Source: Nocardioidaceae bacterium (GTDB lineage: Bacteria; Actinomycetota; Actinomycetes; Propionibacteriales; Nocardioidaceae). Taken from it: a DNA stretch of 64,000 nt. The notes under the pieces were generated by a model. The model was not told the DNA's origin. It saw nothing but the letters and a program-made list of their open reading frames with translations, and did not search any database. Shown here piece by piece: positions 1 to 64,000 of the stretch (its first letter is position 1; every line of letters starts with the position of its first letter). The DNA lies in assembly GCA_025980475.1 (NCBI GenBank), contig JAICXL010000005.1, positions 4,636 to 68,635 on the forward strand, read 5' to 3'. The translations under genes and the position numbers were made by a program.

Positions 1-964
1 CCGCGGGGTCGGTGGCCATCGCCCCGGCGATCCGGGCGGCGGCCGAGAAGCTCAGCGGGGCGATCACTGCCACGCCGGCGCCGAGCAGGGTGAAGCCGAC
101 CACCGCGACCGGCCAGGTCGGTGCGAACACCACGAGCGCGAGCGCCGCACAGGCCACGACGGCGCCGATGCGGAGCACGGGCACCGGTCCGAAGCGGGCG
201 ACCAGGCCGTCGCCGGCGAGCCGGATCGCTCCGCTCGCGACGAGGTAGGGGAAGGTCGCCAGCGCCACCAGCCCGCTCGGGGTGGGGAAGGTGTTGCGCA
301 GGTAGGTCGGTCCCCACGTCGACGCCGCCGTGTCGACCATGTAGAAGAGGACCATCGCGACGCCGACCAGCACGATCGGCCGCCACGGCACCTGCACCCG
401 CGCCGCCGCCTCCAGTGCCTGCTCGGCCCGGCGCAGGAACGGCGCGAACAGCACCACCAGTGGCACCACCGCCAGCGCGCCGGTGACGGCGAACGGGAGG
501 CCAGGTGTCGCCAGCGTGAAGCCCGAGCCGGCGATGCCGCCCAGGGTCCAGGCGCCATGGAAGGACGGCAGGATCGGTCGCCCGTAGCGGTGCTCGAGCG
601 CGACGGCCTGCATGTTGGTGGTGGCGTCGACGGTGCCGAGCGCGACGCCGTACGCCGCCATCGAGGTGACGAAGAGCCAGAACGCGCCGGCGGTCGCGAA
701 GACGGGCACCGCGACCGCGATGACGGCCAGCCCGCCGCGGAGGAGGACGGCGCTGTCCGTGCGCCGGCTCAGTGTCTCCGCGACCACCGACCCGACCCCC
801 GCGAGGAGCACCATCATCAGCAGCAGGCCCGAGAGGGTGAGCTCCCCGATGTGCCAGATCCGCTGCACCTCGGGCAGCCTGGTGGTCAGCCCGATGAACA
901 CGAAGCCCTGGGTGGAGAAGGCGGCCGCGGCGGCCAGCCGCGATCGGTGCAACGGAGCGGTCAC
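1..964 (-). CDS. MFS-type transporter, partial (3' end runs off the window start)
   Basis: Absent from the ORF track because there is no stop inside the window. Hand translation of the minus strand gives a continuous GC3-rich hydrophobic frame (..FAPTWPVAVVGFTLLGAGVAVIAPLSFSAAARIAG..) typical of MFS permeases. Candidate starts are GTG 964, TTG 952 and GTG 901; start uncertain. Confidence 0.6.
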   Translation of the reverse strand, partial: MTAPLHRSRLAAAAAFSTQGFVFIGLTTRLPEVQRIWHIGELTLSGLLLMMVLLAGVGSVVAETLSRRTDSAVLLRGGLAVIAVAVPVFATAGAFWLFVTSMAAYGVALGTVDATTNMQAVALEHRYGRPILPSFHGAWTLGGIAGSGFTLATPGLPFAVTGALAVVPLVVLFAPFLRRAEQALEAAARVQVPWRPIVLVGVAMVLFYMVDTAASTWGPTYLRNTFPTPSGLVALATFPYLVASGAIRLAGDGLVARFGPVPVLRIGAVVACAALALVVFAPTWPVAVVGFTLLGAGVAVIAPLSFSAAARIAGAMATDPA

Positions 965-1023
965 CGGCTGATGATCCCAGAAGGGGCGGCGGTCCGCTGC
1001 GACCGGTTTGCGATGATCGGGGG

Positions 1024-1605
1024 ATGGAGGCAGGTGCGGACGAGGACCCGAACGAGCTCTGGCTGGTGCGGCACGGCGAGACCGAGTGGAGCCGGACCGG
1101 CCGGCACACCGGCACCACCGAGGTGTCGCTGACCGAGCAGGGCGAGGAGGTCGCCCGCGGGTTGCGCGAGCGGCTCGCGGGTGTCGACTTCGGGCTGGTC
1201 CTCACCAGCCCGAGGGAACGCGCCCGGAGGACGGCGGCGCTGGCCGGCTTCCCCGACGCGCACGTCGAAGCAGACCTGGCCGAGTGGGACTACGGCGACT
1301 ACGAGGGCATCACCACGGCACAGATCCGCGAGCAGGTGCCGGGCTGGACGGTGTGGAGCCACCCCTGCCCGGGCGGCGAGACCGCGGCCCAGGTGGCTGC
1401 CCGGATGGACCGCGTCCTGGCCCGGGTGCGCGCGCACGGCGGCCGGGTCCTGGCCTTCGGCCACGGGCACGCATCCCGCGCCCTGGCTGCCCGCTGGCTC
1501 GACCAGCCGGTCGCCGAGGGCCGCCTCTTCAGCCTTGGTACGGCGACCATCTCCGTGCTCGGCTACGAGCACGGGGGACCCGTCGTCGACCGCTGGAACA
1601 GCTGA
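1024..1605 (+). CDS. histidine phosphatase (phosphoglycerate-mutase-like) family protein
   Basis: 193 aa with the catalytic RHGET motif (LVRHGETEWS) and a second His region (GHGHASRA). Divergent from the MFS gene. Confidence 0.9.
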   Translation: MEAGADEDPNELWLVRHGETEWSRTGRHTGTTEVSLTEQGEEVARGLRERLAGVDFGLVLTSPRERARRTAALAGFPDAHVEADLAEWDYGDYEGITTAQIREQVPGWTVWSHPCPGGETAAQVAARMDRVLARVRAHGGRVLAFGHGHASRALAARWLDQPVAEGRLFSLGTATISVLGYEHGGPVVDRWNS

Positions 1606-1624
1606 GGGCGGCTACCCTTGACGT

Positions 1625-2254
1625 GTGTCCCTCGCGGCCTCCTGCCCCCGGTGCACGTCCCCGCTGCAGCAGGGTGACGAGGGGTGGTCCTGCCTCCAGC
1701 ACGGCGACGTCGAGCCGCTGTGGCGTCCGGAGCGCGTCGACTACGACGCCTTCGCCGCGCTGGTCCGCCGGGCCGGGGACCTGCCGATCTACCTGCCCTG
1801 GCCGATGAGCCCCGGCTGGTCGATCGCCGACTTCGGCTGCGTGTCCGGCGCCGGCCCGTCCGCCACGGTGACCACCACCGCGGGGATCAGTGACCTCGAC
1901 GGGGAGGTCGAGGTCAGCGTCGTCGCCGAGGATCCCGGCGTCGGGCTCGGTGCCCGGGTGGCCGGGGCAAAGCACACCGACCCCGGTGACCAGGTCGGCG
2001 TCGGCCCGCCGGCCGTCCGCGTCCGGGCCGGCGGTCGAGCGGTGTCGATGTGGGTGGTCGACGTCGACGCCGGCGACGACTTCCTCGGCAGCTCCGTCTT
2101 CGCCGGCGAGGCCGACGGCCGGTGGCTCTGGCTCGTGCTCCGGCCCGCCTCCGCCGCGCTGTTGCTGCACGACGAGTGGTTGCTCGCCGACGTCACCGGC
2201 TTCGGTCCCCAGGCGCTGGAGATGCCCTTCGGCGGCCCGCGTCCCGCCTGGTGA
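1625..2254 (+). CDS. conserved hypothetical protein with N-terminal zinc-ribbon-like CPRC..C..H motif
   Basis: 209-aa GC3-rich ORF with a GTG start 20 nt after the upstream stop. No catalytic motif recognised. Confidence 0.7.
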   Translation: MSLAASCPRCTSPLQQGDEGWSCLQHGDVEPLWRPERVDYDAFAALVRRAGDLPIYLPWPMSPGWSIADFGCVSGAGPSATVTTTAGISDLDGEVEVSVVAEDPGVGLGARVAGAKHTDPGDQVGVGPPAVRVRAGGRAVSMWVVDVDAGDDFLGSSVFAGEADGRWLWLVLRPASAALLLHDEWLLADVTGFGPQALEMPFGGPRPAW

Positions 2255-2287
2255 GGTGCCACCGCGGCAAGCCCTAGGCTGGCGATC

Positions 2288-3145
2288 GTGCGCATCGACC
2301 TCCACACGCACACGACGCGGTCCGACGGCACGGAGTCACCGGCGGCGCTCGTGCGCCTGGCTCGACGGGCCGGCCTCGACGTGGTGGCGATCACCGACCA
2401 CGACACGACCGCCGGCTGGGAGGAGGCTGCGGCTGCCGCGGACGATGCCGGCATCGAGCTGGTCCGCGGGATGGAGCTCAGCACCCGGCACGGCGGCCGG
2501 AGCGTGCACCTGCTCGCCTACCTGACCGACCCGGCGGACGCGGAGCTGCTCGCCGAGACCGAGCGGGTGGTCGCAGGTCGGCGTGACCGGGTGCCCGCGC
2601 TGCTCGCCAAGCTGACTGCCGCGGGAGTCGAGCTCACGGCCGACGACATCGAGCGGGCGACCCCGCCCGGTGCGGTCACCGGCCGGCCGCACATCGCCGA
2701 CGCGCTGGTGGCCCGCGGCGTGGTCACCTCCCGCGACGCGGCGTTCGCGACCATCCTCGGGCCGAACGGGCCCGGCTTCGTGCGCCGCTATGCGACTCCG
2801 CTGGTCGAGGCGATCGGCCTGGTGGCCCGCGCCGGCGGGGTCAGCGTCCTGGCCCACCCGTGGGCCCGGTCGAGCAGGGAGGTGCTCGACCGCGAGACGC
2901 TCGCGCGACTCCGCGACGCCGGCCTGACCGGTGTCGAGGTCGATCACCAGGACCACGACAGCGACGTCCGCCGCGAGCTGCGCGCGCTCGCGGACCAGCT
3001 CGGACTCGTCGTCACGGGCTCCAGCGACTGGCACGGCGCCGGCAAGGCCGACCACGAGCTGGGCTGCAACACCACCGACCCCGAGCAGTACGCGCGCCTC
3101 AAGGAGTGCGCCCGCGCGGCGGCCGCGGCGGCCGGCCAGGGCTGA
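2288..3145 (+). CDS. PHP-domain metal-dependent phosphoesterase (TrpH/YciV-like)
   Basis: N-terminal RIDLHTHTTRSDG motif and AITDHDT, typical PHP His/Asp metal ligands. Confidence 0.9.
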   Translation: MRIDLHTHTTRSDGTESPAALVRLARRAGLDVVAITDHDTTAGWEEAAAAADDAGIELVRGMELSTRHGGRSVHLLAYLTDPADAELLAETERVVAGRRDRVPALLAKLTAAGVELTADDIERATPPGAVTGRPHIADALVARGVVTSRDAAFATILGPNGPGFVRRYATPLVEAIGLVARAGGVSVLAHPWARSSREVLDRETLARLRDAGLTGVEVDHQDHDSDVRRELRALADQLGLVVTGSSDWHGAGKADHELGCNTTDPEQYARLKECARAAAAAAGQG

Positions 3146-3177
3146 GCCGCGTACGCCGCGACTCCGGCGGACGAGGT

Positions 3178-3978
3178 CTACTTCCGGCCCAACGACTGGA
3201 AGCGCTGCAGCACCGGGCCCGGCACCAGGCGCGCAGCGCCGGCGATCGCCTTGTAGCGCAGCGACGGCACCGAGATGGCCCGACCGGCAGCCAGGTCCCC
3301 CAGCGCCTCCTTGACCAGGTCGTCGGCCTGCAGCCACAGGAAGCGCGGCGCCGAGTTGTGGCCGACGCCGAAGCGCTCGTGGAACTCCGTCCGGACGAAC
3401 CCGGGGCACAGCGCCATCACGGTCACTCCACTGCCGGCGTACTCCGCGTGCGCCCACTGGCTGAGCCGGATCACGTAGGCCTTGGCGGCGCTGTAGCTGC
3501 CGCGGGGCAGGAACCCCGCCACCGACGCCACGTTGACGATCTGGCCACGGCCCCGCGGGACCATCGCGGACAGGGCAACGTGGGTCAGCCGCATGGGTGC
3601 GACCACGTGCACGTCGAGCAGCGACTGCTCGGCCTCGAGCGGATTGTCCAGGAAGGGCCTCTTCAGTCCGAACCCGGCGTTGTTGACCAGCAGGTCCACG
3701 GGCCGGTCCGGGTCACCAAGCCGCCGCTCGACCTGCGCGAGCTGGGCGCGGTCGACGAGGTCGGCGGGGAGCACCTCGACGGTGACGCCGTGGCGGGCAC
3801 GCAGCCCGGCGGCGACGTCGTGCAGCCGATCCTCGTTGCGGGCGACCAGGACGAGGTCGTGGCCACGGGTGGCGAGCTGGTCGGCGAAGGCGCGACCGAT
3901 GCCGGAGGTCGGCCCGGTGACCAGTGCGGTGCCGGCCAGCGGGGAGGCGGGCGCGGAGGCGGGGGAGGAGCGCGACAT
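3178..3978 (-). CDS. SDR-family oxidoreductase
   Basis: Lies in the 3' part of the 478-aa track ORF. Has TGPTSGIGRA (TGxxxGIG cofactor motif), NNAG and the YSAAK catalytic Tyr-Lys. ATG at 3978 (alternative 3990); the upstream part of the ORF is Arg/Pro-rich junk overlapping the ParA-like gene. Confidence 0.85.
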   Translation of the reverse strand: MSRSSPASAPASPLAGTALVTGPTSGIGRAFADQLATRGHDLVLVARNEDRLHDVAAGLRARHGVTVEVLPADLVDRAQLAQVERRLGDPDRPVDLLVNNAGFGLKRPFLDNPLEAEQSLLDVHVVAPMRLTHVALSAMVPRGRGQIVNVASVAGFLPRGSYSAAKAYVIRLSQWAHAEYAGSGVTVMALCPGFVRTEFHERFGVGHNSAPRFLWLQADDLVKEALGDLAAGRAISVPSLRYKAIAGAARLVPGPVLQRFQSLGRK

Positions 3979-4038
3979 GCGGCACAGCATCGCGGGCGCG
4001 TGCGGTGTCGGCAACCCGGTGCGGCATGATGGGCCGCG

Positions 4039-4800
4039 ATGTCCACGACCCGGGTGCTCGCCGTCGCCAACCAGAAGGGTGGCGTCGCCAAGACCACCAC
4101 GGTCGCCTCCCTCGGTGCAGCCCTTGCCGACCTCGGCCAGCGGGTGCTGCTGGTCGACCTGGACCCGCAGGCCTGCCTGACCTTCAGCCTCGGCATCGAC
4201 CCCGAGGACCTCGAGGTCTCGGTCCACCACGTGCTCACCCAGGGGGCCGACCCCACTGGGGTGATCATCGAGACCGAGGACGGCGTCGACCTGCTCCCGG
4301 CGACGATCGAGCTGGCGCGGGCGGAGGCAGACCTCCTCACCCGCACCGGCCGGGAGTACGTCGTGCGCACGCTCGTCGAGGACGTGGACGGCTATGACTG
4401 GGTGCTGCTGGACTGCCCGCCGTCGCTGGGGGTGCTCACCGTCGCCGCCTTGACGGCCGCCACCGGGGTCCTGGTGCCGCTGCAGTGCGAGACGCTCTCG
4501 CACCGCGGGGTCGGCCAGCTGCTCGACACGGTGCACGACGTGCGCCGGTTCACCAACCGCGACCTGGAGGTCTGGGGCGTCCTGCCGACGCTCTACGACG
4601 GCCGCACGAACCATGCCCGCGCCGTGCTGGAGAACATCTCCGAGACCTACCAGCTCGACGTGGTGGAGCCGCCGATCCCGAAGTCGATCCGCTTCGCCGA
4701 GGCCCCCGCAGCCGGCCGGTCGATCCTGCGGACCTCGCGCAGCAGCAAAGGGGCCCAGGCCTACCGCGAGGTGGCTGCGAGCCTGCTGTCACGTAGTTGA
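4039..4800 (+). CDS. ParA/Soj-family P-loop ATPase
   Basis: Deviant Walker A (VANQKGGVAKTTT) and LLVDLDPQ motif; 253 aa. Confidence 0.9.
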   Translation: MSTTRVLAVANQKGGVAKTTTVASLGAALADLGQRVLLVDLDPQACLTFSLGIDPEDLEVSVHHVLTQGADPTGVIIETEDGVDLLPATIELARAEADLLTRTGREYVVRTLVEDVDGYDWVLLDCPPSLGVLTVAALTAATGVLVPLQCETLSHRGVGQLLDTVHDVRRFTNRDLEVWGVLPTLYDGRTNHARAVLENISETYQLDVVEPPIPKSIRFAEAPAAGRSILRTSRSSKGAQAYREVAASLLSRS

Positions 4801-4837
4801 GCCGTTCCGCGGCATCCGCCTGGCTGCCCCGGGTCGA

Positions 4838-6313
4838 CTAGCTCGCCTGGTCGCCAGCAGGTCGGCCGCCACGCGTACGGCTCCGGTTGCGGCGGCGCTT
4901 CGGGCGCTCGCCCGAGCCGGAAGCGGCCCCCGAACCTGACCCTGAACCCGACCCGGAGCCCGTCGACGCCGCGGAGTCACGGCCGCCGGACTGCTCGCGC
5001 CTCTGGTCTGAGGACCGGCCGCGGCTGCGCCCGCTGCGCTGCCCGCCGGAGCGATCGCCCCTGCCCGTGTCCTTCCTCGGGGGACGCTCGATCGTGCCCT
5101 CGGGGACCAGCCGACCCTTGGTGCCCGGCGCGATGCCCATGTCGTGGAAGAAGTGCTCGGAGCTGGAGTAGGTCTCGGCCGGGTCGTCGAACGGCAGGTC
5201 GAGGGCCTTGTTGATCATCTTCCAGCGGTGCAGGTCGGCCCAGTCGACGAAGGTGACCGCGATCCCGGTGGCACCGGCCCGCCCGGTGCGGCCGGTGCGG
5301 TGGATGTAGGTCTTCTCGTCCTCGGGGCAGGTGTAGTTGATCACGTGGGTGACGTCGTGCACGTCGATGCCGCGGGCGGCGACGTCGGTGGCGACCAGGA
5401 CCTGGATCTTGCCCTCGCGGAACCTGGTGAGGGCCTTCTCGCGGGCGACCTGTGCCATGTCACCGTGCAGCGGACTGGCCTTGAAACCGCGCTCGACGAG
5501 GTCGTCGGCGATCCGTTGCGACTGCCGCTTGGTGCGCGTGAAGACGATGGTCAGCCCGGCGCCCTCGGCCTGCAGCATCCGGCCGATCATCTCCGGCTTG
5601 TCGAGGTCGTGGGCCTGGTAGATGAACTGGGCCGTGGCCGGCACCGTGGCGTTCTCGTAGGACGACTCGGCGCGGATGTTCATCGGGTGCCGCATGTGGG
5701 TGCGCGCGAGCGCCACGATCGCCGCCGGCATGGTCGCGGAGAAGAGCATGGTCTGCCGGGTCTCCGGCGTCTTGGCCAGCAGCTTCTCGACGTCGGGTAG
5801 GAAGCCCAGGTCGAGCATCTCGTCGGCCTCGTCGAGCACCAGGCTCTTGACGTGGCTGATGTCCAGCGCCCTGCGGTTCATCAGGTCGATCAGCCGGCCC
5901 GGGGTGCCCACGACGACGTCGACGCCCTTCTCGAGGACGTCGAGCTGCTGCTCGTAGGGCACTCCGCCGTAGACGGTCAGCACCCGGATGCCGCGGTCGG
6001 CACCGGCGACGCTGAGGTCGCTGGAGACCTGCAGGGCCAGCTCGCGCGTCGGGGCCACGATCAGCGCCTGCGGCTTGCCCGGCGCGACGAGCTCCTCGTA
6101 GTCGGGGTCGTGCGCGGCCACGGCGCGCTGCAGCACCGGGATGCCGAACGCGAGCGTCTTGCCGGTGCCCGTGCGCGCCTGGCCGATCAGGTCCGTGCCC
6201 ATCAGGGCGACGGAGAGGGTCATCTCCTGGATGGCGAAAGGGGTCACGATGCCGACCCGCTCGAGGGCGTCGGCGATCTCGGGGAGGACCCCGAGCTCTC
6301 TGAAGGTGGTCAG
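4838..6313 (-). CDS. rhlE: DEAD-box ATP-dependent RNA helicase with basic RG/SG-rich C-terminal tail
   Basis: Motif I AQTGTGKT-like (ARTGTGKT), DEAD (LDEADEM), SAT and HRTGRTGRAG. The track start (GTG 6247) cuts off the Q-motif region; the in-frame upstream sequence LTTFRELGVLPEIADALERVGIVTPFAIQ is conserved-looking, implying a CTG start at 6313 (see finding). Confidence 0.85.
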   Translation of the reverse strand: MTTFRELGVLPEIADALERVGIVTPFAIQEMTLSVALMGTDLIGQARTGTGKTLAFGIPVLQRAVAAHDPDYEELVAPGKPQALIVAPTRELALQVSSDLSVAGADRGIRVLTVYGGVPYEQQLDVLEKGVDVVVGTPGRLIDLMNRRALDISHVKSLVLDEADEMLDLGFLPDVEKLLAKTPETRQTMLFSATMPAAIVALARTHMRHPMNIRAESSYENATVPATAQFIYQAHDLDKPEMIGRMLQAEGAGLTIVFTRTKRQSQRIADDLVERGFKASPLHGDMAQVAREKALTRFREGKIQVLVATDVAARGIDVHDVTHVINYTCPEDEKTYIHRTGRTGRAGATGIAVTFVDWADLHRWKMINKALDLPFDDPAETYSSSEHFFHDMGIAPGTKGRLVPEGTIERPPRKDTGRGDRSGGQRSGRSRGRSSDQRREQSGGRDSAASTGSGSGSGSGSGAASGSGERPKRRRNRSRTRGGRPAGDQAS

Positions 6314-6482
6314 GGCTCTTGCCTGTTCTGTGCGACGGCTGTTGTCTGTCGTGCCTGGTTCCGGACCCGATTCGGACCTGGCTCCGGGCCTGGTCTGCGC
6401 CGCGCCAGCCGGGGGATCTCGCGCTCGGGCGCGGCACCCCGGGGCCGCCGGCTCGGACCCAGTCTATCGGTACGCTGCGCGC

Positions 6483-7235
6483 ATGAGCGAACCGACGCAG
6501 CCGGGGGCCGCTGGCTCGACCCCGGGAGGCGCCGTGTCGGCGCCGCTGGGCGAGGCGGGCGCGGTCGCGTTCGACGACCCCGGTTACCGGGCCGCGGTGG
6601 TCGATCTGCTGGGCGCGGTCGCCTACGGCGAGCTGTCGGCCTTCGAGCGGCTCGCCGAGGACGCCAGGTCCGCGCCCTCGCTGGCCGACAAGGTCGCGCT
6701 GGGAAAGATGGCGAGCATCCAGTTCGGTCACGTCGAGCCGCTGCTCGACCGCATCGAGGCGCTCGGCGTCACGCCGGTCGCGGCGCTGGACCCCTTCCGC
6801 AAGCCCTTCGACGCCTTCCACGCCAAGACCGCGCCCAGCGACTGGCTCGAGGGGCTGATCAAGGCGTACGTCGGGGACGGGCTCGCCGCTGACTTCTACC
6901 GCGAGATCGCGGCGTTCCTCGACGCGGGCACCCGTGAGCTGATCATCGAGTCGCTGGCCGATGCCGGGCACGCGGACTTCGTCGTCGACCGGGTGCGCCG
7001 GGCGATCGAGTCCGACCCCCGGGTCGGGGGACGGCTCGCGCTGTGGGGCCGCCGGTTGATGGGCGAGGCCCTGTCGCAGGCGCAGCGGGTCGCGGCCGAG
7101 CGGGACTCCCTGGCTGCGTTGCTGGCAGGCGGGGTGGACCGGCCGGGCATGGATCTCGCGGCGCTGGGCCGGATGTTCAGCCGGATCACCGAGAACCACG
7201 CCCGGCGGATGGCCGAGCTCGGCCTCGCGGCCTGA
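6483..7235 (+). CDS. ferritin-like fold protein (conserved actinobacterial neighbour of the DEAD-box helicase)
   Basis: Internal ATG at 6483 of the 364-aa track ORF. Helical Ala/Leu/Glu-rich protein with repeated E..H-type pairs. The functional call comes from recalled family context only. Confidence 0.55.
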   Translation: MSEPTQPGAAGSTPGGAVSAPLGEAGAVAFDDPGYRAAVVDLLGAVAYGELSAFERLAEDARSAPSLADKVALGKMASIQFGHVEPLLDRIEALGVTPVAALDPFRKPFDAFHAKTAPSDWLEGLIKAYVGDGLAADFYREIAAFLDAGTRELIIESLADAGHADFVVDRVRRAIESDPRVGGRLALWGRRLMGEALSQAQRVAAERDSLAALLAGGVDRPGMDLAALGRMFSRITENHARRMAELGLAA

Positions 7236-7253
7236 ATGTCGCGCCGTGCAGCA

Positions 7254-7287
7254 GAAGGACCCCGAGCCTTCCGGCCCGGGGTCCTTC
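7254..7287. terminator. hairpin between convergent genes (bidirectional terminator candidate)
   Basis: AAGGACCCCG (7255-7264) pairs with CGGGGTCCTT (7277-7286), with a 12-nt loop. Sits between the stops of the 6483 (+) and 7294 (-) genes. Confidence 0.5.
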
Positions 7288-7293
7288 GCGGGC

Positions 7294-7557
7294 TCAGGAC
7301 TGCAGGCCCTTCTTGGTGTTTCGTCCGGTGACGGTGCTGGCGATGACCACGAGCACGGCGGCGATGATGATCGACACGATGAAGGCCAGCCAGTCGAAGC
7401 CGTTGGTGCCACCGAGCCAGCCATAGCCGATGATCACGCCAACGATGCCGCACAGGATCGTCAGCCACAGCGGCGTGTTGTCCCGTGTCCCGGGTGCGAC
7501 GAACTTGCCGAGCAGGCCGATGATGATGCCTGCGATGATCACGAATACCCAGCCCAT
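7294..7557 (-). CDS. GlsB/YeaQ/YmgE-family stress membrane protein
   Basis: MGWVFVIIAGIIIGLLGKF.. followed by glycine-zipper TM helices. ATG at 7557 is preceded by the strong RBS AAGGAGGGAG. Confidence 0.85.
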   Translation of the reverse strand: MGWVFVIIAGIIIGLLGKFVAPGTRDNTPLWLTILCGIVGVIIGYGWLGGTNGFDWLAFIVSIIIAAVLVVIASTVTGRNTKKGLQS

Positions 7558-7680
7558 GTGAAGCTCCCTCCTTGGGATCGGAAAAGTTGGTCCGGTCCGT
7601 TGGGGCAAGCATCTCCGCCCGCGCGGCGGCCAAACATCACCGATCGGTCACGGCGACGTCCGGTTGGCGGCGCCGCCGGG

Positions 7681-7902
7681 TCAGGACCGGAAGCCGACCT
7701 GGCCGCTGACACCGGTGGAGACGTCGACATAGGCCAGCTTGTCGGCCGGCACCACGACCCGGCGCCCGCGGGTGTCGCTGAGCGTGAGCACCCCGCCAGC
7801 GGCGATGGCCTTCGTGACCCGTTCCTCGATCTCGTCAGCAGCCAGGTCGGCGTCGATGGTGAGCTCTCGGTTGGCGTTCTGCACGCCGATCTTGACCTCC
7901 AT
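7681..7902 (-). CDS. DUF3107-family small protein (TB9.4-like)
   Basis: 73 aa, MEVKIGVQNANRELTIDADL.., with RBS AAGAGGAGG upstream of the ATG at 7902. The rest of the 407-aa track ORF is junk. Confidence 0.85.
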   Translation of the reverse strand: MEVKIGVQNANRELTIDADLAADEIEERVTKAIAAGGVLTLSDTRGRRVVVPADKLAYVDVSTGVSGQVGFRS

Positions 7903-7964
7903 CAGGAGGACCTCCTCTTTCGTGCTCTCGGTGCGCGGTCCAGGGCCGCGGTGCGGGGCGGGGG

Positions 7965-8588
7965 TCAGTGCTCGTCGGTGAGCGGGTAGCCGCGGATTCC
8001 GCGCCAGGCGAGCCCGGCGACCAGGGCGGCCGCATCGTCCCGGGGCATCCGGGACCCGTCCTGCAGCCAGAACCGGGCGCTGACCTGCGCCATTCCCACC
8101 AGCGAGACCGCGAGCAGCCGGGACTGCTCGTCGGTGAGCCCGGTGTCCTCGTGGATCACGCGTGCGATCAGGCGTGCACACTCCGTGGTCACCCGGTCGA
8201 CCCGCCGGCGGACGGACGTCTCGTTGGTCAGGTCGGACTCGAAGACCAGCCGGAAGGCGCCCTCGTCGCTCGCCACGTAGTCGTAGAAGGCGTGCACGGC
8301 CGCCGTGACGCGCTCCTTGTTGTCCTCGGTCGACTCGAGAGCCTGCTGCGAGCTGGAGATGATCGTGTCGCAGGCCTGGTCGAGCAGCGCCAGGTAGAGG
8401 TCGAGCTTGCCCGGGAAGTGCTGGTAGAGCACCGGCTTGGAGACCCCGGCCCGTTCGGCGATGTCGTCCATCGCGGCGGCGTGGTAGCCCTGCGCCACGA
8501 AGACCTCCAGCGCGGCACCGAGCAGCTGGGTGCGGCGCTGGCGCCGGGGGAGACGCCCGCCGCGGGGTCTCTCGTCGATCGTGCTCAC
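7965..8588 (-). CDS. TetR/AcrR-family transcriptional regulator
   Basis: N-terminal HTH (MDDIAERAGVSKPVLYQHFPGKLDLY); 207 aa. Confidence 0.9.
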   Translation of the reverse strand: MSTIDERPRGGRLPRRQRRTQLLGAALEVFVAQGYHAAAMDDIAERAGVSKPVLYQHFPGKLDLYLALLDQACDTIISSSQQALESTEDNKERVTAAVHAFYDYVASDEGAFRLVFESDLTNETSVRRRVDRVTTECARLIARVIHEDTGLTDEQSRLLAVSLVGMAQVSARFWLQDGSRMPRDDAAALVAGLAWRGIRGYPLTDEH

Positions 8589-8863
8589 AGGGAGACCCTA
8601 CTGTGCTGCCCGCGCCTCGCCGGCCGTGGCGCCGTGGTGCCTGCCGGCCGCCCCAGTCGGACCCGCAGGTCCTCGGTTGGTGGCAGGAGGGCCGAGGCAG
8701 GCGTCGCGCACTGCACAGCACCGGTGGTGAGGGCGATGCGCGCCTTCGAGTGACGACCGTTCCGGATGGCGGGACGATCGCCCGCGGTCGGCGGTCCCTG
8801 GGGAACATGAAGGCTCGTCGCGGTGTTGAACCGGACGAACCGTCTGCCGACCGGAGGAGAGCC

Positions 8864-10075
8864 GTGCCCTTCCCGCCCCTCGTGGAACCCGCCGAAGAGC
8901 TCACTGTCGACGAGGTACGCCGCTACAGCCGTCACCTGATCATTCCCGACGTCGGGATGAGCGGGCAGAAGCGGCTGAAGAACTCCAAGGTGCTCGTGAT
9001 CGGGGCCGGCGGCCTCGGCAGCCCGGCGCTGCTCTACCTGGCCGCCGCGGGGGTCGGCACCCTGGGCATCATCGACTTCGACGAGGTCGACGAGTCCAAC
9101 CTGCAGCGTCAGGTGATCCACGGGCAGAGCGACATCGGGAAGTCCAAGGCCGTCTCGGCCCGGGAGTCGATCGCGGAGATCAACCCGCTGGTCGAGGTCA
9201 TCGTGCACGAGGAGCGGCTCGACAACGACAACGTGATGGCGATCTTCGAGCCCTACGACCTGATCGTCGACGGCACCGACAACTTCGCGACGCGCTACCT
9301 GGTCAACGACGCGGCGTACTTCCTCCAGAAGCCCTACATCTGGGGCTCGATCTACCGCTTCGACGGCCAGGCCAGTGTCTTCTGGCCGCACGCCCCGGGT
9401 GGGGAAGCGCCGTGCTACCGCTGCCTCTACCCCGAGCCGCCGCCGCCCGGCATGGTGCCCAGCTGCGCAGAGGGCGGCGTGCTCGGCGTGCTCTGCGCGA
9501 GCATCGGCTCGATCCAGGTCAACGAGGCGATCAAGCTGCTCACCGGGATCGGCGAGCCGCTGGTCGGCAAGCTGATGATCTACGACGCCCTGGAGATGGA
9601 GTACCGCAAGCTCCGGGTGCGCAAGGACCCCGGCTGCGCGCTGTGCGGGGAGCACCCGACCGTCACGCAGCTGATCGACTACGACACCTTCTGCGGGGCC
9701 GTCTCCACCGAGGCCGCCGACGCCGCGGCCGGCTCGACGATCTCGGTCACCGAGCTCGAGCATATGCTCAAGGAGCGCGACGAGGGCAGCCGCGACTTCG
9801 TCCTGGTCGACGTGCGCGAGCCCAACGAGTTCGAGATCAACCGGATCCCCGGCTCGATCCTGATCCCCAAGGGCGAGTTCCTCAACGGCAACGCTCTGGA
9901 GCAGCTGCCCGCGGTCGACTCGGGCAAGCAGGTCGTGCTGCACTGCAAGTCCGGGGTCAGGTCCGCCGAGGCGCTGGCCGTCGTCAAGGGCGCCGGCTAC
10001 TCCGACGCCGTGCACGTCGGCGGCGGCGTGGTGGCCTGGGTCAACCAGATCGATCCCTCGCAGCCGTCCTACTGA
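8864..10075 (+). CDS. moeZ: adenylyltransferase/sulfurtransferase MoeZ (ThiF/MoeB E1 domain plus C-terminal rhodanese)
   Basis: RYSRHLIIPDVG, GAGGLGSP nucleotide loop, CxxC pairs (CYRC, CALC), and a rhodanese active-site loop HCKSGVRS. GTG 8864 is preceded by GGAGGAG; the track start at 8603 adds an Arg-rich junk extension. Confidence 0.9.
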   Translation: MPFPPLVEPAEELTVDEVRRYSRHLIIPDVGMSGQKRLKNSKVLVIGAGGLGSPALLYLAAAGVGTLGIIDFDEVDESNLQRQVIHGQSDIGKSKAVSARESIAEINPLVEVIVHEERLDNDNVMAIFEPYDLIVDGTDNFATRYLVNDAAYFLQKPYIWGSIYRFDGQASVFWPHAPGGEAPCYRCLYPEPPPPGMVPSCAEGGVLGVLCASIGSIQVNEAIKLLTGIGEPLVGKLMIYDALEMEYRKLRVRKDPGCALCGEHPTVTQLIDYDTFCGAVSTEAADAAAGSTISVTELEHMLKERDEGSRDFVLVDVREPNEFEINRIPGSILIPKGEFLNGNALEQLPAVDSGKQVVLHCKSGVRSAEALAVVKGAGYSDAVHVGGGVVAWVNQIDPSQPSY

Positions 10076-10156
10076 CCGTCCCGGGGGCGACGGCATAACC
10101 CCCCGCCCGGTCCTGTCGTTGGCGCTTGCACCAACGTTGGATCGGAAAGGTTCACC

Positions 10157-11026
10157 ATGCGCTTCACTCGGACCCGCGCACTCCTCGCCGTCGCCGCGTC
10201 GGCCGCGATCGCCGGCGCCGGCATCGCCACGGCGCCCGCCTCGTCGGCGACGCCGACCTGGGCGCCGGCCGCGACCGCTGCCATCCACCCGGGCACCATG
10301 ATGTACACCGCCGGTGCACAGTGCACCGCGAACTTCGTCTACACCGACGGGGTCGGCAACGTCTACGTCGGCTACGCGGCACACTGCGCCGGCACGGGCT
10401 CCTCGACCGACACCAACGGCTGCACGACCAACTCGGTCCCGCTCGGAACCAAGGTCGACTTCTCCAACGACGGCAACGTGCTCTCGGAAGGCACCATCGT
10501 CGGCCACGGCACGCTGGCCTACAGCTCCTGGATCACCGAGCACCGGCTCGGCACGACCGACGCCAACACGTGTGCCTACAACGACCTGGCGCTGGTGAAG
10601 GTCGACCCCGCCGACGCCGCCAAGGTCAACCCGTCGGTGCCGTTCTGGGGTGGGCCGACCGGGATCGACACCGACGGCACCAAGGCCGGCGACCAGGTGT
10701 GGACCTACGGCAACTCCAGCCTGCGAGCCGGGATCAGCGCGTTGTCCCCGCACACCGGCATCAGCCTCGGCGACCAGGCGGCCGACGGTGGCTGGTCGCA
10801 CCCGCTCTACACCGTGACGCCGGGCATCCCGGGGGACTCCGGGTCGGGCTTCATGACCGCAGGGGGCAAGGCCGTCGGCGTGCTCTCCACGCTCGGCCTC
10901 GCCCCGCTCCCGGCCTCGAACAACATCGGGGACCTGGCCAAGGAGCTCGCCTTCGCTCAGGCGCACTCGGGCATCAGCGGGCTGCAGCTGGTCGACGGCA
11001 CCGAGCCCTTCAACCCGGTCCTCTGA
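10157..11026 (+). CDS. secreted S1 (chymotrypsin-fold) serine protease, paralogue 1
   Basis: Signal peptide, then triad contexts AAHC (His), NDLALV (Asp) and GDSGSG (Ser). Confidence 0.85.
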   Translation: MRFTRTRALLAVAASAAIAGAGIATAPASSATPTWAPAATAAIHPGTMMYTAGAQCTANFVYTDGVGNVYVGYAAHCAGTGSSTDTNGCTTNSVPLGTKVDFSNDGNVLSEGTIVGHGTLAYSSWITEHRLGTTDANTCAYNDLALVKVDPADAAKVNPSVPFWGGPTGIDTDGTKAGDQVWTYGNSSLRAGISALSPHTGISLGDQAADGGWSHPLYTVTPGIPGDSGSGFMTAGGKAVGVLSTLGLAPLPASNNIGDLAKELAFAQAHSGISGLQLVDGTEPFNPVL

Positions 11027-11043
11027 CGGGATCCGACGTCGTG

Positions 11044-11919
11044 ATGACGAGGCAGGTGCTCACCCTCCCATCCGCGCGGATGCGCCTGTCCGCACCCCGG
11101 GCGGTGACCGCCGTGCTGGTCGCCGTACTCCTGCTCGCGGGGGTCCTCGCGGCCGGCCCGGCACCCGCCGTTGCGTCGGGGCAGCGGATCGGGCCCGGCG
11201 TGCAGATGTTCACCAAGGGCGCCCAGTGCACGGCGAACTTCGTCTTCAAGGACCGTCGCGGCCGCACCTTCGTGGGCTACGCCGCGCACTGCGCGGGCAA
11301 GGGCGACTCCTCGCAGACCAACGGCTGCCACACGGCCTCGTGGCCGCTCGGCACCCGGGTCGTCTTCCGCACGGGTGCGAACCTGCTGACCGGGGGGAGC
11401 GTGCTCGGGCACGGCACGCTGCGCTACAGCTCCTGGATCGCGATGCACCGCGCGCACACCACCGGTGCGGCGACCTGCGCCTACAACGACCTCGCGCTCG
11501 TGCAGGTCGACCGCGCGGACCTGCACCTGGTCGACCCGACGGTGCCTGTCCTCGGCGGACCGACCGGTGTCGCGGATCCTCCGGCCGTGGGCCGGAAGGC
11601 CTACACGTACGGCGCTTCCTCGCTGCGGGGCGGGCAGGCCAAGCAGGGCACGGTGCAGTCCCGCGGGCGGTGGACGAGCGAGGTGTTCACGTCGTCGCCG
11701 GGCATCCCGGGTGACTCCGGCAGCGGGTTCATGACCGCAGGCGGCAAGGCCTTCGGGGTGCTGTCCACGCTGGCCGTCTTCCCCGACACCGGCAGCAACG
11801 GCGTGGGCTCACTGGCGCGTGAGATGGCCTTCGCCGCCCGGCACGGGGTCGCCGGCCTGCGGCTGGTGCACGGCCGCACGGCGTTCGCCGCGCCCGGCAC
11901 CCTGGCCGGCCTGGGCTGA
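11044..11919 (+). CDS. secreted S1 serine protease, paralogue 2
   Basis: In frame within the 10126 track ORF, with ATG 11044 (GTG 11041 is an alternative). Signal/TM segment; AAHC, NDLALV and GDSGSG retained; clearly similar to paralogue 1 by eye. Confidence 0.85.
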   Translation: MTRQVLTLPSARMRLSAPRAVTAVLVAVLLLAGVLAAGPAPAVASGQRIGPGVQMFTKGAQCTANFVFKDRRGRTFVGYAAHCAGKGDSSQTNGCHTASWPLGTRVVFRTGANLLTGGSVLGHGTLRYSSWIAMHRAHTTGAATCAYNDLALVQVDRADLHLVDPTVPVLGGPTGVADPPAVGRKAYTYGASSLRGGQAKQGTVQSRGRWTSEVFTSSPGIPGDSGSGFMTAGGKAFGVLSTLAVFPDTGSNGVGSLAREMAFAARHGVAGLRLVHGRTAFAAPGTLAGLG

Positions 11920-12036
11920 GCGCTGCCCGAACCGGGCCGGGCGCTGTCAAGGACCCGCCGGGGGTGGTCCACTCCACCGCACCGCCCAAGCGGCCTAGGG
12001 CTGGGATGAAGCGGGACGAGGTGTGACGATCTGCCC

Positions 12037-12885
12037 ATGTCCTCCGGTCTCCTGCTCCGCGCTGCCGTGCGCGTCCTCGCCGTGGTGCTGGCGCTCGTGG
12101 CGGGGGTGGTGCTGGCCGCACCGGTCGGGGTCGCCAGCTCGGCGTTCCCGGTGCCGGAGGTGGACCGGATCGGCCCGGGCGTGCAGCTGGTGACCCACGG
12201 GGTCCCGTGCACGGCCGCGTTCGCGTTCCGCGACCGGGCCGGGCGCACCTACCTCGGCTACGCCGCCCGGTGCGCAAGCCCGGCCGGGAGGCTGGCCGGC
12301 AACGGCTGCCGGCACCGGTCCTGGCCCCGCGGCACGCCGGTGCGGGTCGCGATGGACGCGGTCCGCGGCCGTCGTGGGCAGACCCTGGCCCGCGGTGTCC
12401 TGCGCTACTCCTCATGGGCGGCGATGCACCGGGCCGCGACCCATGACCTGCGCGTCTGCCGCAACAACGACTTCGCCCTGGTGCAGGTGCTCGGACGCGG
12501 CTCACGGTCGGTGAGCCCGACCCTCGACTACTGGGACGGTCCCGGCGGGGTGGGGTCGCTCCCGGCCCCCGGTGCCGCCATGTTCGGCTGCACCGGCATG
12601 GTCGCCTCCGGCGTGCGCGGCCTGAACCCGGATGTGGCCACCCTCCGGCAGACCTGGCGCTGGGGTGCCGGGATCGCGCCGGTCCGCGGCCTGCGCAGCG
12701 ACGTCGGCGCCGGCTATGTCGACGACCAGGGCCGGGCCGCCGGGATCCTGCTGGCCGCGCCCGACGGACAGCGCCGGCTGGTCGCCTCCCTGTCGCTGGC
12801 GATGCGCTTCGCCCGCCACCACGGCGTGGGTGGCCTGCGGCTGGTGCCCGGTGCCTCCCCCTTCCACCCTTCGGCGGTCGCCTGA
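12037..12885 (+). CDS. S1 protease-like paralogue 3, catalytic His and Ser replaced (pseudoprotease)
   Basis: Same architecture and block order as paralogues 1 and 2, but AAHC is AARC (Arg codon 12268-12270) and GDSGSG is SDVGAG (Val codon 12703-12705). Asp context NNDFALV is retained. Confidence 0.75.
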   Translation: MSSGLLLRAAVRVLAVVLALVAGVVLAAPVGVASSAFPVPEVDRIGPGVQLVTHGVPCTAAFAFRDRAGRTYLGYAARCASPAGRLAGNGCRHRSWPRGTPVRVAMDAVRGRRGQTLARGVLRYSSWAAMHRAATHDLRVCRNNDFALVQVLGRGSRSVSPTLDYWDGPGGVGSLPAPGAAMFGCTGMVASGVRGLNPDVATLRQTWRWGAGIAPVRGLRSDVGAGYVDDQGRAAGILLAAPDGQRRLVASLSLAMRFARHHGVGGLRLVPGASPFHPSAVA

Positions 12886-12897
12886 TCTGATCTCCTC

Positions 12898-13197
12898 GTG
12901 GTCGACCGTGAGGAGTACGTCGAGCAGGTCCTGCGCCTGGTCGAGCAGGTCCCGGCCGGGCGGGTGACGTCCTACGGGCTGATCGCCGAGGTGGTCGGTC
13001 GTGGGGGTCCTCGCCAGGTCGGCAACGTGATGGCGCGTGAGGGTGGCGGCGTGCCGTGGTGGCGCGTCGTACGAGCCGACGGCTCACTGCCGCCTTCCCA
13101 CCAGGGGGAGGCGAGGCAGCGCTACCTCGAGGAGGGCACGCCGATGCGACCCTCCGGCTCGGTGGACATGCCACGCGCCTTCTGGCAGCCGGGTTGA
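12898..13197 (+). CDS. alkyltransferase-like (ATL) protein, MGMT DNA-binding domain without acceptor Cys
   Basis: 99 aa with VPAGRVTSYG and GGVPWWRVV: the canonical PCHRV site reads PWWRV (13054-13068). Confidence 0.8.
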   Translation: MVDREEYVEQVLRLVEQVPAGRVTSYGLIAEVVGRGGPRQVGNVMAREGGGVPWWRVVRADGSLPPSHQGEARQRYLEEGTPMRPSGSVDMPRAFWQPG

Positions 13198-13221
13198 TCC
13201 ACCACGTCCGGACGCATTCGG

Positions 13222-14619
13222 TCAGCGGGGGCGGGCGCGGGTGCGGTGGGCCAGCTCGGAGAGCGCGGCGGGAAACACCTCCGCGGGCGGGGTGACCAGG
13301 CCGGCCCCGACCTGCCCGACACCGGCGACCTTGCCGGCCATACCGGTGTTGATCTGCGGCAGGATCCCGGTGCGGCAGACGCGGGTGACGTCGATGCCCG
13401 TGGCGGTGCCCTGGAAGTCGAGCACCGGGATCGTCCATCGGGGGTTCTCGCCGAGGGTGATCTCGTGCATCCGCCTGGTCGTGGCCAACGCGTCGGGCAC
13501 GCTGCCGCCGACGAAGCGCACGATCGCCGGGGCCGTGGCCATCGCGAAGCCACCGATGCCCGCGGTCTCGGTGATCGCGGAGTCACCGATGTCGGGGTTG
13601 GCGTCGTCGGGACCGTAGTCGCCGAGGTAGAGCCCGTCCGCGACCTGGGCGGGCCCGGTGAACCACTGGTCGCCGGTGCCGGCCAGCTGGATGCCGAAGT
13701 CGGTGCCGTTGCGGGACATCGCGACGACCATCGTGGACCCCTCGATGTCGCGGGCGGCGTCGAGCATCAGCTTGCAGGCAGGCATCGCCAGGTTGAGGAA
13801 GAAGTGGTCGTTGCCGCCGATGAAGCGAAGGGCGTCGGCCACCTTGGCGGGCTCGTGGCCTGACGCCACCATCGCCGGGGCGAGGTCGCGCAGCAGCATC
13901 AGGGTGCCGGCCCGGTTGCGGTTGTGCGCCTCGTCGCCCATCTGCAGCATCTGGGTCAGGATCCCGGTGACGTCGACGGGGCCGGTCGCCCGCACGGCGT
14001 CCCGCAACAGCGGACCGAGCACGGCGGACATCCAGCGCAGCCGCTCGAGGACCTCGGGTGCGTAGGCGCCGTAGCGCAGCACCTTGCCGAGGCCCTCGTT
14101 GAGCGAGCAGAAGGTACGACGGCCGGTGGCCGGGTCCTCCAGCACGTACATCCACATCGACGCGGAGACGACCCCGGCCATCGGCCCGACCGCACGGTGG
14201 TGGTGGCAGGGGTCGAGCGAGACGCCGGACCCCGACTCGAAGAGGACGACCGCAGCCTCCGGGTCGTCGACGACGCCCTCGAGCGCAGCGGCTCCCATCA
14301 GGGCTCCCCGCAGCGGGCCCGACGCGTCGGCCCAGGCGATCGGCGGACCGGCGTGCAGGAAGTCACCAGGGGCAAGACCCAGGAGCTCGCCGGCCGGCGC
14401 GACGTCGACGAGCATCGCCTGCACGTCGAGCACCGCGGCCAGCGCTCGCTCGTTGGCGTCCTTGCGCAGCGGGTCGGCGGCGACGCAGGCGAGGTCGCCC
14501 TCCGTGCCGGGCATCGGCGGCCGCCAGTCCACCCGGACCACCGGGACTGCCTGTGCCTCGACCGCGTCGGCGAGGTGGTCGGTGCCGACGGCGACGACGG
14601 ACGCGGGCGCGCTGGTCAT
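13222..14619 (-). CDS. DUF1116-family protein (YlbE/AllG-like)
   Basis: 465 aa recognised as the YlbE-type family. ATGA overlap with the upstream FdrA-like gene (14616-14619). Confidence 0.75.
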   Translation of the reverse strand: MTSAPASVVAVGTDHLADAVEAQAVPVVRVDWRPPMPGTEGDLACVAADPLRKDANERALAAVLDVQAMLVDVAPAGELLGLAPGDFLHAGPPIAWADASGPLRGALMGAAALEGVVDDPEAAVVLFESGSGVSLDPCHHHRAVGPMAGVVSASMWMYVLEDPATGRRTFCSLNEGLGKVLRYGAYAPEVLERLRWMSAVLGPLLRDAVRATGPVDVTGILTQMLQMGDEAHNRNRAGTLMLLRDLAPAMVASGHEPAKVADALRFIGGNDHFFLNLAMPACKLMLDAARDIEGSTMVVAMSRNGTDFGIQLAGTGDQWFTGPAQVADGLYLGDYGPDDANPDIGDSAITETAGIGGFAMATAPAIVRFVGGSVPDALATTRRMHEITLGENPRWTIPVLDFQGTATGIDVTRVCRTGILPQINTGMAGKVAGVGQVGAGLVTPPAEVFPAALSELAHRTRARPR

Positions 14620-16076
14620 CGGGCTCCTCCAAGGATCTCCAGGGCACGCCGGGTGGCCCCGGCGTTGGACAGGTGCACCTCGGCGCCGGCGTCGGCGAGT
14701 GCCTGCGCCTGACGGTCGAGGCCCTGCGGGTCGAGCTCGGTGCCCACGCAGCTGACCACGACGGCAGGACCCGACCGGCGCGCCCGCTCGATCGCGGGCG
14801 CGAGCCGGGAGGCGGGGTCGGACTCGGCGCCGTGGCCCAGCACCACGTCCATCAGCACCACCCCGGTGCGCGGGTCGCTGGCCACCCGGTCGAGGTGCTC
14901 GAGGCGGAGCGTCGGATCGATCATCGGGTGGGCGCGCCCGGAGGTCAGGGCGTCGTCGCCGAAGTCGACCATCAGGTGGGTATCGGCCAGCAGGTCCGTG
15001 TCGAGGGCGAGGTCGGGGGACAGCGGGATGTTGCTGCGCACCGGGCCGAGGGCCGCCGTGGCGATCAGCATCGCCTCGTCGCAGAGAGTGCCGCCGACGA
15101 AGAGGCCCCGCAGCAGGTCACCGTGCGCCTCGCCGGCGCGCCCCCAGACGGGCCAGCCGGGGAGGTCGCGGCCGAGAGCGCGCAGAGCCTGCTCCGCCGC
15201 CGCGGTCAGGTCAGGTCGTCCCTGACCCAGCAGCGCGAGCTCGACCGGCGTCGCCAGCCGGTCGGCGCAGTCGCGGACGACCTCGGCCACCTCGTCCGCG
15301 GGCGGCTTGGAGACCACCACGACGAGCTCGACGCGGGGGTCGGCGTCGAGCCGGCGCAGCGCGGCCAGCGTGGAGCGTCCGCCGATGTCGGTGGACAGGT
15401 CGCGGCCGCCGACGCCGAGCGCCGTGCCGACGCCCACGCCGGCGTGCTCCAGCAGGCAGGCGAGCTGCTGGCAGCCGGTCCCGGACGCCGCGACGATGCC
15501 GACGGGCCCAGGGGAGCAGACGTTGGCGAAGCCGAGGCCCACCCCGTCCACGACTGCGGTCCCGCAGTCGGGTCCCATCACCAGCAGGTCGCGCTCGGCC
15601 GCCACCGTCTTCAGGGCCAGCTCGTGCTCGACCGGGACGTTGTCGCTGAACACCATCACGTCATGACCGGCGTCGAGGGCATCCATGGCCTCGACCAGCG
15701 CGCTCGGACCGGGCACCGACACCAGGACCGTCCCGCCCGCGACCCGCCGCAGCGCGGCCGCGGTGGTGCGGGGCGGTGCCACGTCGGTCGGTTGCGTCGT
15801 CCGGCGCCCGGTCGCGACGAGGGCTTCGTCGACGGCGGCCAGGGCAGCGGCGAGCCGGTCCGCGGAATCCACCCGGACCGCCACCACGAGGTCGTTCGCG
15901 GTGCACTCGGGCAGCGCGAAGCCCATCTGCGAGAGCAGGTCGAGGTTGAGCGGTGTGGCCATCGCGACCTGTGCCGACTCGACACCCGGGGCCTGCTGCA
16001 CCGAGCGGCTCACCTGGAGCAGCGCGACCGAGTCGGCGTAGGCGCCGGGGCGGACCTCGACGTGGGCGTGGCTCAT
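14616..16076 (-). CDS. fdrA: FdrA-family protein (succinyl-CoA-synthetase-like fold, AllF-like)
   Basis: 486 aa with ..VSVPGPSALVEAMDALDAGHDVMVFSDNVP.. and GIVAASGTG.., typical of FdrA. ATGA overlaps on both sides. Confidence 0.8.
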   Translation of the reverse strand: MSHAHVEVRPGAYADSVALLQVSRSVQQAPGVESAQVAMATPLNLDLLSQMGFALPECTANDLVVAVRVDSADRLAAALAAVDEALVATGRRTTQPTDVAPPRTTAAALRRVAGGTVLVSVPGPSALVEAMDALDAGHDVMVFSDNVPVEHELALKTVAAERDLLVMGPDCGTAVVDGVGLGFANVCSPGPVGIVAASGTGCQQLACLLEHAGVGVGTALGVGGRDLSTDIGGRSTLAALRRLDADPRVELVVVVSKPPADEVAEVVRDCADRLATPVELALLGQGRPDLTAAAEQALRALGRDLPGWPVWGRAGEAHGDLLRGLFVGGTLCDEAMLIATAALGPVRSNIPLSPDLALDTDLLADTHLMVDFGDDALTSGRAHPMIDPTLRLEHLDRVASDPRTGVVLMDVVLGHGAESDPASRLAPAIERARRSGPAVVVSCVGTELDPQGLDRQAQALADAGAEVHLSNAGATRRALEILGGAR

Positions 16077-16861
16077 GCTTCTCCATCCTGGTGGGTCTCC
16101 TCGAGCAGCCGGCGGGCGGCGCCGAGCACGAGACCGGCTCCGGAGGTGTGGCCCACCGCGGCGAGCCGGGCTGCTGCTGCGCCGACGGCGGTTTCGTCGC
16201 CGCCCGCCAGCGCCCGCACGAGGGCAGCGAACTGCGGGATCACCTCGCCGGCAGCCGCGCAGTCGATGAGGGTGGCCGAGAGCAGGGTCGTGCGGCTCCG
16301 GGGATCGGGGAGCGGAGCCGCCGGTCGACCCAGCGCGTGGTTGGTGGCCAGCCAGCCGCAGACGACGTCGTCACCCAGCGGGGTCAGGCCCGACCCGCGG
16401 CCGAGCAGCTCGCCCAGGGGTGCCTCGAGCGCGTCGTCGAGCTCGGCCAGGGCGGTGCTGCCGGCCGCGAGCAGCGGGGCCTGCAGCTCGGCCAGGGAGC
16501 ACCGGCCGACCCGGCGCAACGAGGGCACCGAGACGTCGACCAGGCGGCCGACGAGGACCGTGGTGTCGCCCAGTCGGAGCTGGCCGTCCCCGACCCGGGC
16601 CGTGGTGGCATCGGCAAGCACGCCCAGGTGCGGAAGCGCCGTACGCAGGGCACAGGGGACGGCCGTGGCGCCCGCGGCCACCACGCCGACGCACCAGCCG
16701 TCGAGCTCGAGGTAGACCGCGTGCCGGCCTCGGTGGACGATCCTCGCGACCCGCTCCGGGCCGGCCAGACGGGCCCGCAACCGGGCCGGTGCCGCGGCGG
16801 CGACGACGGCGCGCCCGGGCCTGCCCGGGCTGGTGCACTGCACCGTTGGGGCGGCGATCAT
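16073..16861 (-). CDS. DUF2877-family protein (YlbF/AllH-like)
   Basis: Motifs GRGSGLTPLGDDVVCGWL and GHTSGAGLVLG. Internal ATG 16861 chosen because the track start at 16993 would overlap the PucR gene. TACGGT -10 lies 7 nt upstream (leaderless candidate). Confidence 0.7.
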   Translation of the reverse strand: MIAAPTVQCTSPGRPGRAVVAAAAPARLRARLAGPERVARIVHRGRHAVYLELDGWCVGVVAAGATAVPCALRTALPHLGVLADATTARVGDGQLRLGDTTVLVGRLVDVSVPSLRRVGRCSLAELQAPLLAAGSTALAELDDALEAPLGELLGRGSGLTPLGDDVVCGWLATNHALGRPAAPLPDPRSRTTLLSATLIDCAAAGEVIPQFAALVRALAGGDETAVGAAAARLAAVGHTSGAGLVLGAARRLLEETHQDGEA

Positions 16862-16914
16862 GCCTGCGACCGTATCCCCGGCGGTAGCGTTTGCCGATGT
16901 GAGGACTTGCCAGC

Positions 16915-18207
16915 GTGACCACTGAGCCCCTGCAACACTTGCCAACCGCCAGCGCCGAGGCCCTGGCGCGCATCGATGCCCTCCACTCCGCATTGACCCA
17001 GATCGTGCTCGAGGGCGGGAACCTCAGCCAGATCGCCGCCGAGGCGGCTCGGCTGCTCGACGTCGGGGTGCTGGTCACCTCCACCGACGGGCGCGAGCGG
17101 GCGGCGGCCCTGGACGACTCCGCCCGCGTGGCGCTCGACGACGAGCAGCTGTTCGAGCCGACCGGCCGCTTCCGGGTCGAGCGCGTCGGTGGCGGTGTGC
17201 TATCGGTGGGCACGGGCGAGCTGCGGATGGTGCGGGTCGCGGCGGGGGGCACCGACCTGGCCCGGTTCCTCTGCCTGCGCCGCACCGGCACGATCCCCCT
17301 CGAGGACGTGCACGCCCTCGAACGGGCCGCTGCGGTCGCGGCGCTGCTGATCACCCATGAGGAGGCGATGACCGCGGTCGAGAACAAGTACCGCGGCGAC
17401 TTCCTGCGCGATGTCTTCCTCGGTCGCGCCGGCGACGCGGCCTACGTCGCCGAGCACGCCGAGACCTTCGGCTGGGACCTCGGCCGGCCCACCGTCGTGG
17501 TGGCTGCCGAGATCGACCCCCAGACCGGTGAGGAGGAGCCGGCCTCGAGCCAGGTCCGGCGCCGGTGGCAGGAGCGGTTCGCCTATGCATGGCAGCGGGT
17601 CACCAATGCGCAGGACAAGGCGATGCCCAGCGTGGACTTCTCCTCCGAGGTGGTCACGCTGCCCGGAGTGCCCGAGGGTGCGGAGCCGACCGCGGACGCG
17701 ATGGCGATCGCCGGCAACGTCGTGGATTCCCTGGTCAGCGGGGTCGCCGGGGACAAGGGGGGAGGCAGGCGGCCGTTCTCGGTCGGCGTGAGCCGGGTCG
17801 CACGCACGATCGACGAGCTGCCGCAGGCCTACGCGCAGGCCCGCCGGGCGGTCGAGGTCGGCCGGCGCATCCACGGCGGCGGCTCGACGACGTGGTTCGA
17901 CCAGCTGGGCATCCACCGGCTGATCGCGATGGTCCCCGACGAGCGCGAGCTCGCGACCTTCGCCCGGGACGTCCTCGGCGAGCTGGCCGTCGACAGCCAC
18001 GAGGCACGCGACCTCCGCGAGACCCTGCAGGTGCTGCTCGACACCAACTTCAACGTCGCGGAGGCGGCGCGGCTGCAGTTCTTCCACTACAACACGATGC
18101 GCTACCGGGTCAGCAAGCTGGAGCGGATCCTCGGGCCGCTCGGCCACGACCCGCACCTGCGGCTCGACGTCGCGGTGGCGCTGAAGGTGCTCGAGATCCT
18201 GTCCTGA
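16915..18207 (+). CDS. PucR-family transcriptional regulator
   Basis: C-terminal PucR HTH (NVAEAARLQFFHYNTMRYRVSKLERILG). Divergent from the FdrA-type operon. Confidence 0.9.
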   Translation: MTTEPLQHLPTASAEALARIDALHSALTQIVLEGGNLSQIAAEAARLLDVGVLVTSTDGRERAAALDDSARVALDDEQLFEPTGRFRVERVGGGVLSVGTGELRMVRVAAGGTDLARFLCLRRTGTIPLEDVHALERAAAVAALLITHEEAMTAVENKYRGDFLRDVFLGRAGDAAYVAEHAETFGWDLGRPTVVVAAEIDPQTGEEEPASSQVRRRWQERFAYAWQRVTNAQDKAMPSVDFSSEVVTLPGVPEGAEPTADAMAIAGNVVDSLVSGVAGDKGGGRRPFSVGVSRVARTIDELPQAYAQARRAVEVGRRIHGGGSTTWFDQLGIHRLIAMVPDERELATFARDVLGELAVDSHEARDLRETLQVLLDTNFNVAEAARLQFFHYNTMRYRVSKLERILGPLGHDPHLRLDVAVALKVLEILS

Positions 18208-18352
18208 CCCCGGCCGCCGCCGGTGCCGCCGCCGCGCCCACAACGGTTGCCAGCGGGGCCGGCGTTCCTTCGGCATCTCTCGCCGTCGATGGTGTGTGAT
18301 GGGCCTCACTACGTTGAGGCATCTCGGTCGCACTAGTGGCAGGAGGATCCAG

Positions 18353-19795
18353 ATGTCCATGTTCACCTGGCAAGAGGTGGACCCGGCGCCCGGGGAGGCC
18401 GTCGCCCCGGGGCAGCGGCTGAGCTGGGGTCGCACCGTCGGACTCGGTGCCCAGCACGTGGTCGCGATGTTCGGGGCCACGTTCGTCTTCCCGCTGGTGA
18501 TGGGGCTCGACCCCAACCTGGCGATCTTCTTCTCCGGCGTCTGCACGGTCCTCTTCCTGCTGGTCGTGGCCAACAGGGTGCCCAGCTACCTCGGCACCAG
18601 CGCCTCCTTCGTGGCCAGCGTCGCGGCGATCCGCGCTCAGGGCGGCAGCTCGGCAGACGTCACCGGCGCCATCCTCGTGGCCGGCGTCGCGCTGGCCCTG
18701 GTCGGCGTGGTGGTGCACTTCGCCGGCTCGGGCGTGATCCACAAGGTGCTGCCGCCGGCGGTCACCGGCGCCGTGGTCATGCTGATCGGCTTCAACCTGG
18801 CGCCGGTCGTCGCCGGCACATACTGGCCCCAGGACCAGTGGATCGCGCTGCTCACCGCCACCTTCATGGTCTGCGCGGCCATCCTGCTGCCCGGCTTCTG
18901 GGCCCGGATCGCCGTGTTCCTCGCGCTGATCTTCGGCTACCTCCTCTCGTTCCTCGCCGACACCCTCTTCGGCACGATCCACTCGATGCTGCCGGGCCAG
19001 AACCTGATGATGCCCGACATCGTCAACGGCAAGGCCACGATGGTGCCCTGCCCGAAGGAGGGCGGCATCAACTGCGTGGCGTCCGCCTTCGACCACGACC
19101 GGATCTGGGCCTGGTCGGGGGTCGGCAAGGCGGACTGGATCGGCTTCCCCCACGGCACCCTGGGCGACGGCGTCTCGGTCGTGCACGGCCCGAGCCTGTC
19201 GCTGACCTTCATCCTGCTGGTGCTGCCGGGCGTGATCGCCCTCATCGCCGAGAACACCGGCCACGTCAAGGCGGTTGCCGAGATGACCGGCGACAACCTC
19301 GACCCCTACATGGGTCGGGCGCTGGCCGCCGACGGCGTCGCCACCGCCCTGGCGAGCACCTTCGGCGGCTCACCGACCACGACCTACGCCGAGAACATCG
19401 GGGTGATGGCCTCGACCAAGGTCTACTCCACGGCCGCCTACTACGTCGCGGCGGCGGTCGCCATCCTGCTCGGGCTCTGTCCGAAGTTCGGGGCGATCGT
19501 CAACGCCACCCCTGGTGGGGTCCTCGGCGGCATCACCGTGGTGCTCTACGGCATGATCGGCCTGGTCGGCGCCAAGATCTGGGTCGAGAACGGGGTGGAC
19601 TTCGGCAACCCCGTCAACATGGTCGGCCTCGCCGCGGGCATCATCGCGGGCATCGGCGGGGTCACCATCACCTTCACCGACAACTTCTCCCTCGGCGGGA
19701 TCGCGCTCGGCACGATCCTGGTCATCGTCTACTTCCACCTGGTCAAGGGCAAGAAGGAAGAGCTGGGCGCGAAGGAAGTGACCGGAGCACTGTGA
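18353..19795 (+). CDS. NCS2 (uracil/xanthine-type) nucleobase:cation symporter
   Basis: LGAQHVVAMFGATFVFPL and later ENIGVM motifs, with multiple TM segments. ATG 18353 follows AGGAGG. Confidence 0.85.
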   Translation: MSMFTWQEVDPAPGEAVAPGQRLSWGRTVGLGAQHVVAMFGATFVFPLVMGLDPNLAIFFSGVCTVLFLLVVANRVPSYLGTSASFVASVAAIRAQGGSSADVTGAILVAGVALALVGVVVHFAGSGVIHKVLPPAVTGAVVMLIGFNLAPVVAGTYWPQDQWIALLTATFMVCAAILLPGFWARIAVFLALIFGYLLSFLADTLFGTIHSMLPGQNLMMPDIVNGKATMVPCPKEGGINCVASAFDHDRIWAWSGVGKADWIGFPHGTLGDGVSVVHGPSLSLTFILLVLPGVIALIAENTGHVKAVAEMTGDNLDPYMGRALAADGVATALASTFGGSPTTTYAENIGVMASTKVYSTAAYYVAAAVAILLGLCPKFGAIVNATPGGVLGGITVVLYGMIGLVGAKIWVENGVDFGNPVNMVGLAAGIIAGIGGVTITFTDNFSLGGIALGTILVIVYFHLVKGKKEELGAKEVTGAL

Positions 19796-20667
19796 AACCG
19801 GCTCCCTTCGCCTACCTGCGCCCGCGGACCCTCGAGGAGGCACTCGAGGCGCTGGCGGCCAATGAGGGAGCCAAGGTGCTCGCGGGCGGGCAGAGCCTGG
19901 TGCCGCTGCTGTCGATGCGGTTGGCGGCACCGGGCATGCTCGTCGACATCAACGCGCTGCCGGACCTGGGGGCGATCACCGTGGCGGACGACGGGGTCCG
20001 GGTCGGCGCCCTGGCCCGGCACGCGGCCGTCCTGGCCGACGAGGGCGCCCGCCGGGTGCAACCCCTCCTCGGCAAGGCGCTGCGCCACGTCGCGCACCCC
20101 ACCATCCGCAACAGGGGTACGACGGTCGGCTCGATCGTCCACGCCGACGGGGCCGCGGAGCTGCCCGCCGTGCTCCGCCTGCTCGACGGCTGGGTGGAGG
20201 TCGCCTCGGTCGCGGGCCGACGCACGATCCCCGCGGCGGAGCTCTTCGTGGGGCCGCTCGAGAGCTCACTGCGCCACGACGAGATCGCGGTGTCGGCCAC
20301 CTTCCCCGGTCTGCGGGCAGCCGAAGGCGTCGCCTTCGACGAGGTGGCGCGGCGCCACGGTGACTACGCGATGTGTGGCGTCGCCGCGCTGGTGCGGACG
20401 GAGGGGAAGCAGGTCGTGGCGGCGCGGGCGGCCTACCTCTCGGTCGAGGACGTCCCGACGGTCGTCGACCTGACGGCGGCGCTCGCCGACGGGGTGGATA
20501 CCGCGTCCCTGGCCGCAGCCGGCGAGCTCGCCCTGGCGCACCTCGAGCCGGTGGCCGACCTGCACGCCTCGGCCGCCTATCGTGCCCAGCTGGTGCGGGT
20601 GCTCACCCGCCGGGTGGTCGAGGCGGCGCATGCGGACGCGTTGACGAGGCAGGGGGTGGCGGCATGA
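19792..20667 (+). CDS. Mo-hydroxylase FAD-binding (medium, CoxM/CutM-like) subunit
   Basis: AGGQSLVPLLSMRL FAD motif. GTGA overlap with the permease stop. Confidence 0.85.
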   Translation: MKPAPFAYLRPRTLEEALEALAANEGAKVLAGGQSLVPLLSMRLAAPGMLVDINALPDLGAITVADDGVRVGALARHAAVLADEGARRVQPLLGKALRHVAHPTIRNRGTTVGSIVHADGAAELPAVLRLLDGWVEVASVAGRRTIPAAELFVGPLESSLRHDEIAVSATFPGLRAAEGVAFDEVARRHGDYAMCGVAALVRTEGKQVVAARAAYLSVEDVPTVVDLTAALADGVDTASLAAAGELALAHLEPVADLHASAAYRAQLVRVLTRRVVEAAHADALTRQGVAA

Positions 20668-21149
20668 CCGAGGAGCTGCACGAGATCCGGCTGCACGTCA
20701 ACGGGACGTCGTACGCCCTGACCGTTCCCGGCCGCCGGCTGCTCTCCGACGCGCTGCGCCACGACCTCGGGCTCACCGGCACCCACGTCGGCTGCGAGCA
20801 CGGCGTCTGTGGCGCCTGCACGATCCTCGTCGACGGTGCCCCGATGCGCTCGTGCCTGATGTTCGCGGTCTCGGCCGTCGACGCCGAGCTCACCACCGTC
20901 GAGGGGCTGGCTGACGCCGACGGCTCGCTCGGGCCGGTGCAGCAGGCGTTCCTCGAGTGCCACGGACTGCAGTGCGGCTTCTGCACGCCCGGCTTCCTGA
21001 CCACGATCACCGCCGGGCTGCGCGACAACCCCCGGCCCACGCACGCGGAGGCCCGCGAGATGGTCGCCGGCAACCTGTGCCGCTGCACTGGCTACCAGAA
21101 CATCGTCAAGGCTGTGGAGCGGGCCGCGGAGCTCGGGGCCGGCCGATGA
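20664..21149 (+). CDS. Mo-hydroxylase [2Fe-2S] small subunit
   Basis: GCEHGVCGACT, CGFCTPG and CRCTGY cysteine motifs. ATGA overlap upstream. Confidence 0.9.
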   Translation: MTEELHEIRLHVNGTSYALTVPGRRLLSDALRHDLGLTGTHVGCEHGVCGACTILVDGAPMRSCLMFAVSAVDAELTTVEGLADADGSLGPVQQAFLECHGLQCGFCTPGFLTTITAGLRDNPRPTHAEAREMVAGNLCRCTGYQNIVKAVERAAELGAGR

Positions 21150-23584
21150 CCACCAAGCTCGTCGGCGCCAAGGTGCAACGGGTCGAGGACCAGCGCTTCC
21201 TGCGCGGGCAGGGCAGGTACGTCGATGACATCGACGTCCACGCCGGCACCCCGACGCTGCACGCGGCGGTGCTGCGCTCGCCGCACGCGCACGCCCGGGT
21301 CCGGGACATCGACGTGGAGGCAGTGCTCGACGTCGAAGGCGTGCACGCGGTGTGGACCTACCAGGACCTGGCCGACCTGTCTGTGAACCTCGCCGACCCG
21401 CTGCCGCTGCTGATCCCGCATCCTGCGCTGACCCATGGGCGCACCCAGTACGCCCTGGCGAAGGACGAGGTCAACTACGTCGGGGAGGCGGTGGCGTTCG
21501 TGGTCGCCGACGACCGCTACCTCGCCGAGGACGCCGTCGACCGGATCCGGGTCGACTACGAGCCGCTGCCGCCGGTGGTCGGGATCGACGCTGCCCGCGC
21601 CGCCGAGCACCTCGTCCACGAGGACGTGCCGGGCAACGTCGGGGCGCGCCTGGAGCAGGAGGTCGGGGACGCGCGCGCGGCCATCGCCGACGCACCGCAC
21701 CGGCTGTCGCTCGACCTCACCGTCGAGCGCAGCGCCTCGACGCCGCTCGAGGGCCGCGGGGTGGTCGCCCGGTGGGACCCCGACATCGGCCGGCTGCAGG
21801 TCTGGACCTCGACCCAGACCTCCACCGGGGTCCGGGCGGCGGTCGCGGTCAAGCTCGGCCTCGACCTGGGCCAGGTCGACGTGATCACCCCCGACGTCGG
21901 TGGTGGCTTCGGCGTGAAGATCAACCACCCGTGGCCCGAGGAGCTGCTGGTGCCCGCGGCGGCCCGCGCGCTCGGCCGGACGGTGAAGTTCACCGAGGAC
22001 CGCCGCGAGCACTTCATCTCCGCCGCCCACGAGCGCGGCCAGGTCCACCACGTCGAGGTCGGCTTCGACGACGACGGGAGGCTGCTCGGCCTCGACGTCA
22101 CCTTCTGGCACGACCACGGTGCGTACACGCCGTACGGCCTGATCGTCCCGATCATCACCTCCACCCAGCTGCTCGGGCCCTACAAGCCACAGAGCTACCG
22201 GGTGGTCTTCGAGAGCCTCTACACGAACACGGTGATGGTCACCCCCTACCGCGGTGCCGGCCGGCCGCAGGGCTGCTTCGTGATGGAGCGGACCATGGAC
22301 GCGATCGCGGCCCACCTGCACAAGGACCGCACCGAGGTGCGCGCGACCAACTTCATCCAGCCCGACGAATTCCCCTACGACCAGGGGCTGGTCTTCCAGG
22401 ACGGCCGGGAGCTGGAGTACGACTCCGGTGACTACCCGAGGTCGCTGGAGATGATCAAGAGGCTGGTCGGCTGGGACGAGTTCGAGGCCTTCCGCGCCGA
22501 GATGGCCGCCGAGGGCCGGCGGGTCGGCATCGGCCTGGCCTGCTACGTCGAGGGCACCGGCGTCGGCCCCTACGAGGGGGCGCACGTGCACATCGAGACG
22601 ACCGGCAAGGTCAAGGTCGCCACCGGGCTGACCACGCAGGGGCAGGGGCACGCGACGGTCTTCGCACAGCTCGTGGCCGACGAGCTCGGGGTGCCGATGA
22701 CCGACGTCGAGGTGGTCACCGGCGACACGCGTCGGATGCCCTACGCGGTGGGGACGTTCGCCTCCCGGTCGGCGGTGATGAGTGGGTCCGCCGTACACCT
22801 GGCAGCGAAGCGGGCGAAGGAGAAGGTGCTCAGGATCGCCTCCGACGCGCTGGAGGCCGACGTCGACGACCTCGAGATCGTCGAGGGAGTGGTCAGCGTC
22901 AAGGGCTCGCCCGGGGCGTCCATCGACCTCGGCACGGTCGCGGTGCTGTCGAACCCGCTGCGCTACGCCTTCGACGAGAAGTCGCGCGCCGCGACGCAGT
23001 TCACCGTCGGTGACCCCGGCAAGCCGCCGGTGGCCGAGGACGACGAGCCAGGGCTCGAGGGCAAGGACTTCTACTCCCCGGAGCGGTCCACCTTCGCCTC
23101 CGGCATGCACGCCGTCATCGTCGAGACCGACCCGGACACCGCCGAGGTGAGGATCCTGAAGTACGCCGTGGTCCACGACTGCGGCAACCTGATCAACCCG
23201 ATGATCGTCGAGGGACAGATCCACGGCGGCATCGCCCAGGGCGTCGGGGGTGCGCTCTACGAACGGATGGCGTACGACGAGCACGGCCAGCTGCTCAATG
23301 CCTCGTTCATGGACTTCCTGATGCCCTACGTCACCGAGGTCCCCGACACGATCGAGATCGACCACCTCGAGACGCCCTCGCCGTTGAACCCGATCGGCGT
23401 CAAAGGGGCGGGGGAGGCCGGGGTGATCCCGTCCGCGGCGGTGTTCGCCGCGGCGATCGAGGACGCCGAGGCGCACGACCACCCGGGCCTGGCGATCACG
23501 GGCATGCCGATCTCGCCGTCGGAGCTGTTCGCCCTTCGACAGGCTCAGGAACCGCTGCTGAAGCAGCACGAGGAGGACGCATGA
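21146..23584 (+). CDS. Mo-hydroxylase molybdopterin-binding large subunit, form-II CoxL-like
   Basis: 812 aa with GGGFGVK Moco motif. The active-site loop reads PYRGAGRP (22247-22264), i.e. the AYRGAGR form-II signature rather than the AYxCSFR of true CO dehydrogenases. ATGA overlap upstream. Confidence 0.85.
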   Translation: MTTKLVGAKVQRVEDQRFLRGQGRYVDDIDVHAGTPTLHAAVLRSPHAHARVRDIDVEAVLDVEGVHAVWTYQDLADLSVNLADPLPLLIPHPALTHGRTQYALAKDEVNYVGEAVAFVVADDRYLAEDAVDRIRVDYEPLPPVVGIDAARAAEHLVHEDVPGNVGARLEQEVGDARAAIADAPHRLSLDLTVERSASTPLEGRGVVARWDPDIGRLQVWTSTQTSTGVRAAVAVKLGLDLGQVDVITPDVGGGFGVKINHPWPEELLVPAAARALGRTVKFTEDRREHFISAAHERGQVHHVEVGFDDDGRLLGLDVTFWHDHGAYTPYGLIVPIITSTQLLGPYKPQSYRVVFESLYTNTVMVTPYRGAGRPQGCFVMERTMDAIAAHLHKDRTEVRATNFIQPDEFPYDQGLVFQDGRELEYDSGDYPRSLEMIKRLVGWDEFEAFRAEMAAEGRRVGIGLACYVEGTGVGPYEGAHVHIETTGKVKVATGLTTQGQGHATVFAQLVADELGVPMTDVEVVTGDTRRMPYAVGTFASRSAVMSGSAVHLAAKRAKEKVLRIASDALEADVDDLEIVEGVVSVKGSPGASIDLGTVAVLSNPLRYAFDEKSRAATQFTVGDPGKPPVAEDDEPGLEGKDFYSPERSTFASGMHAVIVETDPDTAEVRILKYAVVHDCGNLINPMIVEGQIHGGIAQGVGGALYERMAYDEHGQLLNASFMDFLMPYVTEVPDTIEIDHLETPSPLNPIGVKGAGEAGVIPSAAVFAAAIEDAEAHDHPGLAITGMPISPSELFALRQAQEPLLKQHEEDA

Positions 23585-24228
23585 AGATCGCCGGTGAGGC
23601 GACCCTGGTCGCGCCCGTCGCCCAGGTCTGGGAGGCGCTGCTGGACCCCCGGGTCCTGGTGGCCACGATCCCCGGCTGCGAGCGGCTCGTCGCGACCGGC
23701 GAGAACGCCTACGACATGACCGTGACCGCCGGCGTCGCGGCGATCCGTGGGACCTACGCCGGCACCTGCGAGCTCAGCGACCTGAAGGAGCACGAGTCGC
23801 TGGTGCTGCGCGCGAGGGGCGCCGGTGCGCCGGGGACGATCGACGCCACGGTCCAGGTGCGCTTCGACGCCAACGAGGACGGCACCACCACGCTGTTCTA
23901 CGACGCGGACGCCATCGTCGGCGGGATGGTCGGCGGCGTGGGCCAGCGGATGCTCACGTCGGTGAGCAGGCGGATGGCGACGGAGTTCTTCAGCAACGTC
24001 GAGCGGGCGATCAGCGGGGTGGCGGCCCACGAGGAACCGGTTGCGCCGTCGACCGCTGCCGCCCCGACCGCGCCGGGTGTCTACACCGCGCCCCCACGGC
24101 CCGCTGGTGGGCTCGACCAGGACAGCTTCCTGAAGGGGGTGGCCCTGGGTGCCGGCCTGGTCCTGGCCGGGGCGGTCGTGGGCGGCGTCTTCGGGCGGAG
24201 GGCGCTGACGTGTCCGACCTCTCGGTGA
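23581..24228 (+). CDS. CoxG/SRPBCC-family protein with C-terminal TM anchor
   Basis: MKIAGEATLVAPVAQVWEALLDPRVL.. is a CoxG-like start. ATGA overlap with the large subunit. Confidence 0.75.
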   Translation: MKIAGEATLVAPVAQVWEALLDPRVLVATIPGCERLVATGENAYDMTVTAGVAAIRGTYAGTCELSDLKEHESLVLRARGAGAPGTIDATVQVRFDANEDGTTTLFYDADAIVGGMVGGVGQRMLTSVSRRMATEFFSNVERAISGVAAHEEPVAPSTAAAPTAPGVYTAPPRPAGGLDQDSFLKGVALGAGLVLAGAVVGGVFGRRALTCPTSR

Positions 24229-25601
24229 TCTCCACGGCCCGGGAGATGGCTGCGGCGGTCCGCGCCCGGGAGATCTCCGCCCGGGAGCTGCTCGACCTGC
24301 ACCTGGCCCGGATCGCGGAACGCAACCCGGAGCTCAACGCGATCGTCTCGATCGACGAGGAGAGGGCCCGGGCCGCCGCGGCGCGGGCCGACGAGCGCAC
24401 CGCGCTCGGCCTCGAGACCGGCCCGTTGCACGGCCTGCCCTTCGCCTTCAAGGACACCCACGACGTCGCCGGTTGGCGAACGACCTACGGCTCGCCCCTC
24501 TTCGCCGAGCACGTGCCCGACGCCGACGACCTCGTCGTGGAGCGCGTCCGCGGGGCGGGCGTGGTCATCCTCGGCCGGACCAACGTCCCCGAGTTCGCGG
24601 CGGGGTCGCACACCTTCAACCGGGTCTTCGGCACCACGCTCAACCCGGTCGACCCCAGCCGGTCGGCCGGCGGCTCGAGTGGCGGGGCGGCGTGTGCCCT
24701 GGCGTCGGGGATGCTGCCCCTGGCGGACGGCTCCGACATGGGCGGCTCGCTGCGCAACCCGGCGTCTTTCTGCGGCGTGGTCGGGATGCGGCCGTCGCTG
24801 GGCCGGGTGCCGGGCTGGCCGACGAGCAACCTCTGGGAGGCGACCGCCACCGCAGGGCCGATGGCGCGCAACGTCGCCGACCTGGCGCTGCTGCTCTCGG
24901 TGATGGCCGGACCGGACCCGCGGGTGCCGACCGCCCTCGCAGCGCCCGGCAGCGACTTCGCCCCGCCGGTCGCCGGGTCGCTGGGCGGACTCCGGGTCGC
25001 CCACTCGATCGACCTCGGCGGTGCCTTCGAGGTCGACGGCGCCGTGGCCGCCGTCGTCGAGGCGTCGGCCTCGGTCTTCGCGGCGGCGGGGGCCGACGTA
25101 CGTCCCGACCGTCCCGACCTCGCCGAGGCCGAGGACTGCTTCCGGACCCTGCGCGCCTGGCTGTTCCAGGCCTCCTTCGGCGATCTGCTGCGGGAGCATC
25201 CCGACGGCTTCAAGGAGTCGCTGGCCGACAACATCCGGGCCGGCGCGGCGCTCACCGGTGCCGATGTGGCGCGCGCCTACGCACAGCGGACCGCCCTGGC
25301 CGAGCGGATGCGGGCGTTCTTCACGAGCTACGACGTCCTGGTGCTGCCGGTCTCGCAGGTGCCGCCGTTCCCGGCCGACCAGGAGTTCCCCCGGTCGATC
25401 AACGGAAAGCCGATGAGCACCTACCTGGACTGGATGCGGTCCGCCTACTTCATCACCGTCACCGGGTGCCCGGCGATCTCCGTGCCGGGCCGCACCACTC
25501 CCGACGGCCTCCCGGTGGGCATCCAGGTCGTCGCGCCGCACGGCGCCGAGCGACGGCTGCTGGAGGTCGCCGCCGCGTTCGAGGAGGCGACCGCGGGCTG
25601 A
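24210..25601 (+). CDS. amidase-signature (AS) family amidase
   Basis: FAFKD (Lys), GGSSGGAA and GSDMGGSLR motifs of the Ser-cisSer-Lys triad. 19-nt overlap with the CoxG-like gene. Confidence 0.9.
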   Translation: MSDLSVISTAREMAAAVRAREISARELLDLHLARIAERNPELNAIVSIDEERARAAAARADERTALGLETGPLHGLPFAFKDTHDVAGWRTTYGSPLFAEHVPDADDLVVERVRGAGVVILGRTNVPEFAAGSHTFNRVFGTTLNPVDPSRSAGGSSGGAACALASGMLPLADGSDMGGSLRNPASFCGVVGMRPSLGRVPGWPTSNLWEATATAGPMARNVADLALLLSVMAGPDPRVPTALAAPGSDFAPPVAGSLGGLRVAHSIDLGGAFEVDGAVAAVVEASASVFAAAGADVRPDRPDLAEAEDCFRTLRAWLFQASFGDLLREHPDGFKESLADNIRAGAALTGADVARAYAQRTALAERMRAFFTSYDVLVLPVSQVPPFPADQEFPRSINGKPMSTYLDWMRSAYFITVTGCPAISVPGRTTPDGLPVGIQVVAPHGAERRLLEVAAAFEEATAG

Positions 25602-25616
25602 GGCTGCTGCGCCCCG

Positions 25617-25700
25617 TTGTCCACAGCCCAGCCCGCTTCCTGTGACTTCTCGGCCCCTTCCTGTGGAGGACCGGGCAGCAGCTGTGGACGCGCCTGTGCA
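25617..25700 (+). promoter_or_regulatory. DnaA-box-like / TGTGGA motif array (locus 1)
   Basis: Perfect TTGTCCACA at 25617-25625. CTTCCTGTGAC at 25636-25646, CTTCCTGTGGAG at 25657-25668, CTGTGGAC at 25682-25689 and TGTGCA at 25695-25700. Core spacing is 21, 21 and 12 nt. Confidence 0.5.
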
Positions 25701-25731
25701 TTGCGAGAATTCGTCGAAATAGTTGGCGAAA

Positions 25732-25960
25732 CCCCTTGCGCGGCCATCCCCGCGGGGCATAGAAATCTCTCACGCGGTCCCTCCGGGGATCAGCGGGACC
25801 GGCAGGAAGCGGTCGATCCAGACGCCGAGGAAACTCGTCGCAGTGGCAGGTGGCAGCGCCGCTGGGATCGATGGCGGAGAGTCAGTCGATCGGAGTGTCA
25901 CCGCCGATCATCAGAAGGGCCCGTGCAACTCATACTTGCGCGGGCCCTTCGTCTTTCTCC
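25732..25960 (+). ncRNA. candidate small RNA (predicted only from promoter-like and terminator elements)
   Basis: TAGTTG -10-like hexamer (25720-25725) lies 31 nt after the last TGTGGA core. A strong terminator ends the unit at about 25960. No convincing ORF; internal hairpins (CCCCGCGGGG; CGGTCCC..GGGACCG). Confidence 0.25.
25914..25960 (+). terminator. intrinsic terminator-like hairpin
   Basis: GAAGGGCCCG (25914-25923) pairs perfectly with CGGGCCCTTC (25941-25950). 17-nt loop, then the T-rich tail GTCTTTCTCC. Confidence 0.6.
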
Positions 25961-25991
25961 GATCGCCCTCACCGACGTGGCCGCCAGCGAT

Positions 25992-26026
25992 GCTATACAC
26001 GCTGTGATTGCTATACGCGCTATACT
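25992..26026 (+). repeat. three direct GCTATAC repeats; the last forms a TATACT -10
   Basis: GCTATAC at 25992, 26010 and 26019. TATACT (26021-26026) lies 6 nt before GTG 26033. Confidence 0.6.
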
Positions 26027-26032
26027 TCGCTG

Positions 26033-27181
26033 GTGCCTCGGATCGCCAATCCCTACCGGCCCGGGTTCAACCAGGCGCCGGCCTCCCTCGCCGGTCGCGA
26101 CGCCGTCCTTGCGGCGGTCCGGGAGGCGCTCGACGTCGCGGCGCTCGACGCACGCACACCGAGGCCGCTGGTGCTGGCCGGCGGCCGCGGCGTCGGCAAG
26201 ACGGTGCTCCTCGGCGAGACGGCCGCGATCGCCGCGGACACGTTGAGCTGGCTGACCGTTCCGGTCGAGGTGCGCCCCGGCCGGCCCTTCACCCCCCAGC
26301 TGGTCGAGCGCCTGCACACGGCCCGCCACCTCTACGACCAGGCGCCGGCCGGCGGCAAGCTGATGGTCAGCGGGGCGAAGGTGCGGGCGACCGTGCTGGG
26401 CGTGGGCGGCGAGCTCGACATCGTCCGTCGGGAGCCCGGTCCGGGACCCGCCGTTCCCCTGGAGGCGGCCCTGGCCGAGGCCTGCGAGGCGGCGCAGCGG
26501 CGTGGCGCGGGGCTGGTGGTGACGCTCGACGAGCTCCAGCTGGCCGGCCGCCACGAGCTGGCCGACTTCGCCGCCACCCTGCAGCAGCACGTCGGTGACG
26601 ACTGGCCGCTGGTGGTGGTGCTCGCCGGGCTGCCGAACATCCGCGACTCGCACCGGGGAGTGACCTACCTCGAGCGATCGGAGTGGCATGTCCTGGGACT
26701 GCTGGACCGGGCGGCCAGCGTCGAGGCCCTGACCGTCCCCGCTGCGGCCGCGGGCCGCCCGATGAGCGCCCCCGCAGCGGCAGCGCTCGCCGAGGCCTCG
26801 GGCGGCTACCCCGACGCGATCCAGGTGATGGGCCATCACGCCTGGCGCGCGTCGCACGGCGCGGCCCGGATCGACGTCTCGCACGTGCCGGGCGCGATCG
26901 AAGCCGCCGAGCAGGACCTCGCCGCCGGCCTCTACGCGTCCCGCTGGGAGGACGCGTCGCCCCGCGAGCGGGAGTACCTCGCGGCGCTGGCGTGGCTGCT
27001 CGCCGACGAGGAGGTCGTGGGCGGCGGCGCGGTCGCCCGTCGGCTGGGCAAGGACACCCGGAAGGTGTCCTACCTGCGCGACCGGCTGCTGCGCAAGGGC
27101 ACCGTCTTCGCCCAGGGCGGCGGCCTGCGCTTCGCCGTTCCGGGGATGGCCGGCTGGATCCGGTCACACGTCGGGCGTTGA
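26033..27181 (+). CDS. AAA+ ATPase with C-terminal winged-helix domain (Orc1/Cdc6-like 'ATP-binding protein')
   Basis: N-terminal NPYRPGF, Walker A GGRGVGKT, Walker B VVTLDELQ, and a C-terminal wHTH-like segment (REREYLAAL..ARRLGKDTRKVSYLRDRLLRKG). GTG 26033 chosen; the track start at 25850 runs through a terminator hairpin. Confidence 0.7.
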   Translation: MPRIANPYRPGFNQAPASLAGRDAVLAAVREALDVAALDARTPRPLVLAGGRGVGKTVLLGETAAIAADTLSWLTVPVEVRPGRPFTPQLVERLHTARHLYDQAPAGGKLMVSGAKVRATVLGVGGELDIVRREPGPGPAVPLEAALAEACEAAQRRGAGLVVTLDELQLAGRHELADFAATLQQHVGDDWPLVVVLAGLPNIRDSHRGVTYLERSEWHVLGLLDRAASVEALTVPAAAAGRPMSAPAAAALAEASGGYPDAIQVMGHHAWRASHGAARIDVSHVPGAIEAAEQDLAAGLYASRWEDASPREREYLAALAWLLADEEVVGGGAVARRLGKDTRKVSYLRDRLLRKGTVFAQGGGLRFAVPGMAGWIRSHVGR

Positions 27182-27228
27182 GGCGGACCCGCGGCGGCGG
27201 CGCGCCGGTCGTCACCCACAATGGGGCG

Positions 27229-27897
27229 GTGATCTACGAGGTCCTGCACAGCTTCGTCCCCCCGGTCGCCAAGGCGCTGTGGCGGCCGGACGTCCGCGGC
27301 CTCGAGAATGTCCCGCCCACCGGTGGGGTGATCCTGGCCAGCAACCACCTCAGCTTCGCCGACAGCGTGGTGATCCCGATCGTGGTGCCGCGCAAGGTGG
27401 TCTTCCTCGCCAAGTCCGACTACTTCACCGCCCCTGGCCTCGGCGGTGCCCTCCAGCGGGCGTGGTTCGAGGGGCTCGGGATGCTGCCGGTCGACCGCGA
27501 GGACACCAGGGCCGCGCTGACCTCCCTGGACACCGCGATGGCGGTGCTCGCCCGGGGGGAGGCGTTCGGGATCTACCCCGAGGGCACCCGGTCGCGCGAC
27601 GGACGGCTCTACCGCGGCCGCACCGGGGTGGCGCACCTGGCCCTGACGGCAGGCGTGCCCGTCGTACCCGTCGGGCTGCGTGGCACCGAGGAGCTCCAGC
27701 CGGTCGGCGCGAAGCTGCCCCGGCTGGTGAAGATCCGGGTCAGCCTGGGCGAGCCCATCGACTTCAAGAGCAGGTACGACGGTGTCCCCGCCGGCCGGGC
27801 CCGCCGCGAGGCGACCGACGAGATCATGGCCGCGATCCAGCAGCTGTCGGGCCAGGAACGCGCGGGCAGCTACAACGACCGCGCCCCCGACGCCTGA
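27229..27897 (+). CDS. lysophospholipid (1-acyl-sn-glycerol-3-phosphate) acyltransferase family protein
   Basis: HX4D motif (NHLSFAD) and YPEGTRSRDG block. GTG 27229 lies in frame within the 26683 track ORF. Confidence 0.8.
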   Translation: MIYEVLHSFVPPVAKALWRPDVRGLENVPPTGGVILASNHLSFADSVVIPIVVPRKVVFLAKSDYFTAPGLGGALQRAWFEGLGMLPVDREDTRAALTSLDTAMAVLARGEAFGIYPEGTRSRDGRLYRGRTGVAHLALTAGVPVVPVGLRGTEELQPVGAKLPRLVKIRVSLGEPIDFKSRYDGVPAGRARREATDEIMAAIQQLSGQERAGSYNDRAPDA

Positions 27898-28002
27898 GCG
27901 ACCGTCGTGGACCACCCGCCGCAGGAGGTGCCAACGGGAGCCCGGTCTGTCGGCAACATGTGCCGTCGCCCGGCCTGAGCGCGGACGGCTTGAATTCCTC
28001 CC

Positions 28003-30135
28003 ATGGAAGGCCAGCCCAGGACCGAGCGCCGCATCCGGATCGGCATCGACACCGGGGGCACCTTCACCGACGTGGTCGCCTTCGACGAGGACAGCGGCGA
28101 GCTGGTCAGCACCAAGACGCCCTCGACGCCGGCGAACCCGGCCGACGGCTTCATGGCCGGCATCGACAAGGTCCTCGGGCTCGTGGGCGCTGCGCCGGGC
28201 GCGGTCGCGGCGGTCAGCCACGGCACCACCGTCGCCACCAACCAGCTGCTCGAGGGCAAGGTGGAGCGGCTCGGCTTCGTCACCAACACCGGCTACGAGG
28301 CGATGCTCGAGATCGCCCGGCAGTCGGTGCCGGACGGCTACGGCAACTCCTACTTCTGGGTCAAGCCGGACCGGATCGTCCCGCGCGACCTGGTCAGGGG
28401 TGTCGAGGGCCGGCTGGACCACACCGGTGCCGAGGTCCGGCCGTTCGACGAGGCCGGCGCGCGGGGGGTGGCCCGCTGGTTCCGCGACCACGGCATCGAC
28501 ACCTTGGGCGTGTGCTTCCTGCACTCCTACGCCAACCCCGAGCACGAGGAGCGGATGCGCGCCGTGCTCCTCGAGGAGCATCCCGACGCGGTCGTCTCCC
28601 TGAGCAGTGCGGTGCTGCGGGAGTACCGCGAGTACGAGCGCGCGATGACCACCCTCGTCGACGCCGCGGTGAAGCCACGGCTGTCGCGCTACGTCGCCGA
28701 CATCACGGCCCGCTTGGCGGGCTACGCAGCCACCGCAGAGGAGTCTGCGGGGGGCGGTGCCCGTCGGGCGGTGCCGTTCTACGTGATGAAGTCCAACGGC
28801 GGCGTGCTCTCCGCCGAGCAGGTCGTGCACCAGCCGATCAGCACCGTCCTCTCGGGCCCGGCCGCCGGGGCGCTGGGGGCCGCGACGGTCGCGAAGGTGG
28901 CCGGCTTCGACCGGGTGCTCACCAGCGACGGGGGAGGCACCTCGACCGACGTCGCCCTGGTCGTCGACGGTGAGCCGACCCTGACCACGGAGGGGAGCGT
29001 CGGCGCCTTCCCCAGCAAGATCCCGATGATCGACGTGGTCACCGTGGGTGCCGGCGGCGGCTCGATCGCGTGGCTCTCGCCCGAGGGCACCCTCAAGGTC
29101 GGACCCCGGTCGGCCGGTGCCGATCCGGGGCCGCTGTGCTACGGCAAGGGCGGCACCGAGGTGACGATCACGGACGCCCACGCCTCCCTCGGCCGGATCC
29201 CGCCGCACCTGCTCGGCGGTGAGATCCCGCTCGACGTGGCCGCGGCCCGCAAGGGTGTCGAGGCGCTTGCCGCGCAGCTCGGCCTGGGCACCGTGGCCTG
29301 CGCGACCGGCATCCTCGAGGTATCCGCGTGGAACCAGGCCAACGCGTTGCGCCAGGTGACCGTCAAGCGTGGCCTCGACGTCCGCGACTTCACGCTGGTG
29401 ACCTTCGGGGGCTCCGGCTCGCTGCTGCTGTGCCGGCTGATGGACATCCTCGGCATCCCGACCGTGCTCGTCCCGCCGGACCCCGGGAACGTCTCGGCGT
29501 TCGGGCTGCTCACCGTGGACGTCAGGAACGACTACGTGCAGACCCACGTCGCGCTCGCGGACGCGCTCGACCCCGCGACCGTCGGGCAGGTGTACGACGA
29601 CCTCACCCGTGACGCCGCCGACGCACTGGTCCGTGAGGGCTTCCCACCCGATGAGCACGTGCTCGTCCGCACCGCCGACGTGCGCTACTTCGGTCAGGCG
29701 TTCGAGGTACGGGTCGCCGTACCCGACGGTCCGGTCGACAGCGCCCTCCTCGCCGAGGTGGCCGGGCGGTTCCACGCCGGGCACAGGGCGCTCTACGGCT
29801 ACGACTTCGCCGAGGACCCCGCCCAGCAGGTCGAGTGGGTCAACCTGCGGGTCACCGGGATCGGCCCGATCCGCCGGCCCGAGATCCGGCAGCACGCCGT
29901 CCAGCCGACCGCGCCGACCACCGCCCCCCGCAGCGTCCGGTCGGTCTGGTTCGACGCCGAGGGTGGCTACGACGAGACCCCGGTCCACTGGCGGCCCGAC
30001 CTGGCCCCGGGTGCGGTCGTCGCCGGGCCGGCGGTCATCGAGGAGTTCGGTTCGACGGTGCCGCTGCACCCGGGGTTCGTCGCCCGCGTCGACGAGTTCC
30101 TCAACATCGTGGTGACCAGGGAGGCCGGCCGATGA
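28003..30135 (+). CDS. hyuA: hydantoinase/oxoprolinase family protein, A (HyuA-like) subunit
   Basis: 710 aa with RIGIDTGGTFTDVV at the N-terminus, typical of hydantoinase A / 5-oxoprolinase / acetone-carboxylase beta. Confidence 0.85.
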   Translation: MEGQPRTERRIRIGIDTGGTFTDVVAFDEDSGELVSTKTPSTPANPADGFMAGIDKVLGLVGAAPGAVAAVSHGTTVATNQLLEGKVERLGFVTNTGYEAMLEIARQSVPDGYGNSYFWVKPDRIVPRDLVRGVEGRLDHTGAEVRPFDEAGARGVARWFRDHGIDTLGVCFLHSYANPEHEERMRAVLLEEHPDAVVSLSSAVLREYREYERAMTTLVDAAVKPRLSRYVADITARLAGYAATAEESAGGGARRAVPFYVMKSNGGVLSAEQVVHQPISTVLSGPAAGALGAATVAKVAGFDRVLTSDGGGTSTDVALVVDGEPTLTTEGSVGAFPSKIPMIDVVTVGAGGGSIAWLSPEGTLKVGPRSAGADPGPLCYGKGGTEVTITDAHASLGRIPPHLLGGEIPLDVAAARKGVEALAAQLGLGTVACATGILEVSAWNQANALRQVTVKRGLDVRDFTLVTFGGSGSLLLCRLMDILGIPTVLVPPDPGNVSAFGLLTVDVRNDYVQTHVALADALDPATVGQVYDDLTRDAADALVREGFPPDEHVLVRTADVRYFGQAFEVRVAVPDGPVDSALLAEVAGRFHAGHRALYGYDFAEDPAQQVEWVNLRVTGIGPIRRPEIRQHAVQPTAPTTAPRSVRSVWFDAEGGYDETPVHWRPDLAPGAVVAGPAVIEEFGSTVPLHPGFVARVDEFLNIVVTREAGR

Positions 30136-32057
30136 CCGACAGCCGCAGGGCGCCGACGCAGTTCCCCTTCGGCATGCTGACCGCCGACGCGGGTGCGGGC
30201 GCCGACCCGGTGCTGGTCGAGATCGTGCAGGGCTCGCTGGCCAGCGTGGAGCTGGAGGTCGAGACCGCGATCGCGCGCACCAGCCGCAGCCCGATGATCC
30301 GCGACGCCCACGACTTCCGCGCCGGCATCCACGACCGGCTGCTGCGCAAGCTCACCGGCCGCTCCTACTCGGCGCTCGTGCACCCCGTCGCGCGCGACTT
30401 CCCGATCGAGCAGATGCGTGCGGGCGACGTCTTCTTCCACAACGACGTCTACCGCTCCGAAGGCGGCATCGGCCACCTGCCCGACCTGTGCGTGACGGTG
30501 CCGGTGTTCGGCGGCACCTCCGGGCCACGCCGCGTCGTCGCGTTCGTGCAGGCCTTCGGGCACCACGACGACATCGGCGGGGCGGTCCCCGGCTCGATGC
30601 CCTCGCACGCCACCACGGTCTTCGAGGAGGGCCTGATGGTGCCCCCGATCCGGCTCTGGGACGCCGGCGTGCCGAACCGCAGCGCGCTGGCGATCATGAC
30701 CCGCAACAGCCGGATGCCGGAGTCGCTGGCCGCCGACCTCGACGCCGAGTGCTCGGCGTGCCTGATGGGAGCGCGGCGACTGGGCGAGCTCTTCGACCGC
30801 TACGGCGTGGAGACGGTCGAGTCGTGCTTCGACGCCATCATCGACCGCACCACCCAGACCTACCGCCGCGAGATCCTCTCCAGGATCCCGGTCGGGCAGT
30901 GGACCTGGGAGGACTACGCCGAGCACGACGGCGTCGACGAGCCCAGGCTGCACGCCCAGCGGATCACGCTGACCCGGACGGCGGCCGACGACCCCGGCGG
31001 CGAGCGGCTGGTCCTCGACTTCGCGGGCACCTCGCCACAGGCGAAGGGCCCGATCAACCACTGCGGCGACTACAGCGACGGCGTCTTCCTGAAGAAGTGG
31101 CTCGCCCCGATCCTGCGCAACCTTGCCGACACGCCTGCCCGGATGGCCGAGCTCGACGTCAACGAGGGCGTCGTTCCGCTCATCGAGATGCGCTTCCCGC
31201 CGCCGGGCACGCTGCTCACCCCGGTCTTCCCCGCCCCGACCAACGCGCGCACCTTCGTGATCCTGCGGCTGCTCGGCGTGCTGGCCGGTGTCGTGGCCAA
31301 GGCGGTGGACGGCCGGATGCCCGCCGACCAGGAGACGATCCGCTACACCGGGGTCTACGGCGAGGACGCCGACGGCCGGCCCTACCTGATGCGCGAGGTG
31401 CTCGGCGGCGGGTCGGGCGGTCGCTACTACGCCGACGGGGAGGACACCATCCACGTCGTTCCCGACTCCCGCAACCTGCCCACCGAGTTCACCGAGGCAC
31501 GGTTCCCCTTCCGCGTCGAGAGCCTGTCGTTGGCCGTGGACTCCGGCGGCGCCGGGCAGTTCCGCGGTGGCCTCGGCTACGAGAAGCAGATCCGGATGCT
31601 GAAGGACGCCCACTTCATGTCGATCGCCGACCGGTCGATCCTCTCCTGCTGGGGAGTTCGCGGCGGCAGGGCGGGCCAGCCGTTCAGCGTCACCATCGAC
31701 CCCGGCGGTCCGGACGAGCGCGAGGTCGACGCCCTGGCCGACGCCGAGCCGGTGCGGGCCGGCGAGGTGATCCGGATCCGCACCACCGGCGGCGGCGGCT
31801 GGGGCGACCCGCTCGAGCGGGACCCGGCCCTGGTCGTGCGCGACGTGGTCTGGCACAAGGTCTCAGCGGCGGCGGCGTTCGCGGACTACGGCGTCGTACT
31901 CACCGGGGCGGCTGCCGACGACAACCTCGGGTACGACGAGGCGGCCACCTCTCGCGAGCGTGCCTCGCGTGCGCCTGCCGAGCGCTTCTTCGACCGGGGC
32001 CCCGGCTATGCACGGCTCAGCGGCGGCGAAACCGCTGCCGCCGTCGACGCGCGCTGA
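30132..32057 (+). CDS. hyuB: hydantoinase B/oxoprolinase family protein (HyuB-like)
   Basis: ATGA overlap with hyuA. DPVLVEIVQGSL..IARTSRSPMIRDAHDF is typical of HyuB. Confidence 0.85.
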   Translation: MTDSRRAPTQFPFGMLTADAGAGADPVLVEIVQGSLASVELEVETAIARTSRSPMIRDAHDFRAGIHDRLLRKLTGRSYSALVHPVARDFPIEQMRAGDVFFHNDVYRSEGGIGHLPDLCVTVPVFGGTSGPRRVVAFVQAFGHHDDIGGAVPGSMPSHATTVFEEGLMVPPIRLWDAGVPNRSALAIMTRNSRMPESLAADLDAECSACLMGARRLGELFDRYGVETVESCFDAIIDRTTQTYRREILSRIPVGQWTWEDYAEHDGVDEPRLHAQRITLTRTAADDPGGERLVLDFAGTSPQAKGPINHCGDYSDGVFLKKWLAPILRNLADTPARMAELDVNEGVVPLIEMRFPPPGTLLTPVFPAPTNARTFVILRLLGVLAGVVAKAVDGRMPADQETIRYTGVYGEDADGRPYLMREVLGGGSGGRYYADGEDTIHVVPDSRNLPTEFTEARFPFRVESLSLAVDSGGAGQFRGGLGYEKQIRMLKDAHFMSIADRSILSCWGVRGGRAGQPFSVTIDPGGPDEREVDALADAEPVRAGEVIRIRTTGGGGWGDPLERDPALVVRDVVWHKVSAAAAFADYGVVLTGAAADDNLGYDEAATSRERASRAPAERFFDRGPGYARLSGGETAAAVDAR

Positions 32058-32414
32058 TCAGCTCCGCGTCAGGGCGTAGGCACCGGCGGCCGCGAACCCG
32101 GCCGAGGTCAGCGCGCCCATCGCGCGTGCGCGTGCCGGCGCGCCGCTCGCGCCGGCGATCAGGATCGTGTCCGCGGCGCTCATGCCCGTGGTCATCATCA
32201 TCAGCCGCCGCTGCTCGCTCTTCCCCTCGCTCAGCAGGAGCGCTGTTCCGATGACCGCGGTGCGGGTGCCCCACAGCCGCGTCATCGCCCGGGTGTCCGG
32301 GGCGTTGGACATGCCGTACAAGCCCGCGAACAGACGCGGGGTCAGGGCTGCCACGACCCCGAACGTCAACCCGGCAATGGCCGATGACTTGGTGATGTCT
32401 TCCGCGACTCCCAT
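32058..32414 (-). CDS. DUF4267-like small membrane protein
   Basis: 118-aa 3' portion of the 325-aa track ORF starting at ATG 32414; hydrophobic Gly/Ala-rich helices. Its stop abuts the hyuB stop. Confidence 0.5.
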   Translation of the reverse strand: MGVAEDITKSSAIAGLTFGVVAALTPRLFAGLYGMSNAPDTRAMTRLWGTRTAVIGTALLLSEGKSEQRRLMMMTTGMSAADTILIAGASGAPARARAMGALTSAGFAAAGAYALTRS

Positions 32415-32501
32415 GGCACGCTCCAGGGTTCGGCTCCGACGGCACTGTGCCGCCTGCTGCCACGCTACGGCGCTGCTCCCGACCCGTCCATAGGCATCCC
32501 G

Positions 32502-32924
32502 GTGCCGCGCACCGGGCCGTTTCGCGCGATGTCCTACGCTCGGAGCACCATGGAGGAGATGAAGGCCCGCAGGGTCGTCGATGCGCTTCGGGACCGCGGC
32601 ACGGATGCTGACCTGGCGCGCGTGGGCGTTCACCAGTTCGGGATCACCGTGCACCTCCGCGACGGCCGCGAGGCGGTCTGGGACTCCGACGACACCGCGT
32701 CGCTTGAGGCCCAGGTGATGCGCGACGGGATGCTGGTCGGCTTCGTGCCGGTGGTCGACGGGTCCGAGGACTACACCGAGGAGCAGGTCATCGACACGAT
32801 CGTCCGCGCCGACTACGACCAGCCGGTCGCCTCGCTGCGCACCGAGGCGCCGCCGCCGACACCCGCCCTGCCCCGCCGGGGCGGGCTGTTCCGCCGGTTC
32901 ATGGACGGTTTCCGCTACCGCTGA
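32502..32924 (+). CDS. hypothetical protein
   Basis: Good GC3 coding pattern and no recognised domain. Start uncertain (GTG 32502, ATG 32529, ATG 32550). Confidence 0.5.
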   Translation: MPRTGPFRAMSYARSTMEEMKARRVVDALRDRGTDADLARVGVHQFGITVHLRDGREAVWDSDDTASLEAQVMRDGMLVGFVPVVDGSEDYTEEQVIDTIVRADYDQPVASLRTEAPPPTPALPRRGGLFRRFMDGFRYR

Positions 32925-33057
32925 GCGCGTGGCCCGCGTGCCTGGCGCGGGTCCTCGGCCTGGTCCACCCAGATGTCGTTCATGCTCGTCGATCCTCCAT
33001 CTCCTCATGACCCCGCCGCCGCTGCGCATCCGCACGACCCGGCGACCGTCCCAGGGG

Positions 33058-33441
33058 TCAGTGCACCCGGTCGTGCGGCATCGGCAGCGGACTCACGCCG
33101 CCGAGGCGTCGCTGGAAGCGGACGTGCTCGGCGTGTGCGTCGAGCAGCCGCCAGAGTGCCTGGTGGGCGGCCCACGGCAGGGGGTCCTCGTCGCGCCGCC
33201 AGCTCGGCCCGAAGCTGATCCAGACCGGTGTCCAGTCCGCAGCTGCGTCCCAGGCGCCGCGGTGCTGCATCAGCATCCGGCGCCGGATCTGGAACGCGGT
33301 CCGGGGTCCGTCTGCGCAGGTCGGCGCGCTGCGTACCGGCCAGAGGTGCAGGTCGAGGGTCATCAGCTCAAGCTCGACGTCGGTCAGCACGCTCGGGTCG
33401 ACCAGGACGGTCGCCACGTTCTCGTGCGGGCCGCGTCTCAT
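33058..33441 (-). CDS. hypothetical protein
   Basis: 127 aa with a GC3-rich frame. No recognised motif and no clear RBS. Confidence 0.45.
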   Translation of the reverse strand: MRRGPHENVATVLVDPSVLTDVELELMTLDLHLWPVRSAPTCADGPRTAFQIRRRMLMQHRGAWDAAADWTPVWISFGPSWRRDEDPLPWAAHQALWRLLDAHAEHVRFQRRLGGVSPLPMPHDRVH

Positions 33442-33571
33442 CGGGGCAACCTAACCGGTGACCGCACGGCCGCGAAAGCCCCTGAGGCGGGTGAACCTTC
33501 GACGAGCCCGCCACGTGTGAAGGGAATGGGAGGGGGCACCGGAGGCGCCCCTGCCGACAGGAGAGCCGCCC

Positions 33572-34837
33572 GTGAGCACGCGCGTCGAGGCAGCACGACC
33601 ACCGGACCCGACGACCTCGGCCTGGGACCTGGTCATCGTCGGGGCCGGGCCTGCCGGAGCCGCGACCGCGCTCGGAGCGCTGGGCGCGGACCCGGGCCTG
33701 CGGGTGGCGCTGCTCGACCGCGCCGACTTCCCGCGCGACAAGGCCTGCGGTGACGGCGTCGCACCCCACGTCGTGGACCTCCTCGAGGCGGCCGGCGTCA
33801 CCGGGGTGGTCGACGGATGCGTGCCGGTGCCACGGCTGCGACTCTCCCGCGGCGGGCTCTGCGCCGACCGGACGATGACGCGTCCGGCCTGGGTGGTGCC
33901 CCGCACGGTCCTCGACCAGCGGATGGTCAGCGCCGCGCAACAGGCCGGGGCGACGCTTCTTCGCCACCGCACGCGGGCCCTGCAGCGGCGCGACCGGACG
34001 ATCGTGGTGGACCGCAGGCACGAGGCCTCGGTCGTCGTCGGCGCGGACGGCGCGCACTCAGTGGTCCGCAAGGCATCCGGCGTGCCCAGGAGCCCGATGG
34101 CCGTTGCGCTGCGTGGCTACGCACCGACGCCCGCCGACCGCTCAGGCATGCAGGTGCTGGTCTTCGGCACGAGCCGGCTCCCGTCGTACGCCTGGTCCTT
34201 CGACCGCGGCGACGGCCTGGCCAACATCGGGTACGGCGAGCTGCTGACCGGGCGTGACCGCCCGACCCGGGCCGAGCTGCTCGCCCGGCTCGACGAGCTG
34301 CTGCCCGGTGCCGCCCACGACGCCCGGAACTGGCGCGGTGCCCAGCTGCCCCTCTCCGGATGGCGCTGGCGACCACCAGATGGCCGCGTGCTGCTGGTCG
34401 GTGACGCCGCCGGCCTGGTCAACCCGATGACCGGCGAGGGCATCTACTACGCCGTGGCTACCGGGCTGGCCGCGGGGCGGGCCGCTGCGGAGGCGATCAG
34501 TGCGGGCCGTCCCGACACAGCGGGCGCGCGCTACCGCGCCGCCAGCGGGCCGGTGCTGGGCCGGCACCTGCCGCACAGTGCCACGGCTGCCCGGCTCTGC
34601 CGCGCCGGCGTGGTCATCGACGCGGGCCTGCGCGCCTCTGCGGCCGACCAGCGCGTCTTCGACGACCTCGTCGAGCTGGGGCTCGCCTGTGGCGGGATCA
34701 CGCCGGCCATGGCCCGTGGGGTGGCCCGCGGTGTGGCCCGCGGCCTGATCGGTGGCCGGGCCGGACGACCACGCACGACCATCCAGCCCGCGAGCCAGTC
34801 GCCGGAGAGGCAGGGGAGCCGAGAATGCGAATCGTGA
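33572..34837 (+). CDS. geranylgeranyl-reductase-family FAD-dependent oxidoreductase
   Basis: [13 protein letters not shown] dinucleotide fold, KACGDG, and [21 protein letters not shown]. Confidence 0.85.
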
Positions 34838-35916
34838 GCGTCCAGGGGGTCCTCCCCGAGCACCGCTACGAGCAGGCGCAGATCACCAGGTCGTTCACCA
34901 CCTCGATGCTGCGCGGGCAGGTCGACGAGGCCGTCGTCGCGCGCCTGCACCGCAACGCCCGCGTCGAGTCCCGGCACCTGGTGCTGCCGCTGGAGCGCTA
35001 CGGCGAGCTGCGCGACTTCGGCGAGTCCAACGACATCTTCATCGCCGCCGGCGTCGAGCTCGGCGCCCGCGCGGTCACCGACGCGCTGAAGGCCGCCGGC
35101 CTCACCCCGCAGGACGTCGACCTGATCGTGTCGGCGACGGTGACCGGGCTCGCCGTACCCTCCCTCGACGCCCGGATCGCCGCGCTCACCGGGATGCGGC
35201 CCGACGTGGTGCGGATGCCCCTGGTCGGTCTTGGCTGCGTTGCGGGCGCCGCCGGGGTGGCGCGGCTGCACGACTACCTGGTCGGGCACCCGGACGCCGT
35301 CGCCGTGCTGATGTCGGTGGAGCTGTGCTCGCTGACCCTGCAGCGCGACGACGTGTCGGCGCCGAACCTGGTGGCCAGTGGCCTGTTCGGCGACGGCGCC
35401 GCGGCTGTGGTGGCCGTCGGTGACCACCGGGCCCGCGACTGGGGGACCGACTCGCCCGGCCCGCCACGGCCGGACGTGCTGGCCTGCCGCAGCCGGCTCT
35501 ACCCCGACTCGGAGCGCACGATGGGCTGGGACGTCGGTGCGACCGGGCTGAAGATCGTGCTCGACGCCCACGTGCCGGAGCTGGTCAACGCCTACGTCGG
35601 TGATGATGTCCGCGGCTTCCTCGCCGACCACGGGCTGGGCCAGGACGACGTCGAGTGGTATGTCGCGCACCCAGGTGGACCGAAGGTGCTCGAGGCGATG
35701 CAGGACACCCTCGGGCTCGGGCAGGACGCCCTGCAGCTCACCTGGGACTCGCTGGCGCGGATCGGCAACCTCTCCTCGGCCTCGGTCCTGCACGTGCTGG
35801 CCGACACGCTCGTGCACCGGCCGCCGCGACCGGGGTCCTACGGACTGATGCTCGCGATGGGTCCGGGGTTCTGCTCCGAGCTGGTGCTGCTGCGCGCACC
35901 CGAGGCTGCCGGGTGA
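34825..35916 (+). CDS. type III polyketide synthase (chalcone/stilbene-synthase family, SrsA-like)
   Basis: Catalytic Cys ([10 protein letters not shown]), His ([11 protein letters not shown]) and Asn (IGNLSSASV). An alternative GTG start at 34834 would give a GTGA overlap with the upstream stop. Confidence 0.9.
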
Positions 35917-36470
35917 GCAGCGAGGCCTGGTTCACGCTCCTGGTCGGCGTGGTCGCGCTGGAGCGGCTGGCCGAGCTGGTCACCTCGAAGCGCAACGCCG
36001 CCTGGAGCAGGGCGCGCGGCGGCCGGGAGACCGGGCAGCGGCACTACGCGGTGATGGTCGTGCTGCACAGCGGCCTGCTGGCCGGTGCGCTCGCCGAGAC
36101 CTGGGCGCGGCGACCGGCGTTCGTCCCGGTGCTCGGGTGGACGATGCTCGCGCTGGTGCTGGCCTCCCAGGCGCTGCGGTGGTGGTGCATCAGCACGCTC
36201 GGACCGCGCTGGAACACGAGGGTGATCGTCGTGCCCGGTCTGGCCCCGGTGGCTGCCGGGCCCTACCGCTGGCTGCGCCACCCCAACTACGTCGCGGTCG
36301 TCGTCGAGGGGTTCGCCCTGCCGCTCGTGCACACGGCCTGGATCACCGCGGCCGTGTTCACCGCCTGCAACGCCGCCCTGCTCGCGGTGCGGATCCGGGT
36401 CGAGGAGGCCGCCCTGGCCACGCTGCCGGGCGCGCCCGGCGCCGCCGGGGTCGCCGGGGCCGGGCGGTGA
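35913..36470 (+). CDS. isoprenylcysteine carboxyl methyltransferase (ICMT)-family membrane methyltransferase (SrsB-like)
   Basis: GTGA overlap with the PKS gene. TM helices and [17 protein letters not shown] motif. Confidence 0.85.
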
Positions 36471-37495
36471 CCGACCTGCTCGTCGTCGGCGGTGGCCCGG
36501 CCGGCCTGGCCACGGCGCTCTACGGCGCCCGCGCCGGCCTGTCCGTGACCGTGCGCGAGCAACGCGCCGGTGTCATCGACAAGGCCTGCGGGGAGGGACT
36601 GATGCCGGGGGCCGTGACAGCCCTCGCCGACCTGGGCGTGTCGCCGGCCGGCCAGGAGCTGTGCGGGATCCGCTACGTGGCCCCCGGCCGACGGGCCGAG
36701 GCCCGCTTCCGCCGCGGTCCCGGCCGGGGGGTACGACGCACCACCCTGCATGCCGCGCTCAGGTCGGCCGCGCTGGCTGCGGGGGTCGAGCTCGAGCAGC
36801 GGGCCGTCTCCGACCTGCGGCAGCACGCCGACGGGGTCACCGTCGACGGCGAGCGCGTGTCGTGGGTGGTCGCCGCCGACGGCCTGCACTCGTCGGTCCG
36901 TCGCGGCCTCGGGCTGGAGGGACCGGCGACGCCGCACCGGCGCTACGGGCTGCGCCGGCACTTCAGGGTCGCGCCGTGGACGTCGTTCGTCGAGGTGCAC
37001 TGGGCCGACTCGACCGAGGCCTACCTCACCCCGGTGGCCCCCGACCTGCTCGGCGTCGCGCTGCTGACCTCGGCGCGCGGACCGTCCTTCGACCACCACC
37101 TCGCGCGGCTCCCGGAGCTCCGCGAGCGGCTCGCCGGGGCCACCCCGGCCGGGCCTGTGCTGGGCGCCGGCCCGCTGCGACAGCGGGTGCGCTCCCGGGT
37201 GGCCGGCCGGGTGCTGCTGGTCGGGGACGCCTCGGGCTACGTCGACGCGCTGACCGGTGAGGGCGTGGCCCTCGCCCTGGCCCAGGCCCGGGCCGCGGTG
37301 GCTGCCATCGTCGACGGCGACCCGCAGCGCTACGAACGGCACTGGCACGCGCTGACCCGTCGCTACCGGTTGCTCACGGCGTCGCTCCTCGGCGCCACGC
37401 GTGTGCCGCCGCTGCGCCGCGCCCTCGTCCCGACCGCGGAGCGGCTGCCGTTCGCCTTCGCGGCCGCGGTGAACAGCCTGGCCCGGCCGGTGTGA
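36467..37495 (+). CDS. FAD-dependent oxidoreductase/hydroxylase (SrsC-like position)
   Basis: GTGA overlap upstream. LLVVGGGPAGLA, KACGEG and LLVGDASGYVDALTGEGVALA. Confidence 0.85.
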   Translation: MTDLLVVGGGPAGLATALYGARAGLSVTVREQRAGVIDKACGEGLMPGAVTALADLGVSPAGQELCGIRYVAPGRRAEARFRRGPGRGVRRTTLHAALRSAALAAGVELEQRAVSDLRQHADGVTVDGERVSWVVAADGLHSSVRRGLGLEGPATPHRRYGLRRHFRVAPWTSFVEVHWADSTEAYLTPVAPDLLGVALLTSARGPSFDHHLARLPELRERLAGATPAGPVLGAGPLRQRVRSRVAGRVLLVGDASGYVDALTGEGVALALAQARAAVAAIVDGDPQRYERHWHALTRRYRLLTASLLGATRVPPLRRALVPTAERLPFAFAAAVNSLARPV

Positions 37496-37585
37496 AGGCG
37501 ATTGGCACAAGTTGCCGTGGCCCGGGCCGGCCGTTGGCTGTTCCTGCCCGTGCCGGGCCGTCGACGCCCCCCTAGATTCGACGCC

Positions 37586-38527
37586 ATGCGGATCGTGATG
37601 GCGCTCGGCGGCAACGCCATGACGTCACCCGACGGCCGCGCCCGCGTCAGCGACCAGCAGCAGGCGATCACGGGCGCCTGTGTGCACATCGCCGACCTGG
37701 TCGGGCGAGGCCACGACGTGGTGATCACCCACGGCAACGGTCCGCAGGTCGGCAACCTGCTGCTGAAGAACGAGCTCGCAGCCGCCGAGGTGCCGCCCGT
37801 CCCGCTGGACTGGTGCGGTGCGTCGACCCAGGCGACGATCGGAATCACGGTGATGGACGCGCTCGACGTCGCCCTCGCCCGGCTCGGCATCGACAAGCCC
37901 ACCGCGACGCTGGTCTCCCGCACCCTGGTGGACGCGGACGACCCCGGTTTCGCGCGGCCAACCAAGCCGATCGGGCGGCACCTCTCGCGGGACGACGCCC
38001 AGGTGCTGATCGACCACGGCCAGCACTTCGTCGAGGTTCCCGGCAAGGGCTGGCGTCGCGTGGTCGCCTCCCCGGAGCCGGTCGAGTGCCTGGACGCGCC
38101 GGCCGCCGACACGCTGCTCGGCGCCGGCTACGTGGTGGTCTGCTCCGGCGGCGGCGGGATCCCGACGGTCAGGCGATCCGACGGTTCGCTCGCCGGGGTC
38201 GAGGCCGTGATCGACAAGGACCTCACGGCCTCGCTGGTCGCCAGGCACATCAACGCCGACGTGCTGGTGATCGCCACCGATGTCGACCATGCGGTCACCG
38301 ACTACGGCACCGACCACGAGCAGCCGATCGGCGAGGTCACGGCGGCGGAGATGCGCCGGATCGCCGAGCAGCAGCACTTCGCCGCCGGCTCGATGGGCCC
38401 CAAGATCGAGGCGGTGACCCGCTTCGCCGAGCACGGCGGCACCGGGGTGATCACCTCGCTGGGCAACATCTCGGACGCGGTCGGTGGCCGCGCCGGCACC
38501 CGCGTCGTACCCGCTCCCCGAACCTGA
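37586..38527 (+). CDS. arcC: carbamate kinase
   Basis: [12 protein letters not shown].., [15 protein letters not shown], and GGGGIP with a C-terminal GSMGPKIEA block; 313 aa. Confidence 0.9.
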
Positions 38528-38552
38528 ACGCGCAGAAACCGAAAGGAACCCC

Positions 38553-39659
38553 ATGCCCTCCGCCATCGAAGTACGCAAGGTGCCGCTGCACTCCGTCTCC
38601 GACGCCTCCGAGCTCGGCAGGCTGATCGACGACGGCGTCTTCGAGGCCGATCGGGTGATCGCGGTGATCGGCAAGACCGAGGGCAACGGCGGCGTCAACG
38701 ACTACACGCGGATCATCGCCGACCGGGCCTTCCGCGAGATGCTGGTGTCGAAGGGCGCGGACGCCGAACGCGTCAAGGAGGTCCCGATCGTCTGGTCCGG
38801 CGGCACCGACGGGGTGATCAGCCCGCACGCGACGATCTTCGCGACCGTCGACCCGGATCCTGCACACGGGCCGACCGACGAGCCGCGCCTGACCGTCGGC
38901 TTCGCGATGAGCGAGAAGCTGCTCCCCGAGGACATCGGTCGGCAGGCGATGGTCAGCAAGGTCGCCGACGCGGTCAAGGTCGCGATGGAACGCGCGGGCA
39001 TCACCGACCCGGCCGAGGTGCACTACGTGCAGACCAAGACGCCGCTGCTCACGATCGACACGATCCAGGACGCGAAGAGCCGTGGCCACGACGTCTTCAC
39101 CGAGGACACCCTGGCCTCGATGGACGTCTCCAACGGCGGGACGGCACTGGGCATCGCGGTGGCTCTCGGGGAGATCGAGATGCCGCGCGACGAGGACGTG
39201 CTGCGTGACCGCTCGCTCTACTCCTCGGTGGCCTCGTGCTCCTCGGGGGTGGAGCTGGACCGGGCCCAGGTCGTGGTGGTGGGCAACGCCCCCGGGGTCG
39301 GCGGCCGGTACCGTATCGGGCACTCGGTGATGAAGGACGCCCTTGACCAGGACGGCGTCTGGGAGGCGATCCGGTCCGCCGGCCTCGACCTGCCCGAGCG
39401 GCCGCGCACCGCGGACCTCGACGGCCGGCTGGTCAACGTGTTCCTCAAGTGCGAGGCGTCCCAGGACGGCCAGGTGCGTGGGCGTCGCAACGCGATGCTC
39501 GACGACTCCGACGTGCACTGGCACCGGCAGATCAAGGCCTGTGTCGGCGGGGTGGCCGCGGCGGTCACCGGTGACCCCGCGGTGTTCGTGTCGGTGTCGG
39601 CCGCCCACCAGGGCCCGGACGGCGGCGGGCCGGTCGCCGCGATCGTGGACCTGGGCTGA
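38553..39659 (+). CDS. ring-opening amidohydrolase of the AtzD/TrzD/barbiturase family (barbiturase or cyanuric acid hydrolase)
   Basis: 368 aa. [34 protein letters not shown] and a C-terminal [15 protein letters not shown] all match my recollection of AtzD (GKTEGNGCVNDYTR .. AEHQGPAGGGPFAVI). RBS AAAGGAA precedes ATG 38553. Confidence 0.85.
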
Positions 39660-39663
39660 CCGG

Positions 39664-40203
39664 TCAGGCCGACGGGTCGCGGCCGGTGAAGGCGGCGATC
39701 CGGTCCGGCGCCGGCGCGTCGTCGGGCAGCTGCACCGCCGCACCGAAGGCGTTGCCCCGGTTGTCGTCGGTGAGGTTGTGCCGGATGAAGTCGAGTCCGC
39801 GCTCGGCGGCCTCGGCGTCGAGCTGGTCGGTGGGCCGCCCGAGGGCCCGGGCGAGGTCCCACGCGTGCACGGACAGCTCCGCGACCTGCCAGTCGACCCC
39901 CTCCGCCGTCGCGGCGTCGCCGGCCGCGTGCCAGGCCTGTCGCAGGTCGTCGGCGGCCGTGTCGAACGTCGCGGACCACCCCTCGCTCACCGGCTCCGGC
40001 GCGGCTGACCAGTCCGGTTGCTGCCCGCGGGCGGCCTCGGTGAATTTGCGCACGCCGCCGATCAGGTGTCCGACGAGCGTGGCGACGTCCCAGTCCTGGC
40101 AGGGGGTCGGGTCCTGCAGGTTCTCCTCGTGGACGTGCTCGAGCAGGTCGCTGATCTGGTCGAGCGCGCGGGAGAGTGAGGTGACGGCGGCATCGGCGTT
40201 CAT
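39664..40203 (-). CDS. DinB/MDMPI-N-like (TIGR03086-type) metal-binding protein
   Basis: 179-aa 3' part of the track ORF from ATG 40203. PCQDWDVATLVGHLIGG is typical of the mycothiol-dependent maleylpyruvate isomerase N-terminal-like fold. Confidence 0.6.
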   Translation of the reverse strand: MNADAAVTSLSRALDQISDLLEHVHEENLQDPTPCQDWDVATLVGHLIGGVRKFTEAARGQQPDWSAAPEPVSEGWSATFDTAADDLRQAWHAAGDAATAEGVDWQVAELSVHAWDLARALGRPTDQLDAEAAERGLDFIRHNLTDDNRGNAFGAAVQLPDDAPAPDRIAAFTGRDPSA

Positions 40204-40274
40204 CCGCTCATGACAGCCCTGCGCGGAACCCGTGGTCAAGGGCATTCCCGGTTGCGGCCCACGCGGGGCCCTGG

Positions 40275-41552
40275 TCAGCCGTCGAGCCAGTCGCGGATCG
40301 ACGTGTTGTGCTGGCCCAGCGTCGGCGGCGCCTGGTGCCGCGACCGACCTCCGGAGTGGCCGTTGTCGTCGAACCTGACCGGTGACCCGGGGAGCTCGAC
40401 CGTGCCGAGCGTCGAGTGGTCCACCGACACCACCAGCCCCTGCGAGCGGGTCTGGTCCCAGGCGTAGACGTCGTCGATGGTGCGCACCTTGCCCGCGGGC
40501 ACTCCGGCGGAGGCCAACCTGGAGAGGCAGTCCTCGGCGGTCGAGGACGCGAAGAGCTCCTCGAGGAGCTCGATCAGCGCGTCCCGGTTGGCGACCCGGT
40601 CGGGGTTGGTCGCGAAGCGCGGATCTCCTGCGTCGAGGCCGAACTCCTTGCACAGGGCCCGCCAGAGGTTCTCCGAGCCGCAGGCGATCTGCACCGGCGC
40701 GGTCGCGGTGGCGAACATCCCGTACGGCGCGATCGACGGATGGTGGTCGCCGGCAAGGCCGGGCACCTCGTGGGCGACGGTCCAGCGGGTGCCCTGGAAG
40801 GCGTGCACACCGACCACGCTGGCCAGCAGGGACGTCCGCACCACCCGGCCCCGGCCGGTGCGCTCCCGCTCGTGCAGCGCCGCCAGCACCCCGAAGGCGC
40901 CGTTCATCCCGGCCAGCAGCGAGGTGCGTACGACGCGGCCGCGCCCGGTCCGCGAGCGCTCGTGGAGAGCGGCGAGCACACCGAAGGCGCCGTTCATGCC
41001 GGCGATCAGGTCGGCGATCGGCACGCCGACCTTGGTCGGCTGCCCGGTGCCGGTGATCGACATCAGCCCGCCCTCGCCCTGGGCGATCTGGTCGTAGCCG
41101 GCGCGCTTCGCCTCCGGCCCGTCGTGCCCGAACCCGGTGATCGACAGCACCACAAGTCGCGGGTTCAGCTCGTGCAGTCGCTCCACGGAGAAGCCGAGCC
41201 GGTCGAGCACACCGGTGCGGAAGTTCTCCATCAGCACGTCGGCCCGCTCGACCAGCCGTGCCAGGACGTCGGCGTCGGCCGGGTCCTTCAGGTCGAGGGT
41301 GAGTGACTCCTTGTTGCGGTTGGCGGAGAGGAAGTACGACGACTCACGCGCGTCGGCGGGTCCGACGAAGGGAGGGCCCCACGACCGCGTGTCGTCGCCG
41401 GTCGGGCTCTCCACCTTGATCACCCGGGCGCCCATGTCGCCGAGCATCATCGCGGCGTGCGGGCCGGCCAGGGCGCGGGTCAGGTCGAGGACGAGCAGGT
41501 CGGCCAGCGGGCCGTCGGGCTGGGCGTCGGGCTGGAGACCGGGGGATGTCAT
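40275..41552 (-). CDS. family III (CaiB/BaiF) CoA-transferase carrying a 30-codon internal tandem duplication
   Basis: LLVLDLTRALAGPHAAMMLGDMGARVIKVE N-terminus and the catalytic-Asp region PIADLIAGMNGAFGVLAAL. The duplication is described as a separate feature and finding. Confidence 0.85.
   Translation of the reverse strand: MTSPGLQPDAQPDGPLADLLVLDLTRALAGPHAAMMLGDMGARVIKVESPTGDDTRSWGPPFVGPADARESSYFLSANRNKESLTLDLKDPADADVLARLVERADVLMENFRTGVLDRLGFSVERLHELNPRLVVLSITGFGHDGPEAKRAGYDQIAQGEGGLMSITGTGQPTKVGVPIADLIAGMNGAFGVLAALHERSRTGRGRVVRTSLLAGMNGAFGVLAALHERERTGRGRVVRTSLLASVVGVHAFQGTRWTVAHEVPGLAGDHHPSIAPYGMFATATAPVQIACGSENLWRALCKEFGLDAGDPRFATNPDRVANRDALIELLEELFASSTAEDCLSRLASAGVPAGKVRTIDDVYAWDQTRSQGLVVSVDHSTLGTVELPGSPVRFDDNGHSGGRSRHQAPPTLGQHNTSIRDWLDG
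40824..41003 (-). repeat. in-frame tandem duplication, 2 x 90 bp, inside the CoA-transferase gene
   Basis: 40824-40913 versus 40914-41003. Both encode AGMNGAFGVLAALHER(E/S)RTGRGRVVRTSLL. My hand alignment gives 72/90 nt identical and 29/30 aa identical. Confidence 0.9.
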
Positions 41553-41558
41553 AGGTCG

Positions 41559-41568
41559 ACCCTAGGCT
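41559..41568. promoter_or_regulatory. overlapping divergent -10 elements (TAGGGT on minus, TAGGCT on plus)
   Basis: On the minus strand, TAGGGT (41559-41564) lies 6 nt before ATG 41552. On the plus strand, TAGGCT (41563-41568) lies 6 nt before GTG 41575. Both fit TAnnnT-N6-start leaderless geometry. Confidence 0.45.
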
Positions 41569-44500
41569 GTGCGCGTGACTGACTACGAGCTGGTTCGGGA
41601 GCGGGTGGAGCGCGCCCGGGGGCCGCGTCTCGACGCGAGCCAGCAGGCAGTCGTCGACCACGCGACCGGTCCGCTGCTGGTGCTCGCGGGCCCGGGCACG
41701 GGGAAGACCACGACGCTGGTGGAGGCCATCGTCGACCGCATCGAGCGTCGCGGCGCGGACCCGGAGTCGGTGCTCGCGCTCACCTTCAGCCGCAAGGCCG
41801 CCGAGCAGCTGCGCGACCGGGTCACCGCCCGTCTGGGCCGCACGCTGTCGTCGAACCTGTCCTCGACCTTCCACTCGTTCGCCTATGCGCTGGTGCGGCA
41901 CTTCGCCTCGCCGGAGCTCTACGCCGAGCCGCTGCACCTGCTCTCGGCCCCGGAGCAGGACGTCGTGATCGCCGAGCTGCTGCGCGGTCCCGACGCGGTG
42001 GCCTGGCCCGACGGGTTCCGGGCCGCGGTCGGCACCCGTGGCTTCGCCCGCGAGCTGCAGGACCTGCTCGCCCGCGCAAGGGAGCGTGGCCTCGACGCCG
42101 ACGCGTTGCGGCGTCTTGGCCAGGCGTCGGGCCGGACCGAGTTCTCCTCGGCCGGCGCCTTCCTCGAGTCCTACCTCGACAACCTCGACTTCCAGAGCGC
42201 GCTCGACTACGCCGGCCTCGTCGCCCGCGCGGTCAGCGACGCCGAGCGCCACCGCGAGGAGCTGCGGGCGCGCTACCGGCACGTCTTCGTCGACGAGTAC
42301 CAGGACACCGATCCCGCCCAGGTCGCCCTGTTGCGCGCGCTGGTCGGCCCTGGTTGTGAGCTCGTCGTGGTGGGGGACCCGGACCAGTCCATCTACGGCT
42401 TCCGGGGTGCCGATGTTCGCGGGATCCTCGACTTCCCGGACAGCTTCCCCAAGCAGGACGGCAGCAGGGCCGACGTCGTCGCGCTGAGCACCACTCGTCG
42501 TTTCGGCCCGCGGATCCTCACCGCGGTCGGCCGGGTCTCCAGCTCCATCGGGGTCGCCGGGTCGATCGACGCCGCGTCATTGCAGGCGTTCCGCCGGCCC
42601 GAGGCGGCCATCGGTCCCCTCGGCGACGGCCGGGTCGAGGTCACCACCTACGACACCGCCCGGTCGGAGACCGAGCACGTCGCCGACCTGCTCCGACGCG
42701 CCCATCTCGAGGACGGCCTGGCCTGGTCCGACATCGCCGTGCTGGTCCGCTCCGGACGCACCAGCATCCCGGCGCTGCGCCGTTCACTGGTGGCGGCCGG
42801 GGTGCCCGTCGAGGTCGCCAGCGACGACACCCCGCTGGTCCGCGAACCGTCGGTGCTCCCGCTGCTGGACGCCCTGCACGCGGTGGTCAACCTCGACAAC
42901 GACGACCCGGCACACCGCGACCCCCTCGACGCCGTCCGCGCGGAGGCGCTGCTGCTCTCGCCGCTCGCGGGCCTCGACGCGATCGAGCTCCGCGCGCTCG
43001 CCTGGGAGCTGCGGACCCGTGAGAAGGCCCGCTGTGCGGAGGATGGCGACGCAGCGCGGCCGTCGAGCGACCTCGTGCGCGAGGCCGTGCTGCGGCCCGG
43101 GGCACTCGACGGGGTCGAGCTCCCCGCCGCGGCCAAGGTCCGCCGGCTGGGCCTGCTGCTGCGGGCCGCCCGTGAGGTGACCGTCGAGGGCGGCACCGTC
43201 GAGCAGGCCCTGTGGGAGCTCTGGTCGGGCACGTCGTGGCCGGAGCGGCTCAGCCGTGCCGTCGACGCGGGCGGGCCGGGGGCGCGGATGGCGCACCGCG
43301 AGCTGGACGCGGTCTGCGCGCTCTTCGACGCGGCCGCGCGGGCGGAGGAGCAGCGCGAGCACACCAGTGTCGCGAACTTCCTCGAGACCCTGCGGGCCCA
43401 GGAGATCCCCGCCGACACCCTGGCCGAGCGCGGGGTGCGGGGAGACGCCGTACGCCTGCTCACCGCGCACCGGTCCAAGGGCCTGGAGTGGCGGCTGGTC
43501 GTGGTCGCACACGTGCAGGAGGACGCCTGGCCAGACGTACGACGACGCGCGTCGCTGCTCCAGGCCGACCGGCTCGGCGACGGCGAGCTGCAGCCGCCCC
43601 GGCCCGTCCGGGAGCTCCTCAACGAGGAGCGGCGGCTGTTCTACGTCGCCTGCACGCGTGCCCGCCAGCGCCTCGTGGTCACCGCGGTCGCGTCGCCGGA
43701 CGACGACGGCGAGCAGCCTTCCCGCTTCCTCGCCGAGCTGGGCGTCACCGTCGAGCACGTGGCGGGGCGGCCAAGACGGCCGCTGTCCCTGGCAGGCCTG
43801 GTCGCCGACCTGCGTCGTGCCGTCACGGACCCCGCGACGACTCCGGCGCTCCGCGATGCCGCGGCCCGCCGGCTTGCCCGGCTGGCGGGGGAGACCGTGG
43901 CTGATCGGCCGCTGGTGCCGGCGGCCGACCCGGCCTCGTGGTGGGGCATCCGCGAGCTGTCGCGGTCCGACCTCCCGGTGCGGCCGTCCGACGAGCCGGT
44001 CGTGCTGTCAGCGAGCGCGCTCGCGGGCCTGCTGGAGTGCCCGGCGCGCTGGTTCCTCGAGCGGGAGGCCGGCGGGTCGTCGAGGTCCAGCGCCGCCCAG
44101 GGCTTCGGCAACATCGTGCACGTCATCGCCGACCTGGTCTCGCGCGGTGAGCTCGAGACGACCCCCGAGCAGGTCGACGAGCTGCTCGAGCACGTCGACG
44201 CGGTCTGGCACCAGCTGGCCTTCCGCACGCCGTGGTCGGGCACCCGGGAGCGGGCGGAGCTGCGTGCCGCGTTGCAGCGCTTCGTCGCCTGGCACCAGCG
44301 CCCCGATGCCCGCACCGTGCTGGCCACCGAGCAGGAGCTGACGGCCGAGGTGACCCTGCCCGACGGCCAGCGGGTGCGGCTGCACGGCTATGCCGACCGG
44401 CTCGAGGTTGACGACGCCGGCCGCGTCATCGTGGTCGACCTGAAGACCGGCAAGTACCCCCCCACCGACGCCTCGCTGGCGGAGAACCCGCAGCTCGGCC

Positions 44501-44796
44501 TCTACCAGTACGCCGTCGACCACGGCGCCGCCGACGAGCTGGTCGAGGCGCCCGCCGCGTCCGGCGGAGCGGAGCTGTGGCAGCTGCGCAAGGAGAGCAA
44601 GGGCACGCTGAAGGTGCAGGCACAGCCGCCGCCGGAGGCCGAGGACGGCCAGCCGCTGGTCATCGAGACCCAGCTGATGGCGGCGGCCAGCGCGCTGCGC
44701 GACGAGCGGTTCGACGCCAGGCCGGGCCCTTACTGCGAGCGCTGCCCCTTCGCGACGTTCTGCCCGGCGAAGGCGGCCGGGACGGTGCTGTCATGA
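41569..44796 (+). CDS. adnA: helicase-nuclease AdnA (UvrD-like motor plus C-terminal PD-(D/E)XK nuclease with Cys cluster)
   Basis: Walker A AGPGTGKTT, VDEYQDTD, and a C-terminal nuclease domain with C..CxxCx5C (LLECP .. YCERCPFATFCP). The start may be GTG 41575 rather than 41569. Confidence 0.85.
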   Translation: MRVTDYELVRERVERARGPRLDASQQAVVDHATGPLLVLAGPGTGKTTTLVEAIVDRIERRGADPESVLALTFSRKAAEQLRDRVTARLGRTLSSNLSSTFHSFAYALVRHFASPELYAEPLHLLSAPEQDVVIAELLRGPDAVAWPDGFRAAVGTRGFARELQDLLARARERGLDADALRRLGQASGRTEFSSAGAFLESYLDNLDFQSALDYAGLVARAVSDAERHREELRARYRHVFVDEYQDTDPAQVALLRALVGPGCELVVVGDPDQSIYGFRGADVRGILDFPDSFPKQDGSRADVVALSTTRRFGPRILTAVGRVSSSIGVAGSIDAASLQAFRRPEAAIGPLGDGRVEVTTYDTARSETEHVADLLRRAHLEDGLAWSDIAVLVRSGRTSIPALRRSLVAAGVPVEVASDDTPLVREPSVLPLLDALHAVVNLDNDDPAHRDPLDAVRAEALLLSPLAGLDAIELRALAWELRTREKARCAEDGDAARPSSDLVREAVLRPGALDGVELPAAAKVRRLGLLLRAAREVTVEGGTVEQALWELWSGTSWPERLSRAVDAGGPGARMAHRELDAVCALFDAAARAEEQREHTSVANFLETLRAQEIPADTLAERGVRGDAVRLLTAHRSKGLEWRLVVVAHVQEDAWPDVRRRASLLQADRLGDGELQPPRPVRELLNEERRLFYVACTRARQRLVVTAVASPDDDGEQPSRFLAELGVTVEHVAGRPRRPLSLAGLVADLRRAVTDPATTPALRDAAARRLARLAGETVADRPLVPAADPASWWGIRELSRSDLPVRPSDEPVVLSASALAGLLECPARWFLEREAGGSSRSSAAQGFGNIVHVIADLVSRGELETTPEQVDELLEHVDAVWHQLAFRTPWSGTRERAELRAALQRFVAWHQRPDARTVLATEQELTAEVTLPDGQRVRLHGYADRLEVDDAGRVIVVDLKTGKYPPTDASLAENPQLGLYQYAVDHGAADELVEAPAASGGAELWQLRKESKGTLKVQAQPPPEAEDGQPLVIETQLMAAASALRDERFDARPGPYCERCPFATFCPAKAAGTVLS

Positions 44797-47700
44797 CGAT
44801 CCGGACACCCCGGGACCTGCAGGAGCTGATGCGGGCGTCGTACCCCCTCAGCGACCAGCAGTGGGCGGCCGTGACCGCCCCGCTGGAGCCGGCGGTCGTC
44901 ATCGCCGGCGCAGGCTCGGGCAAGACCTCGCTGATGGCCGCGCGCGTCGTCTACCTCGTGGCGACCGGTGCGGTGTCGCCCGACGAGGTGCTCGGCCTGA
45001 CCTTCACCACCAAGGCCACCGCTGAGCTCGCCGGCCGGGTCCGCGCGTCGCTGGACGCCGCCGGCCTGGGCCGGGGGATCGGCGAGGAGGGCGAGCCGGA
45101 GCGGCTCGAGCCGACGGTCTCGACCTACAACGCCTGTGCCGCGACGTTGCTCTCCGAGCACGGCCTGCGGATCGGCCACGAGCCCGACACCCGCGTGCTG
45201 GCCGACGCCTCGCGCTACCAGCTCGCCGCCCGTGCGGTCGAGCGGCACCGTGCGCCCGTGCAGCAGCTCAGCGACAGCCCGAAGCACGTGATCAGCTACC
45301 TCCTCCAGCTCGACGCGGCGCTGAGCGAACACCTGGTCACCATCGAGCAGGTCCGCGACTTCCAGCGACGGGAGCGGCCGCTCTTCGAGGAGTCGCTGGT
45401 GACCTCCCGGGCCAGGAAGGACCTCGAGACCGTGCTGGTCCGGATGACGCAGCGTGAGGAGCTGCTCGACTTGGTCGAGGACTACCGCCGGCTCAAGCAG
45501 CAGCTCGGCCTGATGGACTTCTCCGACCAGGTCGCGCTGGCCGCCCGGCTGGTCACCGAGCACCCGGACGTGGGCGCGGCCGAGCGGGCGAAGTTCCGGA
45601 TCGTGCTGCTCGACGAGTACCAGGACACCTCGGTCGCCCAGGCCCGGCTGCTCGCCGCCCTGTTCTCCGGCCCGGACGCCTCGTCCGGCCGGGGGCACCC
45701 GGTCACTGCGGTCGGCGATCCCAACCAGGCCATCTACGGCTGGCGCGGCGCGTCGGTGTCGAACATCCTGGAGTTCGGCTCGTGGTTCCCGACGGCCGAC
45801 GGCCGGCCGGTCGCGACCTACCCCCTCACCGTCAACCGGCGCTCCGACACCCGCATCCTCGAGGTGGCCAACCGCCTGGCCGCGCCGCTGGCCGACGACA
45901 CCGACCAGGTGCGGCCGCTCGAGCCGCAGCCCGGGGCCGCCGCCGGTCAGGTGCGGGCGTCGGTCCACGAGACCCTCGCCGACGAGCTGGCCGCGCTGCC
46001 CGACGAGGTCATCGCGGTGCGCGAGGCGATGGCCGAGCCGTCGTGGCGCGAGATCGGCGTGCTCACCCGCGACAACGCGATGGCCGCCGACGTCTTCGAC
46101 GCCTTGACGGCCAGGGAGGTCCCCGTCGAGATCGTCGGCCTCAAGGGGCTGCTCCGGCTGCCGGAGGTCGCCGAGGTCGTCTCGACACTCGCGCTGCTGC
46201 ACGACCTCACCGCCAACGCCGACCTGCTCACGCTGCTCAACGGCCCACGCTGGGCGATCGGGCCGCGCGACCTGGCCCTGCTGGGCAGGCGCGCGCAGCA
46301 GCTGGCCGGCAAGCAGCAGCACGTCGCGGCGCACGGAGTCGATGACGGCCTCGCCAGGGCGGTCGAGGGCGCCGACCCGACCGAGCTGGTCTCCTTGTGC
46401 GATGCGCTCGACGACCCGGGTGAGTCGTCGTACTCCTCCGAGGCCCGGGAGCGCTTCGCGCTGCTCTCGGGCGAGCTGCGGATGCTGCGCCGGCACGTCG
46501 GCGACCCGCTGCTCGACCTGGTCCGGCGGATCATCGACACCAGTGGGCTCGACGTCGAGCTGGCCTCGTCGGTGTCACCGGCCGCGGCCGCGCGTCGGGA
46601 CAACCTCGACCTCTTCGTGAAGGCGGTCGCCGAGTTCCAGGCCGTCGACGGCACCGTCACGCTGCCCGCGCTCCTGGCCTACCTCGCGGCCGAGGACGAG
46701 CTGGGCACCGGCCTCGACGTCGCCACCCCCACCGAGGCCGACTCCGTCAAGCTGCTCACCGTGCATCGGGCGAAGGGCCTGGAGTGGGACGCGGTCTTCC
46801 TCGTCGGGGTGTGCCAGGAGAAGTTCCCGAGCACGAAGGCCCGCAGCCAGTGGACCACCGGCTGCTGGGTGCTGCCCGCCCCACTTCGCGGTGATGCGGC
46901 CGACGTGCCGCAGCTGCGCGGCCACGAGAAGGCCGACCTCGACCGGCTCAAGCTCGAGGCCCGCGCCCACGAGGCCCGAGAGGAGCTCCGGCTCGGTTAC
47001 GTCGCCTTCACCCGGGCGCGGCACCTGCTGTCGGTCTCCTCGCACGTGTGGCGGCCCGACCGGAAGACCCCCCTCGGCCCGTCCGCCTACCAGCAGGTCG
47101 TCCGCGATCAGCTGGCGGAGTGGGGGCTGGCGCCCGCCTCCTGGATCGACCGCCCCGAGAAGGGCGCGCCGAACCCGCTGACGGAGACGCCGGTGTCGGT
47201 GCAGTGGCCGATGGCGGGGCGCACCCGCGAGGCGGAGCTGCGCGTTCGCGCGGCGACGCTGGTCCGCTCGGCCTCGCCGGACGCCCAGGATCCGGAGCTC
47301 GACGTGCTCGAGAGCGCCCGCGTCCAGGAGTGGGACGACGAGCTGGAGCGGTTGCTCGCCGAGGCGCGGGCCGAACGGGCCGACGTCGTCGAGGTGCCGA
47401 TGCCACCGAGCCTGTCGGCGACCGCGGTCGCGCGGCTGCAGGAGGACCCGTCGTGGTTCGCCCGTGAGCTGGCCCGGCCGATGCCGCGGCGGCCCTCGCC
47501 CGCGGCCCGGTTCGGCACCCGCTTCCACGCCTGGGTCGAGGCCAGGTTCGGCCAGCAGGGGCTGATCGAGCCCGATGAGCTGCCCGGCCGCGCCGATCAG
47601 GGCATCGACGGCGAGGACGAGCTGCGCGAGCTGGTCAAGGCCTTCGAGTCCGGTCCGTTCGCCGACCGGCCGCCGCATCGCATGGAGGCGCCGTTCGCGC

Positions 47701-47969
47701 TGGTGCTCGGCGGGCAGGTGGTGCGCGGCCGGATCGACGCGGTCTATCGGGAGGCCGACGGGTCCTGGCTGGTGGTGGACTGGAAGACCAACCGCCGCCA
47801 CGACGCCGACGCGCTGCAGCTGGCGATCTACCGAGTCGCCTGGGCGGAGCTGGTCGGGGTTCCCGTCGGCGCGGTGCGCGCTGCGTTCTTCTACGTGCGC
47901 GACGGCGACCTGGTCGTGCCCCCGGCCCTGCCCGACCGCGCCCTGCTCGAGCGCCTGGTCACCGGCTGA
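44793..47969 (+). CDS. adnB: helicase-nuclease AdnB
   Basis: ATGA overlap with adnA. AGAGSGKTS Walker A, LDEYQDTS, and a RecB-type nuclease block (GRIDAVY..VVDWKT..QLAIY). Confidence 0.85.
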   Translation: MTIRTPRDLQELMRASYPLSDQQWAAVTAPLEPAVVIAGAGSGKTSLMAARVVYLVATGAVSPDEVLGLTFTTKATAELAGRVRASLDAAGLGRGIGEEGEPERLEPTVSTYNACAATLLSEHGLRIGHEPDTRVLADASRYQLAARAVERHRAPVQQLSDSPKHVISYLLQLDAALSEHLVTIEQVRDFQRRERPLFEESLVTSRARKDLETVLVRMTQREELLDLVEDYRRLKQQLGLMDFSDQVALAARLVTEHPDVGAAERAKFRIVLLDEYQDTSVAQARLLAALFSGPDASSGRGHPVTAVGDPNQAIYGWRGASVSNILEFGSWFPTADGRPVATYPLTVNRRSDTRILEVANRLAAPLADDTDQVRPLEPQPGAAAGQVRASVHETLADELAALPDEVIAVREAMAEPSWREIGVLTRDNAMAADVFDALTAREVPVEIVGLKGLLRLPEVAEVVSTLALLHDLTANADLLTLLNGPRWAIGPRDLALLGRRAQQLAGKQQHVAAHGVDDGLARAVEGADPTELVSLCDALDDPGESSYSSEARERFALLSGELRMLRRHVGDPLLDLVRRIIDTSGLDVELASSVSPAAAARRDNLDLFVKAVAEFQAVDGTVTLPALLAYLAAEDELGTGLDVATPTEADSVKLLTVHRAKGLEWDAVFLVGVCQEKFPSTKARSQWTTGCWVLPAPLRGDAADVPQLRGHEKADLDRLKLEARAHEAREELRLGYVAFTRARHLLSVSSHVWRPDRKTPLGPSAYQQVVRDQLAEWGLAPASWIDRPEKGAPNPLTETPVSVQWPMAGRTREAELRVRAATLVRSASPDAQDPELDVLESARVQEWDDELERLLAEARAERADVVEVPMPPSLSATAVARLQEDPSWFARELARPMPRRPSPAARFGTRFHAWVEARFGQQGLIEPDELPGRADQGIDGEDELRELVKAFESGPFADRPPHRMEAPFALVLGGQVVRGRIDAVYREADGSWLVVDWKTNRRHDADALQLAIYRVAWAELVGVPVGAVRAAFFYVRDGDLVVPPALPDRALLERLVTG

Positions 47970-48160
47970 TGCCGCGTCCGGTCGTGCGCGGCATCGCTCG
48001 ACACGCCGGTGCCCCGGGACCAAGGGCGCCTCTGCGGCGTCATGGCACCGTTGGGACAGCGGGCGCGGATCTGGCCCGGGTGTGATGGCACCGGGTGCCC
48101 GGGCACCGGGTGTCATAGCGGAGGGGCCGGCAGGCGTCTTGGGTACCGAGGAGGAATCCT

Positions 48161-48688
48161 GTGACGACAGAGCTCGCCGAGTTCGTCCGGCTGCGGCACG
48201 CGGCACTGGTGCGGCGTGCCTACCTGCTTGTCGGTGACCAGACGGCTGCCGAGGACGTCGTCCAGGAGGCCCTGGCCCGCACCTGCGCCGCATCGCGCCG
48301 CCGGCGGGTCCAGGACCTCGAGGCCTACACGCGAAGGGTGATGACCAACCTGGTCATCAGCGGGCACCGCCGCGCGCGGAGGTCGGAGAGACCGGCCGGG
48401 GACCTCGACCTCGAGGCCTCGGCGGATCCCGAGCAGCCCCATCAGTGGGCCGAGGAGCGGGCACTGCACGAGGAGATGTGGCGCGTGCTGCAGGCGCTCT
48501 CGCCGCAGCAGCGCAGCGTGCTGGTGCTCCGGTTCTACGAGGGCCTGGGCGAGGCAGAGATCGCCGAGGCGCTGAACGTCACCGTCGGCACCGTCCGGCA
48601 GCACACGGCGCGCGGGTTGCGCCACCTGCGCGCCCTGATCACCCCGACCGGAACCACCGAGGAGGCGCACAGCCGTGAAGAGCACTGA
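48161..48688 (+). CDS. ECF (SigE-type) RNA polymerase sigma factor
   Basis: Region 2 (AEDVVQEAL) and region 4 HTH (LSPQQRSVLVLRFYEGLGEAEIAEALNVTVGTVRQHTARG). Confidence 0.85.
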   Translation: MTTELAEFVRLRHAALVRRAYLLVGDQTAAEDVVQEALARTCAASRRRRVQDLEAYTRRVMTNLVISGHRRARRSERPAGDLDLEASADPEQPHQWAEERALHEEMWRVLQALSPQQRSVLVLRFYEGLGEAEIAEALNVTVGTVRQHTARGLRHLRALITPTGTTEEAHSREEH

Positions 48689-49274
48689 GGACCACCTGCG
48701 CGAGATGCTGGCCGAGCGCGCCGACAGGGTGCGGCCCGGCCCGGTGCCGGAGGAGCTGGCCCGCGAGGCGGCCCGGCCGGACCGCCGCTTCCCGGTCCCG
48801 GCACTGCTGGCCGCAGCGGCCGTGGTGGTGGTCGTGGCCGTGGCAGCCCTGGTCCCGCTGATCGGGCGGGGCGACGGCGACGGGCACCCGGCGCCGGCCG
48901 CGACCTCGTCGAGCGGCGCGACGCAGCTTCCCCACCGTGGGACGGGCAAGCTGCCCGCGACCTCGCGATACCCGGCCGCAGGCGTGTGCGGCCGGGTCGC
49001 CTCCTCGGTGGTCACGGTCCGGATCGAGCCGGACGTCCCCGTGCCGCGTTGCTCGATGGTCCGCGCCGACCAGTCCCTGCGGGTGGTCAACCGCACCGGC
49101 GACTACGGCCAGCGGGCGCACCCGGTCCGGGTCTGGTGGGTCCCCGGCCAGCCGGTCCGGCTCACGCCGGGGGAGTCGCACACCTTCCCGAGGCGGTTCG
49201 GCGACTACCTCGAGCGGGGCGTCCACGAGCTCCGCATCACCCGCGCGTACACCGCCGAGATCTGGCTGCGCTAG
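48675..49274 (+). CDS. single-pass membrane protein downstream of the ECF sigma (possible anti-sigma/partner)
   Basis: 14-nt overlap with the sigma gene and one TM segment (ALLAAAAVVVVVAVAALVPLI). No ZAS motif, so the role is inferred from position only. Confidence 0.5.
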   Translation: MKSTEDHLREMLAERADRVRPGPVPEELAREAARPDRRFPVPALLAAAAVVVVVAVAALVPLIGRGDGDGHPAPAATSSSGATQLPHRGTGKLPATSRYPAAGVCGRVASSVVTVRIEPDVPVPRCSMVRADQSLRVVNRTGDYGQRAHPVRVWWVPGQPVRLTPGESHTFPRRFGDYLERGVHELRITRAYTAEIWLR

Positions 49275-49417
49275 ACACCGGGGCGCGCGTTTCCGGACCG
49301 CCGGACACCGCCGACGACCAGCAAATGCGGCGTTCGGGACCCGGGCGCACCTACCGTGGAACGCCGAACGCGTCGGTCGGCCGGTGTGCGACCGACCTCG
49401 CTGACGAACGGAGCTCC

Positions 49418-50248
49418 ATGGTCCGCCGTGTGATCGCCGCCCTCAGCGGCCTCGCTGTCCTCGCCCTGCTCGCCGGGTCCACCATGCCGGCGGCGAGCGC
49501 GGCGCCGTCCGACGGTTCCTCGCACCACTACGACGCCCGGGGCCTCGACTCCTGCAACGCGCCGACCCACGCACAGATGGCGGCGTTCTGGCACCAGACT
49601 CCATGGTGGTGGTGGGGGGTCTACATCGGCGGGAGCAACCGCGCCTGCCCCAACACGAACCTCACCCCCCGCTGGATCCACCGCGAGGTGCGCCGGGGCT
49701 GGGGGCTGCAGCCGATCTGGGTCGGCCTGCAGGCTCCCTGCGCCAACCAGGGCGGCCTCGCGACGATGAGCTGGCATGCGGCGCGGGCCTACAAGCAGGG
49801 CCGGCGCGCCGCGGTGAACGCCTACAACCGGGTCCGCGCGCTCCACATGAACACCCACACTCCCGTGGTCTTCGACATGGAGGCCTTCGACACCGGCAGG
49901 GCCAGCTGCCTGCGTGCCGTCGAGGCCTTCGTCCGCGGATGGAGCCACCAGCTGCAGGTGAAGCCGCGGCAGGTGCCCGGCTACTACGGGTCCTCCTGTG
50001 CGTCCGCACTGACGACGATGTGGGACGTCTCGCCCCGACCGTCCTACGTGTGGGGCGCGAACTACGGCACCGGACGCCACGTCGACCAGATGAGCTGTGT
50101 GAGCCCAGGCATCTGGCCGCACCGGCTCAAGCAGTACACCGGGGGCACGCACATCACCGAGAACGGCGTCACGCTCTCGGCCGACAAGGACTGCGCCGAC
50201 GGCCCGATGTACGCCGCACGCCGCCACGACCTTCACGTCTGCACCTGA
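49418..50248 (+). CDS. secreted DUF1906 (Rv2525c-like, glycoside-hydrolase-like) protein
   Basis: Signal peptide (ALSGLAVLALLAGSTMPAASA), then a G.D.C.AP...MAAF..YIGG pattern recalled for DUF1906. Confidence 0.6.
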   Translation: MVRRVIAALSGLAVLALLAGSTMPAASAAPSDGSSHHYDARGLDSCNAPTHAQMAAFWHQTPWWWWGVYIGGSNRACPNTNLTPRWIHREVRRGWGLQPIWVGLQAPCANQGGLATMSWHAARAYKQGRRAAVNAYNRVRALHMNTHTPVVFDMEAFDTGRASCLRAVEAFVRGWSHQLQVKPRQVPGYYGSSCASALTTMWDVSPRPSYVWGANYGTGRHVDQMSCVSPGIWPHRLKQYTGGTHITENGVTLSADKDCADGPMYAARRHDLHVCT

Positions 50249-50262
50249 GGAGGAGGTCGATC

Positions 50263-51174
50263 GTGCCGATGACCCGCCGTGCGTCGACGGTGCTGTCCGT
50301 CGCCGGGCTGCTGTGCGCCTGCCTCCTCTCGGCGTGCAGCGACCGCCCTGCGGCCGATGGCGTGGTGCCGTGGACCGATGAGCCCGCCCAGGGTGCCCTG
50401 CTCGCCCAGTCGACGACCGCCCCTCGGTGCCAGGTCTCCGCGCTGTCCCTGCCTCGCGGCGAGCAGGCGTGGGGTGGCGTCTGGCACGACGCGGTCTCCG
50501 GATACTTCACGATCCGGAATTCCGGGCGCGCCGGTTGCCAGCTGGCCGCGCCTGCCCGGGTCACCGCCGCCACCCGGGAGGGGCCCAAGGACCTCGCGAT
50601 CGGCCCGCTGGCCGACAGGACGGTCGTCCTGGCACCGGGCGACGAGGTGCAGGTGCAGGTGAGCTCGCCGTACGACTGCGGCAAGCCGCTCCTCGAGTCC
50701 ACCGGCTTGGTGGTGGCGCTCGCGACCGGCCGGCTGCACGTGCGGCACGCGCGGATGGCGGTCCAGTGCGGGGGCGGCCTGGCCGACTTCAGCGCCCGGG
50801 ACACGAGCACGGTGGCCACCACGCCCGCGGCCGGGCTGCAGGCCCGGCTGTCCAGAGTCCCCGGAAGCGTCGGACCGGGCAGCACGGTGAGCTACACCGT
50901 CACACTCACCAACCCGGCCTCGCGGCGCGTCACCCTCGAGCAGTGCCCCTCCTACGAGGAGGGCATCAAGGGACAGCCGTCGTCGGTGCACCGCTACCAG
51001 CTCAACTGCGACGGGGCGCCCGCGATCGGGCCCCACCGGAGCGTCACCTTCGCCATGCAGCTTCCCCTGCCGGACCATGCCGACGCGGGGGCGGCCGTGC
51101 TGGACTGGCACCTGCAGGTGCCGGGCCCCGTCAGCGCGGCGCAGTTCGCCTCGGCGCGCGTGAACATCCGCTGA
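50263..51174 (+). CDS. lipoprotein, DUF4232-like
   Basis: GAGGAGGAGG RBS, then GTG 50263. Lipobox LLSAC and Cys pairs flanking beta-rich segments. Confidence 0.55.
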   Translation: MPMTRRASTVLSVAGLLCACLLSACSDRPAADGVVPWTDEPAQGALLAQSTTAPRCQVSALSLPRGEQAWGGVWHDAVSGYFTIRNSGRAGCQLAAPARVTAATREGPKDLAIGPLADRTVVLAPGDEVQVQVSSPYDCGKPLLESTGLVVALATGRLHVRHARMAVQCGGGLADFSARDTSTVATTPAAGLQARLSRVPGSVGPGSTVSYTVTLTNPASRRVTLEQCPSYEEGIKGQPSSVHRYQLNCDGAPAIGPHRSVTFAMQLPLPDHADAGAAVLDWHLQVPGPVSAAQFASARVNIR

Positions 51175-51237
51175 GGCCCGCCGCCGCGGGCTGCTCCGAT
51201 GTGGGTGCTTACGAGCAGCACAGTTAATGTCGGCGGC

Positions 51238-53148
51238 ATGACTCTCGAGCCGCTTGCCCTCCCGCACGACGACTGGGCGGACTGGTTGCGCGACCGTGGT
51301 CGGGCGGAGCTCCGCCGGGCCGCCGACCACGTCGCCGCGTTGAAGACCGCTGCCCTGGGCGACGACGCGGTCCTGCAGCTGTGGAATGACGCGAACACGG
51401 CGCTGGCCAACGCGCTGTCGGTCTCGACCGTGATGGCGGCCGTGCATCCGGATCCCACGGTCGTCCGGCTCGGTGAGGAGCTCGAGACCGAGGCCCGCCG
51501 GTTCGGCAACGACCTGCTGCTCGACGGAGAGGTCTTCGCCCAGCTGGCGTCGCTGCGCACCGACCCGCTGGACGACGCCGCCCGCCGGGTGCTCGCCAAG
51601 GCGCTGCTGGACTTCCGGCGGGCCGGAGTCGACCGGGACGAGGACACTCGGGGGCAGCTGCGCGACCTCAACGAGCGCCTGACGACGCTCGGCCAGGCGT
51701 TCGCCCGCAACATCCGTGAGGGACGTCGCGAGACCAGCGTGCCGACCAGAGCCCTGCAAGGGATGCCCGAGGACTTCCGCGAGGCCCATCCCGCCGACGA
51801 CGACGGCATGGTCACGATCACCACGGAGTACCCCGACACGCATCCGTTCCTGCGCTCCTCGAGGGATGCGGGCGCGCGCCGACAGGTGGCGGAGACCTAC
51901 TTCAACCTGGCCTGGCCCGACAACGACGCCGTGCTGCAGGACCTGCTCCGCGCGCGTCACGAGAAGGCGACGCTGCTGGGCTACGACGGCTGGCCCGACT
52001 ACGACGCCGAGGTCAAGATGATCGGCACCGGCAAGGCGATCGCAGAGTTCGTCGACGAGATCGCCGAGAAGGCCGGGGAGAAGGGCCGTGCCGAGCTGGA
52101 GGTGCTCCGGGCGAGGGCTGCCGAGGCCGGCGAGGACATCGACCTGGCCAGCTGGCGCTATTGGTTCGAGACGGTCCAGCGGGAACGCTACGGCGTGGAC
52201 AGCCGCGAGGTCCGGCAGTACTTCGACCACACCAAGGTGCGCCAGGGACTGCTCGACGTGACCGCGCGCCTGTTCGGGGTGGCCTACACGCCGATCGAGG
52301 CGGCGAGCTGGCACGAGGAGGTGTCGTCGTACGACGTGTCGCTGGCGGGGCCCGACGGGATCGCCGAGCGGATCGGGCGGATCCACCTCGACCTGCACCC
52401 GCGGACGAACAAGTACAACCACGCCGCGCAGTTCGACCTGGTCCCCGGGATCCGTGGCCGGCAGCTCGCCGAGGGCGTGCTGGTCTGCAACTTCCCGCGC
52501 GGGCTGATGGACCACCACGAGGTGGTCACGCTGTTCCACGAGTTCGGCCACCTGCTGCACCACGTGCTCGCCGGCCGGCACGCGTGGGTGCGCTTCTCCG
52601 GCGTCGCCACCGAGTGGGACTTCGTCGAGGCGCCGTCGCAGATGCTCGAGGAGTGGGCCTGGGACGCCGACGTGCTGCGCACCTTCGCCACCGACGCCGA
52701 CGGCCAGCCGATCCCGGCCGAGCTGGTGCAGCGGATGCGCGATGCGGACGAGTACGGCCTGGGCCTGCTCGCCCGCACGCAGATGTTCTACGCAGCGGTC
52801 TCCTACCGGTTCCACCAGGAGCGGCCCGACGACCTCACCGCCCGCATGTGGGAGCTGTACGACGCCTACAGCCTCGTGCAGCCGCTGCAGGGCACCCACT
52901 TCCACACGGGCTTCGGGCACCTCGAGGGCTACTCGTCCGGGTACTACACCTACATGTGGTCGAAGGTGATCGCGAAGGACATGTTCTCCGCGTTCGACCC
53001 CGACGACCTGTTCGCCGAGGGGGTCTCCCGGCGCTACCGCGACAAGGTGCTGGTGCCCGGCGGCTCGCAGGACGCGGCCGACCTGGTGGCGGACTTCCTC
53101 GACCGCCCCTACGACGCCGACGCGTTCACGGCATGGCTCACCAGATGA
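51238..53148 (+). CDS. M3-family zinc metallopeptidase (oligopeptidase / dipeptidyl carboxypeptidase-like)
   Basis: HEFGH zinc motif (TLFHEFGHLLHH) with a downstream E (VEAPSQMLE). Confidence 0.85.
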   Translation: MTLEPLALPHDDWADWLRDRGRAELRRAADHVAALKTAALGDDAVLQLWNDANTALANALSVSTVMAAVHPDPTVVRLGEELETEARRFGNDLLLDGEVFAQLASLRTDPLDDAARRVLAKALLDFRRAGVDRDEDTRGQLRDLNERLTTLGQAFARNIREGRRETSVPTRALQGMPEDFREAHPADDDGMVTITTEYPDTHPFLRSSRDAGARRQVAETYFNLAWPDNDAVLQDLLRARHEKATLLGYDGWPDYDAEVKMIGTGKAIAEFVDEIAEKAGEKGRAELEVLRARAAEAGEDIDLASWRYWFETVQRERYGVDSREVRQYFDHTKVRQGLLDVTARLFGVAYTPIEAASWHEEVSSYDVSLAGPDGIAERIGRIHLDLHPRTNKYNHAAQFDLVPGIRGRQLAEGVLVCNFPRGLMDHHEVVTLFHEFGHLLHHVLAGRHAWVRFSGVATEWDFVEAPSQMLEEWAWDADVLRTFATDADGQPIPAELVQRMRDADEYGLGLLARTQMFYAAVSYRFHQERPDDLTARMWELYDAYSLVQPLQGTHFHTGFGHLEGYSSGYYTYMWSKVIAKDMFSAFDPDDLFAEGVSRRYRDKVLVPGGSQDAADLVADFLDRPYDADAFTAWLTR

Positions 53149-54017
53149 CCATCGCGCTCGGCCAGCCGGCGCACGACCGCCTCGCGGAGAGGCGGACCGA
53201 CAGCGACTGGCTCGAGAAGGCCTGGGCAGGCCCCGACACCCGTGTTCTCGTGGTTGCCGGCACCCGGCTCCACGCCGTCGACGGGCGGCTCGACTGGATC
53301 TCGCCGGGCGACGCGCCCGACGGCATCCGGGTGCTGCTCGGCCGGATGGGGGACGGGCCGCTGTCTTTCGCAGTGCTGGCCGACAAGGCGGCCGGTGCCG
53401 GGGACTGGACCCCGCTGCGGCCCGTGCTCGCCGGCCTGGAGCCTGCGGACGCGGCATTCGCGGTGCACGCCGTCGGGCTCGCCGAGTGGCACTTCGCGGT
53501 CCGCAACTGTCCCCGGTGCGGGGCGCTGCTGCAGTCCACGCAGTCCGGCCACGTGCTGGCCTGTCCGGCCTGCGGGCGGCAGCAGTTCCCACGCACGGAC
53601 CCGGCGGTGATCATGCTGGTCACCGACGACGACGGCCGGGCCCTGCTGGGCCGCCAGCCGGTCTGGCCGGAGGGCCGCTGGTCGACGCTCGCCGGCTTCG
53701 TCGAACCGGGGGAGTCCATCGAGCAGGCCGTGCGGCGCGAGGTGCTGGAGGAGACCGGCGTGCGCGTCGGCGAGGTGCGCTACTTCGGCTCGCAGCCCTG
53801 GCCGCTGCCCGCGTCACTGATGCTCGGCTTCGTCGGGCACGCGGAGTCACTGGACATCGCCGTGGACCAGCACGAGATCGAGGACGCCCGGTGGTTCACC
53901 CGCGACGACGTGCGGGCCGGGACGGCCGACGGCAGCCTGGTGCTGCCCGGCGGCGTCTCGATCAGCCGCTCACTCGTCGAGCACTGGTACGGCCAGCCCC
54001 TCCCCGGTCACTGGTGA
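53145..54017 (+). CDS. nudC: NAD(+)/NADH diphosphatase NudC
   Basis: Zinc ribbon CPRCG..CPACG, Nudix box GFVEPGESIEQAVRREVLEETGV, and the NADH-PPase signature SQPWPLPAS. ATGA overlap with the M3 peptidase gene. Confidence 0.9.
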   Translation: MTIALGQPAHDRLAERRTDSDWLEKAWAGPDTRVLVVAGTRLHAVDGRLDWISPGDAPDGIRVLLGRMGDGPLSFAVLADKAAGAGDWTPLRPVLAGLEPADAAFAVHAVGLAEWHFAVRNCPRCGALLQSTQSGHVLACPACGRQQFPRTDPAVIMLVTDDDGRALLGRQPVWPEGRWSTLAGFVEPGESIEQAVRREVLEETGVRVGEVRYFGSQPWPLPASLMLGFVGHAESLDIAVDQHEIEDARWFTRDDVRAGTADGSLVLPGGVSISRSLVEHWYGQPLPGHW

Positions 54018-54065
54018 GGTTCACTTCCCCCCCCCGTGGCCCGTTGAGTCGGGCCTCGTGGCCGC

Positions 54066-54329
54066 TCAGAGGCTGGCGAGCTTCTCCTTGACCTGCGCGA
54101 CCGACGGGTTGGTGTGCGCCGTGCCGTCGGAGTAGACCAGCGTCGGGACGGTCTGGTTGCCGTTGTTGGCCGACATCACGACCTCGGCAGCGGAGGGGTC
54201 CTGCTCGATGTCGACGACGTCGAACTCGATGCCCTCGCGGTCCAGCTGGTTCTTGAGCCGGTGGCAGTAACCGCACCACGGGGTGCTGTACATCGTGAAC
54301 CGGGACCCGGACTTCAGGTGCTGCGACAT
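54066..54329 (-). CDS. mycoredoxin / glutaredoxin-like protein
   Basis: 87 aa with the CGYC active site (YSTPWCGYCHRLK) and a TVPT cis-Pro loop. Confidence 0.85.
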   Translation of the reverse strand: MSQHLKSGSRFTMYSTPWCGYCHRLKNQLDREGIEFDVVDIEQDPSAAEVVMSANNGNQTVPTLVYSDGTAHTNPSVAQVKEKLASL

Positions 54330-54401
54330 CAGGCCTGTCTCTCCTCGCGTCTAGTCTTTCTGACGGTTGCAACAACCCCGACCGAGGAGACATTCCGCCC
54401 G

Positions 54402-56480
54402 ATGACCGCCGACGACCTGCTCGCCGCGCTCGATCCCGAGCAGCGTGCGGTGGCCCAGGCGCTGCGCGGCCCGGTGCGGGTGCTGGCCGGCGCGGGCACC
54501 GGCAAGACCCGCGCGATCACGCACCGGATCGCCTACGGCGTGGCCACCGGCGTCTACAACCCGATGGAGGTGCTCGCGGTCACCTTCACCACCCGCGCCG
54601 CCGGCGAGATGCGCGGCCGGCTCCGACAGCTCGGCGCGGCCGGCGTGCAGGCGCGCACCTTCCACTCCGCGGCGCTGCGGCAGCTGCGCTACTTCTGGCC
54701 CCAGGTGTACGGCGGGGCCCCGCCGACCCTGACCGAGTCGAAGATCCCGGTGATCGCCGGCGCCGCCCGACGCAACCGGCTCGACGTCGACCAGGCCCGG
54801 CTGCGCGACCTGGCCAGCGAGATCGAGTGGGCCAAGGTCAGCAACGTGCGCCCCGACGACTACGAACGCCTCGCACCGGCCCGGGGCCGTGAGGTCGCCG
54901 GGCTCGACGCCGCCAGCGTCGCGCGCGTCTTCGAGACCTACGAGGAGCTCAAGCGCGAGCAGGGCCGGATGGACATGGAGGACGTGCTGCTCATCGGCGC
55001 CGCCCTGCTCACCGAGGACGACCGGGTCGCCGCCGAGGTGCGTCGGCAGTACAAGTGGTTCGTCGTCGACGAGTTCCAGGACGTCAGCCCGATCCAGTCC
55101 GCGCTGCTCGACCTCTGGCTCGGCGGCCGCGACGAGCTCTGCGTGGTGGGCGACCCGGCGCAGACCATCTACTCGTTCGCCGGCGCGCGAGCGTCCTACC
55201 TCACCGACTTCACCGCGAGATTCCCGGGCGCGACCACGATCGAGCTGGTCCGCAACTACCGCTCGACCCCGCAGGTCGTCGAGACCGCCAACGCGCTGAT
55301 GCGCGGCACTGCGACCCGTGGCGTGCAGCTGCTGGCCCAACGCGAGCCCGGCCCGACGGTGACCTGGCACGAGCTGCCCGACGAGGTGGCCGAGGCCGAG
55401 GCGGTCGCCGAGGAGGTGGCCCGGCTGAAGGCGGCGGGCACGCCGCTGCGCGAGATGGCCGTGCTGCTCCGGATCAACGCCCAGTCCGAGGCCTTCGAGG
55501 ACGCGCTGACCAGCCGCGGCATCGCCTACGTCGTGCGCGGTGCGGCCCGGTTCTTCGACCGGCCCGAGGTCCGTCAGGCGATCGCCCTGATGCGCGGCAA
55601 CGTGCGCGCCGGCGAGGCCGCCCGGGACGGGCTCGTCGAGCAGGTCCGTGGCGTGCTCGGCGGGATGGGCTGGTCGATCGGGGCGCCCACCGCGCGCGGT
55701 CAGGCCCGTGACCGCTGGGAGTCGCTGCAGGCCCTGGTGTCCCAGGCCGAGGACTACGTCGAGGCCGAGATCGCCCCCACGCTGGAGGGCTTCGTCGCCG
55801 AGCTGGACCGCCGCGCCCACGAGCAGCACGCCCCGGTCGCCGAGGGCGTCACGCTCGCCACCCTGCACACCGCCAAGGGCCTGGAGTGGGACGCGGTCTT
55901 CCTGGGCGGCCTGCAGGAGGGTTCGATGCCGATCAGCTATGCCGACACCCCTGCGGCCGTCGAGGAGGAGCGCCGGCTGCTCTACGTCGGCATCACCCGC
56001 GCCCGCGCCCACCTCTGGCTGTCGTGGTCGTTGGCCCGCAACCCGGGCGGCCAGGCTCGTCGGCGGCCGTCCCGGTTCCTCGACGGGTTGCGGCCGGCGT
56101 CGACCACCGACCGGCCCGTCACCGGTGGCTCGGGGCGCTCGCGGCGCAAGGACAGGCGGGCCGCGCTGTGCAAGCTCTGCCAGAAGCCGCTGGGCAGCTC
56201 CCGCGAGCGCAACCGCGGCTACTGCGAGGACTGCCCCATCCCCTACGACGAGGAGCTGTTCGAGTCGCTGAAGGTCTGGCGCAAGGAACGCGCAGCGGCG
56301 GAGAGCGTCCCGGCGTACGTCGTCTTCTCCGACGCCACCCTGGAGGCGCTGGCAGAAGTGCGTCCGAGCGGGAAGCAGGCGCTGTTGCGGGTCAACGGGA
56401 TCGGCCAGGCCAAGCTGGAGAAGTATGCCGACGACCTGCTCGAGATCCTGGCCGGGGACTCCGCAGAGAAACCTCGTTAA
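54402..56480 (+). CDS. uvrD2: ATP-dependent DNA helicase UvrD2 (UvrD core, tetracysteine module, HRDC)
   Basis: AGAGTGKTR, VDEFQDVS, Cys module CKLCQ..YCEDCP, and a C-terminal HRDC-like segment (VFSDATLEALAE..LLRVNGIGQAKLEKY). Confidence 0.9.
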   Translation: MTADDLLAALDPEQRAVAQALRGPVRVLAGAGTGKTRAITHRIAYGVATGVYNPMEVLAVTFTTRAAGEMRGRLRQLGAAGVQARTFHSAALRQLRYFWPQVYGGAPPTLTESKIPVIAGAARRNRLDVDQARLRDLASEIEWAKVSNVRPDDYERLAPARGREVAGLDAASVARVFETYEELKREQGRMDMEDVLLIGAALLTEDDRVAAEVRRQYKWFVVDEFQDVSPIQSALLDLWLGGRDELCVVGDPAQTIYSFAGARASYLTDFTARFPGATTIELVRNYRSTPQVVETANALMRGTATRGVQLLAQREPGPTVTWHELPDEVAEAEAVAEEVARLKAAGTPLREMAVLLRINAQSEAFEDALTSRGIAYVVRGAARFFDRPEVRQAIALMRGNVRAGEAARDGLVEQVRGVLGGMGWSIGAPTARGQARDRWESLQALVSQAEDYVEAEIAPTLEGFVAELDRRAHEQHAPVAEGVTLATLHTAKGLEWDAVFLGGLQEGSMPISYADTPAAVEEERRLLYVGITRARAHLWLSWSLARNPGGQARRRPSRFLDGLRPASTTDRPVTGGSGRSRRKDRRAALCKLCQKPLGSSRERNRGYCEDCPIPYDEELFESLKVWRKERAAAESVPAYVVFSDATLEALAEVRPSGKQALLRVNGIGQAKLEKYADDLLEILAGDSAEKPR

Positions 56481-56515
56481 ATGATTTGCCGCGCCGGAGA
56501 TCGCACGAGTAGTGT
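56476..56515 (+). promoter_or_regulatory. whiB7 promoter candidate with upstream AT-rich tract
   Basis: AT-rich GTTAAATGATTT (56476-56487), -35 TTGCCG (56486-56491), 18-nt spacer, -10 TAGTGT (56510-56515). Confidence 0.5.
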
Positions 56516-56587
56516 CTCGGACACCCGAAGTATGCGCATCACGACCCTGACGAGGCCGGCGCCCGACTACCACGAAGGAGGTGCACG

Positions 56588-56812
56588 ATGAACATCACCA
56601 AGCCCACCAGCGCGATCGCTCCGCGGTCGGCTCTCGTCGTGCCCACCCTCGGCTGCTCGTTCGGCACCGCTGTGTCCGTCAAGGGGTCCGTCAAGGGGTC
56701 CTTCAAGGGCTTCGGCACCGGCTACGCCGCCACCATGCGTGAGCGCCACGTGGATGCCGCCGTCATCACGGCCACCCCGGGGACCCATGCCTGGAGACCA
56801 CCTGTCACATGA
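56588..56812 (+). CDS. whiB7 leader uORF (74 codons)
   Basis: Strong RBS GAAGGAGGTG 4 nt upstream of the ATG. Contains 3 x 12-bp repeat encoding SVKG-SVKG-SFKG (56675-56710). Its stop sits inside a hairpin just upstream of the attenuator terminator. Confidence 0.55.
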   Translation: MNITKPTSAIAPRSALVVPTLGCSFGTAVSVKGSVKGSFKGFGTGYAATMRERHVDAAVITATPGTHAWRPPVT

Positions 56813-56840
56813 GACGACTCTCATTGACCGGCAGCCTCCA

Positions 56841-56883
56841 GGCCGCGGAACCCGACAAGGGATCCGCGGCCTTTCTGTTTCTT
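56841..56883 (+). terminator. intrinsic terminator (attenuator) in the whiB7 5' leader
   Basis: GGCCGCGGA (56841-56849) pairs with TCCGCGGCC (56863-56871), followed by TTTCTGTTTCTT. Located 58 nt upstream of the whiB7 ATG. Confidence 0.8.
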
Positions 56884-56940
56884 CCAGCACTTCCCCCCAG
56901 GTTTCCCGCAAGCGATCAGGTCAGACGAAGGAGGTGACAC

Positions 56941-57219
56941 ATGACCATCAGCGTTCTCGACCACAAGGCGGCCGGACTCGCCGGTGAGCTGCCCTGCCGG
57001 GTCAACGACGCGGAGCTGTTCTTCGCGGAGTCGCCCAGCGACGTGGAGCTGGCCAAGGCCCTCTGCCAGGGCTGCCCGGTCCGGGCCGAGTGCCTCGTGG
57101 GTGCGCTCGAGCGCCGTGAGCCCTGGGGCGTCTGGGGCGGAGAGCTGTTCCTCCAGGGGACGGTGATCCCCCGCAAGCGCCCCCGGGGCCGGCCCCGCAA
57201 GAACGAGGTGGCGGCGTGA
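56941..57219 (+). CDS. whiB7: WhiB7 (WhiB-like Fe-S transcription factor with C-terminal AT-hook)
   Basis: Four Cys (C..CxxCxxxxxC), GVWGG turn, and AT-hook RKRPRGRPRK. RBS GAAGGAGGTG. Confidence 0.95.
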   Translation: MTISVLDHKAAGLAGELPCRVNDAELFFAESPSDVELAKALCQGCPVRAECLVGALERREPWGVWGGELFLQGTVIPRKRPRGRPRKNEVAA

Positions 57220-57268
57220 CCACCACCACGACACCCGACGCGGCACCGCCGTCCGTCCACCACCAGGG

Positions 57269-57472
57269 ATGACCACCATGAACGACACCTTGAATCGGAG
57301 CATCACGATGAATCTCATCCAGGAGAACCTCGCCCGGGCGCATATGAACGCGCGCCTGGAGGAGGCGCGCATGTCACGGCGTGGGCACCAGCTCGCCGCC
57401 GCACGGCGCCTCTCCCGCAAGGCGGAGCGCGCTGCTGCCCAGGCGCGCCTCGCCCTCGCCCGCGCTCTGTAG
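57269..57472 (+). CDS. small hypothetical coiled-coil protein
   Basis: GC3-rich Arg/Ala-rich helix. The likelier start is ATG 57308 (MNLIQENLARA..), which is preceded by GGAG. Confidence 0.45.
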   Translation: MTTMNDTLNRSITMNLIQENLARAHMNARLEEARMSRRGHQLAAARRLSRKAERAAAQARLALARAL

Positions 57473-57643
57473 TGCGGGTCCTGACCCCCGTCGGCCGGGG
57501 GTTCGGGACGGCAGGTGACACCCCCTGACCAGGGGTACCTGATCGCGGGAAACCCGGAGGCCGGGTCCGGATCGAGCTGAGCTCGCCGGGCCCGGCCTTC
57601 GTCATCTCCAGATGGCCGACGTCGTGGACTATCCTTCGACGAC

Positions 57644-57805
57644 GTGGTGACGTGTGCGTTCTGCGGAGAGGTCGTCGAGTCCGACGAAGCGCCGATCAGC
57701 TGGACCTCGGCGGTGGAGCAGGGCCACGTCAAGCACTTCTGCGGGCGCTGCTCGCGTGAGCACCTGCGAGCGATGGAGGCGAAGCTCGACAGCGAGTGGT
57801 GGTAG
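57644..57805 (+). CDS. small CxxC..CxxC zinc-ribbon protein (53 aa, not in the ORF track)
   Basis: Hand translation gives VVTCAFCGEVVESDEAPISWTSAVEQGHVKHFCGRCSREHLRAMEAKLDSEWW*. Strong GC3 bias; convergent with the ABC1 kinase gene. Confidence 0.55.
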   Translation: MVTCAFCGEVVESDEAPISWTSAVEQGHVKHFCGRCSREHLRAMEAKLDSEWW

Positions 57806-57808
57806 CCC

Positions 57809-59173
57809 TCAGCCCGCGAAGCCGGGCAGCGACTCCTCCAGCAGCGCCCGGAACGGCACCGTCGCGCCGAGCTGGCTGAGCACCCCGATGGCGCCCACCC
57901 AGGTGCGGTGGATCAGCAGGTAGGAGGCCGGCAGGTTCAGCCGCAGCATCACCGGGAACGCGTCGCCGCGCGGGTCGTTGATCCGGCGGAACTGCTCCTG
58001 CATCCACTCGCGGGAGAACGTGAACTGCTCGACGGCGGCCGGCTCGATGAACGGCCCGAGGTAGGACCGCAGCGCGTCGGCGTCGATGCGGACCCGCTCC
58101 CGGATGAAGCCCTCGTCGCGTAGCGCGGTGACCAGCTGGTCGTAGTCGTCCATCGAGGCGATCCGGATCAGCGCCCCGATCGTGCGGGGCAGCTCCCGCT
58201 GGGGCAGCCGGGCCACCGCCCCGAAGTCGAGCACGCCGAGCCGGCCGGGGCCGCCGTCCGCGGCCGGCAGCAGCCGGAAGTTGCCCGGGTGCGGGTCGGC
58301 ATGCAGCATCCCGGTGCGCGCCGGGCAGGAGAAGAGGAAGTGGGCCAGCTGCCCGCCGTAGTGATCGCGCTCGGCCTGCGTGCCCGCGCGGATCACCTGC
58401 GCCAGCGACCCGGCGCTCTCCATCCACTCCGTGACCAGCACCTTCTCGGAGTGGGCGACCACGTCGGGCACCACGATGTCGGGGTCGTCGAGGTACTCCG
58501 CGGCGAACGCGGCCTGGGCCTGCGCCTCCAGGGTGTAGTCGAGCTCCTCCACCGTGCGTTCCTGCAGCTCGGTGACCAGCGCCCGGACGTCGATGCCCGG
58601 CATCATCGGGCCGATGCTGCGAGCCAGCCGGGAGAGCTGGCGCAGGTCGCTGCGCAGGGCGGCGGCGGCGCCGGGGTACTGCACCTTGACCGCGACGTCA
58701 CGCTCGCCCGTGTCGTCGCGCCAGCGGGCCTTGTGAACCTGGCCGATCGAAGCGGCCGCGGCCGGCATCGGGTCGAGGTCGAGCAGGTGCCCGGCCCAGT
58801 CGTCGCCGAGCTGCTCGGTGAGGATCTGCCGAACGGTGATCGTCGGCATCGGCGGGGCGGAGTCCTGCAGCCGGGTGAGCTGCTCCCGGTACGGCGCTGC
58901 CAGCTCCTCCGGCAGGGCGGCCTCGAAGATCGACATCGCCTGGCCGACCTTCATCGCCCCGCCCTTCAGCTCGCCGAGGGTGCGGAAGAGCTGCTCGGCG
59001 GTGCGCTGCTGCACCTCGGTGAGCACGGTGTCGGCAGGAGCGCCGCCGATGCGCTTGCCGAACCCGAGCGCGGTGCGACCGGCGTACCCCAGGGGCAGGG
59101 CCGCCAGCCGGGCCGTCCGCTGGACGGCCCTGCGCGGGAGCTCGGTCACGGCATGCCGCTCATGCCGCTCCAA
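57809..59173 (-). CDS. ABC1/UbiB-family atypical protein kinase
   Basis: 454 aa with AASIGQVHKA, a VAVKVQYPG block and HADPHPGN catalytic-loop motifs. Confidence 0.9.
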   Translation of the reverse strand: MERHERHAVTELPRRAVQRTARLAALPLGYAGRTALGFGKRIGGAPADTVLTEVQQRTAEQLFRTLGELKGGAMKVGQAMSIFEAALPEELAAPYREQLTRLQDSAPPMPTITVRQILTEQLGDDWAGHLLDLDPMPAAAASIGQVHKARWRDDTGERDVAVKVQYPGAAAALRSDLRQLSRLARSIGPMMPGIDVRALVTELQERTVEELDYTLEAQAQAAFAAEYLDDPDIVVPDVVAHSEKVLVTEWMESAGSLAQVIRAGTQAERDHYGGQLAHFLFSCPARTGMLHADPHPGNFRLLPAADGGPGRLGVLDFGAVARLPQRELPRTIGALIRIASMDDYDQLVTALRDEGFIRERVRIDADALRSYLGPFIEPAAVEQFTFSREWMQEQFRRINDPRGDAFPVMLRLNLPASYLLIHRTWVGAIGVLSQLGATVPFRALLEESLPGFAG

Positions 59174-59191
59174 GCGGGCTTTCAGGAGTCC

Positions 59192-59971
59192 TCATGCCTC
59201 CATTGTGACCGAGGACCCCTGGCCCCACGTGCAGCCACACTCGGGATGCCGCCACCACGCCTGGGCGGCCACCTCGCCCACGGCCGGGTCGATGCGCACC
59301 GTCCGCGACCAGGTCGAGGGGCAGCCGCCCGCGGCGAAGGTCGCCAGGTCGCGCACCGCCCAGGCCATCGCGAGCGTGCCCAGCACGAGGTCGGTGCTGC
59401 CCGGAGGCGCGTGCACGTAGCGGTCGACGAGCAGCAGGTGCGCGGAGTCCTCGGCCGCGCGGTGCAGGTCCACGCAGCGCAGGCAGGCCGACCGACCGGG
59501 CACCGAGAACGGGCCGAGGATCGCCAGGCCGTCGACAAGCCGGACCGGCAGGTGCGGCTGCCCGGCGCGGGCGACCGGCGCCAGCAGCTCACGATCGAGC
59601 TCACCGGACGAGGCGAGCAGCACCAGGTCCGCCCCGCGGGCATCCGTCGTGTGCGCCAGGCCGGCGGCGGCGAGCAGTGGCAGGGGGTCAGCAGGGGGCT
59701 CCCCGGCCACGGCCACGGACATCGGGGCGGTCGGTCGGCCCAGCACCGCCAGGCCGCGCTCGACGAGCTCGGCTGTGAGGTCGGTCGTGAGCTCGGCGGC
59801 CTCGGGGGCGATCGGGACACCGGTGGCCAGCGCGCTCAGCGCCTGCTCGATGGCCGGGGTCCGAGCCAGCCGGACGGCACGACGGTGCTCGAGGCCCACC
59901 TGCAGCAGGTGACGGCCCAGCCGCACGACCCGCACGCCCGCAGCGAGCGCTGCCCGGTCCTCCGCATCCAT
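59192..59971 (-). CDS. hypothetical protein, degenerate E1/ThiF-like or cyclodehydratase-docking-like fold with CxxC and CxC motifs
   Basis: ACLRCVDLH and HPECGC motifs; the nucleotide loop is degenerate (VAVAGEPP). Sits 18 nt upstream of the ABC1 kinase gene. ATG 59971 fits leaderless geometry. Confidence 0.55.
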   Translation of the reverse strand: MDAEDRAALAAGVRVVRLGRHLLQVGLEHRRAVRLARTPAIEQALSALATGVPIAPEAAELTTDLTAELVERGLAVLGRPTAPMSVAVAGEPPADPLPLLAAAGLAHTTDARGADLVLLASSGELDRELLAPVARAGQPHLPVRLVDGLAILGPFSVPGRSACLRCVDLHRAAEDSAHLLLVDRYVHAPPGSTDLVLGTLAMAWAVRDLATFAAGGCPSTWSRTVRIDPAVGEVAAQAWWRHPECGCTWGQGSSVTMEA

Positions 59972-59977
59972 GGCCCG

Positions 59978-60024
59978 ACCGTAGGGCGGACGACGGGATC
60001 GGGCCAACCGTCGTCCACAGGAAG
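59978..60024 (-). promoter_or_regulatory. leaderless promoter with upstream CTTCCTGTGGAC motif (locus 2)
   Basis: Minus strand reads CTTCCTGTGGAC (60013-60024), then 29 nt (so 30 nt after the TGTGGA core), TACGGT (59978-59983), 6 nt, ATG 59971. A -35-like TTGGCC lies 18 nt upstream of the -10. Confidence 0.5.
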
Positions 60025-60081
60025 GCGCAGACGGCGGGACACCTCCCGGAGGAGGGTCCCGCCGTCAGGCGTCTGGGTGGC

Positions 60082-60240
60082 TCAGGCCTTGCCGAGGATG
60101 CGGTTGAGGTTCGTGCCGCAGACCGGGCAGACGGCCTTGGCCATCCGGGTGCCCTTGTCGTTGACCTTGACCTCGCCCTCGGCCTCGCGCTTCTCCTTGC
60201 ACTTCACGCAGTAGAACTCGCCGCTCCAGGTCTCCGCCAT
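60082..60240 (-). CDS. DUF5679-like small zinc-ribbon protein (52 aa, not in the ORF track)
   Basis: Hand translation gives MAETWSGEFYCVKCKEKREAEGEVKVNDKGTRMAKAVCPVCGTNLNRILGKA*. RBS AAGGAGG lies 5 nt upstream. The 64-aa track ORF here is in the wrong frame. Confidence 0.75.
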   Translation of the reverse strand: MAETWSGEFYCVKCKEKREAEGEVKVNDKGTRMAKAVCPVCGTNLNRILGKA

Positions 60241-60396
60241 GACGGCCTCCTTGATCCATGTTGCTTGGTCGTCGCGGCGGGAGTCCGGATCGACCCGCCG
60301 GGGTTCACGCTTGGAGAACCGTCCTCGACCCTACGGCAGAGTCGCGCACAAGTCCCGCACCCCCCCGGTATGTCGCCGCTGGGTAGTCTCCGGGCC

Positions 60397-61275
60397 ATGC
60401 CCGAGACGAGTCCCGAAGCAAGCCCGGAAGCAAGCCCGGAAACAAGCCCGGAAGCAAGCCCGGACGCGACTGCGGTCCCCGCTCCGGAGCTGGCCCAGCT
60501 GCGCCTCGAGCGGCCCGCCGACGGGGTTGCCCTGCTCACCCTGGACCAGCCGGGGCGCCGCAACGCGATGTCCGATGAGATGACCGCGTCGTGGGTCCGG
60601 GCGGTCGACGCGCTCGCCGCGGACCGCTCGGTCCGGGTGGTGGTGGTGACGGGGGAGGGTACGGCGTTCTGCTCCGGGGGCAACACGTCCTGGATCGCCA
60701 GCGAGCCGGATGCCTCTGTCGGCGCGCTGCGCGAGCGGATGCTCCCGTTCTACCGGCAGTGGCTCTCGATCCGCCGGCTCGAGGTGCCGACCATCGCGGC
60801 GGTGAACGGGCCCGCCATCGGCGCCGGCCTCTGCCTGGCGCTGGCCTGCGACCTCCGTTACGCCGCCGACACGGCCCGGCTGGGCGCTCCGTTCGTGCGA
60901 CTCGGGATGCATGCCGGCATGGCTGCGACGTTCCTGCTGCCCGACGTCGTCGGGGACGCCCACGCCCGCGAGCTGCTGCTGACCGGGCGCACGGTCGACG
61001 CCCAGGAGGCGCTGCGCCTCGGGCTGGTGAGCCGGGTCTTCGATGCCGACGGGTTCCTCGGTGAGGTGCTCGACGTCGCCCGGGGCATCGCGGGCACGGC
61101 GCCGGTGGCGAGCCGGCTGACCAAGGTCGCGCTGCAGAACGGCGGGCATGCCGACTTCGAGGCGGCGCTGCAGTGGGAGGCGCTGGCGCAGCCGGTCACG
61201 CTGGCCACCGAGGACCTGCAGGAGGGCATCCGCGCAGCGCGGGAGAAGCGGCCGCCGGTCTTCCGCGGCCGTTGA
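60397..61275 (+). CDS. enoyl-CoA hydratase/isomerase (crotonase) family protein with N-terminal SPEA repeat
   Basis: Crotonase blocks (VVVVTGEGTAFCSGGN; AAVNGPAIGAGLCLALACDLR). Start is ATG 60397 or ATG 60370. Confidence 0.85.
   Translation: MPETSPEASPEASPETSPEASPDATAVPAPELAQLRLERPADGVALLTLDQPGRRNAMSDEMTASWVRAVDALAADRSVRVVVVTGEGTAFCSGGNTSWIASEPDASVGALRERMLPFYRQWLSIRRLEVPTIAAVNGPAIGAGLCLALACDLRYAADTARLGAPFVRLGMHAGMAATFLLPDVVGDAHARELLLTGRTVDAQEALRLGLVSRVFDADGFLGEVLDVARGIAGTAPVASRLTKVALQNGGHADFEAALQWEALAQPVTLATEDLQEGIRAAREKRPPVFRGR
60409..60468 (+). repeat. 5 x 12-bp tandem repeat (AGCCCGGAAGCA consensus) encoding (SPEA)n
   Basis: Copies at 60409, 60421, 60433, 60445 and 60457, with 0-3 mismatches each. 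Confidence 0.9.
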
Positions 61276-61300
61276 GGGCCCCGGGACCGGACGGCCGCAG

Positions 61301-61399
61301 TTCTCCACTTCCTGTGGACAACGCTGTGGACAACTTGTGGACGGCGGGGCCTGTGTTGTGGATCACACGGGTGCGGCAGGCGGCGGGTCGGCGTAGGTT
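61301..61399 (+). promoter_or_regulatory. DnaA-box-like array plus leaderless promoter (locus 3)
   Basis: Bottom-strand boxes are TTGTCCACA x2 (61313-61321, 61325-61333), CCGTCCACA (61336-61344) and TGATCCACA (61357-61365); top-strand TTCTCCACT (61301-61309). TAGGTT (61394-61399) lies 6 nt before GTG 61406. Confidence 0.55.
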
Positions 61400-61405
61400 G
61401 CGCCC

Positions 61406-62479
61406 GTGAGTGCCAGCGACGCCGACCGCGAGCCGTACGCCGCCGGGCCGGTCGCCGCCCTGCGCCGGATCGCGTTCCTGCTCGAGCGCACCCAGCAGGA
61501 GACCTACAAGGTCAAGGCCTACCGGGGCGCCGCGGACACGATCCTGCAGCTTGATCCCGACGACGTCGCCGCGCGGGTCCGCGAGGGCCGGCTGCGCGAG
61601 CTGCCCGGGATCGGTGCCTCGACCGCACAGGTCATCGAGGAGGCCGTCGAAGGCCGCGTGCCCGAGCGGCTGGCGAAGCTCGAGCGGGAGCTCGGTGGCC
61701 CGCTGGTGGAGGGGGGTACGACGCTCCGCCCGCTGCTCCGTGGCGACCTGCACTCCCACTCGGACTGGTCCGACGGCGGCTCGCCGATCGAGGAGATGGC
61801 GTTCACCGCGATGGAGGTCGGCCACGACTACCTGGTGCTGACCGACCACTCGCCCCGGTTGAAGGTGGCCAACGGGCTCTCGGCCGCCCGGCTAGCCCGG
61901 CAGCTCGAGGTGATCGACGCGGTCAACGAGCACGTGTCGTCGGGAGCCCCGGCGTCCGACGGGTTCCGGCTGCTGAAGGGCATCGAGGTCGACATCCTCG
62001 ACGACGGCTCCCTGGACCAGACCGAGGAGATGCTGGGCAGGCTCGACGTGAGGGTCGCCTCGGTCCACTCCAAGCTGCGGATGGAGGAGGCCGCGATGAC
62101 CCGCCGGATGGTGGCCGCGGCCCGCAACCGGTTCACCAACGTGCTCGGCCACTGCACCGGCCGGCTGGTCAAGGGCGGTCGCGGCATCCGGCCACAGTCG
62201 CAGTTCGACGCCCGGGCTGTCTTCGAGGCCTGCGCCGAGCACGACGTCGCAGTGGAGATCAACTCCCGCCCCGAGCGCCGGGACCCGCCCACCGACCTGC
62301 TGCGGCTGGCGATCGACCTCGGCTGCATCTTCTCGATCGACTCCGACTCCCATGCCCCCGGCCAGCTGGACTTCCTGGTCCATGGCTGCGCCCGCGCCGA
62401 GGAGCTGGGCCTGTCGCCCGACCGGATCGTGAACACCTGGCCCCGCGAGAAGCTGCTGGCCTGGGCCGCGAAGGGGTGA
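61406..62479 (+). CDS. PHP-domain protein with N-terminal helix-hairpin-helix region (PolX-like C-terminal architecture, no polymerase palm seen)
   Basis: LPGIGASTAQVI HhH motif and PHP motifs GDLHSHSDWSDG, LVLTDHS and SDSH. Confidence 0.8.
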   Translation: MSASDADREPYAAGPVAALRRIAFLLERTQQETYKVKAYRGAADTILQLDPDDVAARVREGRLRELPGIGASTAQVIEEAVEGRVPERLAKLERELGGPLVEGGTTLRPLLRGDLHSHSDWSDGGSPIEEMAFTAMEVGHDYLVLTDHSPRLKVANGLSAARLARQLEVIDAVNEHVSSGAPASDGFRLLKGIEVDILDDGSLDQTEEMLGRLDVRVASVHSKLRMEEAAMTRRMVAAARNRFTNVLGHCTGRLVKGGRGIRPQSQFDARAVFEACAEHDVAVEINSRPERRDPPTDLLRLAIDLGCIFSIDSDSHAPGQLDFLVHGCARAEELGLSPDRIVNTWPREKLLAWAAKG

Positions 62480-62500
62480 CCGGCGGGGTACCTTCTCGAC

Positions 62501-63025
62501 ATGGCAGGAGGTGTGCGAGAGGACGTCGAGGTGCGCCGCTCCCGCCGGCGCACGCGCACGGTGTCGGCCTACCGCAAGGACGGCAAGGTGATCGTGCTGA
62601 TCCCGGCCCGCTTCAGCCGGGCCGAGGAGGACGAGTGGGTCACCACGATGCTCGGCCGGCTCGAGCGGTCGGAGGCCCGGCGCCGGCGCACCGACGACCA
62701 GCTCATGCGTCGGGCGCAGCAGCTCAGCGAGGAGTGGCTCCACGGCCGGGCCGAGCCGGTCTCGGTGCGCTGGGTCGACAACATGACCACCCGCTGGGGC
62801 TCGTGCACCACCGTCGACCGGACCATCCGGTTGTCCGACCGGCTCCAGCAGATGCCGTCCTGGGTGGTCGACTACGTGCTGCTCCACGAGCTGGCACACC
62901 TGCTCGAGCCCGGGCACAACCAGCGGTTCTGGCGCTGGGTCGACCAGTTCCCCAGGGCCGAGCGCGCCAAGGGCTATCTCGAGGGCGTCGCCCAGGCGGC
63001 GAACCTGCAGCTCGACGAGCTCTGA
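62501..63025 (+). CDS. M48/DUF45 (YgjP-like) zinc metallopeptidase family protein
   Basis: HELAHL zinc motif (VLLHELAHLLEPGHN) and the RWGSC block typical of DUF45. Confidence 0.8.
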   Translation: MAGGVREDVEVRRSRRRTRTVSAYRKDGKVIVLIPARFSRAEEDEWVTTMLGRLERSEARRRRTDDQLMRRAQQLSEEWLHGRAEPVSVRWVDNMTTRWGSCTTVDRTIRLSDRLQQMPSWVVDYVLLHELAHLLEPGHNQRFWRWVDQFPRAERAKGYLEGVAQAANLQLDEL

Positions 63026-63052
63026 GGTCTCCTCGACCGGTTGCCGACCCAG

Positions 63053-63616
63053 TCACCCGGGAAGCCGGGCCAGCGACAGTCGCACCAGCTCGAGCATGTC
63101 CGGCGCGTCTGTCGGCAGGTCGTCCACCGGCCACCAGCGCACGTCCAGCGACTCCTCGCTGACCGCGGGCACCGTCGCGGCCGGGACCCGCGCGCAGAAC
63201 CGCACGTCGAGGTGCTGCACCTGCCCGCGCGGGTCGCAGAAGTCCACCGGGTGCCGGGACAGGTGGACCGGCGCGGGGTCCACGACGAGGCCGGGTACGC
63301 CGGACTCCTCGGTCGCCTCGCGCAGCGCAGCGCCGGACAGTGACTGGTCCGCCGGCTCGAGGTGGCCGCCGAAGTGGAACCAGCGGCGCGCCTTGCGGTG
63401 CAGGTTCAGCAGCACCTGCGCTCCGTCGTCGCTGACCACCAGGGCACCTGCGGTCAGGTGGGCCGGGAAGCACGACCGGGAGCACCCGTCGGGATGGACA
63501 GCCAGGTGGCCGACGTACGCCTTGCGCAGGGCCTCCTGGGCGGGGTCCGGCGGCTGCCAGGCGGACAGCACCGCCCGGGCGTCCGCGTGCAGGTCCGGCC
63601 CCGGGCCGACGCTCAC
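63053..63616 (-). CDS. NUDIX hydrolase
   Basis: Nudix box GGHLEPADQSLSGAALREATEESGV. GTG 63616 forms a GTGA overlap with the upstream gene's stop. Confidence 0.8.
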   Translation of the reverse strand: MSVGPGPDLHADARAVLSAWQPPDPAQEALRKAYVGHLAVHPDGCSRSCFPAHLTAGALVVSDDGAQVLLNLHRKARRWFHFGGHLEPADQSLSGAALREATEESGVPGLVVDPAPVHLSRHPVDFCDPRGQVQHLDVRFCARVPAATVPAVSEESLDVRWWPVDDLPTDAPDMLELVRLSLARLPG

Positions 63617-64000
63617 GCGCCGGTGTCGTCGCCGGGACCGTCCGGGTCGTCCGGGTCGTCGGGCGAGCCGGACCCGAGCAGCTCTTCCAGGGCCCGGTCG
63701 AACTCCTCCGAGCTGAGCTCGGTCGGCTCGGAGAGGTCCTCGCGGAAGCCGAGCGGGTCGTCGAGGTCCGCCGCCGTGGGGAGCAGGTCGGGATGGGCCC
63801 AGACCGCGTCCCGCCCCTCCTGGCCCTGGCGGGAGCGGAGCGAGCCCCACAGGGTGGAGGCGTCGCGCAGCCGGCGCGGCCGCAGCTCGAGACCGACCAG
63901 CGCCGCGAAGGTCTGCTCGGCGGGGCCACCGGCGGCACGACGGCGCCGGATGGCCTCCTGGAGCTTGGCGGCTTCGGGCATCCGCTCCGCGGCGGCCTGG
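63613..64000 (-). CDS. zinc-dependent metalloprotease-like (DUF2342-type) protein, C-terminal part only (5' end outside window)
   Basis: ..FAALVGLELRPRRLRDASTLW.. block followed by an acidic Asp/Pro tail. The ORF is open to the window end. Confidence 0.5.
   Translation of the reverse strand, partial: QAAAERMPEAAKLQEAIRRRRAAGGPAEQTFAALVGLELRPRRLRDASTLWGSLRSRQGQEGRDAVWAHPDLLPTAADLDDPLGFREDLSEPTELSSEEFDRALEELLGSGSPDDPDDPDGPGDDTGA

What the first reader, a model, noticed from the sequence alone, without database searches (positions are those of the whole stretch)
13222..39659. Possible undescribed ATP-yielding branch of oxidative pyrimidine (barbiturate) catabolism
Seen: within about 26 kb lie three blocks. 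(i) A PucR regulator divergent from a translationally coupled FdrA/DUF1116/DUF2877 trio. (ii) An NCS2 uracil/xanthine-type permease joined by 4-nt overlaps to a three-subunit Mo/FeS/FAD hydroxylase, a CoxG-like protein and an amidase-signature amidase. (iii) A carbamate kinase followed 25 nt later by a homologue of the AtzD/TrzD/barbiturase ring-opening amidohydrolases. Established (recalled): oxidative pyrimidine degradation runs uracil -> barbiturate (uracil/thymine dehydrogenase, EC 1.17.99.4) -> ureidomalonate (barbiturase, EC 3.5.2.1) -> urea + malonate (ureidomalonase). E. coli fdrA-ylbE-ylbF (allFGH) has been reported to encode oxamate carbamoyltransferase, which converts oxalurate (H2N-CO-NH-CO-COO-) plus Pi to carbamoyl phosphate + oxamate, and the neighbouring carbamate kinase then makes ATP. 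Inference: ureidomalonate (H2N-CO-NH-CO-CH2-COO-) is the one-methylene homologue of oxalurate. The trio here could therefore phosphorolyse the barbiturase product to carbamoyl phosphate + malonamate. Carbamate kinase would then harvest ATP, and the amidase would release malonate + NH3. To my knowledge, neither such a substrate-level-phosphorylation variant nor the genes for the Mo-dependent uracil dehydrogenase have been assigned.
Basis: partly seen in the sequence, partly recalled or inferred. Interest (0 to 1): 0.85.

Follow-up and report, generated by a model that had tools for sequence, protein, structure and literature searches.

The report
Barbiturate pathway cluster with carbamate kinase
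This is a real gene set, conserved across many actinobacteria, for breaking down uracil through barbiturate; it also carries a carbamate kinase and relatives of a recently identified carbamoyl-transferring enzyme, so the pathway may release ring nitrogen without urease and gain ATP, which nobody has yet tested.

Summary
All the gene families are present at the stated coordinates, with the stated 4-nt overlaps and the 25-nt gap.

The AtzD-family gene is a barbiturase. It is about 85% identical to the crystallised Rhodococcus enzyme and carries the full barbiturase specificity signature.

The blocks belong together:
- Carbamate kinase sits directly upstream of barbiturase in 78 of 80 related genomes.
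- The FdrA/DUF1116/DUF2877 trio lies divergently upstream of the Mo-hydroxylase operon in 13 of 19 loci with enough flank.
- Compact operons (CoxMSL-CoxG-HydAB-CK-Bar) and whole-cluster examples in Embleya and Nonomuraea join the blocks.

A CoA-transferase at 40275-41552 is also conserved.

The Rhodococcus variant, from the species group in which urea and malonate were shown as products, has a different barbiturase-coupled amidase and neither a carbamate kinase nor the trio within 10 kb.

Independently, a proteobacterial plasmid encodes fdrA-DUF1116-cyanuric acid hydrolase-carbamate kinase as one operon.

Ureidomalonate phosphorolysis to carbamoyl phosphate is therefore the best-supported reading (about 0.55). 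No biochemistry supports it yet, and the role of HydAB is unexplained. I found no paper in the held library that describes it.

The parts
13222..14619 (-). AllG-like subunit (DUF1116), last gene of the AllH-AllF-AllG operon
   Evidence: PF06545 AllG at 324 bits. 46% identical to E. coli AllG/YlbE. Orthologues lie next to the CoxMSL operon.
14616..16076 (-). AllF/FdrA-like subunit (related to succinyl-CoA synthetase alpha)
   Evidence: Ligase_CoA and CoA_binding domains. NCBIfam FdrA 378 bits, below the 433 cutoff. PDB 3DMY (FdrA) 215 bits. 37% identical to E. coli AllF. ATGA overlaps on both sides.
16073..16993 (-). AllH-like subunit (DUF2877). The true start is probably downstream of 16993, because the longest ORF overlaps the PucR ORF.
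   Evidence: PF11392 AllH at 76 bits. Weak match to E. coli AllH, 36% over 103 aa. Orthologues are 246-280 aa.
16915..18207 (+). PucR-family transcriptional regulator, divergent from the trio
   Evidence: HTH_30 and GGDEF_2 domains. Conserved between the trio and the permease/CoxM in many loci. Two PucR genes are present in the Rhodococcus cluster.
18296..19795 (+). NCS2 nucleobase:cation symporter, closest to pyrimidine-type transporters
   Evidence: Xan_ur_permease. Best NCBIfam hits are RutG (337 bits) and uracil permease (240 bits), ahead of xanthine permease (140 bits); all are below cutoff. 62-64% identical to two permeases in the Rhodococcus bar cluster.
19792..20667 (+). FAD-binding (CoxM-like) subunit of the Mo hydroxylase
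   Evidence: FAD_binding_5 and CO_deh_flav_C domains. GTGA overlap with the permease.
20664..21149 (+). [2Fe-2S] (CoxS-like) subunit
   Evidence: Fer2 and Fer2_2 domains. ATGA overlaps.
21146..23584 (+). Molybdopterin (CoxL-like, form II) subunit; candidate uracil/thymine dehydrogenase
   Evidence: Ald_Xan_dh_C, MoCoBD_1 and MoCoBD_2 domains. YRGAGR loop. Nearest solved structures are N-heterocycle hydroxylases: quinoline 2-oxidoreductase 1T3Q at 457 bits and 6-hydroxypseudooxynicotine dehydrogenase. In one operon with Bar in L061, L065, L128, L143 and L150. 62% identical to the CoxL in the Rhodococcus bar cluster.
23581..24228 (+). CoxG/SRPBCC-like accessory protein
   Evidence: PF06240 COXG. 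Follows CoxL in 61/70 loci.
24210..25601 (+). Amidase-signature amidase (candidate malonamidase or ureidomalonase)
   Evidence: PF01425 at 361 bits. NCBIfam PRK07486 at 472 bits, cutoff 465. Occupies the slot taken by a CN-hydrolase in other loci, and the two never occur together. 38.5% identical to the Bar-coupled amidase of Rhodococcus.
28003..30135 (+).
   Evidence: Hydant_A_N, Hydantoinase_A and Hydant_A_C domains. Best NCBIfam hit is caprolactamase alpha, 480 bits against a cutoff of 1000. Conserved in 42/80 Bar loci (limited by flank length) and in 19/26 CoxL loci with at least 6 kb downstream. Also present in Rhodococcus, Embleya and Nonomuraea.
30132..32057 (+). HydB, hydantoinase/oxoprolinase B subunit
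   Evidence: PF02538 at 451 bits. Nearest PDB entries are N-methylhydantoinase 7HK5 and caprolactamase 6YRA. 75-93% identical across loci. Its 90%-identity cluster spans Nocardioides and Pseudonocardia.
37586..38527 (+). Carbamate kinase
   Evidence: AA_kinase domain. NCBIfam carbamate kinase PRK12352 at 301 bits, above the 266 cutoff; arcC at 341 bits, below 358. 40% identical to E. coli AllK. Directly upstream of Bar in 78/80 loci.
38553..39659 (+). Barbiturase (EC 3.5.2.1)
   Evidence: PF09663 at 480 bits. 655 bits to PDB 5HWE 'Barbiturase' against 326 bits or less to cyanuric acid hydrolases. Carries the Bar signature N194, H324, K328, V348, S349, as defined in PMC3758960.
40275..41552 (-). 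Family-III (CaiB-like) CoA-transferase, candidate malonate CoA-transferase
   Evidence: Best NCBIfam hits are dicarboxylate CoA-transferases (succinate-glutarate, mesaconate, oxalate), all below cutoff. Within 10 kb of Bar in 61/80 loci. Paired with a carboxyltransferase in Rhodococcus, Embleya, Nonomuraea and 8 other loci.

Best explanation
Window 13222-41552 holds the two modules of a conserved actinobacterial system for oxidative pyrimidine catabolism. Two unrelated insertions interrupt it, at about 25.8-27.9 kb and 32.1-37.5 kb.

Shown by sequence:
- The 38553 product is a barbiturase, which converts barbiturate to ureidomalonate.

Inferred from conserved operon membership:
- The NCS2 permease imports uracil or thymine.
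- The form-II CoxMSL enzyme, with CoxG, is the orphan Mo-dependent uracil/thymine dehydrogenase that makes barbiturate.

Inferred from context and chemical analogy only:
- The AllH-AllF-AllG trio is a diverged relative of E. coli oxamate carbamoyltransferase. It phosphorolyses the N-acylurea ureidomalonate to carbamoyl phosphate plus malonamate.
- The carbamate kinase next to barbiturase converts carbamoyl phosphate plus ADP to ATP, NH3 and CO2.
- The amidase hydrolyses malonamate to malonate plus NH3. A CN-hydrolase fills this slot in other lineages.
- The CaiB-type CoA-transferase activates malonate to malonyl-CoA. In some genomes a carboxyltransferase then decarboxylates it.

The net effect would be that both ureido nitrogens are released without urease, with one ATP gained per ring.

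HydAB is an ATP-dependent enzyme of the lactam-hydrolase family. It is a core member with no assigned step. My guess is ring opening of 5-methylbarbiturate from thymine, or of another cyclic amide that barbiturase does not accept.
For: - Barbiturase identity.
- Carbamate kinase is directly upstream of Bar in 78/80 genomes from Nocardioides, Marmoricola, Phycicoccus, Knoellia, Pseudonocardia, Jatrophihabitans and Streptosporangiaceae. This holds while the surrounding genes are rearranged.
- Single operons CoxMSL-CoxG-(amidase)-HydAB-(CaiB)-CK-Bar occur in L061, L065, L128, L143 and L150.
- AllF/AllG lie divergently upstream of (PucR)-(NCS2)-CoxMSL in 13/19 loci with at least 7 kb of flank, including lineages of about 53% GC.
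- The same link is seen in Nocardioides genomes, in Embleya, where everything lies within about 35 kb, and in Nonomuraea.
- No allantoin or ureidoglycolate genes flank the trio, so no oxalurate source is encoded nearby.
- The Rhodococcus erythropolis-group cluster comes from the species group with the demonstrated urea + malonate route. It has UPRTase, Bar and a translationally coupled amidase of a different lineage (38.5% identity), plus CoxMSL, CoxG and HydA. It has no carbamate kinase and no trio within 10 kb. This fits a hydrolytic variant and a phosphorolytic variant.
- Independent association in another phylum: a plasmid operon fdrA-DUF1116-cyanuric acid hydrolase (R/T/R/G/G signature)-carbamate kinase, with DUF2877 and atzF nearby.
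- allFGHK has been published next to biuret and triuret hydrolase genes in comammox bacteria and ammonia-oxidising archaea (PMC12625717).
- The AllFGH reaction, oxalurate + Pi <-> carbamoyl phosphate + oxamate, was shown with purified protein (PMC11326118). Ureidomalonate differs from oxalurate by one methylene.
- An amide hydrolase slot after CoxG is filled by an AS amidase in 19 loci and a CN-hydrolase in 18, never by both. The nearest solved relatives of the CN-hydrolase include the omega-amidases Nit2 and Nit3.
Against: - There are no enzyme data for any step except by homology to Bar.
- The trio shares only 37%, 46% and about 36% identity with E. coli AllF, AllG and AllH, and falls below the NCBIfam FdrA cutoff.
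- Carbamate kinase is not in the trio's operon.
- Several clusters have the trio but no nearby carbamate kinase (L123, L129, L135, Nonomuraea).
- 6 of 19 loci with at least 7 kb of upstream flank have no trio.
- In Nocardioides sp. CN2-186 the trio/CoxMSL block and the CK-Bar block lie 2.7 Mb apart.
- The published biochemistry gives urea + malonate through a hydrolytic ureidomalonase (cited in PMC4051656 and PMC3758960). The window's amidase falls in the same NCBIfam subfamily, PRK07486, as the Rhodococcus Bar-coupled amidase, so it could itself be a ureidomalonase.
- HydAB is universally conserved and ATP-consuming, yet it has no role in the scheme, so the scheme is incomplete.
- The 80 genome loci are the closest relatives of the window's Bar (82-90% identity), and all loci share ancestry. 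The counts therefore overstate the number of independent events.
Confidence: 0.55

Rival explanations
1. Classical hydrolytic pathway only. The amidase (or the CN-hydrolase) is the ureidomalonase and yields urea plus malonate. The AllHFG trio and the carbamate kinase serve a different ureide, such as oxalurate from purine breakdown. They lie in the neighbourhood only because PucR-type regulators co-control nucleobase nitrogen scavenging.
For: - Urea and malonate are the reported products in Rhodococcus (cited in PMC3758960 and PMC4051656).
- The window's amidase passes the same NCBIfam subfamily model as the Bar-coupled Rhodococcus amidase.
- The only characterised AllFGH acts on oxalurate.
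- The trio/CoxMSL block can lie 2.7 Mb from Bar, or stand without Bar within 10 kb (L118, L137, L160).
Against: - No allantoinase, allantoate amidohydrolase or ureidoglycolate dehydrogenase genes lie near the trio in the window or in related loci.
- This reading does not explain carbamate kinase next to Bar in 78/80 genomes.
- Nor does it explain the fdrA-DUF1116-CAH-CK operon on a plasmid.
- The amidase is absent from two thirds of the clusters.
Confidence: 0.2
2. HydAB, not the trio, feeds the carbamate kinase. Like 5-oxoprolinase, HydAB would phosphorylate an amide oxygen with ATP, here on ureidomalonate or urea. Cleavage would then leave carbamoyl phosphate, and the carbamate kinase would recover the ATP. 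The result is an ATP-neutral, nickel-free way of cleaving the ureido group.
For: - HydA-HydB-(CaiB)-CK-Bar are contiguous in compact operons.
- HydB is the most conserved partner, at 75-93% identity.
- Its nearest characterised relatives are ATP-dependent lactam hydrolases.
- The acyl-phosphate step is my recollection of the 5-oxoprolinase mechanism, not a result obtained here.
Against: - HydAB is equally conserved in clusters with no carbamate kinase nearby: Rhodococcus, L058, L100, L110, L123, L129, L135 and Nonomuraea. Its role therefore seems independent of carbamate kinase.
- No member of the family is known to release an acyl phosphate as a product.
- This reading leaves the trio unexplained.
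Confidence: 0.1
3. In this cluster the trio is not a carbamoyltransferase. It would be an enzyme like succinyl-CoA synthetase that acts on the malonyl moiety, for example forming malonyl-CoA or malonyl phosphate from ureidomalonate or malonate. The carbamate kinase would then have an unrelated or biosynthetic role.
For: - AllF has the succinyl-CoA synthetase alpha fold and Ligase_CoA/CoA_binding domains.
- The trio is diverged from the E. coli enzyme.
Against: - A dedicated CoA-transferase is already conserved in the cluster.
- The purified E. coli homologue is a carbamoyltransferase that needs no CoA.
- The recurring pairing of the trio with carbamate kinase in E. coli, the plasmid operon and nitrifiers points to carbamoyl phosphate.
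Confidence: 0.07

Closest known systems
Oxidative pyrimidine degradation of Rhodococcus erythropolis JCM 3132: uracil/thymine dehydrogenase EC 1.17.99.4, barbiturase EC 3.5.2.1, ureidomalonase
   Same: - The barbiturase is orthologous (about 85% identity, same specificity signature).
- The R. qingshengii cluster shares orthologues of NCS2, PucR, CoxM, CoxS, CoxL, CoxG, HydA and CaiB at 42-70% identity.
- It has the UPRTase gene upstream of bar. I recall that from the original cloning paper, which I could not read here.
   Different: - In Rhodococcus, Bar is translationally coupled to an amidase only 38.5% identical to the window's amidase.
- There is no carbamate kinase and no AllFGH trio within 10 kb.
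- In the window type, carbamate kinase occupies the position next to Bar and the trio is attached to the hydroxylase operon.
E. coli allFGHK: oxamate carbamoyltransferase (oxamic transcarbamylase) plus catabolic carbamate kinase (PMC11326118, PMC9843812)
   Same: - The same three protein families (FdrA-like, DUF1116, DUF2877) are encoded together and translationally coupled.
- A carbamate kinase is present in the same system.
- The proposed chemistry is the same: N-acylurea + Pi -> carbamoyl phosphate + amide.
   Different: - Gene order is H-F-G rather than F-G-H-K.
- Identity is 37%, 46% and about 36%, and the FdrA model scores below its NCBIfam cutoff.
- The carbamate kinase is not in the trio's operon but beside barbiturase.
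- The context is pyrimidine and barbiturate rather than allantoin, with no allB, allC, allD or allE nearby.
- The hosts are presumably aerobic soil actinobacteria rather than a fermenting enteric bacterium.
Plasmid operon fdrA-DUF1116-cyanuric acid hydrolase-carbamate kinase (Klebsiella quasipneumoniae pKqs_SB610_3, Aminobacter sp. SR38 plasmid), and the allFGHK genes next to biuH/trtA in comammox bacteria and ammonia-oxidising archaea (PMC12625717)
   Same: An AllFG(H)-type enzyme and a carbamate kinase are encoded together with an enzyme that generates an acyclic N-acylureide from a ring or polyureide.
   Different: - The ring-opening enzyme there carries the cyanuric acid hydrolase signature R/T/R/G/G.
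- There is no Mo hydroxylase and no HydAB; atzF and a BMP/ABC transporter are present instead.
- The authors of the nitrifier study read allFGHK as oxalurate degradation.
Carbamoyl-phosphate-based substrate-level phosphorylation: arginine deiminase, agmatine deiminase/putrescine carbamoyltransferase, and the YgeW/YqeA system in anaerobic urate degradation
   Same: The logic is the same: phosphorolysis of a ureido compound, followed by carbamate kinase making ATP.
   Different: Those systems use carbamoyltransferases of the ATCase/OTCase fold acting on alkylureas. This one uses the unrelated AllFGH architecture and an acylurea.

Membership tests
Barbiturase clade (group VI) of the AtzD/TrzD/Bar Toblerone-fold ring-opening amidohydrolases | Full-length match to the family model | tested here: met
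   PF09663 at 480 bits covering profile positions 1-358 of 358. TIGR02714 at 589 bits.
Barbiturase clade (group VI) of the AtzD/TrzD/Bar Toblerone-fold ring-opening amidohydrolases | Closer to a characterised barbiturase than to cyanuric acid hydrolases | tested here: met
   655 bits to PDB 5HWE 'Barbiturase', against 326, 318, 266 and 238 bits to TrzD, the Moorella enzyme, AtzD and the Azorhizobium cyanuric acid hydrolase.
Barbiturase clade (group VI) of the AtzD/TrzD/Bar Toblerone-fold ring-opening amidohydrolases | Specificity signature Asn194, His324, Lys328, Val348, Ser/Ala349, where AtzD has Arg, Thr, Arg, Gly, Gly (PMC3758960) | tested here: met
   N194, H324, K328, V348 and S349 are all present. 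For contrast, the plasmid enzymes show R/T/R/G/G.
Barbiturase clade (group VI) of the AtzD/TrzD/Bar Toblerone-fold ring-opening amidohydrolases | Hydrolyses barbiturate and not cyanuric acid | not testable with these tools
   This needs an enzyme assay.
AllFGH oxamate carbamoyltransferase (OXTCase) | Three co-encoded subunits: FdrA-like, DUF1116 and DUF2877 | tested here: met
   Pfam AllG, Ligase_CoA and AllH on three genes joined by ATGA overlaps.
AllFGH oxamate carbamoyltransferase (OXTCase) | Sequence similarity to the characterised E. coli enzyme at equivalog level | tested here: not met
   The NCBIfam FdrA subfamily model scores 378 bits, below its 433 cutoff. Identity is 37%, 46% and 36% (the last over 103 aa). 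The trio is homologous but is a distinct subfamily.
AllFGH oxamate carbamoyltransferase (OXTCase) | Operon with carbamate kinase and an allantoin-catabolic context (allB, allC, allD, allE) | tested here: not met
   The carbamate kinase lies 21 kb away beside Bar. No allantoin genes are present in the window or in related loci.
AllFGH oxamate carbamoyltransferase (OXTCase) | Catalyses oxalurate + Pi <-> carbamoyl phosphate + oxamate | not testable with these tools
   This needs reconstitution of the enzyme. Substrate preference between ureidomalonate and oxalurate is the key unknown.
Mo hydroxylase of the xanthine dehydrogenase/CODH family, form-II CoxL type | Three subunits (FAD, 2x[2Fe-2S], Mo-pterin) with full domain sets | tested here: met
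   NCBIfam NF040766 'CODH_aero_grp5' scores 1489 bits against a cutoff of 950.
Genuine (form-I) aerobic CO dehydrogenase | Form-I active-site loop with the Cu-binding cysteine. The motif AYxCSFR is recalled, not tested against a reference here. | tested here: not met
   The loop reads PYRGAGRPQG. TIGR02416 scores 479 bits against a cutoff of 991. The nearest solved structures are N-heterocycle hydroxylases.
Uracil/thymine dehydrogenase EC 1.17.99.4 | Oxidises uracil or thymine at C6 to (5-methyl)barbiturate | not testable with these tools
   I found no reference sequence. The assignment rests on operon membership with Bar in several orders and in the Rhodococcus erythropolis group.
Carbamate kinase | Passes a curated family model | tested here: met
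   NF009007 carbamate kinase at 301 bits, above the 266 cutoff. TIGR00746 at 341 bits, just under 358. 40% identical to E. coli AllK.
ATP-dependent hydantoinase/oxoprolinase (HyuAB, OplAB, CapAB) family | A and B subunits with full-length domains | tested here: met
   The nearest PDB entries are N-methylhydantoinase and caprolactamase.
ATP-dependent hydantoinase/oxoprolinase (HyuAB, OplAB, CapAB) family | Equivalog of a characterised member (caprolactamase or acetophenone carboxylase) | tested here: not met
   CapA scores 480 bits and CapB 167 bits, each against a cutoff of 1000. The substrate is unknown.
Malonamidase E2 (amidase-signature family) | Close sequence relationship to the characterised MAE2 | tested here: not met
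   Only about 89 bits to MAE2, against 210 bits to GatA and 184-191 bits to urethanases and AtzE. It is an amidase-signature enzyme, but its specificity is not inferable.

The most novel reading that the evidence does not exclude
AllFGH-type enzymes are a general class of N-acylureide phosphorylases that partner Toblerone-fold ring-opening amidohydrolases. With barbiturase they would cleave ureidomalonate. With cyanuric acid hydrolase they would cleave carboxybiuret or biuret. Both pyrimidine and s-triazine ring catabolism would then have urease-independent, ATP-yielding branches through carbamoyl phosphate and carbamate kinase. In the same system, the form-II CoxL enzyme (currently auto-named CO dehydrogenase) would be the orphan uracil/thymine dehydrogenase, and HydAB would be a new ATP-dependent amidohydrolase of the pathway.
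Probability: 0.35. Interest if true: 0.85.

Novelty: new variant of a known kind. Interest (0 to 1): 0.75.

Why it matters
- The oxidative pyrimidine pathway has been known since the 1950s. As far as I could establish, only barbiturase has a gene.
- This cluster gives testable gene candidates for the orphan uracil/thymine dehydrogenase, for the step or steps that consume ureidomalonate, and for malonate activation.
- If the trio phosphorolyses ureidomalonate, the pathway conserves energy and frees both ureido nitrogens without nickel-dependent urease.
- That would also widen the substrate range of the newly defined AllFGH enzyme class beyond oxalurate.
- The parallel operon with cyanuric acid hydrolase suggests the same logic applies to s-triazine degradation. 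It would also bear on how allFGHK genes are read in nitrifier genomes.
- There is an annotation consequence. Current curated models would name the Mo subunit 'aerobic carbon-monoxide dehydrogenase large subunit' and the barbiturase 'cyanuric acid amidohydrolase'. Both names are probably wrong for this family.

Tried and rejected
- **Shared operator.** I looked for a common PucR-type operator upstream of AllH/PucR, NCS2, HydA and the carbamate kinase, using k-mer enrichment over orthologous upstream regions. TGCCAA/TTGGCA is enriched (14-33% against 1% in a coding background), and a TGGCA-N3-9-TGCCA palindrome occurs upstream of 25% of carbamate kinase genes. The background was coding DNA and the motif resembles a -35 box, so the result is inconclusive.
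- **CK-Bar fusion.** The apparent fusion protein P0348 lies on a contig whose HydA and carbamate kinase genes are also fragmented. I treat it as an assembly artefact.
- **Malonamidase E2.** Orthology of the amidase to malonamidase E2 was rejected at 89 bits.
- **Oxalurate source.** I looked for allantoin or ureidoglycolate genes near the trio that could supply oxalurate and found none.
- **HydAB plus carbamate kinase as an ATP-recycling pair.** I downgraded this because HydAB is conserved where no carbamate kinase is nearby.
- **ORF clustering.** My first all-against-all clustering of ORFs was contaminated by antisense ORFs. I used only the families that I then confirmed by Pfam.
- **Papers not available.** Seffernick et al. 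2012 (PMC3415516) is not held, and I did not find the Soong et al. 2001 and 2002 papers in the library. Statements about them come from papers that cite them or from my memory.
- **Rhodococcus beyond 10 kb.** I could not check whether the Rhodococcus genome has a trio or a carbamate kinase further out than 10 kb.

Full report
**What is in the window**

The window is about 73% G+C, so I called genes by third-position GC and then scanned them against Pfam and NCBIfam.

- Minus strand: AllH/DUF2877 (16993-16073), FdrA/AllF-like (16076-14616) and AllG/DUF1116 (14619-13222), joined by ATGA overlaps.
- Divergent from these: a PucR-family regulator (16915-18207).
- Next: an NCS2 permease (18296-19795). 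Its best curated matches are RutG and uracil permease rather than xanthine permease, although all are below cutoff.
- GTGA/ATGA overlaps join the permease to FAD, 2Fe-2S and Mo-pterin subunits (19792-23584), a CoxG protein and an amidase-signature amidase (to 25601).
- A carbamate kinase (37586-38527) is followed 25 nt later by an AtzD/TrzD/Bar-family gene (38553-39659).
- The CoxL loop reads YRGAGR, which is form II.

- a hydantoinase/oxoprolinase A/B pair at 28003-32057;
- a family-III CoA-transferase at 40275-41552 on the minus strand.

The rest of the window is unrelated housekeeping: helicase-nucleases, ThiF/rhodanese, TetR and a DEAD helicase. Two stretches inside the region also look unrelated: 25850-27897, and 32100-37510, which holds a type III polyketide synthase and a geranylgeranyl-reductase-family protein.

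**The ring-opening enzyme is a barbiturase**

- It scores 655 bits against PDB 5HWE 'Barbiturase' and aligns end to end at roughly 85% identity. It scores 326 bits or less against four cyanuric acid hydrolases.
- Peat et al. (PMC3758960) defined a barbiturase signature of Asn194, His324, Lys328, Val348 and Ser/Ala349, where cyanuric acid hydrolases have Arg, Thr, Arg, Gly, Gly. The window protein has N194, H324, K328, V348 and S349.
- The NCBIfam equivalog model for cyanuric acid amidohydrolase nevertheless passes its cutoff (478 against 360 bits). Automatic annotation would therefore misname this gene.

**Do the blocks belong together?**

*Genome scan with the barbiturase.* This returned 80 species-representative genomes with 82-90% identical homologues. 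They come from Nocardioides, Marmoricola, Phycicoccus, Knoellia, Oryzobacter, Pseudonocardia, Jatrophihabitans and Streptosporangiaceae. I compared the window's proteins with these loci by tblastn, with 10 kb of flank on each side:

| Gene | Loci with the gene (of 80) |
|---|---|
| Carbamate kinase, directly upstream of Bar | 78 |
| CoA-transferase | 61 |
| HydB | 55 |
| HydA | 42 |
| Amidase | 14 |
| CoxG | 11 |
| CoxL | 7 |

The counts for HydA, HydB, the amidase, CoxG and CoxL are limited by flank length.

Compact single-strand operons exist:
- N. terrigena L065: CoxS-CoxL-CoxG-amidase-HydA-HydB-CK-Bar.
- Jatrophihabitans L061: CoxM-CoxS-CoxL-CoxG-HydA-HydB-CaiB-CK-Bar.

*Metagenome scan with CoxL.* This returned 80 loci at 68-87% identity, analysed:
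- CoxM is present in 57/57 loci and CoxG in 61/70.
- HydA is present in 19/26 loci with at least 6 kb downstream.
- AllF, usually with AllG, lies divergently upstream in 13/19 loci with at least 7 kb upstream. Some have PucR and the permease in between; in others it abuts CoxM directly.
- Three of these loci (L151, L154, L160) share CoxL at 68% identity. L160, the one I profiled, is about 53% G+C, so the link is not confined to one lineage.

*Longer records.*
- In N. agariphilus the trio/hydroxylase block and the Bar block lie about 16 kb apart.
- In Nocardioides sp. CN2-186 they are 2.7 Mb apart on one contig.
- In Embleya (Kitasatosporales) everything lies within about 35 kb: HydAB, CaiB, carboxyltransferase, CK, Bar, CN-hydrolase, CoxG/L/S/M, NCS2, PucR, AllF, AllG and XdhC.
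- In Nonomuraea the same set spans 43 kb but has no carbamate kinase.

The system therefore consists of two modules, which may be fused or separate:
- Module A: the trio, divergent from PucR-NCS2-CoxMSL-CoxG-amide hydrolase.
- Module B: HydAB-(CaiB)-CK-Bar.

**The amide hydrolase slot**

I examined the position downstream of CoxG in 56 loci:
- 19 loci have an amidase-signature amidase there.
- 18 have a carbon-nitrogen hydrolase (Pfam CN_hydrolase).
- 19 have neither, and none has both.

This pattern suggests that two unrelated enzymes can each supply one amide-hydrolysing step.

- The nearest solved relatives of the CN-hydrolase include the omega-amidases Nit2 and Nit3, as well as formamidases and aliphatic amidases.
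- The window's amidase is generic. It is closest to GatA, urethanases and AtzE, and it scores only about 89 bits against malonamidase E2.

**The Rhodococcus comparison**

The only organism in which the pathway's products were established is R. erythropolis JCM 3132 (urea and malonate through ureidomalonase, as cited in PMC3758960 and PMC4051656).

I rebuilt its barbiturase sequence from the PDB alignment and used it to find a Rhodococcus qingshengii homologue, 99% identical over 89% of the query. Its neighbourhood contains:
- a UPRTase gene divergent from bar, which I recall from the original cloning paper;
- Bar overlapping an amidase;
- an aminotransferase, an NCS2 permease, CoxM/S/L (54%, 61% and 62% identical to the window's), a CoxG-like gene and HydA;
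- on the other side, CaiB (61%) with a carboxyltransferase, and two PucR genes.

No carbamate kinase and no trio lie within 10 kb. The Bar-coupled amidase is only 38.5% identical to the window's amidase, whereas the other shared proteins are 42-82% identical. Both amidases do fall in NCBIfam subfamily PRK07486 (715 and 472 bits).

This has three consequences:
- It ties the form-II CoxMSL enzyme to barbiturase in the reference species group.
- It shows that HydAB is common to both variants.
- It shows that the carbamate kinase and the trio distinguish the window-type variant.

**An independent association**

In the plasmid collection, Klebsiella quasipneumoniae pKqs_SB610_3 matched both the Bar query and the AllG query. 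An Aminobacter sp. SR38 plasmid matched both at the same identities.

The annotated Klebsiella region carries one operon: hypothetical-fdrA-DUF1116-ring-opening amidohydrolase-carbamate kinase. It is followed by an IS element, an amidohydrolase, a BMP/ABC transporter and DUF2877, with atzF upstream.

The ring-opening enzyme there has the cyanuric acid hydrolase signature R/T/R/G/G. The AllFG(H) plus carbamate kinase module therefore partners both branches of the Toblerone-fold family, in two phyla.

A 2025 study reported allFGHK next to biuret and triuret hydrolase genes in comammox Nitrospira and ammonia-oxidising archaea. Its authors read these genes as oxalurate degradation (PMC12625717).

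**Mechanism**

E. coli AllFGH has been purified and catalyses oxamate + carbamoyl phosphate <-> oxalurate + Pi. It sits in an operon with the catabolic carbamate kinase AllK (PMC11326118). The window's trio is homologous but diverged: 37%, 46% and about 36% identity, and below the NCBIfam FdrA cutoff.

Within the barbiturate pathway the only N-acylureide is ureidomalonate, together with its methyl analogue from thymine. If the trio works in this pathway, that is its likely substrate, and the products would be carbamoyl phosphate and malonamate.

The remaining steps then follow:
- The carbamate kinase makes ATP.
- The amidase or the CN-hydrolase releases malonate.
- The CaiB-type transferase forms malonyl-CoA, and in many genomes a carboxyltransferase acts on it afterwards.

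How each step is supported:

| Step | Basis |
|---|---|
| Barbiturase | Shown by sequence |
| Hydroxylase as uracil/thymine dehydrogenase | Strong context |
| Trio (phosphorolysis), amidase and CoA-transferase steps | Inference only |

I put the phosphorolytic step at about 0.55.

**What does not fit**

- HydAB is the most conserved partner. HydB is 75-93% identical across loci, and its 90%-identity cluster spans Nocardioides and Pseudonocardia. It resembles ATP-dependent lactam hydrolases such as N-methylhydantoinase and caprolactamase.
- HydAB has no step in the scheme. Because it is kept where no carbamate kinase is nearby (Rhodococcus, L100, L123, L129, L135, Nonomuraea), an ATP cycle between HydAB and carbamate kinase is unlikely. 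A ring-opening role for 5-methylbarbiturate is my speculation.
- Some clusters have the trio but no adjacent carbamate kinase.
- 6 of 19 well-flanked loci lack the trio.
- The window's amidase could itself be a ureidomalonase. In that case a hydrolytic and a phosphorolytic route would coexist.
- All of the counts come from related genomes, so they overstate the number of independent events.

**Novelty**

Full-text searches of the held library found no paper that:
- assigns genes to uracil/thymine dehydrogenase;
- links AllFGH homologues or carbamate kinase to barbiturate catabolism;
- links them to cyanuric acid hydrolase.

The library lacks most subscription journals, and the key Soong and Seffernick papers could not be read. 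Prior description therefore cannot be excluded.

I classify this as a new variant of a known kind: a known pathway and a known enzyme class in a new combination that implies a new substrate.

Noticed in passing
window 28003-32057; L001-L160, L165, L167, L171: The HydA/HydB pair (ATP-dependent hydantoinase/oxoprolinase family) is a core member of the barbiturase system in both the Rhodococcus-type and the window-type clusters. HydB is unusually conserved: 75-93% identical across loci, and its 90%-identity cluster spans Nocardioides and Pseudonocardia. Its substrate in this pathway is unknown.
   Followed up: partly
L169 11723-15855 (K. quasipneumoniae plasmid NZ_CP084773.1 47722-51854); also Aminobacter sp. 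SR38 plasmid NZ_CP062120.1 at about 62.8-65.4 kb: A contiguous operon fdrA-DUF1116-ring-opening amidohydrolase-carbamate kinase, with DUF2877 and atzF nearby. The ring-opening enzyme has the cyanuric acid hydrolase signature R/T/R/G/G. This suggests a carbamoyl-phosphate branch in cyanuric acid catabolism.
   Followed up: partly
L019, L058, L105, L108, L110, L115, L116, L118, L123-L125, L150, L151, L154, L160, L167 (directly after CoxG): A CN_hydrolase (nitrilase-superfamily amidase) occupies the same slot as the amidase-signature amidase. The two are mutually exclusive across 56 loci (18 CN-hydrolase, 19 AS amidase, 19 neither).
   Followed up: partly
window 21146-23584 and 38553-39659: Curated NCBIfam models would name the Mo subunit 'aerobic carbon-monoxide dehydrogenase large subunit' (NF040766, 1489 bits) and the barbiturase 'cyanuric acid amidohydrolase' (NF052395, 478 bits against a cutoff of 360). 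Both names are probably wrong for this family.
   Followed up: partly
L166 3740-4243; L010, L018, L020, L021, L025, L030, L034, L036, L037, L043, L047, L048, L063, L074 (1-7 kb upstream of CK-Bar): A CDA-fold deaminase (dCMP_cyt_deam_1, with HPE and PCxxC motifs) lies between HydB and the carbamate kinase in 14 of 80 barbiturase loci. It may feed cytosine into the pathway as uracil. It is not present in the window.
   Followed up: partly
L165 4340-5851; L035, L039, L054, L057, L067, L073, L075, L080, L167, L171: A fused AccD/AccA-type carboxyltransferase sits next to the CaiB-like CoA-transferase in Rhodococcus, Embleya, Nonomuraea and 8 other loci. It is a candidate malonyl-CoA decarboxylating step. 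It is not present in the window.
   Followed up: no
window 32100-37510: An insertion lies between HydB and the carbamate kinase. It holds two small ORFs, a geranylgeranyl-reductase-family flavoprotein (33572-34837) overlapping a type III polyketide synthase (34825-35916), and an unassigned 407-aa ORF on the minus strand. It is absent from the compact operons elsewhere, and it looks like an alkylresorcinol/alkylpyrone-type cassette.
   Followed up: no
window about 27200-27897 (ORF 26683-27897); L003, L007, L030, L040, L090 and others: A gene whose product looks to me like a PlsC-type acyltransferase (no Pfam scan run on it) recurs in 15 loci, between the amidase and HydA in several of them. It is probably a passenger gene. 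The adjacent AAA_16 ORF (25850-27181) has no clear role.
   Followed up: no
window 37490-37530, 27920-27960, 16890-16950, 18240-18265: TTGCCA/TGGCAA-like hexamers recur upstream of the carbamate kinase, HydA, PucR/AllH and NCS2. A TGGCA-N3-9-TGCCA palindrome is found upstream of 25% of orthologous carbamate kinase genes. This could be a shared operator or simply -35-like boxes.
   Followed up: partly
L170 (C. freundii IncN plasmid NZ_CP133851.1 26168-29985), and possibly other enterobacterial plasmids: A small cassette of hypothetical 411-aa protein, cyanuric acid hydrolase-type enzyme and NCS2 permease sits on this IncN plasmid. Many other clinical Enterobacterales plasmids carry a cyanuric acid hydrolase-type gene at the same identity, but I did not check their neighbourhoods. 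The 411-aa protein had no match to AllG.
   Followed up: no
window 41569-47969: Two adjacent proteins of about 1,060-1,075 aa with UvrD-helicase and PD-(D/E)XK nuclease domains (AdnAB-like) begin 17 nt from the divergent CoA-transferase start. They are unrelated to the pathway.
   Followed up: no
L166 4827-6299 (protein P0348): An apparent carbamate kinase-barbiturase fusion ORF of 490 aa. The contig has several fragmented genes, so this is probably a frameshift artefact rather than a true fusion.
   Followed up: yes

Follow-up and report, generated by a model that had tools for sequence, protein, structure and literature searches.

The oxidative route of pyrimidine breakdown has been known since the 1950s, and its last step is taught as a hydrolysis that releases urea. 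Its enzymes in Rhodococcus and Nocardia are uracil dehydrogenase, barbiturase, and ureidomalonase (Soong et al., 2001, 2002, as cited in PMC3758960), the last of which (EC 3.5.1.95) is a hydrolase of Rhodococcus erythropolis that yields urea and malonate (Soong et al., 2001, as cited in PMC3758960). In a search of the literature, gene assignments for this pathway were found only for barbiturase, and no ureidomalonase sequence was found.

A different means of splitting a ureido compound is provided in Escherichia coli by the AllF, AllG, and AllH proteins, which co-purify, interconvert oxalurate and phosphate with carbamoyl phosphate and oxamate, and work with the carbamate kinase AllK (Kim and Kim, 2024; PMC11326118). 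In nitrifiers, allFGHK clusters adjoin biuret and triuret hydrolase genes; these have been read as serving oxalurate degradation, and no barbiturase was reported (PMC12625717). No paper linking AllFGH to barbiturate was found in a search that had little reach into subscription journals.

The locus described here occupies part of a 64,000-nucleotide stretch from a Nocardioidaceae bacterium, referred to below as the window (Table 1). By sequence, its AllH-AllF-AllG trio is related to the E. coli oxalurate-splitting enzyme and is a member of the AllF-AllG-AllH (oxamate carbamoyltransferase) family in the broad sense, with a DUF1116-bearing AllG, an FdrA-type AllF, a DUF2877-bearing AllH, and the operon anatomy of that family. 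AllG is 46% identical to E. coli AllG and matches PDB entry 3CLQ at 1.1e-108, whereas AllF shares 37% identity with E. coli FdrA across 488 aa, matches 3DMY at 1.3e-62, and scores 377.8 bits on the FdrA subfamily model NCBIfam NF004760, under its cut-off of 433. AllF ends without the C-terminal extension found in E. coli FdrA; the segment of about 45 aa that ends the E. coli protein instead corresponds to the N-terminal 40 or so residues of AllG. In AllH, identity to the E. coli protein is 37% over the C-terminal domain, and the motifs GxGxGLTPxGDD and GHTSG, common to E. coli AllH, are invariant. The AlphaFold model of AllH (pLDDT 89.9) had no clear match in the PDB (at best a Foldseek E of 0.1 and a VIA-align Z of 4.1) and did not illuminate the mechanism.

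Table 1. Features of the trio operon and the surrounding island; positions are counted from the first nucleotide of the window.
Feature	Position	Strand	Evidence or remark
allG-like gene, DUF1116, 465 aa	13222..14619	-	PF06545 5e-97, full profile
allF/fdrA-like gene, SucD-like, 486 aa	14616..16076	-	PF00549 + PF02629
allH-like gene, DUF2877, 262 aa, first gene of operon	16073..16861	-	PF11392 3.8e-21
-10-like hexamer TACGGT	16869..16874	-	7 nt, then AllH ATG at 16861
Conserved intergenic box CTGGCAAGTCCTCACATCGGC	16893..16913	-	Candidate regulator site or PucR-side promoter element
Divergent PucR-family regulator	16915..18207	+	PF13556 + PF17853
Nucleobase (xanthine/uracil family) permease	18296..19795	+	PF00860 5.4e-63
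Molybdenum hydroxylase large subunit, candidate uracil dehydrogenase	20957..23584	+	PF02738, PF20256, PF01315
CoxG-like protein	23581..24228	+	PF06240; syntenic in relatives
Amidase-signature amidase, candidate malonamidase, alternatively ureidomalonase	24210..25601	+	PF01425 1e-107
Hydantoinase/oxoprolinase A subunit, no role in proposed route	28003..30135	+	PF01968, PF05378, PF19278
Hydantoinase B subunit, longest ORF	29835..32057	+	PF02538 8e-135, matched from residue 124
Carbamate kinase	37502..38527	+	PF00696; TIGR00746 4.3e-102
Barbiturase	38484..39659	+	PF09663 4.8e-144
Family III CoA-transferase, candidate malonate activation	40275..41552	-	CaiB/Frc-type NCBIfam matches, all below cut-offs

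A preliminary description of this DNA had presented the three genes as joined by ATGA overlaps, tightly coupled, leaderless, and in keeping with production of a complex. Both overlaps are present in the sequence, at 16076-16073 between AllH and AllF and at 14619-14616 between AllF and AllG, and relatives retain the 4-nt overlap of start and stop codons in 69 of 80 cases for the former junction and 85 of 100 for the latter. The order given in that description (FdrA, DUF1116, DUF2877) was mistaken, as the minus strand reads AllH-AllF-AllG; in E. coli the order is F-G-H-K. AllF and AllG also occur fused in single proteins of about 1000 aa, and these fusions, with the co-purification of the E. coli proteins (PMC11326118), point to an AllH-AllF-AllG complex. 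The conserved overlaps and the location of the FdrA-end segment at the start of AllG likewise agree with tight coupling, and coupled translation would probably supply the three subunits in a fixed ratio.

The start of AllH was set by a GTG/ATG-ATC sequence kept in aligned relatives. The TACGGT hexamer lies 7 nt before this start, as had been claimed, with no Shine-Dalgarno sequence in between, and a TA(G/C)(C/G)GT (TANNNT) box precedes the conserved start by 6-8 nt in 16 aligned relatives, including Pseudonocardia. Conservation of the box at this spacing supports a leaderless transcript, which would probably arise from a PucR-dependent promoter. A generic scan for sigma-70 promoters and terminators across 12800-18400 gave no matches and is uninformative at 73% G+C. 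The conserved intergenic box appears as TTGGCACAACCTCACATCGGC in relatives. The earlier distance of 53 bp to the PucR gene holds if that gene begins at the GTG at 16915, but the alternative TTG at 16939, indicated by aligned relatives, would widen the gap to 77 bp.

Past the PucR gene, the window carries candidate genes for oxidative pyrimidine use. Of 55 full-length related loci, 42 have a PucR gene next to the trio, 47 include the permease, and 50 the molybdenum hydroxylase. By sequence the ring-opening enzyme is a true barbiturase: its match to the solved barbiturase 5HWE reaches 9e-197, and the signature elements H..K (HWHRQIK) and S-V-S (VSVS) of the Asn/His/Lys/Val/Ser set (PMC3758960) are present. 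Beside it, 20.6 kb from the trio, lies the carbamate kinase (40% identical to E. coli AllK), in keeping with the displacement of about 21 kb, to a place next to a barbiturase homologue, noted previously. The CoA-transferase gene adjoins the barbiturase and carbamate kinase genes in several relatives. For the amidase, neither NCBIfam nor the PDB gave a specific assignment that would separate a malonamidase from a ureidomalonase; in other lineages it is replaced by a CN_hydrolase, and such non-orthologous replacement, which retains amide hydrolysis, fits the presence of one further amide to be cut. The true start of the hydantoinase B subunit is probably near 30130.

The association of the trio with barbiturase extends well beyond this genome. 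Of 401 genomes of the order, 107 carry AllG and 87 a gene of the barbiturase family, and 84 of these 87 also have AllG. The two genes share a contig in 77 of the 84, at distances of 10.6-43 kb, and in five of the other seven they are split at contig ends. Across the class (401 genomes), 88 have both genes, 11 the barbiturase family only (6 of them with weak, non-barbiturase-type scores), 12 AllG only, and 290 neither, counts that overstate the number of independent events because kin are not independent. Several families within the class share the order of the island. The most compact arrangement, in genome G541, is a divergon of about 13 kb in which permease, barbiturase, and molybdenum hydroxylase genes face AllH-AllF-AllG-carbamate kinase, the kinase following AllG directly; its molybdenum hydroxylase is only 30% identical to that of the window. 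In a metagenome scan, AllF-AllG was found directly beside a gene with the barbiturase signature on three uncultured contigs (L206, L166, and L199). Within the family, barbiturase and the trio lie 10-43 kb apart and are not adjacent, which counts against a role of the trio in the barbiturase pathway.

The preliminary description had suggested a DUF1116 phylogeny with context clustering, and in the resulting tree the context groups form separate clades. The AllG of the window falls with barbiturase-linked copies in clade B (support 99/96), apart from clade A (100/99), which holds the allB/allC-linked allantoin copies and that of E. coli. Some genomes carry two types, G334 having clades B and A and three others (G348, G351, and G258) clades B and C. 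Residues Gln311 and Asp162 are specific to the clade of the window, the other clades having Arg and Asn at these positions. A search of genome contigs with a diverse AllG alignment covered the nearest 80 relatives, all of clade B and without distant diversity. Unlike a strict E. coli-type allFGHK module, then, the trio has its carbamate kinase outside the operon, is not linked to allantoin genes or AllD, and does not group with E. coli AllG; the allECD genes are also missing from the window, and PucR takes the place of AllS or AllR as regulator.

Since this separate branch is tied to genes for barbiturase and uracil oxidation, the trio probably splits the opened pyrimidine ring to carbamoyl phosphate, and then ATP, and not to urea. 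The reaction we propose from gene context, with a probability of roughly 0.6, is phosphorolysis of the barbiturase product, ureidomalonate, to carbamoyl phosphate and malonamate. The chemistry predicted is that of the E. coli enzyme, phosphorolysis of an N-acylurea in the direction of carbamoyl phosphate, but with ureidomalonate in place of oxalurate. The branch is probably a paralogous one, forming part of a PucR-controlled island for the oxidative breakdown of uracil-type pyrimidines. In such a route, the permease would import uracil, the candidate molybdenum hydroxylase would oxidize it to barbiturate, and barbiturase would open the ring to give ureidomalonate (N-malonylurea), a homologue of oxalurate one carbon longer. 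Following cleavage by AllH-AllF-AllG with phosphate, carbamate kinase would convert carbamoyl phosphate and ADP to ATP, CO2, and NH3, the amidase would release malonate and NH3 from malonamate, and the CoA-transferase would activate the malonate. The sequence resembles the arginine deiminase pathway, in which catabolic ornithine transcarbamylase uses phosphate to split a ureido group and carbamate kinase forms ATP; however, that enzyme is of an unrelated fold and family, and a trimer encoded by a single gene rather than an enzyme of three subunits.

A true barbiturase, a candidate uracil-oxidizing enzyme, and a nucleobase permease are shared with the Rhodococcus and Nocardia pathway, but the third step of that pathway, as taught, is a hydrolysis that gives urea and malonate, whereas the partners in this island (trio, carbamate kinase, and amidase) fit phosphorolysis. 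Most sampled genomes of this family lack urease, which favours phosphorolysis: urease alpha was found in only 10 of 141 genomes, and it was not found in the present genome or in three island-bearing genomes of the same genus (G108, G126, and G171). We judge the odds slightly better than even that clade-B AllH-AllF-AllG is a malonamate carbamoyltransferase (ureidomalonate phosphorylase), an activity without an EC number, which replaces ureidomalonase in an ATP-yielding, urease-independent route. If true, an unrecognized, energy-conserving, urease-independent use of pyrimidines as nitrogen and carbon source would be present in a quarter of the actinobacterial genomes sampled, a second class of substrate would be added for the three-subunit transcarbamylase that was discovered in 2024, and automatic labels such as "oxamate carbamoyltransferase" and "cyanuric acid amidohydrolase" would mislead when applied to these islands. 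Should the island amidase instead be a hydrolytic ureidomalonase, the trio would lose ureidomalonate as its substrate.

Other readings of the trio have to be set against phosphorolysis of ureidomalonate. An ordinary oxamate carbamoyltransferase, cleaving oxalurate derived from purines or allantoin and simply located in a pyrimidine island, could explain the level of identity to E. coli AllG, and it draws some support from the trio being the only copy in a genome that also has allantoinase, AllE-like, and AllC-like genes. We nevertheless regard this as unlikely. As the preliminary description stated, the window contains no allantoin genes; the matches to E. coli AllB, AllC, and AllE lie on other contigs, the purine and allantoin genes being on C87, C112, and C79. 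The allantoin genes there have malate synthase as a neighbour, a sign of a glyoxylate route. Searches of the genome turned up neither AllA nor the oxalurate-forming AllD, although such absences are provisional in an assembly that is 92.8% complete. Single copy, missing AllD, and the location of the allantoin genes together argue against the trio being an allantoin enzyme, as do the linkage to barbiturase across the class and the different clade of the allantoin-linked AllG, which coexists with the island type in G334. The earlier suggestion that the substrate may differ from oxalurate, which named no substrate, thus gains support from synteny, co-occurrence, and the separate clade. AllFGH and carbamate kinase outside an allantoin context are also a feature of the nitrifier clusters (PMC12625717), though with different partner genes. 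That the trio is no carbamoyltransferase at all, and acts like an acyl-CoA synthetase (the old FdrA annotation) on, for example, malonate, is very improbable in spite of the SucD-like CoA-binding and CoA-ligase domains of AllF: the E. coli homologue, when purified, is a transcarbamylase (PMC11326118), the position of the SucD phosphohistidine is not histidine in AllF (in a weak MAFFT alignment), a carbamate kinase gene is a conserved part of the island, abutting AllG in G541, and the island has a CoA-transferase of its own.

It is doubtful, if less so, that the trio acts on another ureide made in the same island, such as a product of the ATP-dependent hydantoinase A/B or a further oxidized pyrimidine. 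The hydantoinase A/B pair is conserved in most islands and is without a role in the proposed route, which tells against ureidomalonate as the substrate, and the AllFGH family has at least two further types of context and partners other ring-openers. Against this, the minimal clusters of G541, L206, and L199 hold barbiturase and the trio without hydantoinase, and it is ureidomalonate that most closely resembles the known substrate in structure. Phosphorolysis of ureidomalonate also has to accommodate two genomes, G285 and G334, that keep the trio without a barbiturase-family match; an interpretation of the G285 trio as a decaying remnant was dropped, the evidence being insufficient. In the metagenome scan, genes with the cyanuric-acid-hydrolase signature were the partners of the AllFGH family on the uncultured contigs L140 and L175, and the family may be a general group of N-acylurea phosphorylases with various ring-opening amidohydrolases as partners, barbiturase and cyanuric-acid-hydrolase-like enzymes among them.

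The AllH-AllF-AllG trio is, with high confidence, a component of the putative pyrimidine-breakdown island in the window. In co-occurrence counts that describe a pattern across many families and not a statistic, since kin are not independent, AllG was found in 107 of 401 genomes of the order Propionibacteriales, the barbiturase family in 87 and both in 84; across 401 genomes of the class Actinomycetes, 88 carried both, 12 AllG only, 290 neither and 11 the barbiturase family only, six of the latter with low scores of the kind given by other barbiturase-family subgroups. Both class tallies take in five unpublished genomes (G753, G435, G423, G689, and G406), from which no inspected locus is drawn. 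Among the 84 co-carriers of the order, the two genes share a contig in 77, at separations of 10.6–43 kb with a median of 24 kb; in five of the remaining seven, contig ends divide them.

Features of the trio, its divergent region, and the island in the window
Feature	Position	Strand	Details
AllH	16861-16073	minus	262 aa; PF11392 at 3.8e-21; start ATG at 16861
AllF (FdrA)	16076-14616	minus	486 aa; PF00549 plus PF02629
AllG	14619-13222	minus	465 aa; PF06545 at 5e-97
AllH>AllF junction	16076-16073		ATGA overlap
AllF>AllG junction	14619-14616		ATGA overlap
TACGGT box	16874-16869		7 nt before AllH ATG
Candidate regulator site	16893-16913		TTGGCACAACCTCACATCGGC
Candidate regulator site	16928-16944		TTATCAACACTTG, partly palindromic; overlaps annotated PucR start
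PucR regulator	16915-18207		start GTG at 16915; 53-bp gap to AllH
Possible alternative PucR start	16939		TTG; 77-bp gap to AllH
Nucleobase permease	18296-19795		
Molybdenum hydroxylase, large subunit	20957-23584		
CoxG	23581-24228		
Amidase-signature amidase	24210-25601		
Hydantoinase/oxoprolinase A and B subunits	28003-32057		
Carbamate kinase	37502-38527		
Barbiturase	38484-39659		
Family III CoA-transferase	40275-41552		

The usual layout, AllG<-AllF<-AllH / PucR->permease->molybdenum hydroxylase->CoxG->(amidase or CN_hydrolase)->hydantoinase A/B->(CoA-transferase)->carbamate kinase->barbiturase, recurs in 20 loci from within the order; of six loci taken from other families of the class, five have it. 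In 55 full-length loci of named genomes (Nocardioides, Pseudonocardia, Jatrophihabitans, Streptomyces, Streptosporangiaceae, and others), AllF lies within 10 kb in 54, the hydroxylase in 50, the permease in 47, and PucR in 42. The most compact island (~13 kb; permease<-barbiturase<-CoxM<-CoxS<-CoxL / AllH->AllF->AllG->carbamate kinase) is that of genome G541, the hydroxylase of which is only 30% identical to that of the window, so that the same functional set is built with a different hydroxylase lineage. Among 38 loci of 10 kb or longer on uncultured contigs, AllF-AllG directly adjoins a barbiturase-family gene in seven, and in three of these (L206, L166, and L199) that gene has the barbiturase signature. 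The window barbiturase matches the solved barbiturase 5HWE (E 9e-197) and shows the His/Lys and Ser-Val-Ser signature residues by which barbiturases differ from cyanuric acid hydrolases (PMC3758960).

The trio is almost certainly a member of the AllFGH family, broadly defined. Compared with their Escherichia coli K-12 counterparts, AllG is 46% identical, AllF 37%, and the window carbamate kinase 40%; AllH reaches 37% over its C-terminal 105 aa. Within this G+C-rich window (72.8%), both trio junctions are 4-nt overlaps of start and upstream stop, an arrangement seen at the AllH>AllF junction in 69 of 80 related loci and at AllF>AllG in 85 of 100. The window AllF is missing the last ~70 aa of E. 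coli FdrA, and the window AllG has ~50 extra N-terminal residues compared with E. coli AllG, the two segments aligning in register (V..G...FA.....Q...V..W.P..G; E 1e-4, single comparison); in a multiple alignment, the C-terminal extension is restricted to allantoin-type AllF proteins. With a cut-off of E <= 1e-30, a search of 1.84 billion representatives returned 663 clusters, some of them AllF-AllG fusions of ~1000 aa. This segment shift, the fusions, and the fact that the E. coli proteins co-purify (PMC11326118) support the view that the trio products would form a physical complex. In one 781-aa representative (P0011), the AllG domain is fused with an NAD(P)-binding domain of NmrA-like type. 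The AlphaFold model of AllH (DUF2877) is confident (pLDDT 89.9), showing a beta domain at the N terminus and a helical one at the C terminus, and the protein has the motifs GxGxGLTPxGDD and GHTSG, both invariant; searches with Foldseek and VIA-align gave no clear relative among solved structures (best Z 4.1).

Oxalurate is N-oxalylurea, and ureidomalonate, the product of barbiturase, is N-malonylurea, one methylene longer. We favor, at a probability of roughly 0.6, a reading in which the trio would cleave ureidomalonate by phosphorolysis, the simplest assignment in that each conserved gene has one job. Islands devoid of the amidase-signature amidase have a CN_hydrolase of the nitrilase superfamily elsewhere in the island, after CoxG (L030:3479-4396, L048:16120-17022), which looks like non-orthologous replacement of a single amide-hydrolysis step. 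The CoA-transferase, which adjoins barbiturase and carbamate kinase in the window and in several relatives, would be consistent with malonate being activated to malonyl-CoA. Urease is rare in the family Nocardioidaceae (10 of 141 genomes) and was not found in the island-bearing same-genus genomes G108, G126, and G171, in line with Kim and Kim, who noted that the enterics with the E. coli enzyme are urease-negative (PMC11326118). The alpha subunit of urease was not found in the 92.8%-complete source genome either. The rarity of urease, the retained amide-hydrolysis gene, and the placement of the CoA-transferase fit the proposed route.

Counting against ureidomalonate phosphorolysis are the hydrolytic ureidomalonase of Rhodococcus (Soong et al. 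2001, as cited in PMC3758960), two genomes (G285 and G334) that keep the trio without barbiturase, and the hydantoinase A/B genes, which are kept in most islands across the class with no role in the route; their nearest named NCBIfam relatives are caprolactamase subunits, far below cut-off. Literature searches found no paper linking AllFGH to barbiturate, and allFGHK outside allantoin clusters in nitrifiers has been interpreted as oxalurate degradation (PMC12625717). In the source genome (2.76 Mb, 114 contigs, 92.8% complete), no known oxalurate source was found, including AllD (best Ldh_2 match 19 bits), nor was ureidoglycolate lyase. AllF, AllG, AllH, and carbamate kinase are each single copy there, and the allantoin genes lie away from the trio, on contigs C87 (allantoinase, an AllE-like gene), C79 (an AllC-like gene), and C112 (OHCU decarboxylase, DUF6986, malate synthase, IclR), and indicate a glyoxylate route.

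Upstream of AllH, 16 aligned relatives, including Pseudonocardia, share a TA(G/C)(C/G)GT box, followed after 6–8 nt by a conserved GTG/ATG-ATC start that lacks a Shine-Dalgarno sequence, an arrangement that would fit a leaderless trio transcript. PucR may start further downstream than annotated, as judged from the alignment. Two boxes kept across Nocardioides and Pseudonocardia are candidate regulator sites.

Four AllG context types occur within the order: type A, with allB, allC, and allK (AllG 58–61% identical to that of E. coli); type B, that of the window; type C, in which GntR and carbamate kinase diverge from AllH-AllF-AllG and an NCS1 permease of cytosine/allantoin type; and type D, in which adjacent AllF and carbamate kinase genes precede a radical SAM gene, an AIR-synthase-like gene, and AllG-AllH. 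In a maximum-likelihood tree of 47 AllG proteins, each type formed one split in 100% of bootstrap trees (support 100/99 for A including E. coli, 99/96 for B, 100/100 for C, and 100/100 for D), G541 being the deepest B branch; a wider FastTree of 81 representatives also separated B from A. Near-fixed in 106 type B proteins and different in the other types are residues including Gln311 (Arg elsewhere), Asp162 (Asn), and Ala68 (Pro). Coexistence of A and B copies in G334, and of B and C copies in G348, G351, and G258, in different contexts argues that these paralogues may act on different substrates.

No ring-opening enzyme was found near the type C trio loci (L006, L008, L009, L017, L018, and L020-L023; e.g., L021:4907-12346). 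The very divergent type D loci (L013-L016; e.g., L013:3426-11813) occur in large (~9 Mb) genomes of the order, in a context unlike any described use of the AllFGH enzyme. The second AllG-like copy of G026 (L019:9660-10940) is extremely divergent (branch length ~3); within 10 kb of it, AllF, AllH, and carbamate kinase all went undetected. On metagenome contigs L140 and L175, and also on L147 and L153, AllF-AllG lies directly beside ring-opening amidohydrolases whose signature is that of cyanuric acid hydrolases (T..R, VSGG) or intermediate, accompanied on L175 by carbamate kinase; ureides derived from triazines, for instance carboxybiuret or biuret, may be further compounds that the AllFGH family cleaves.
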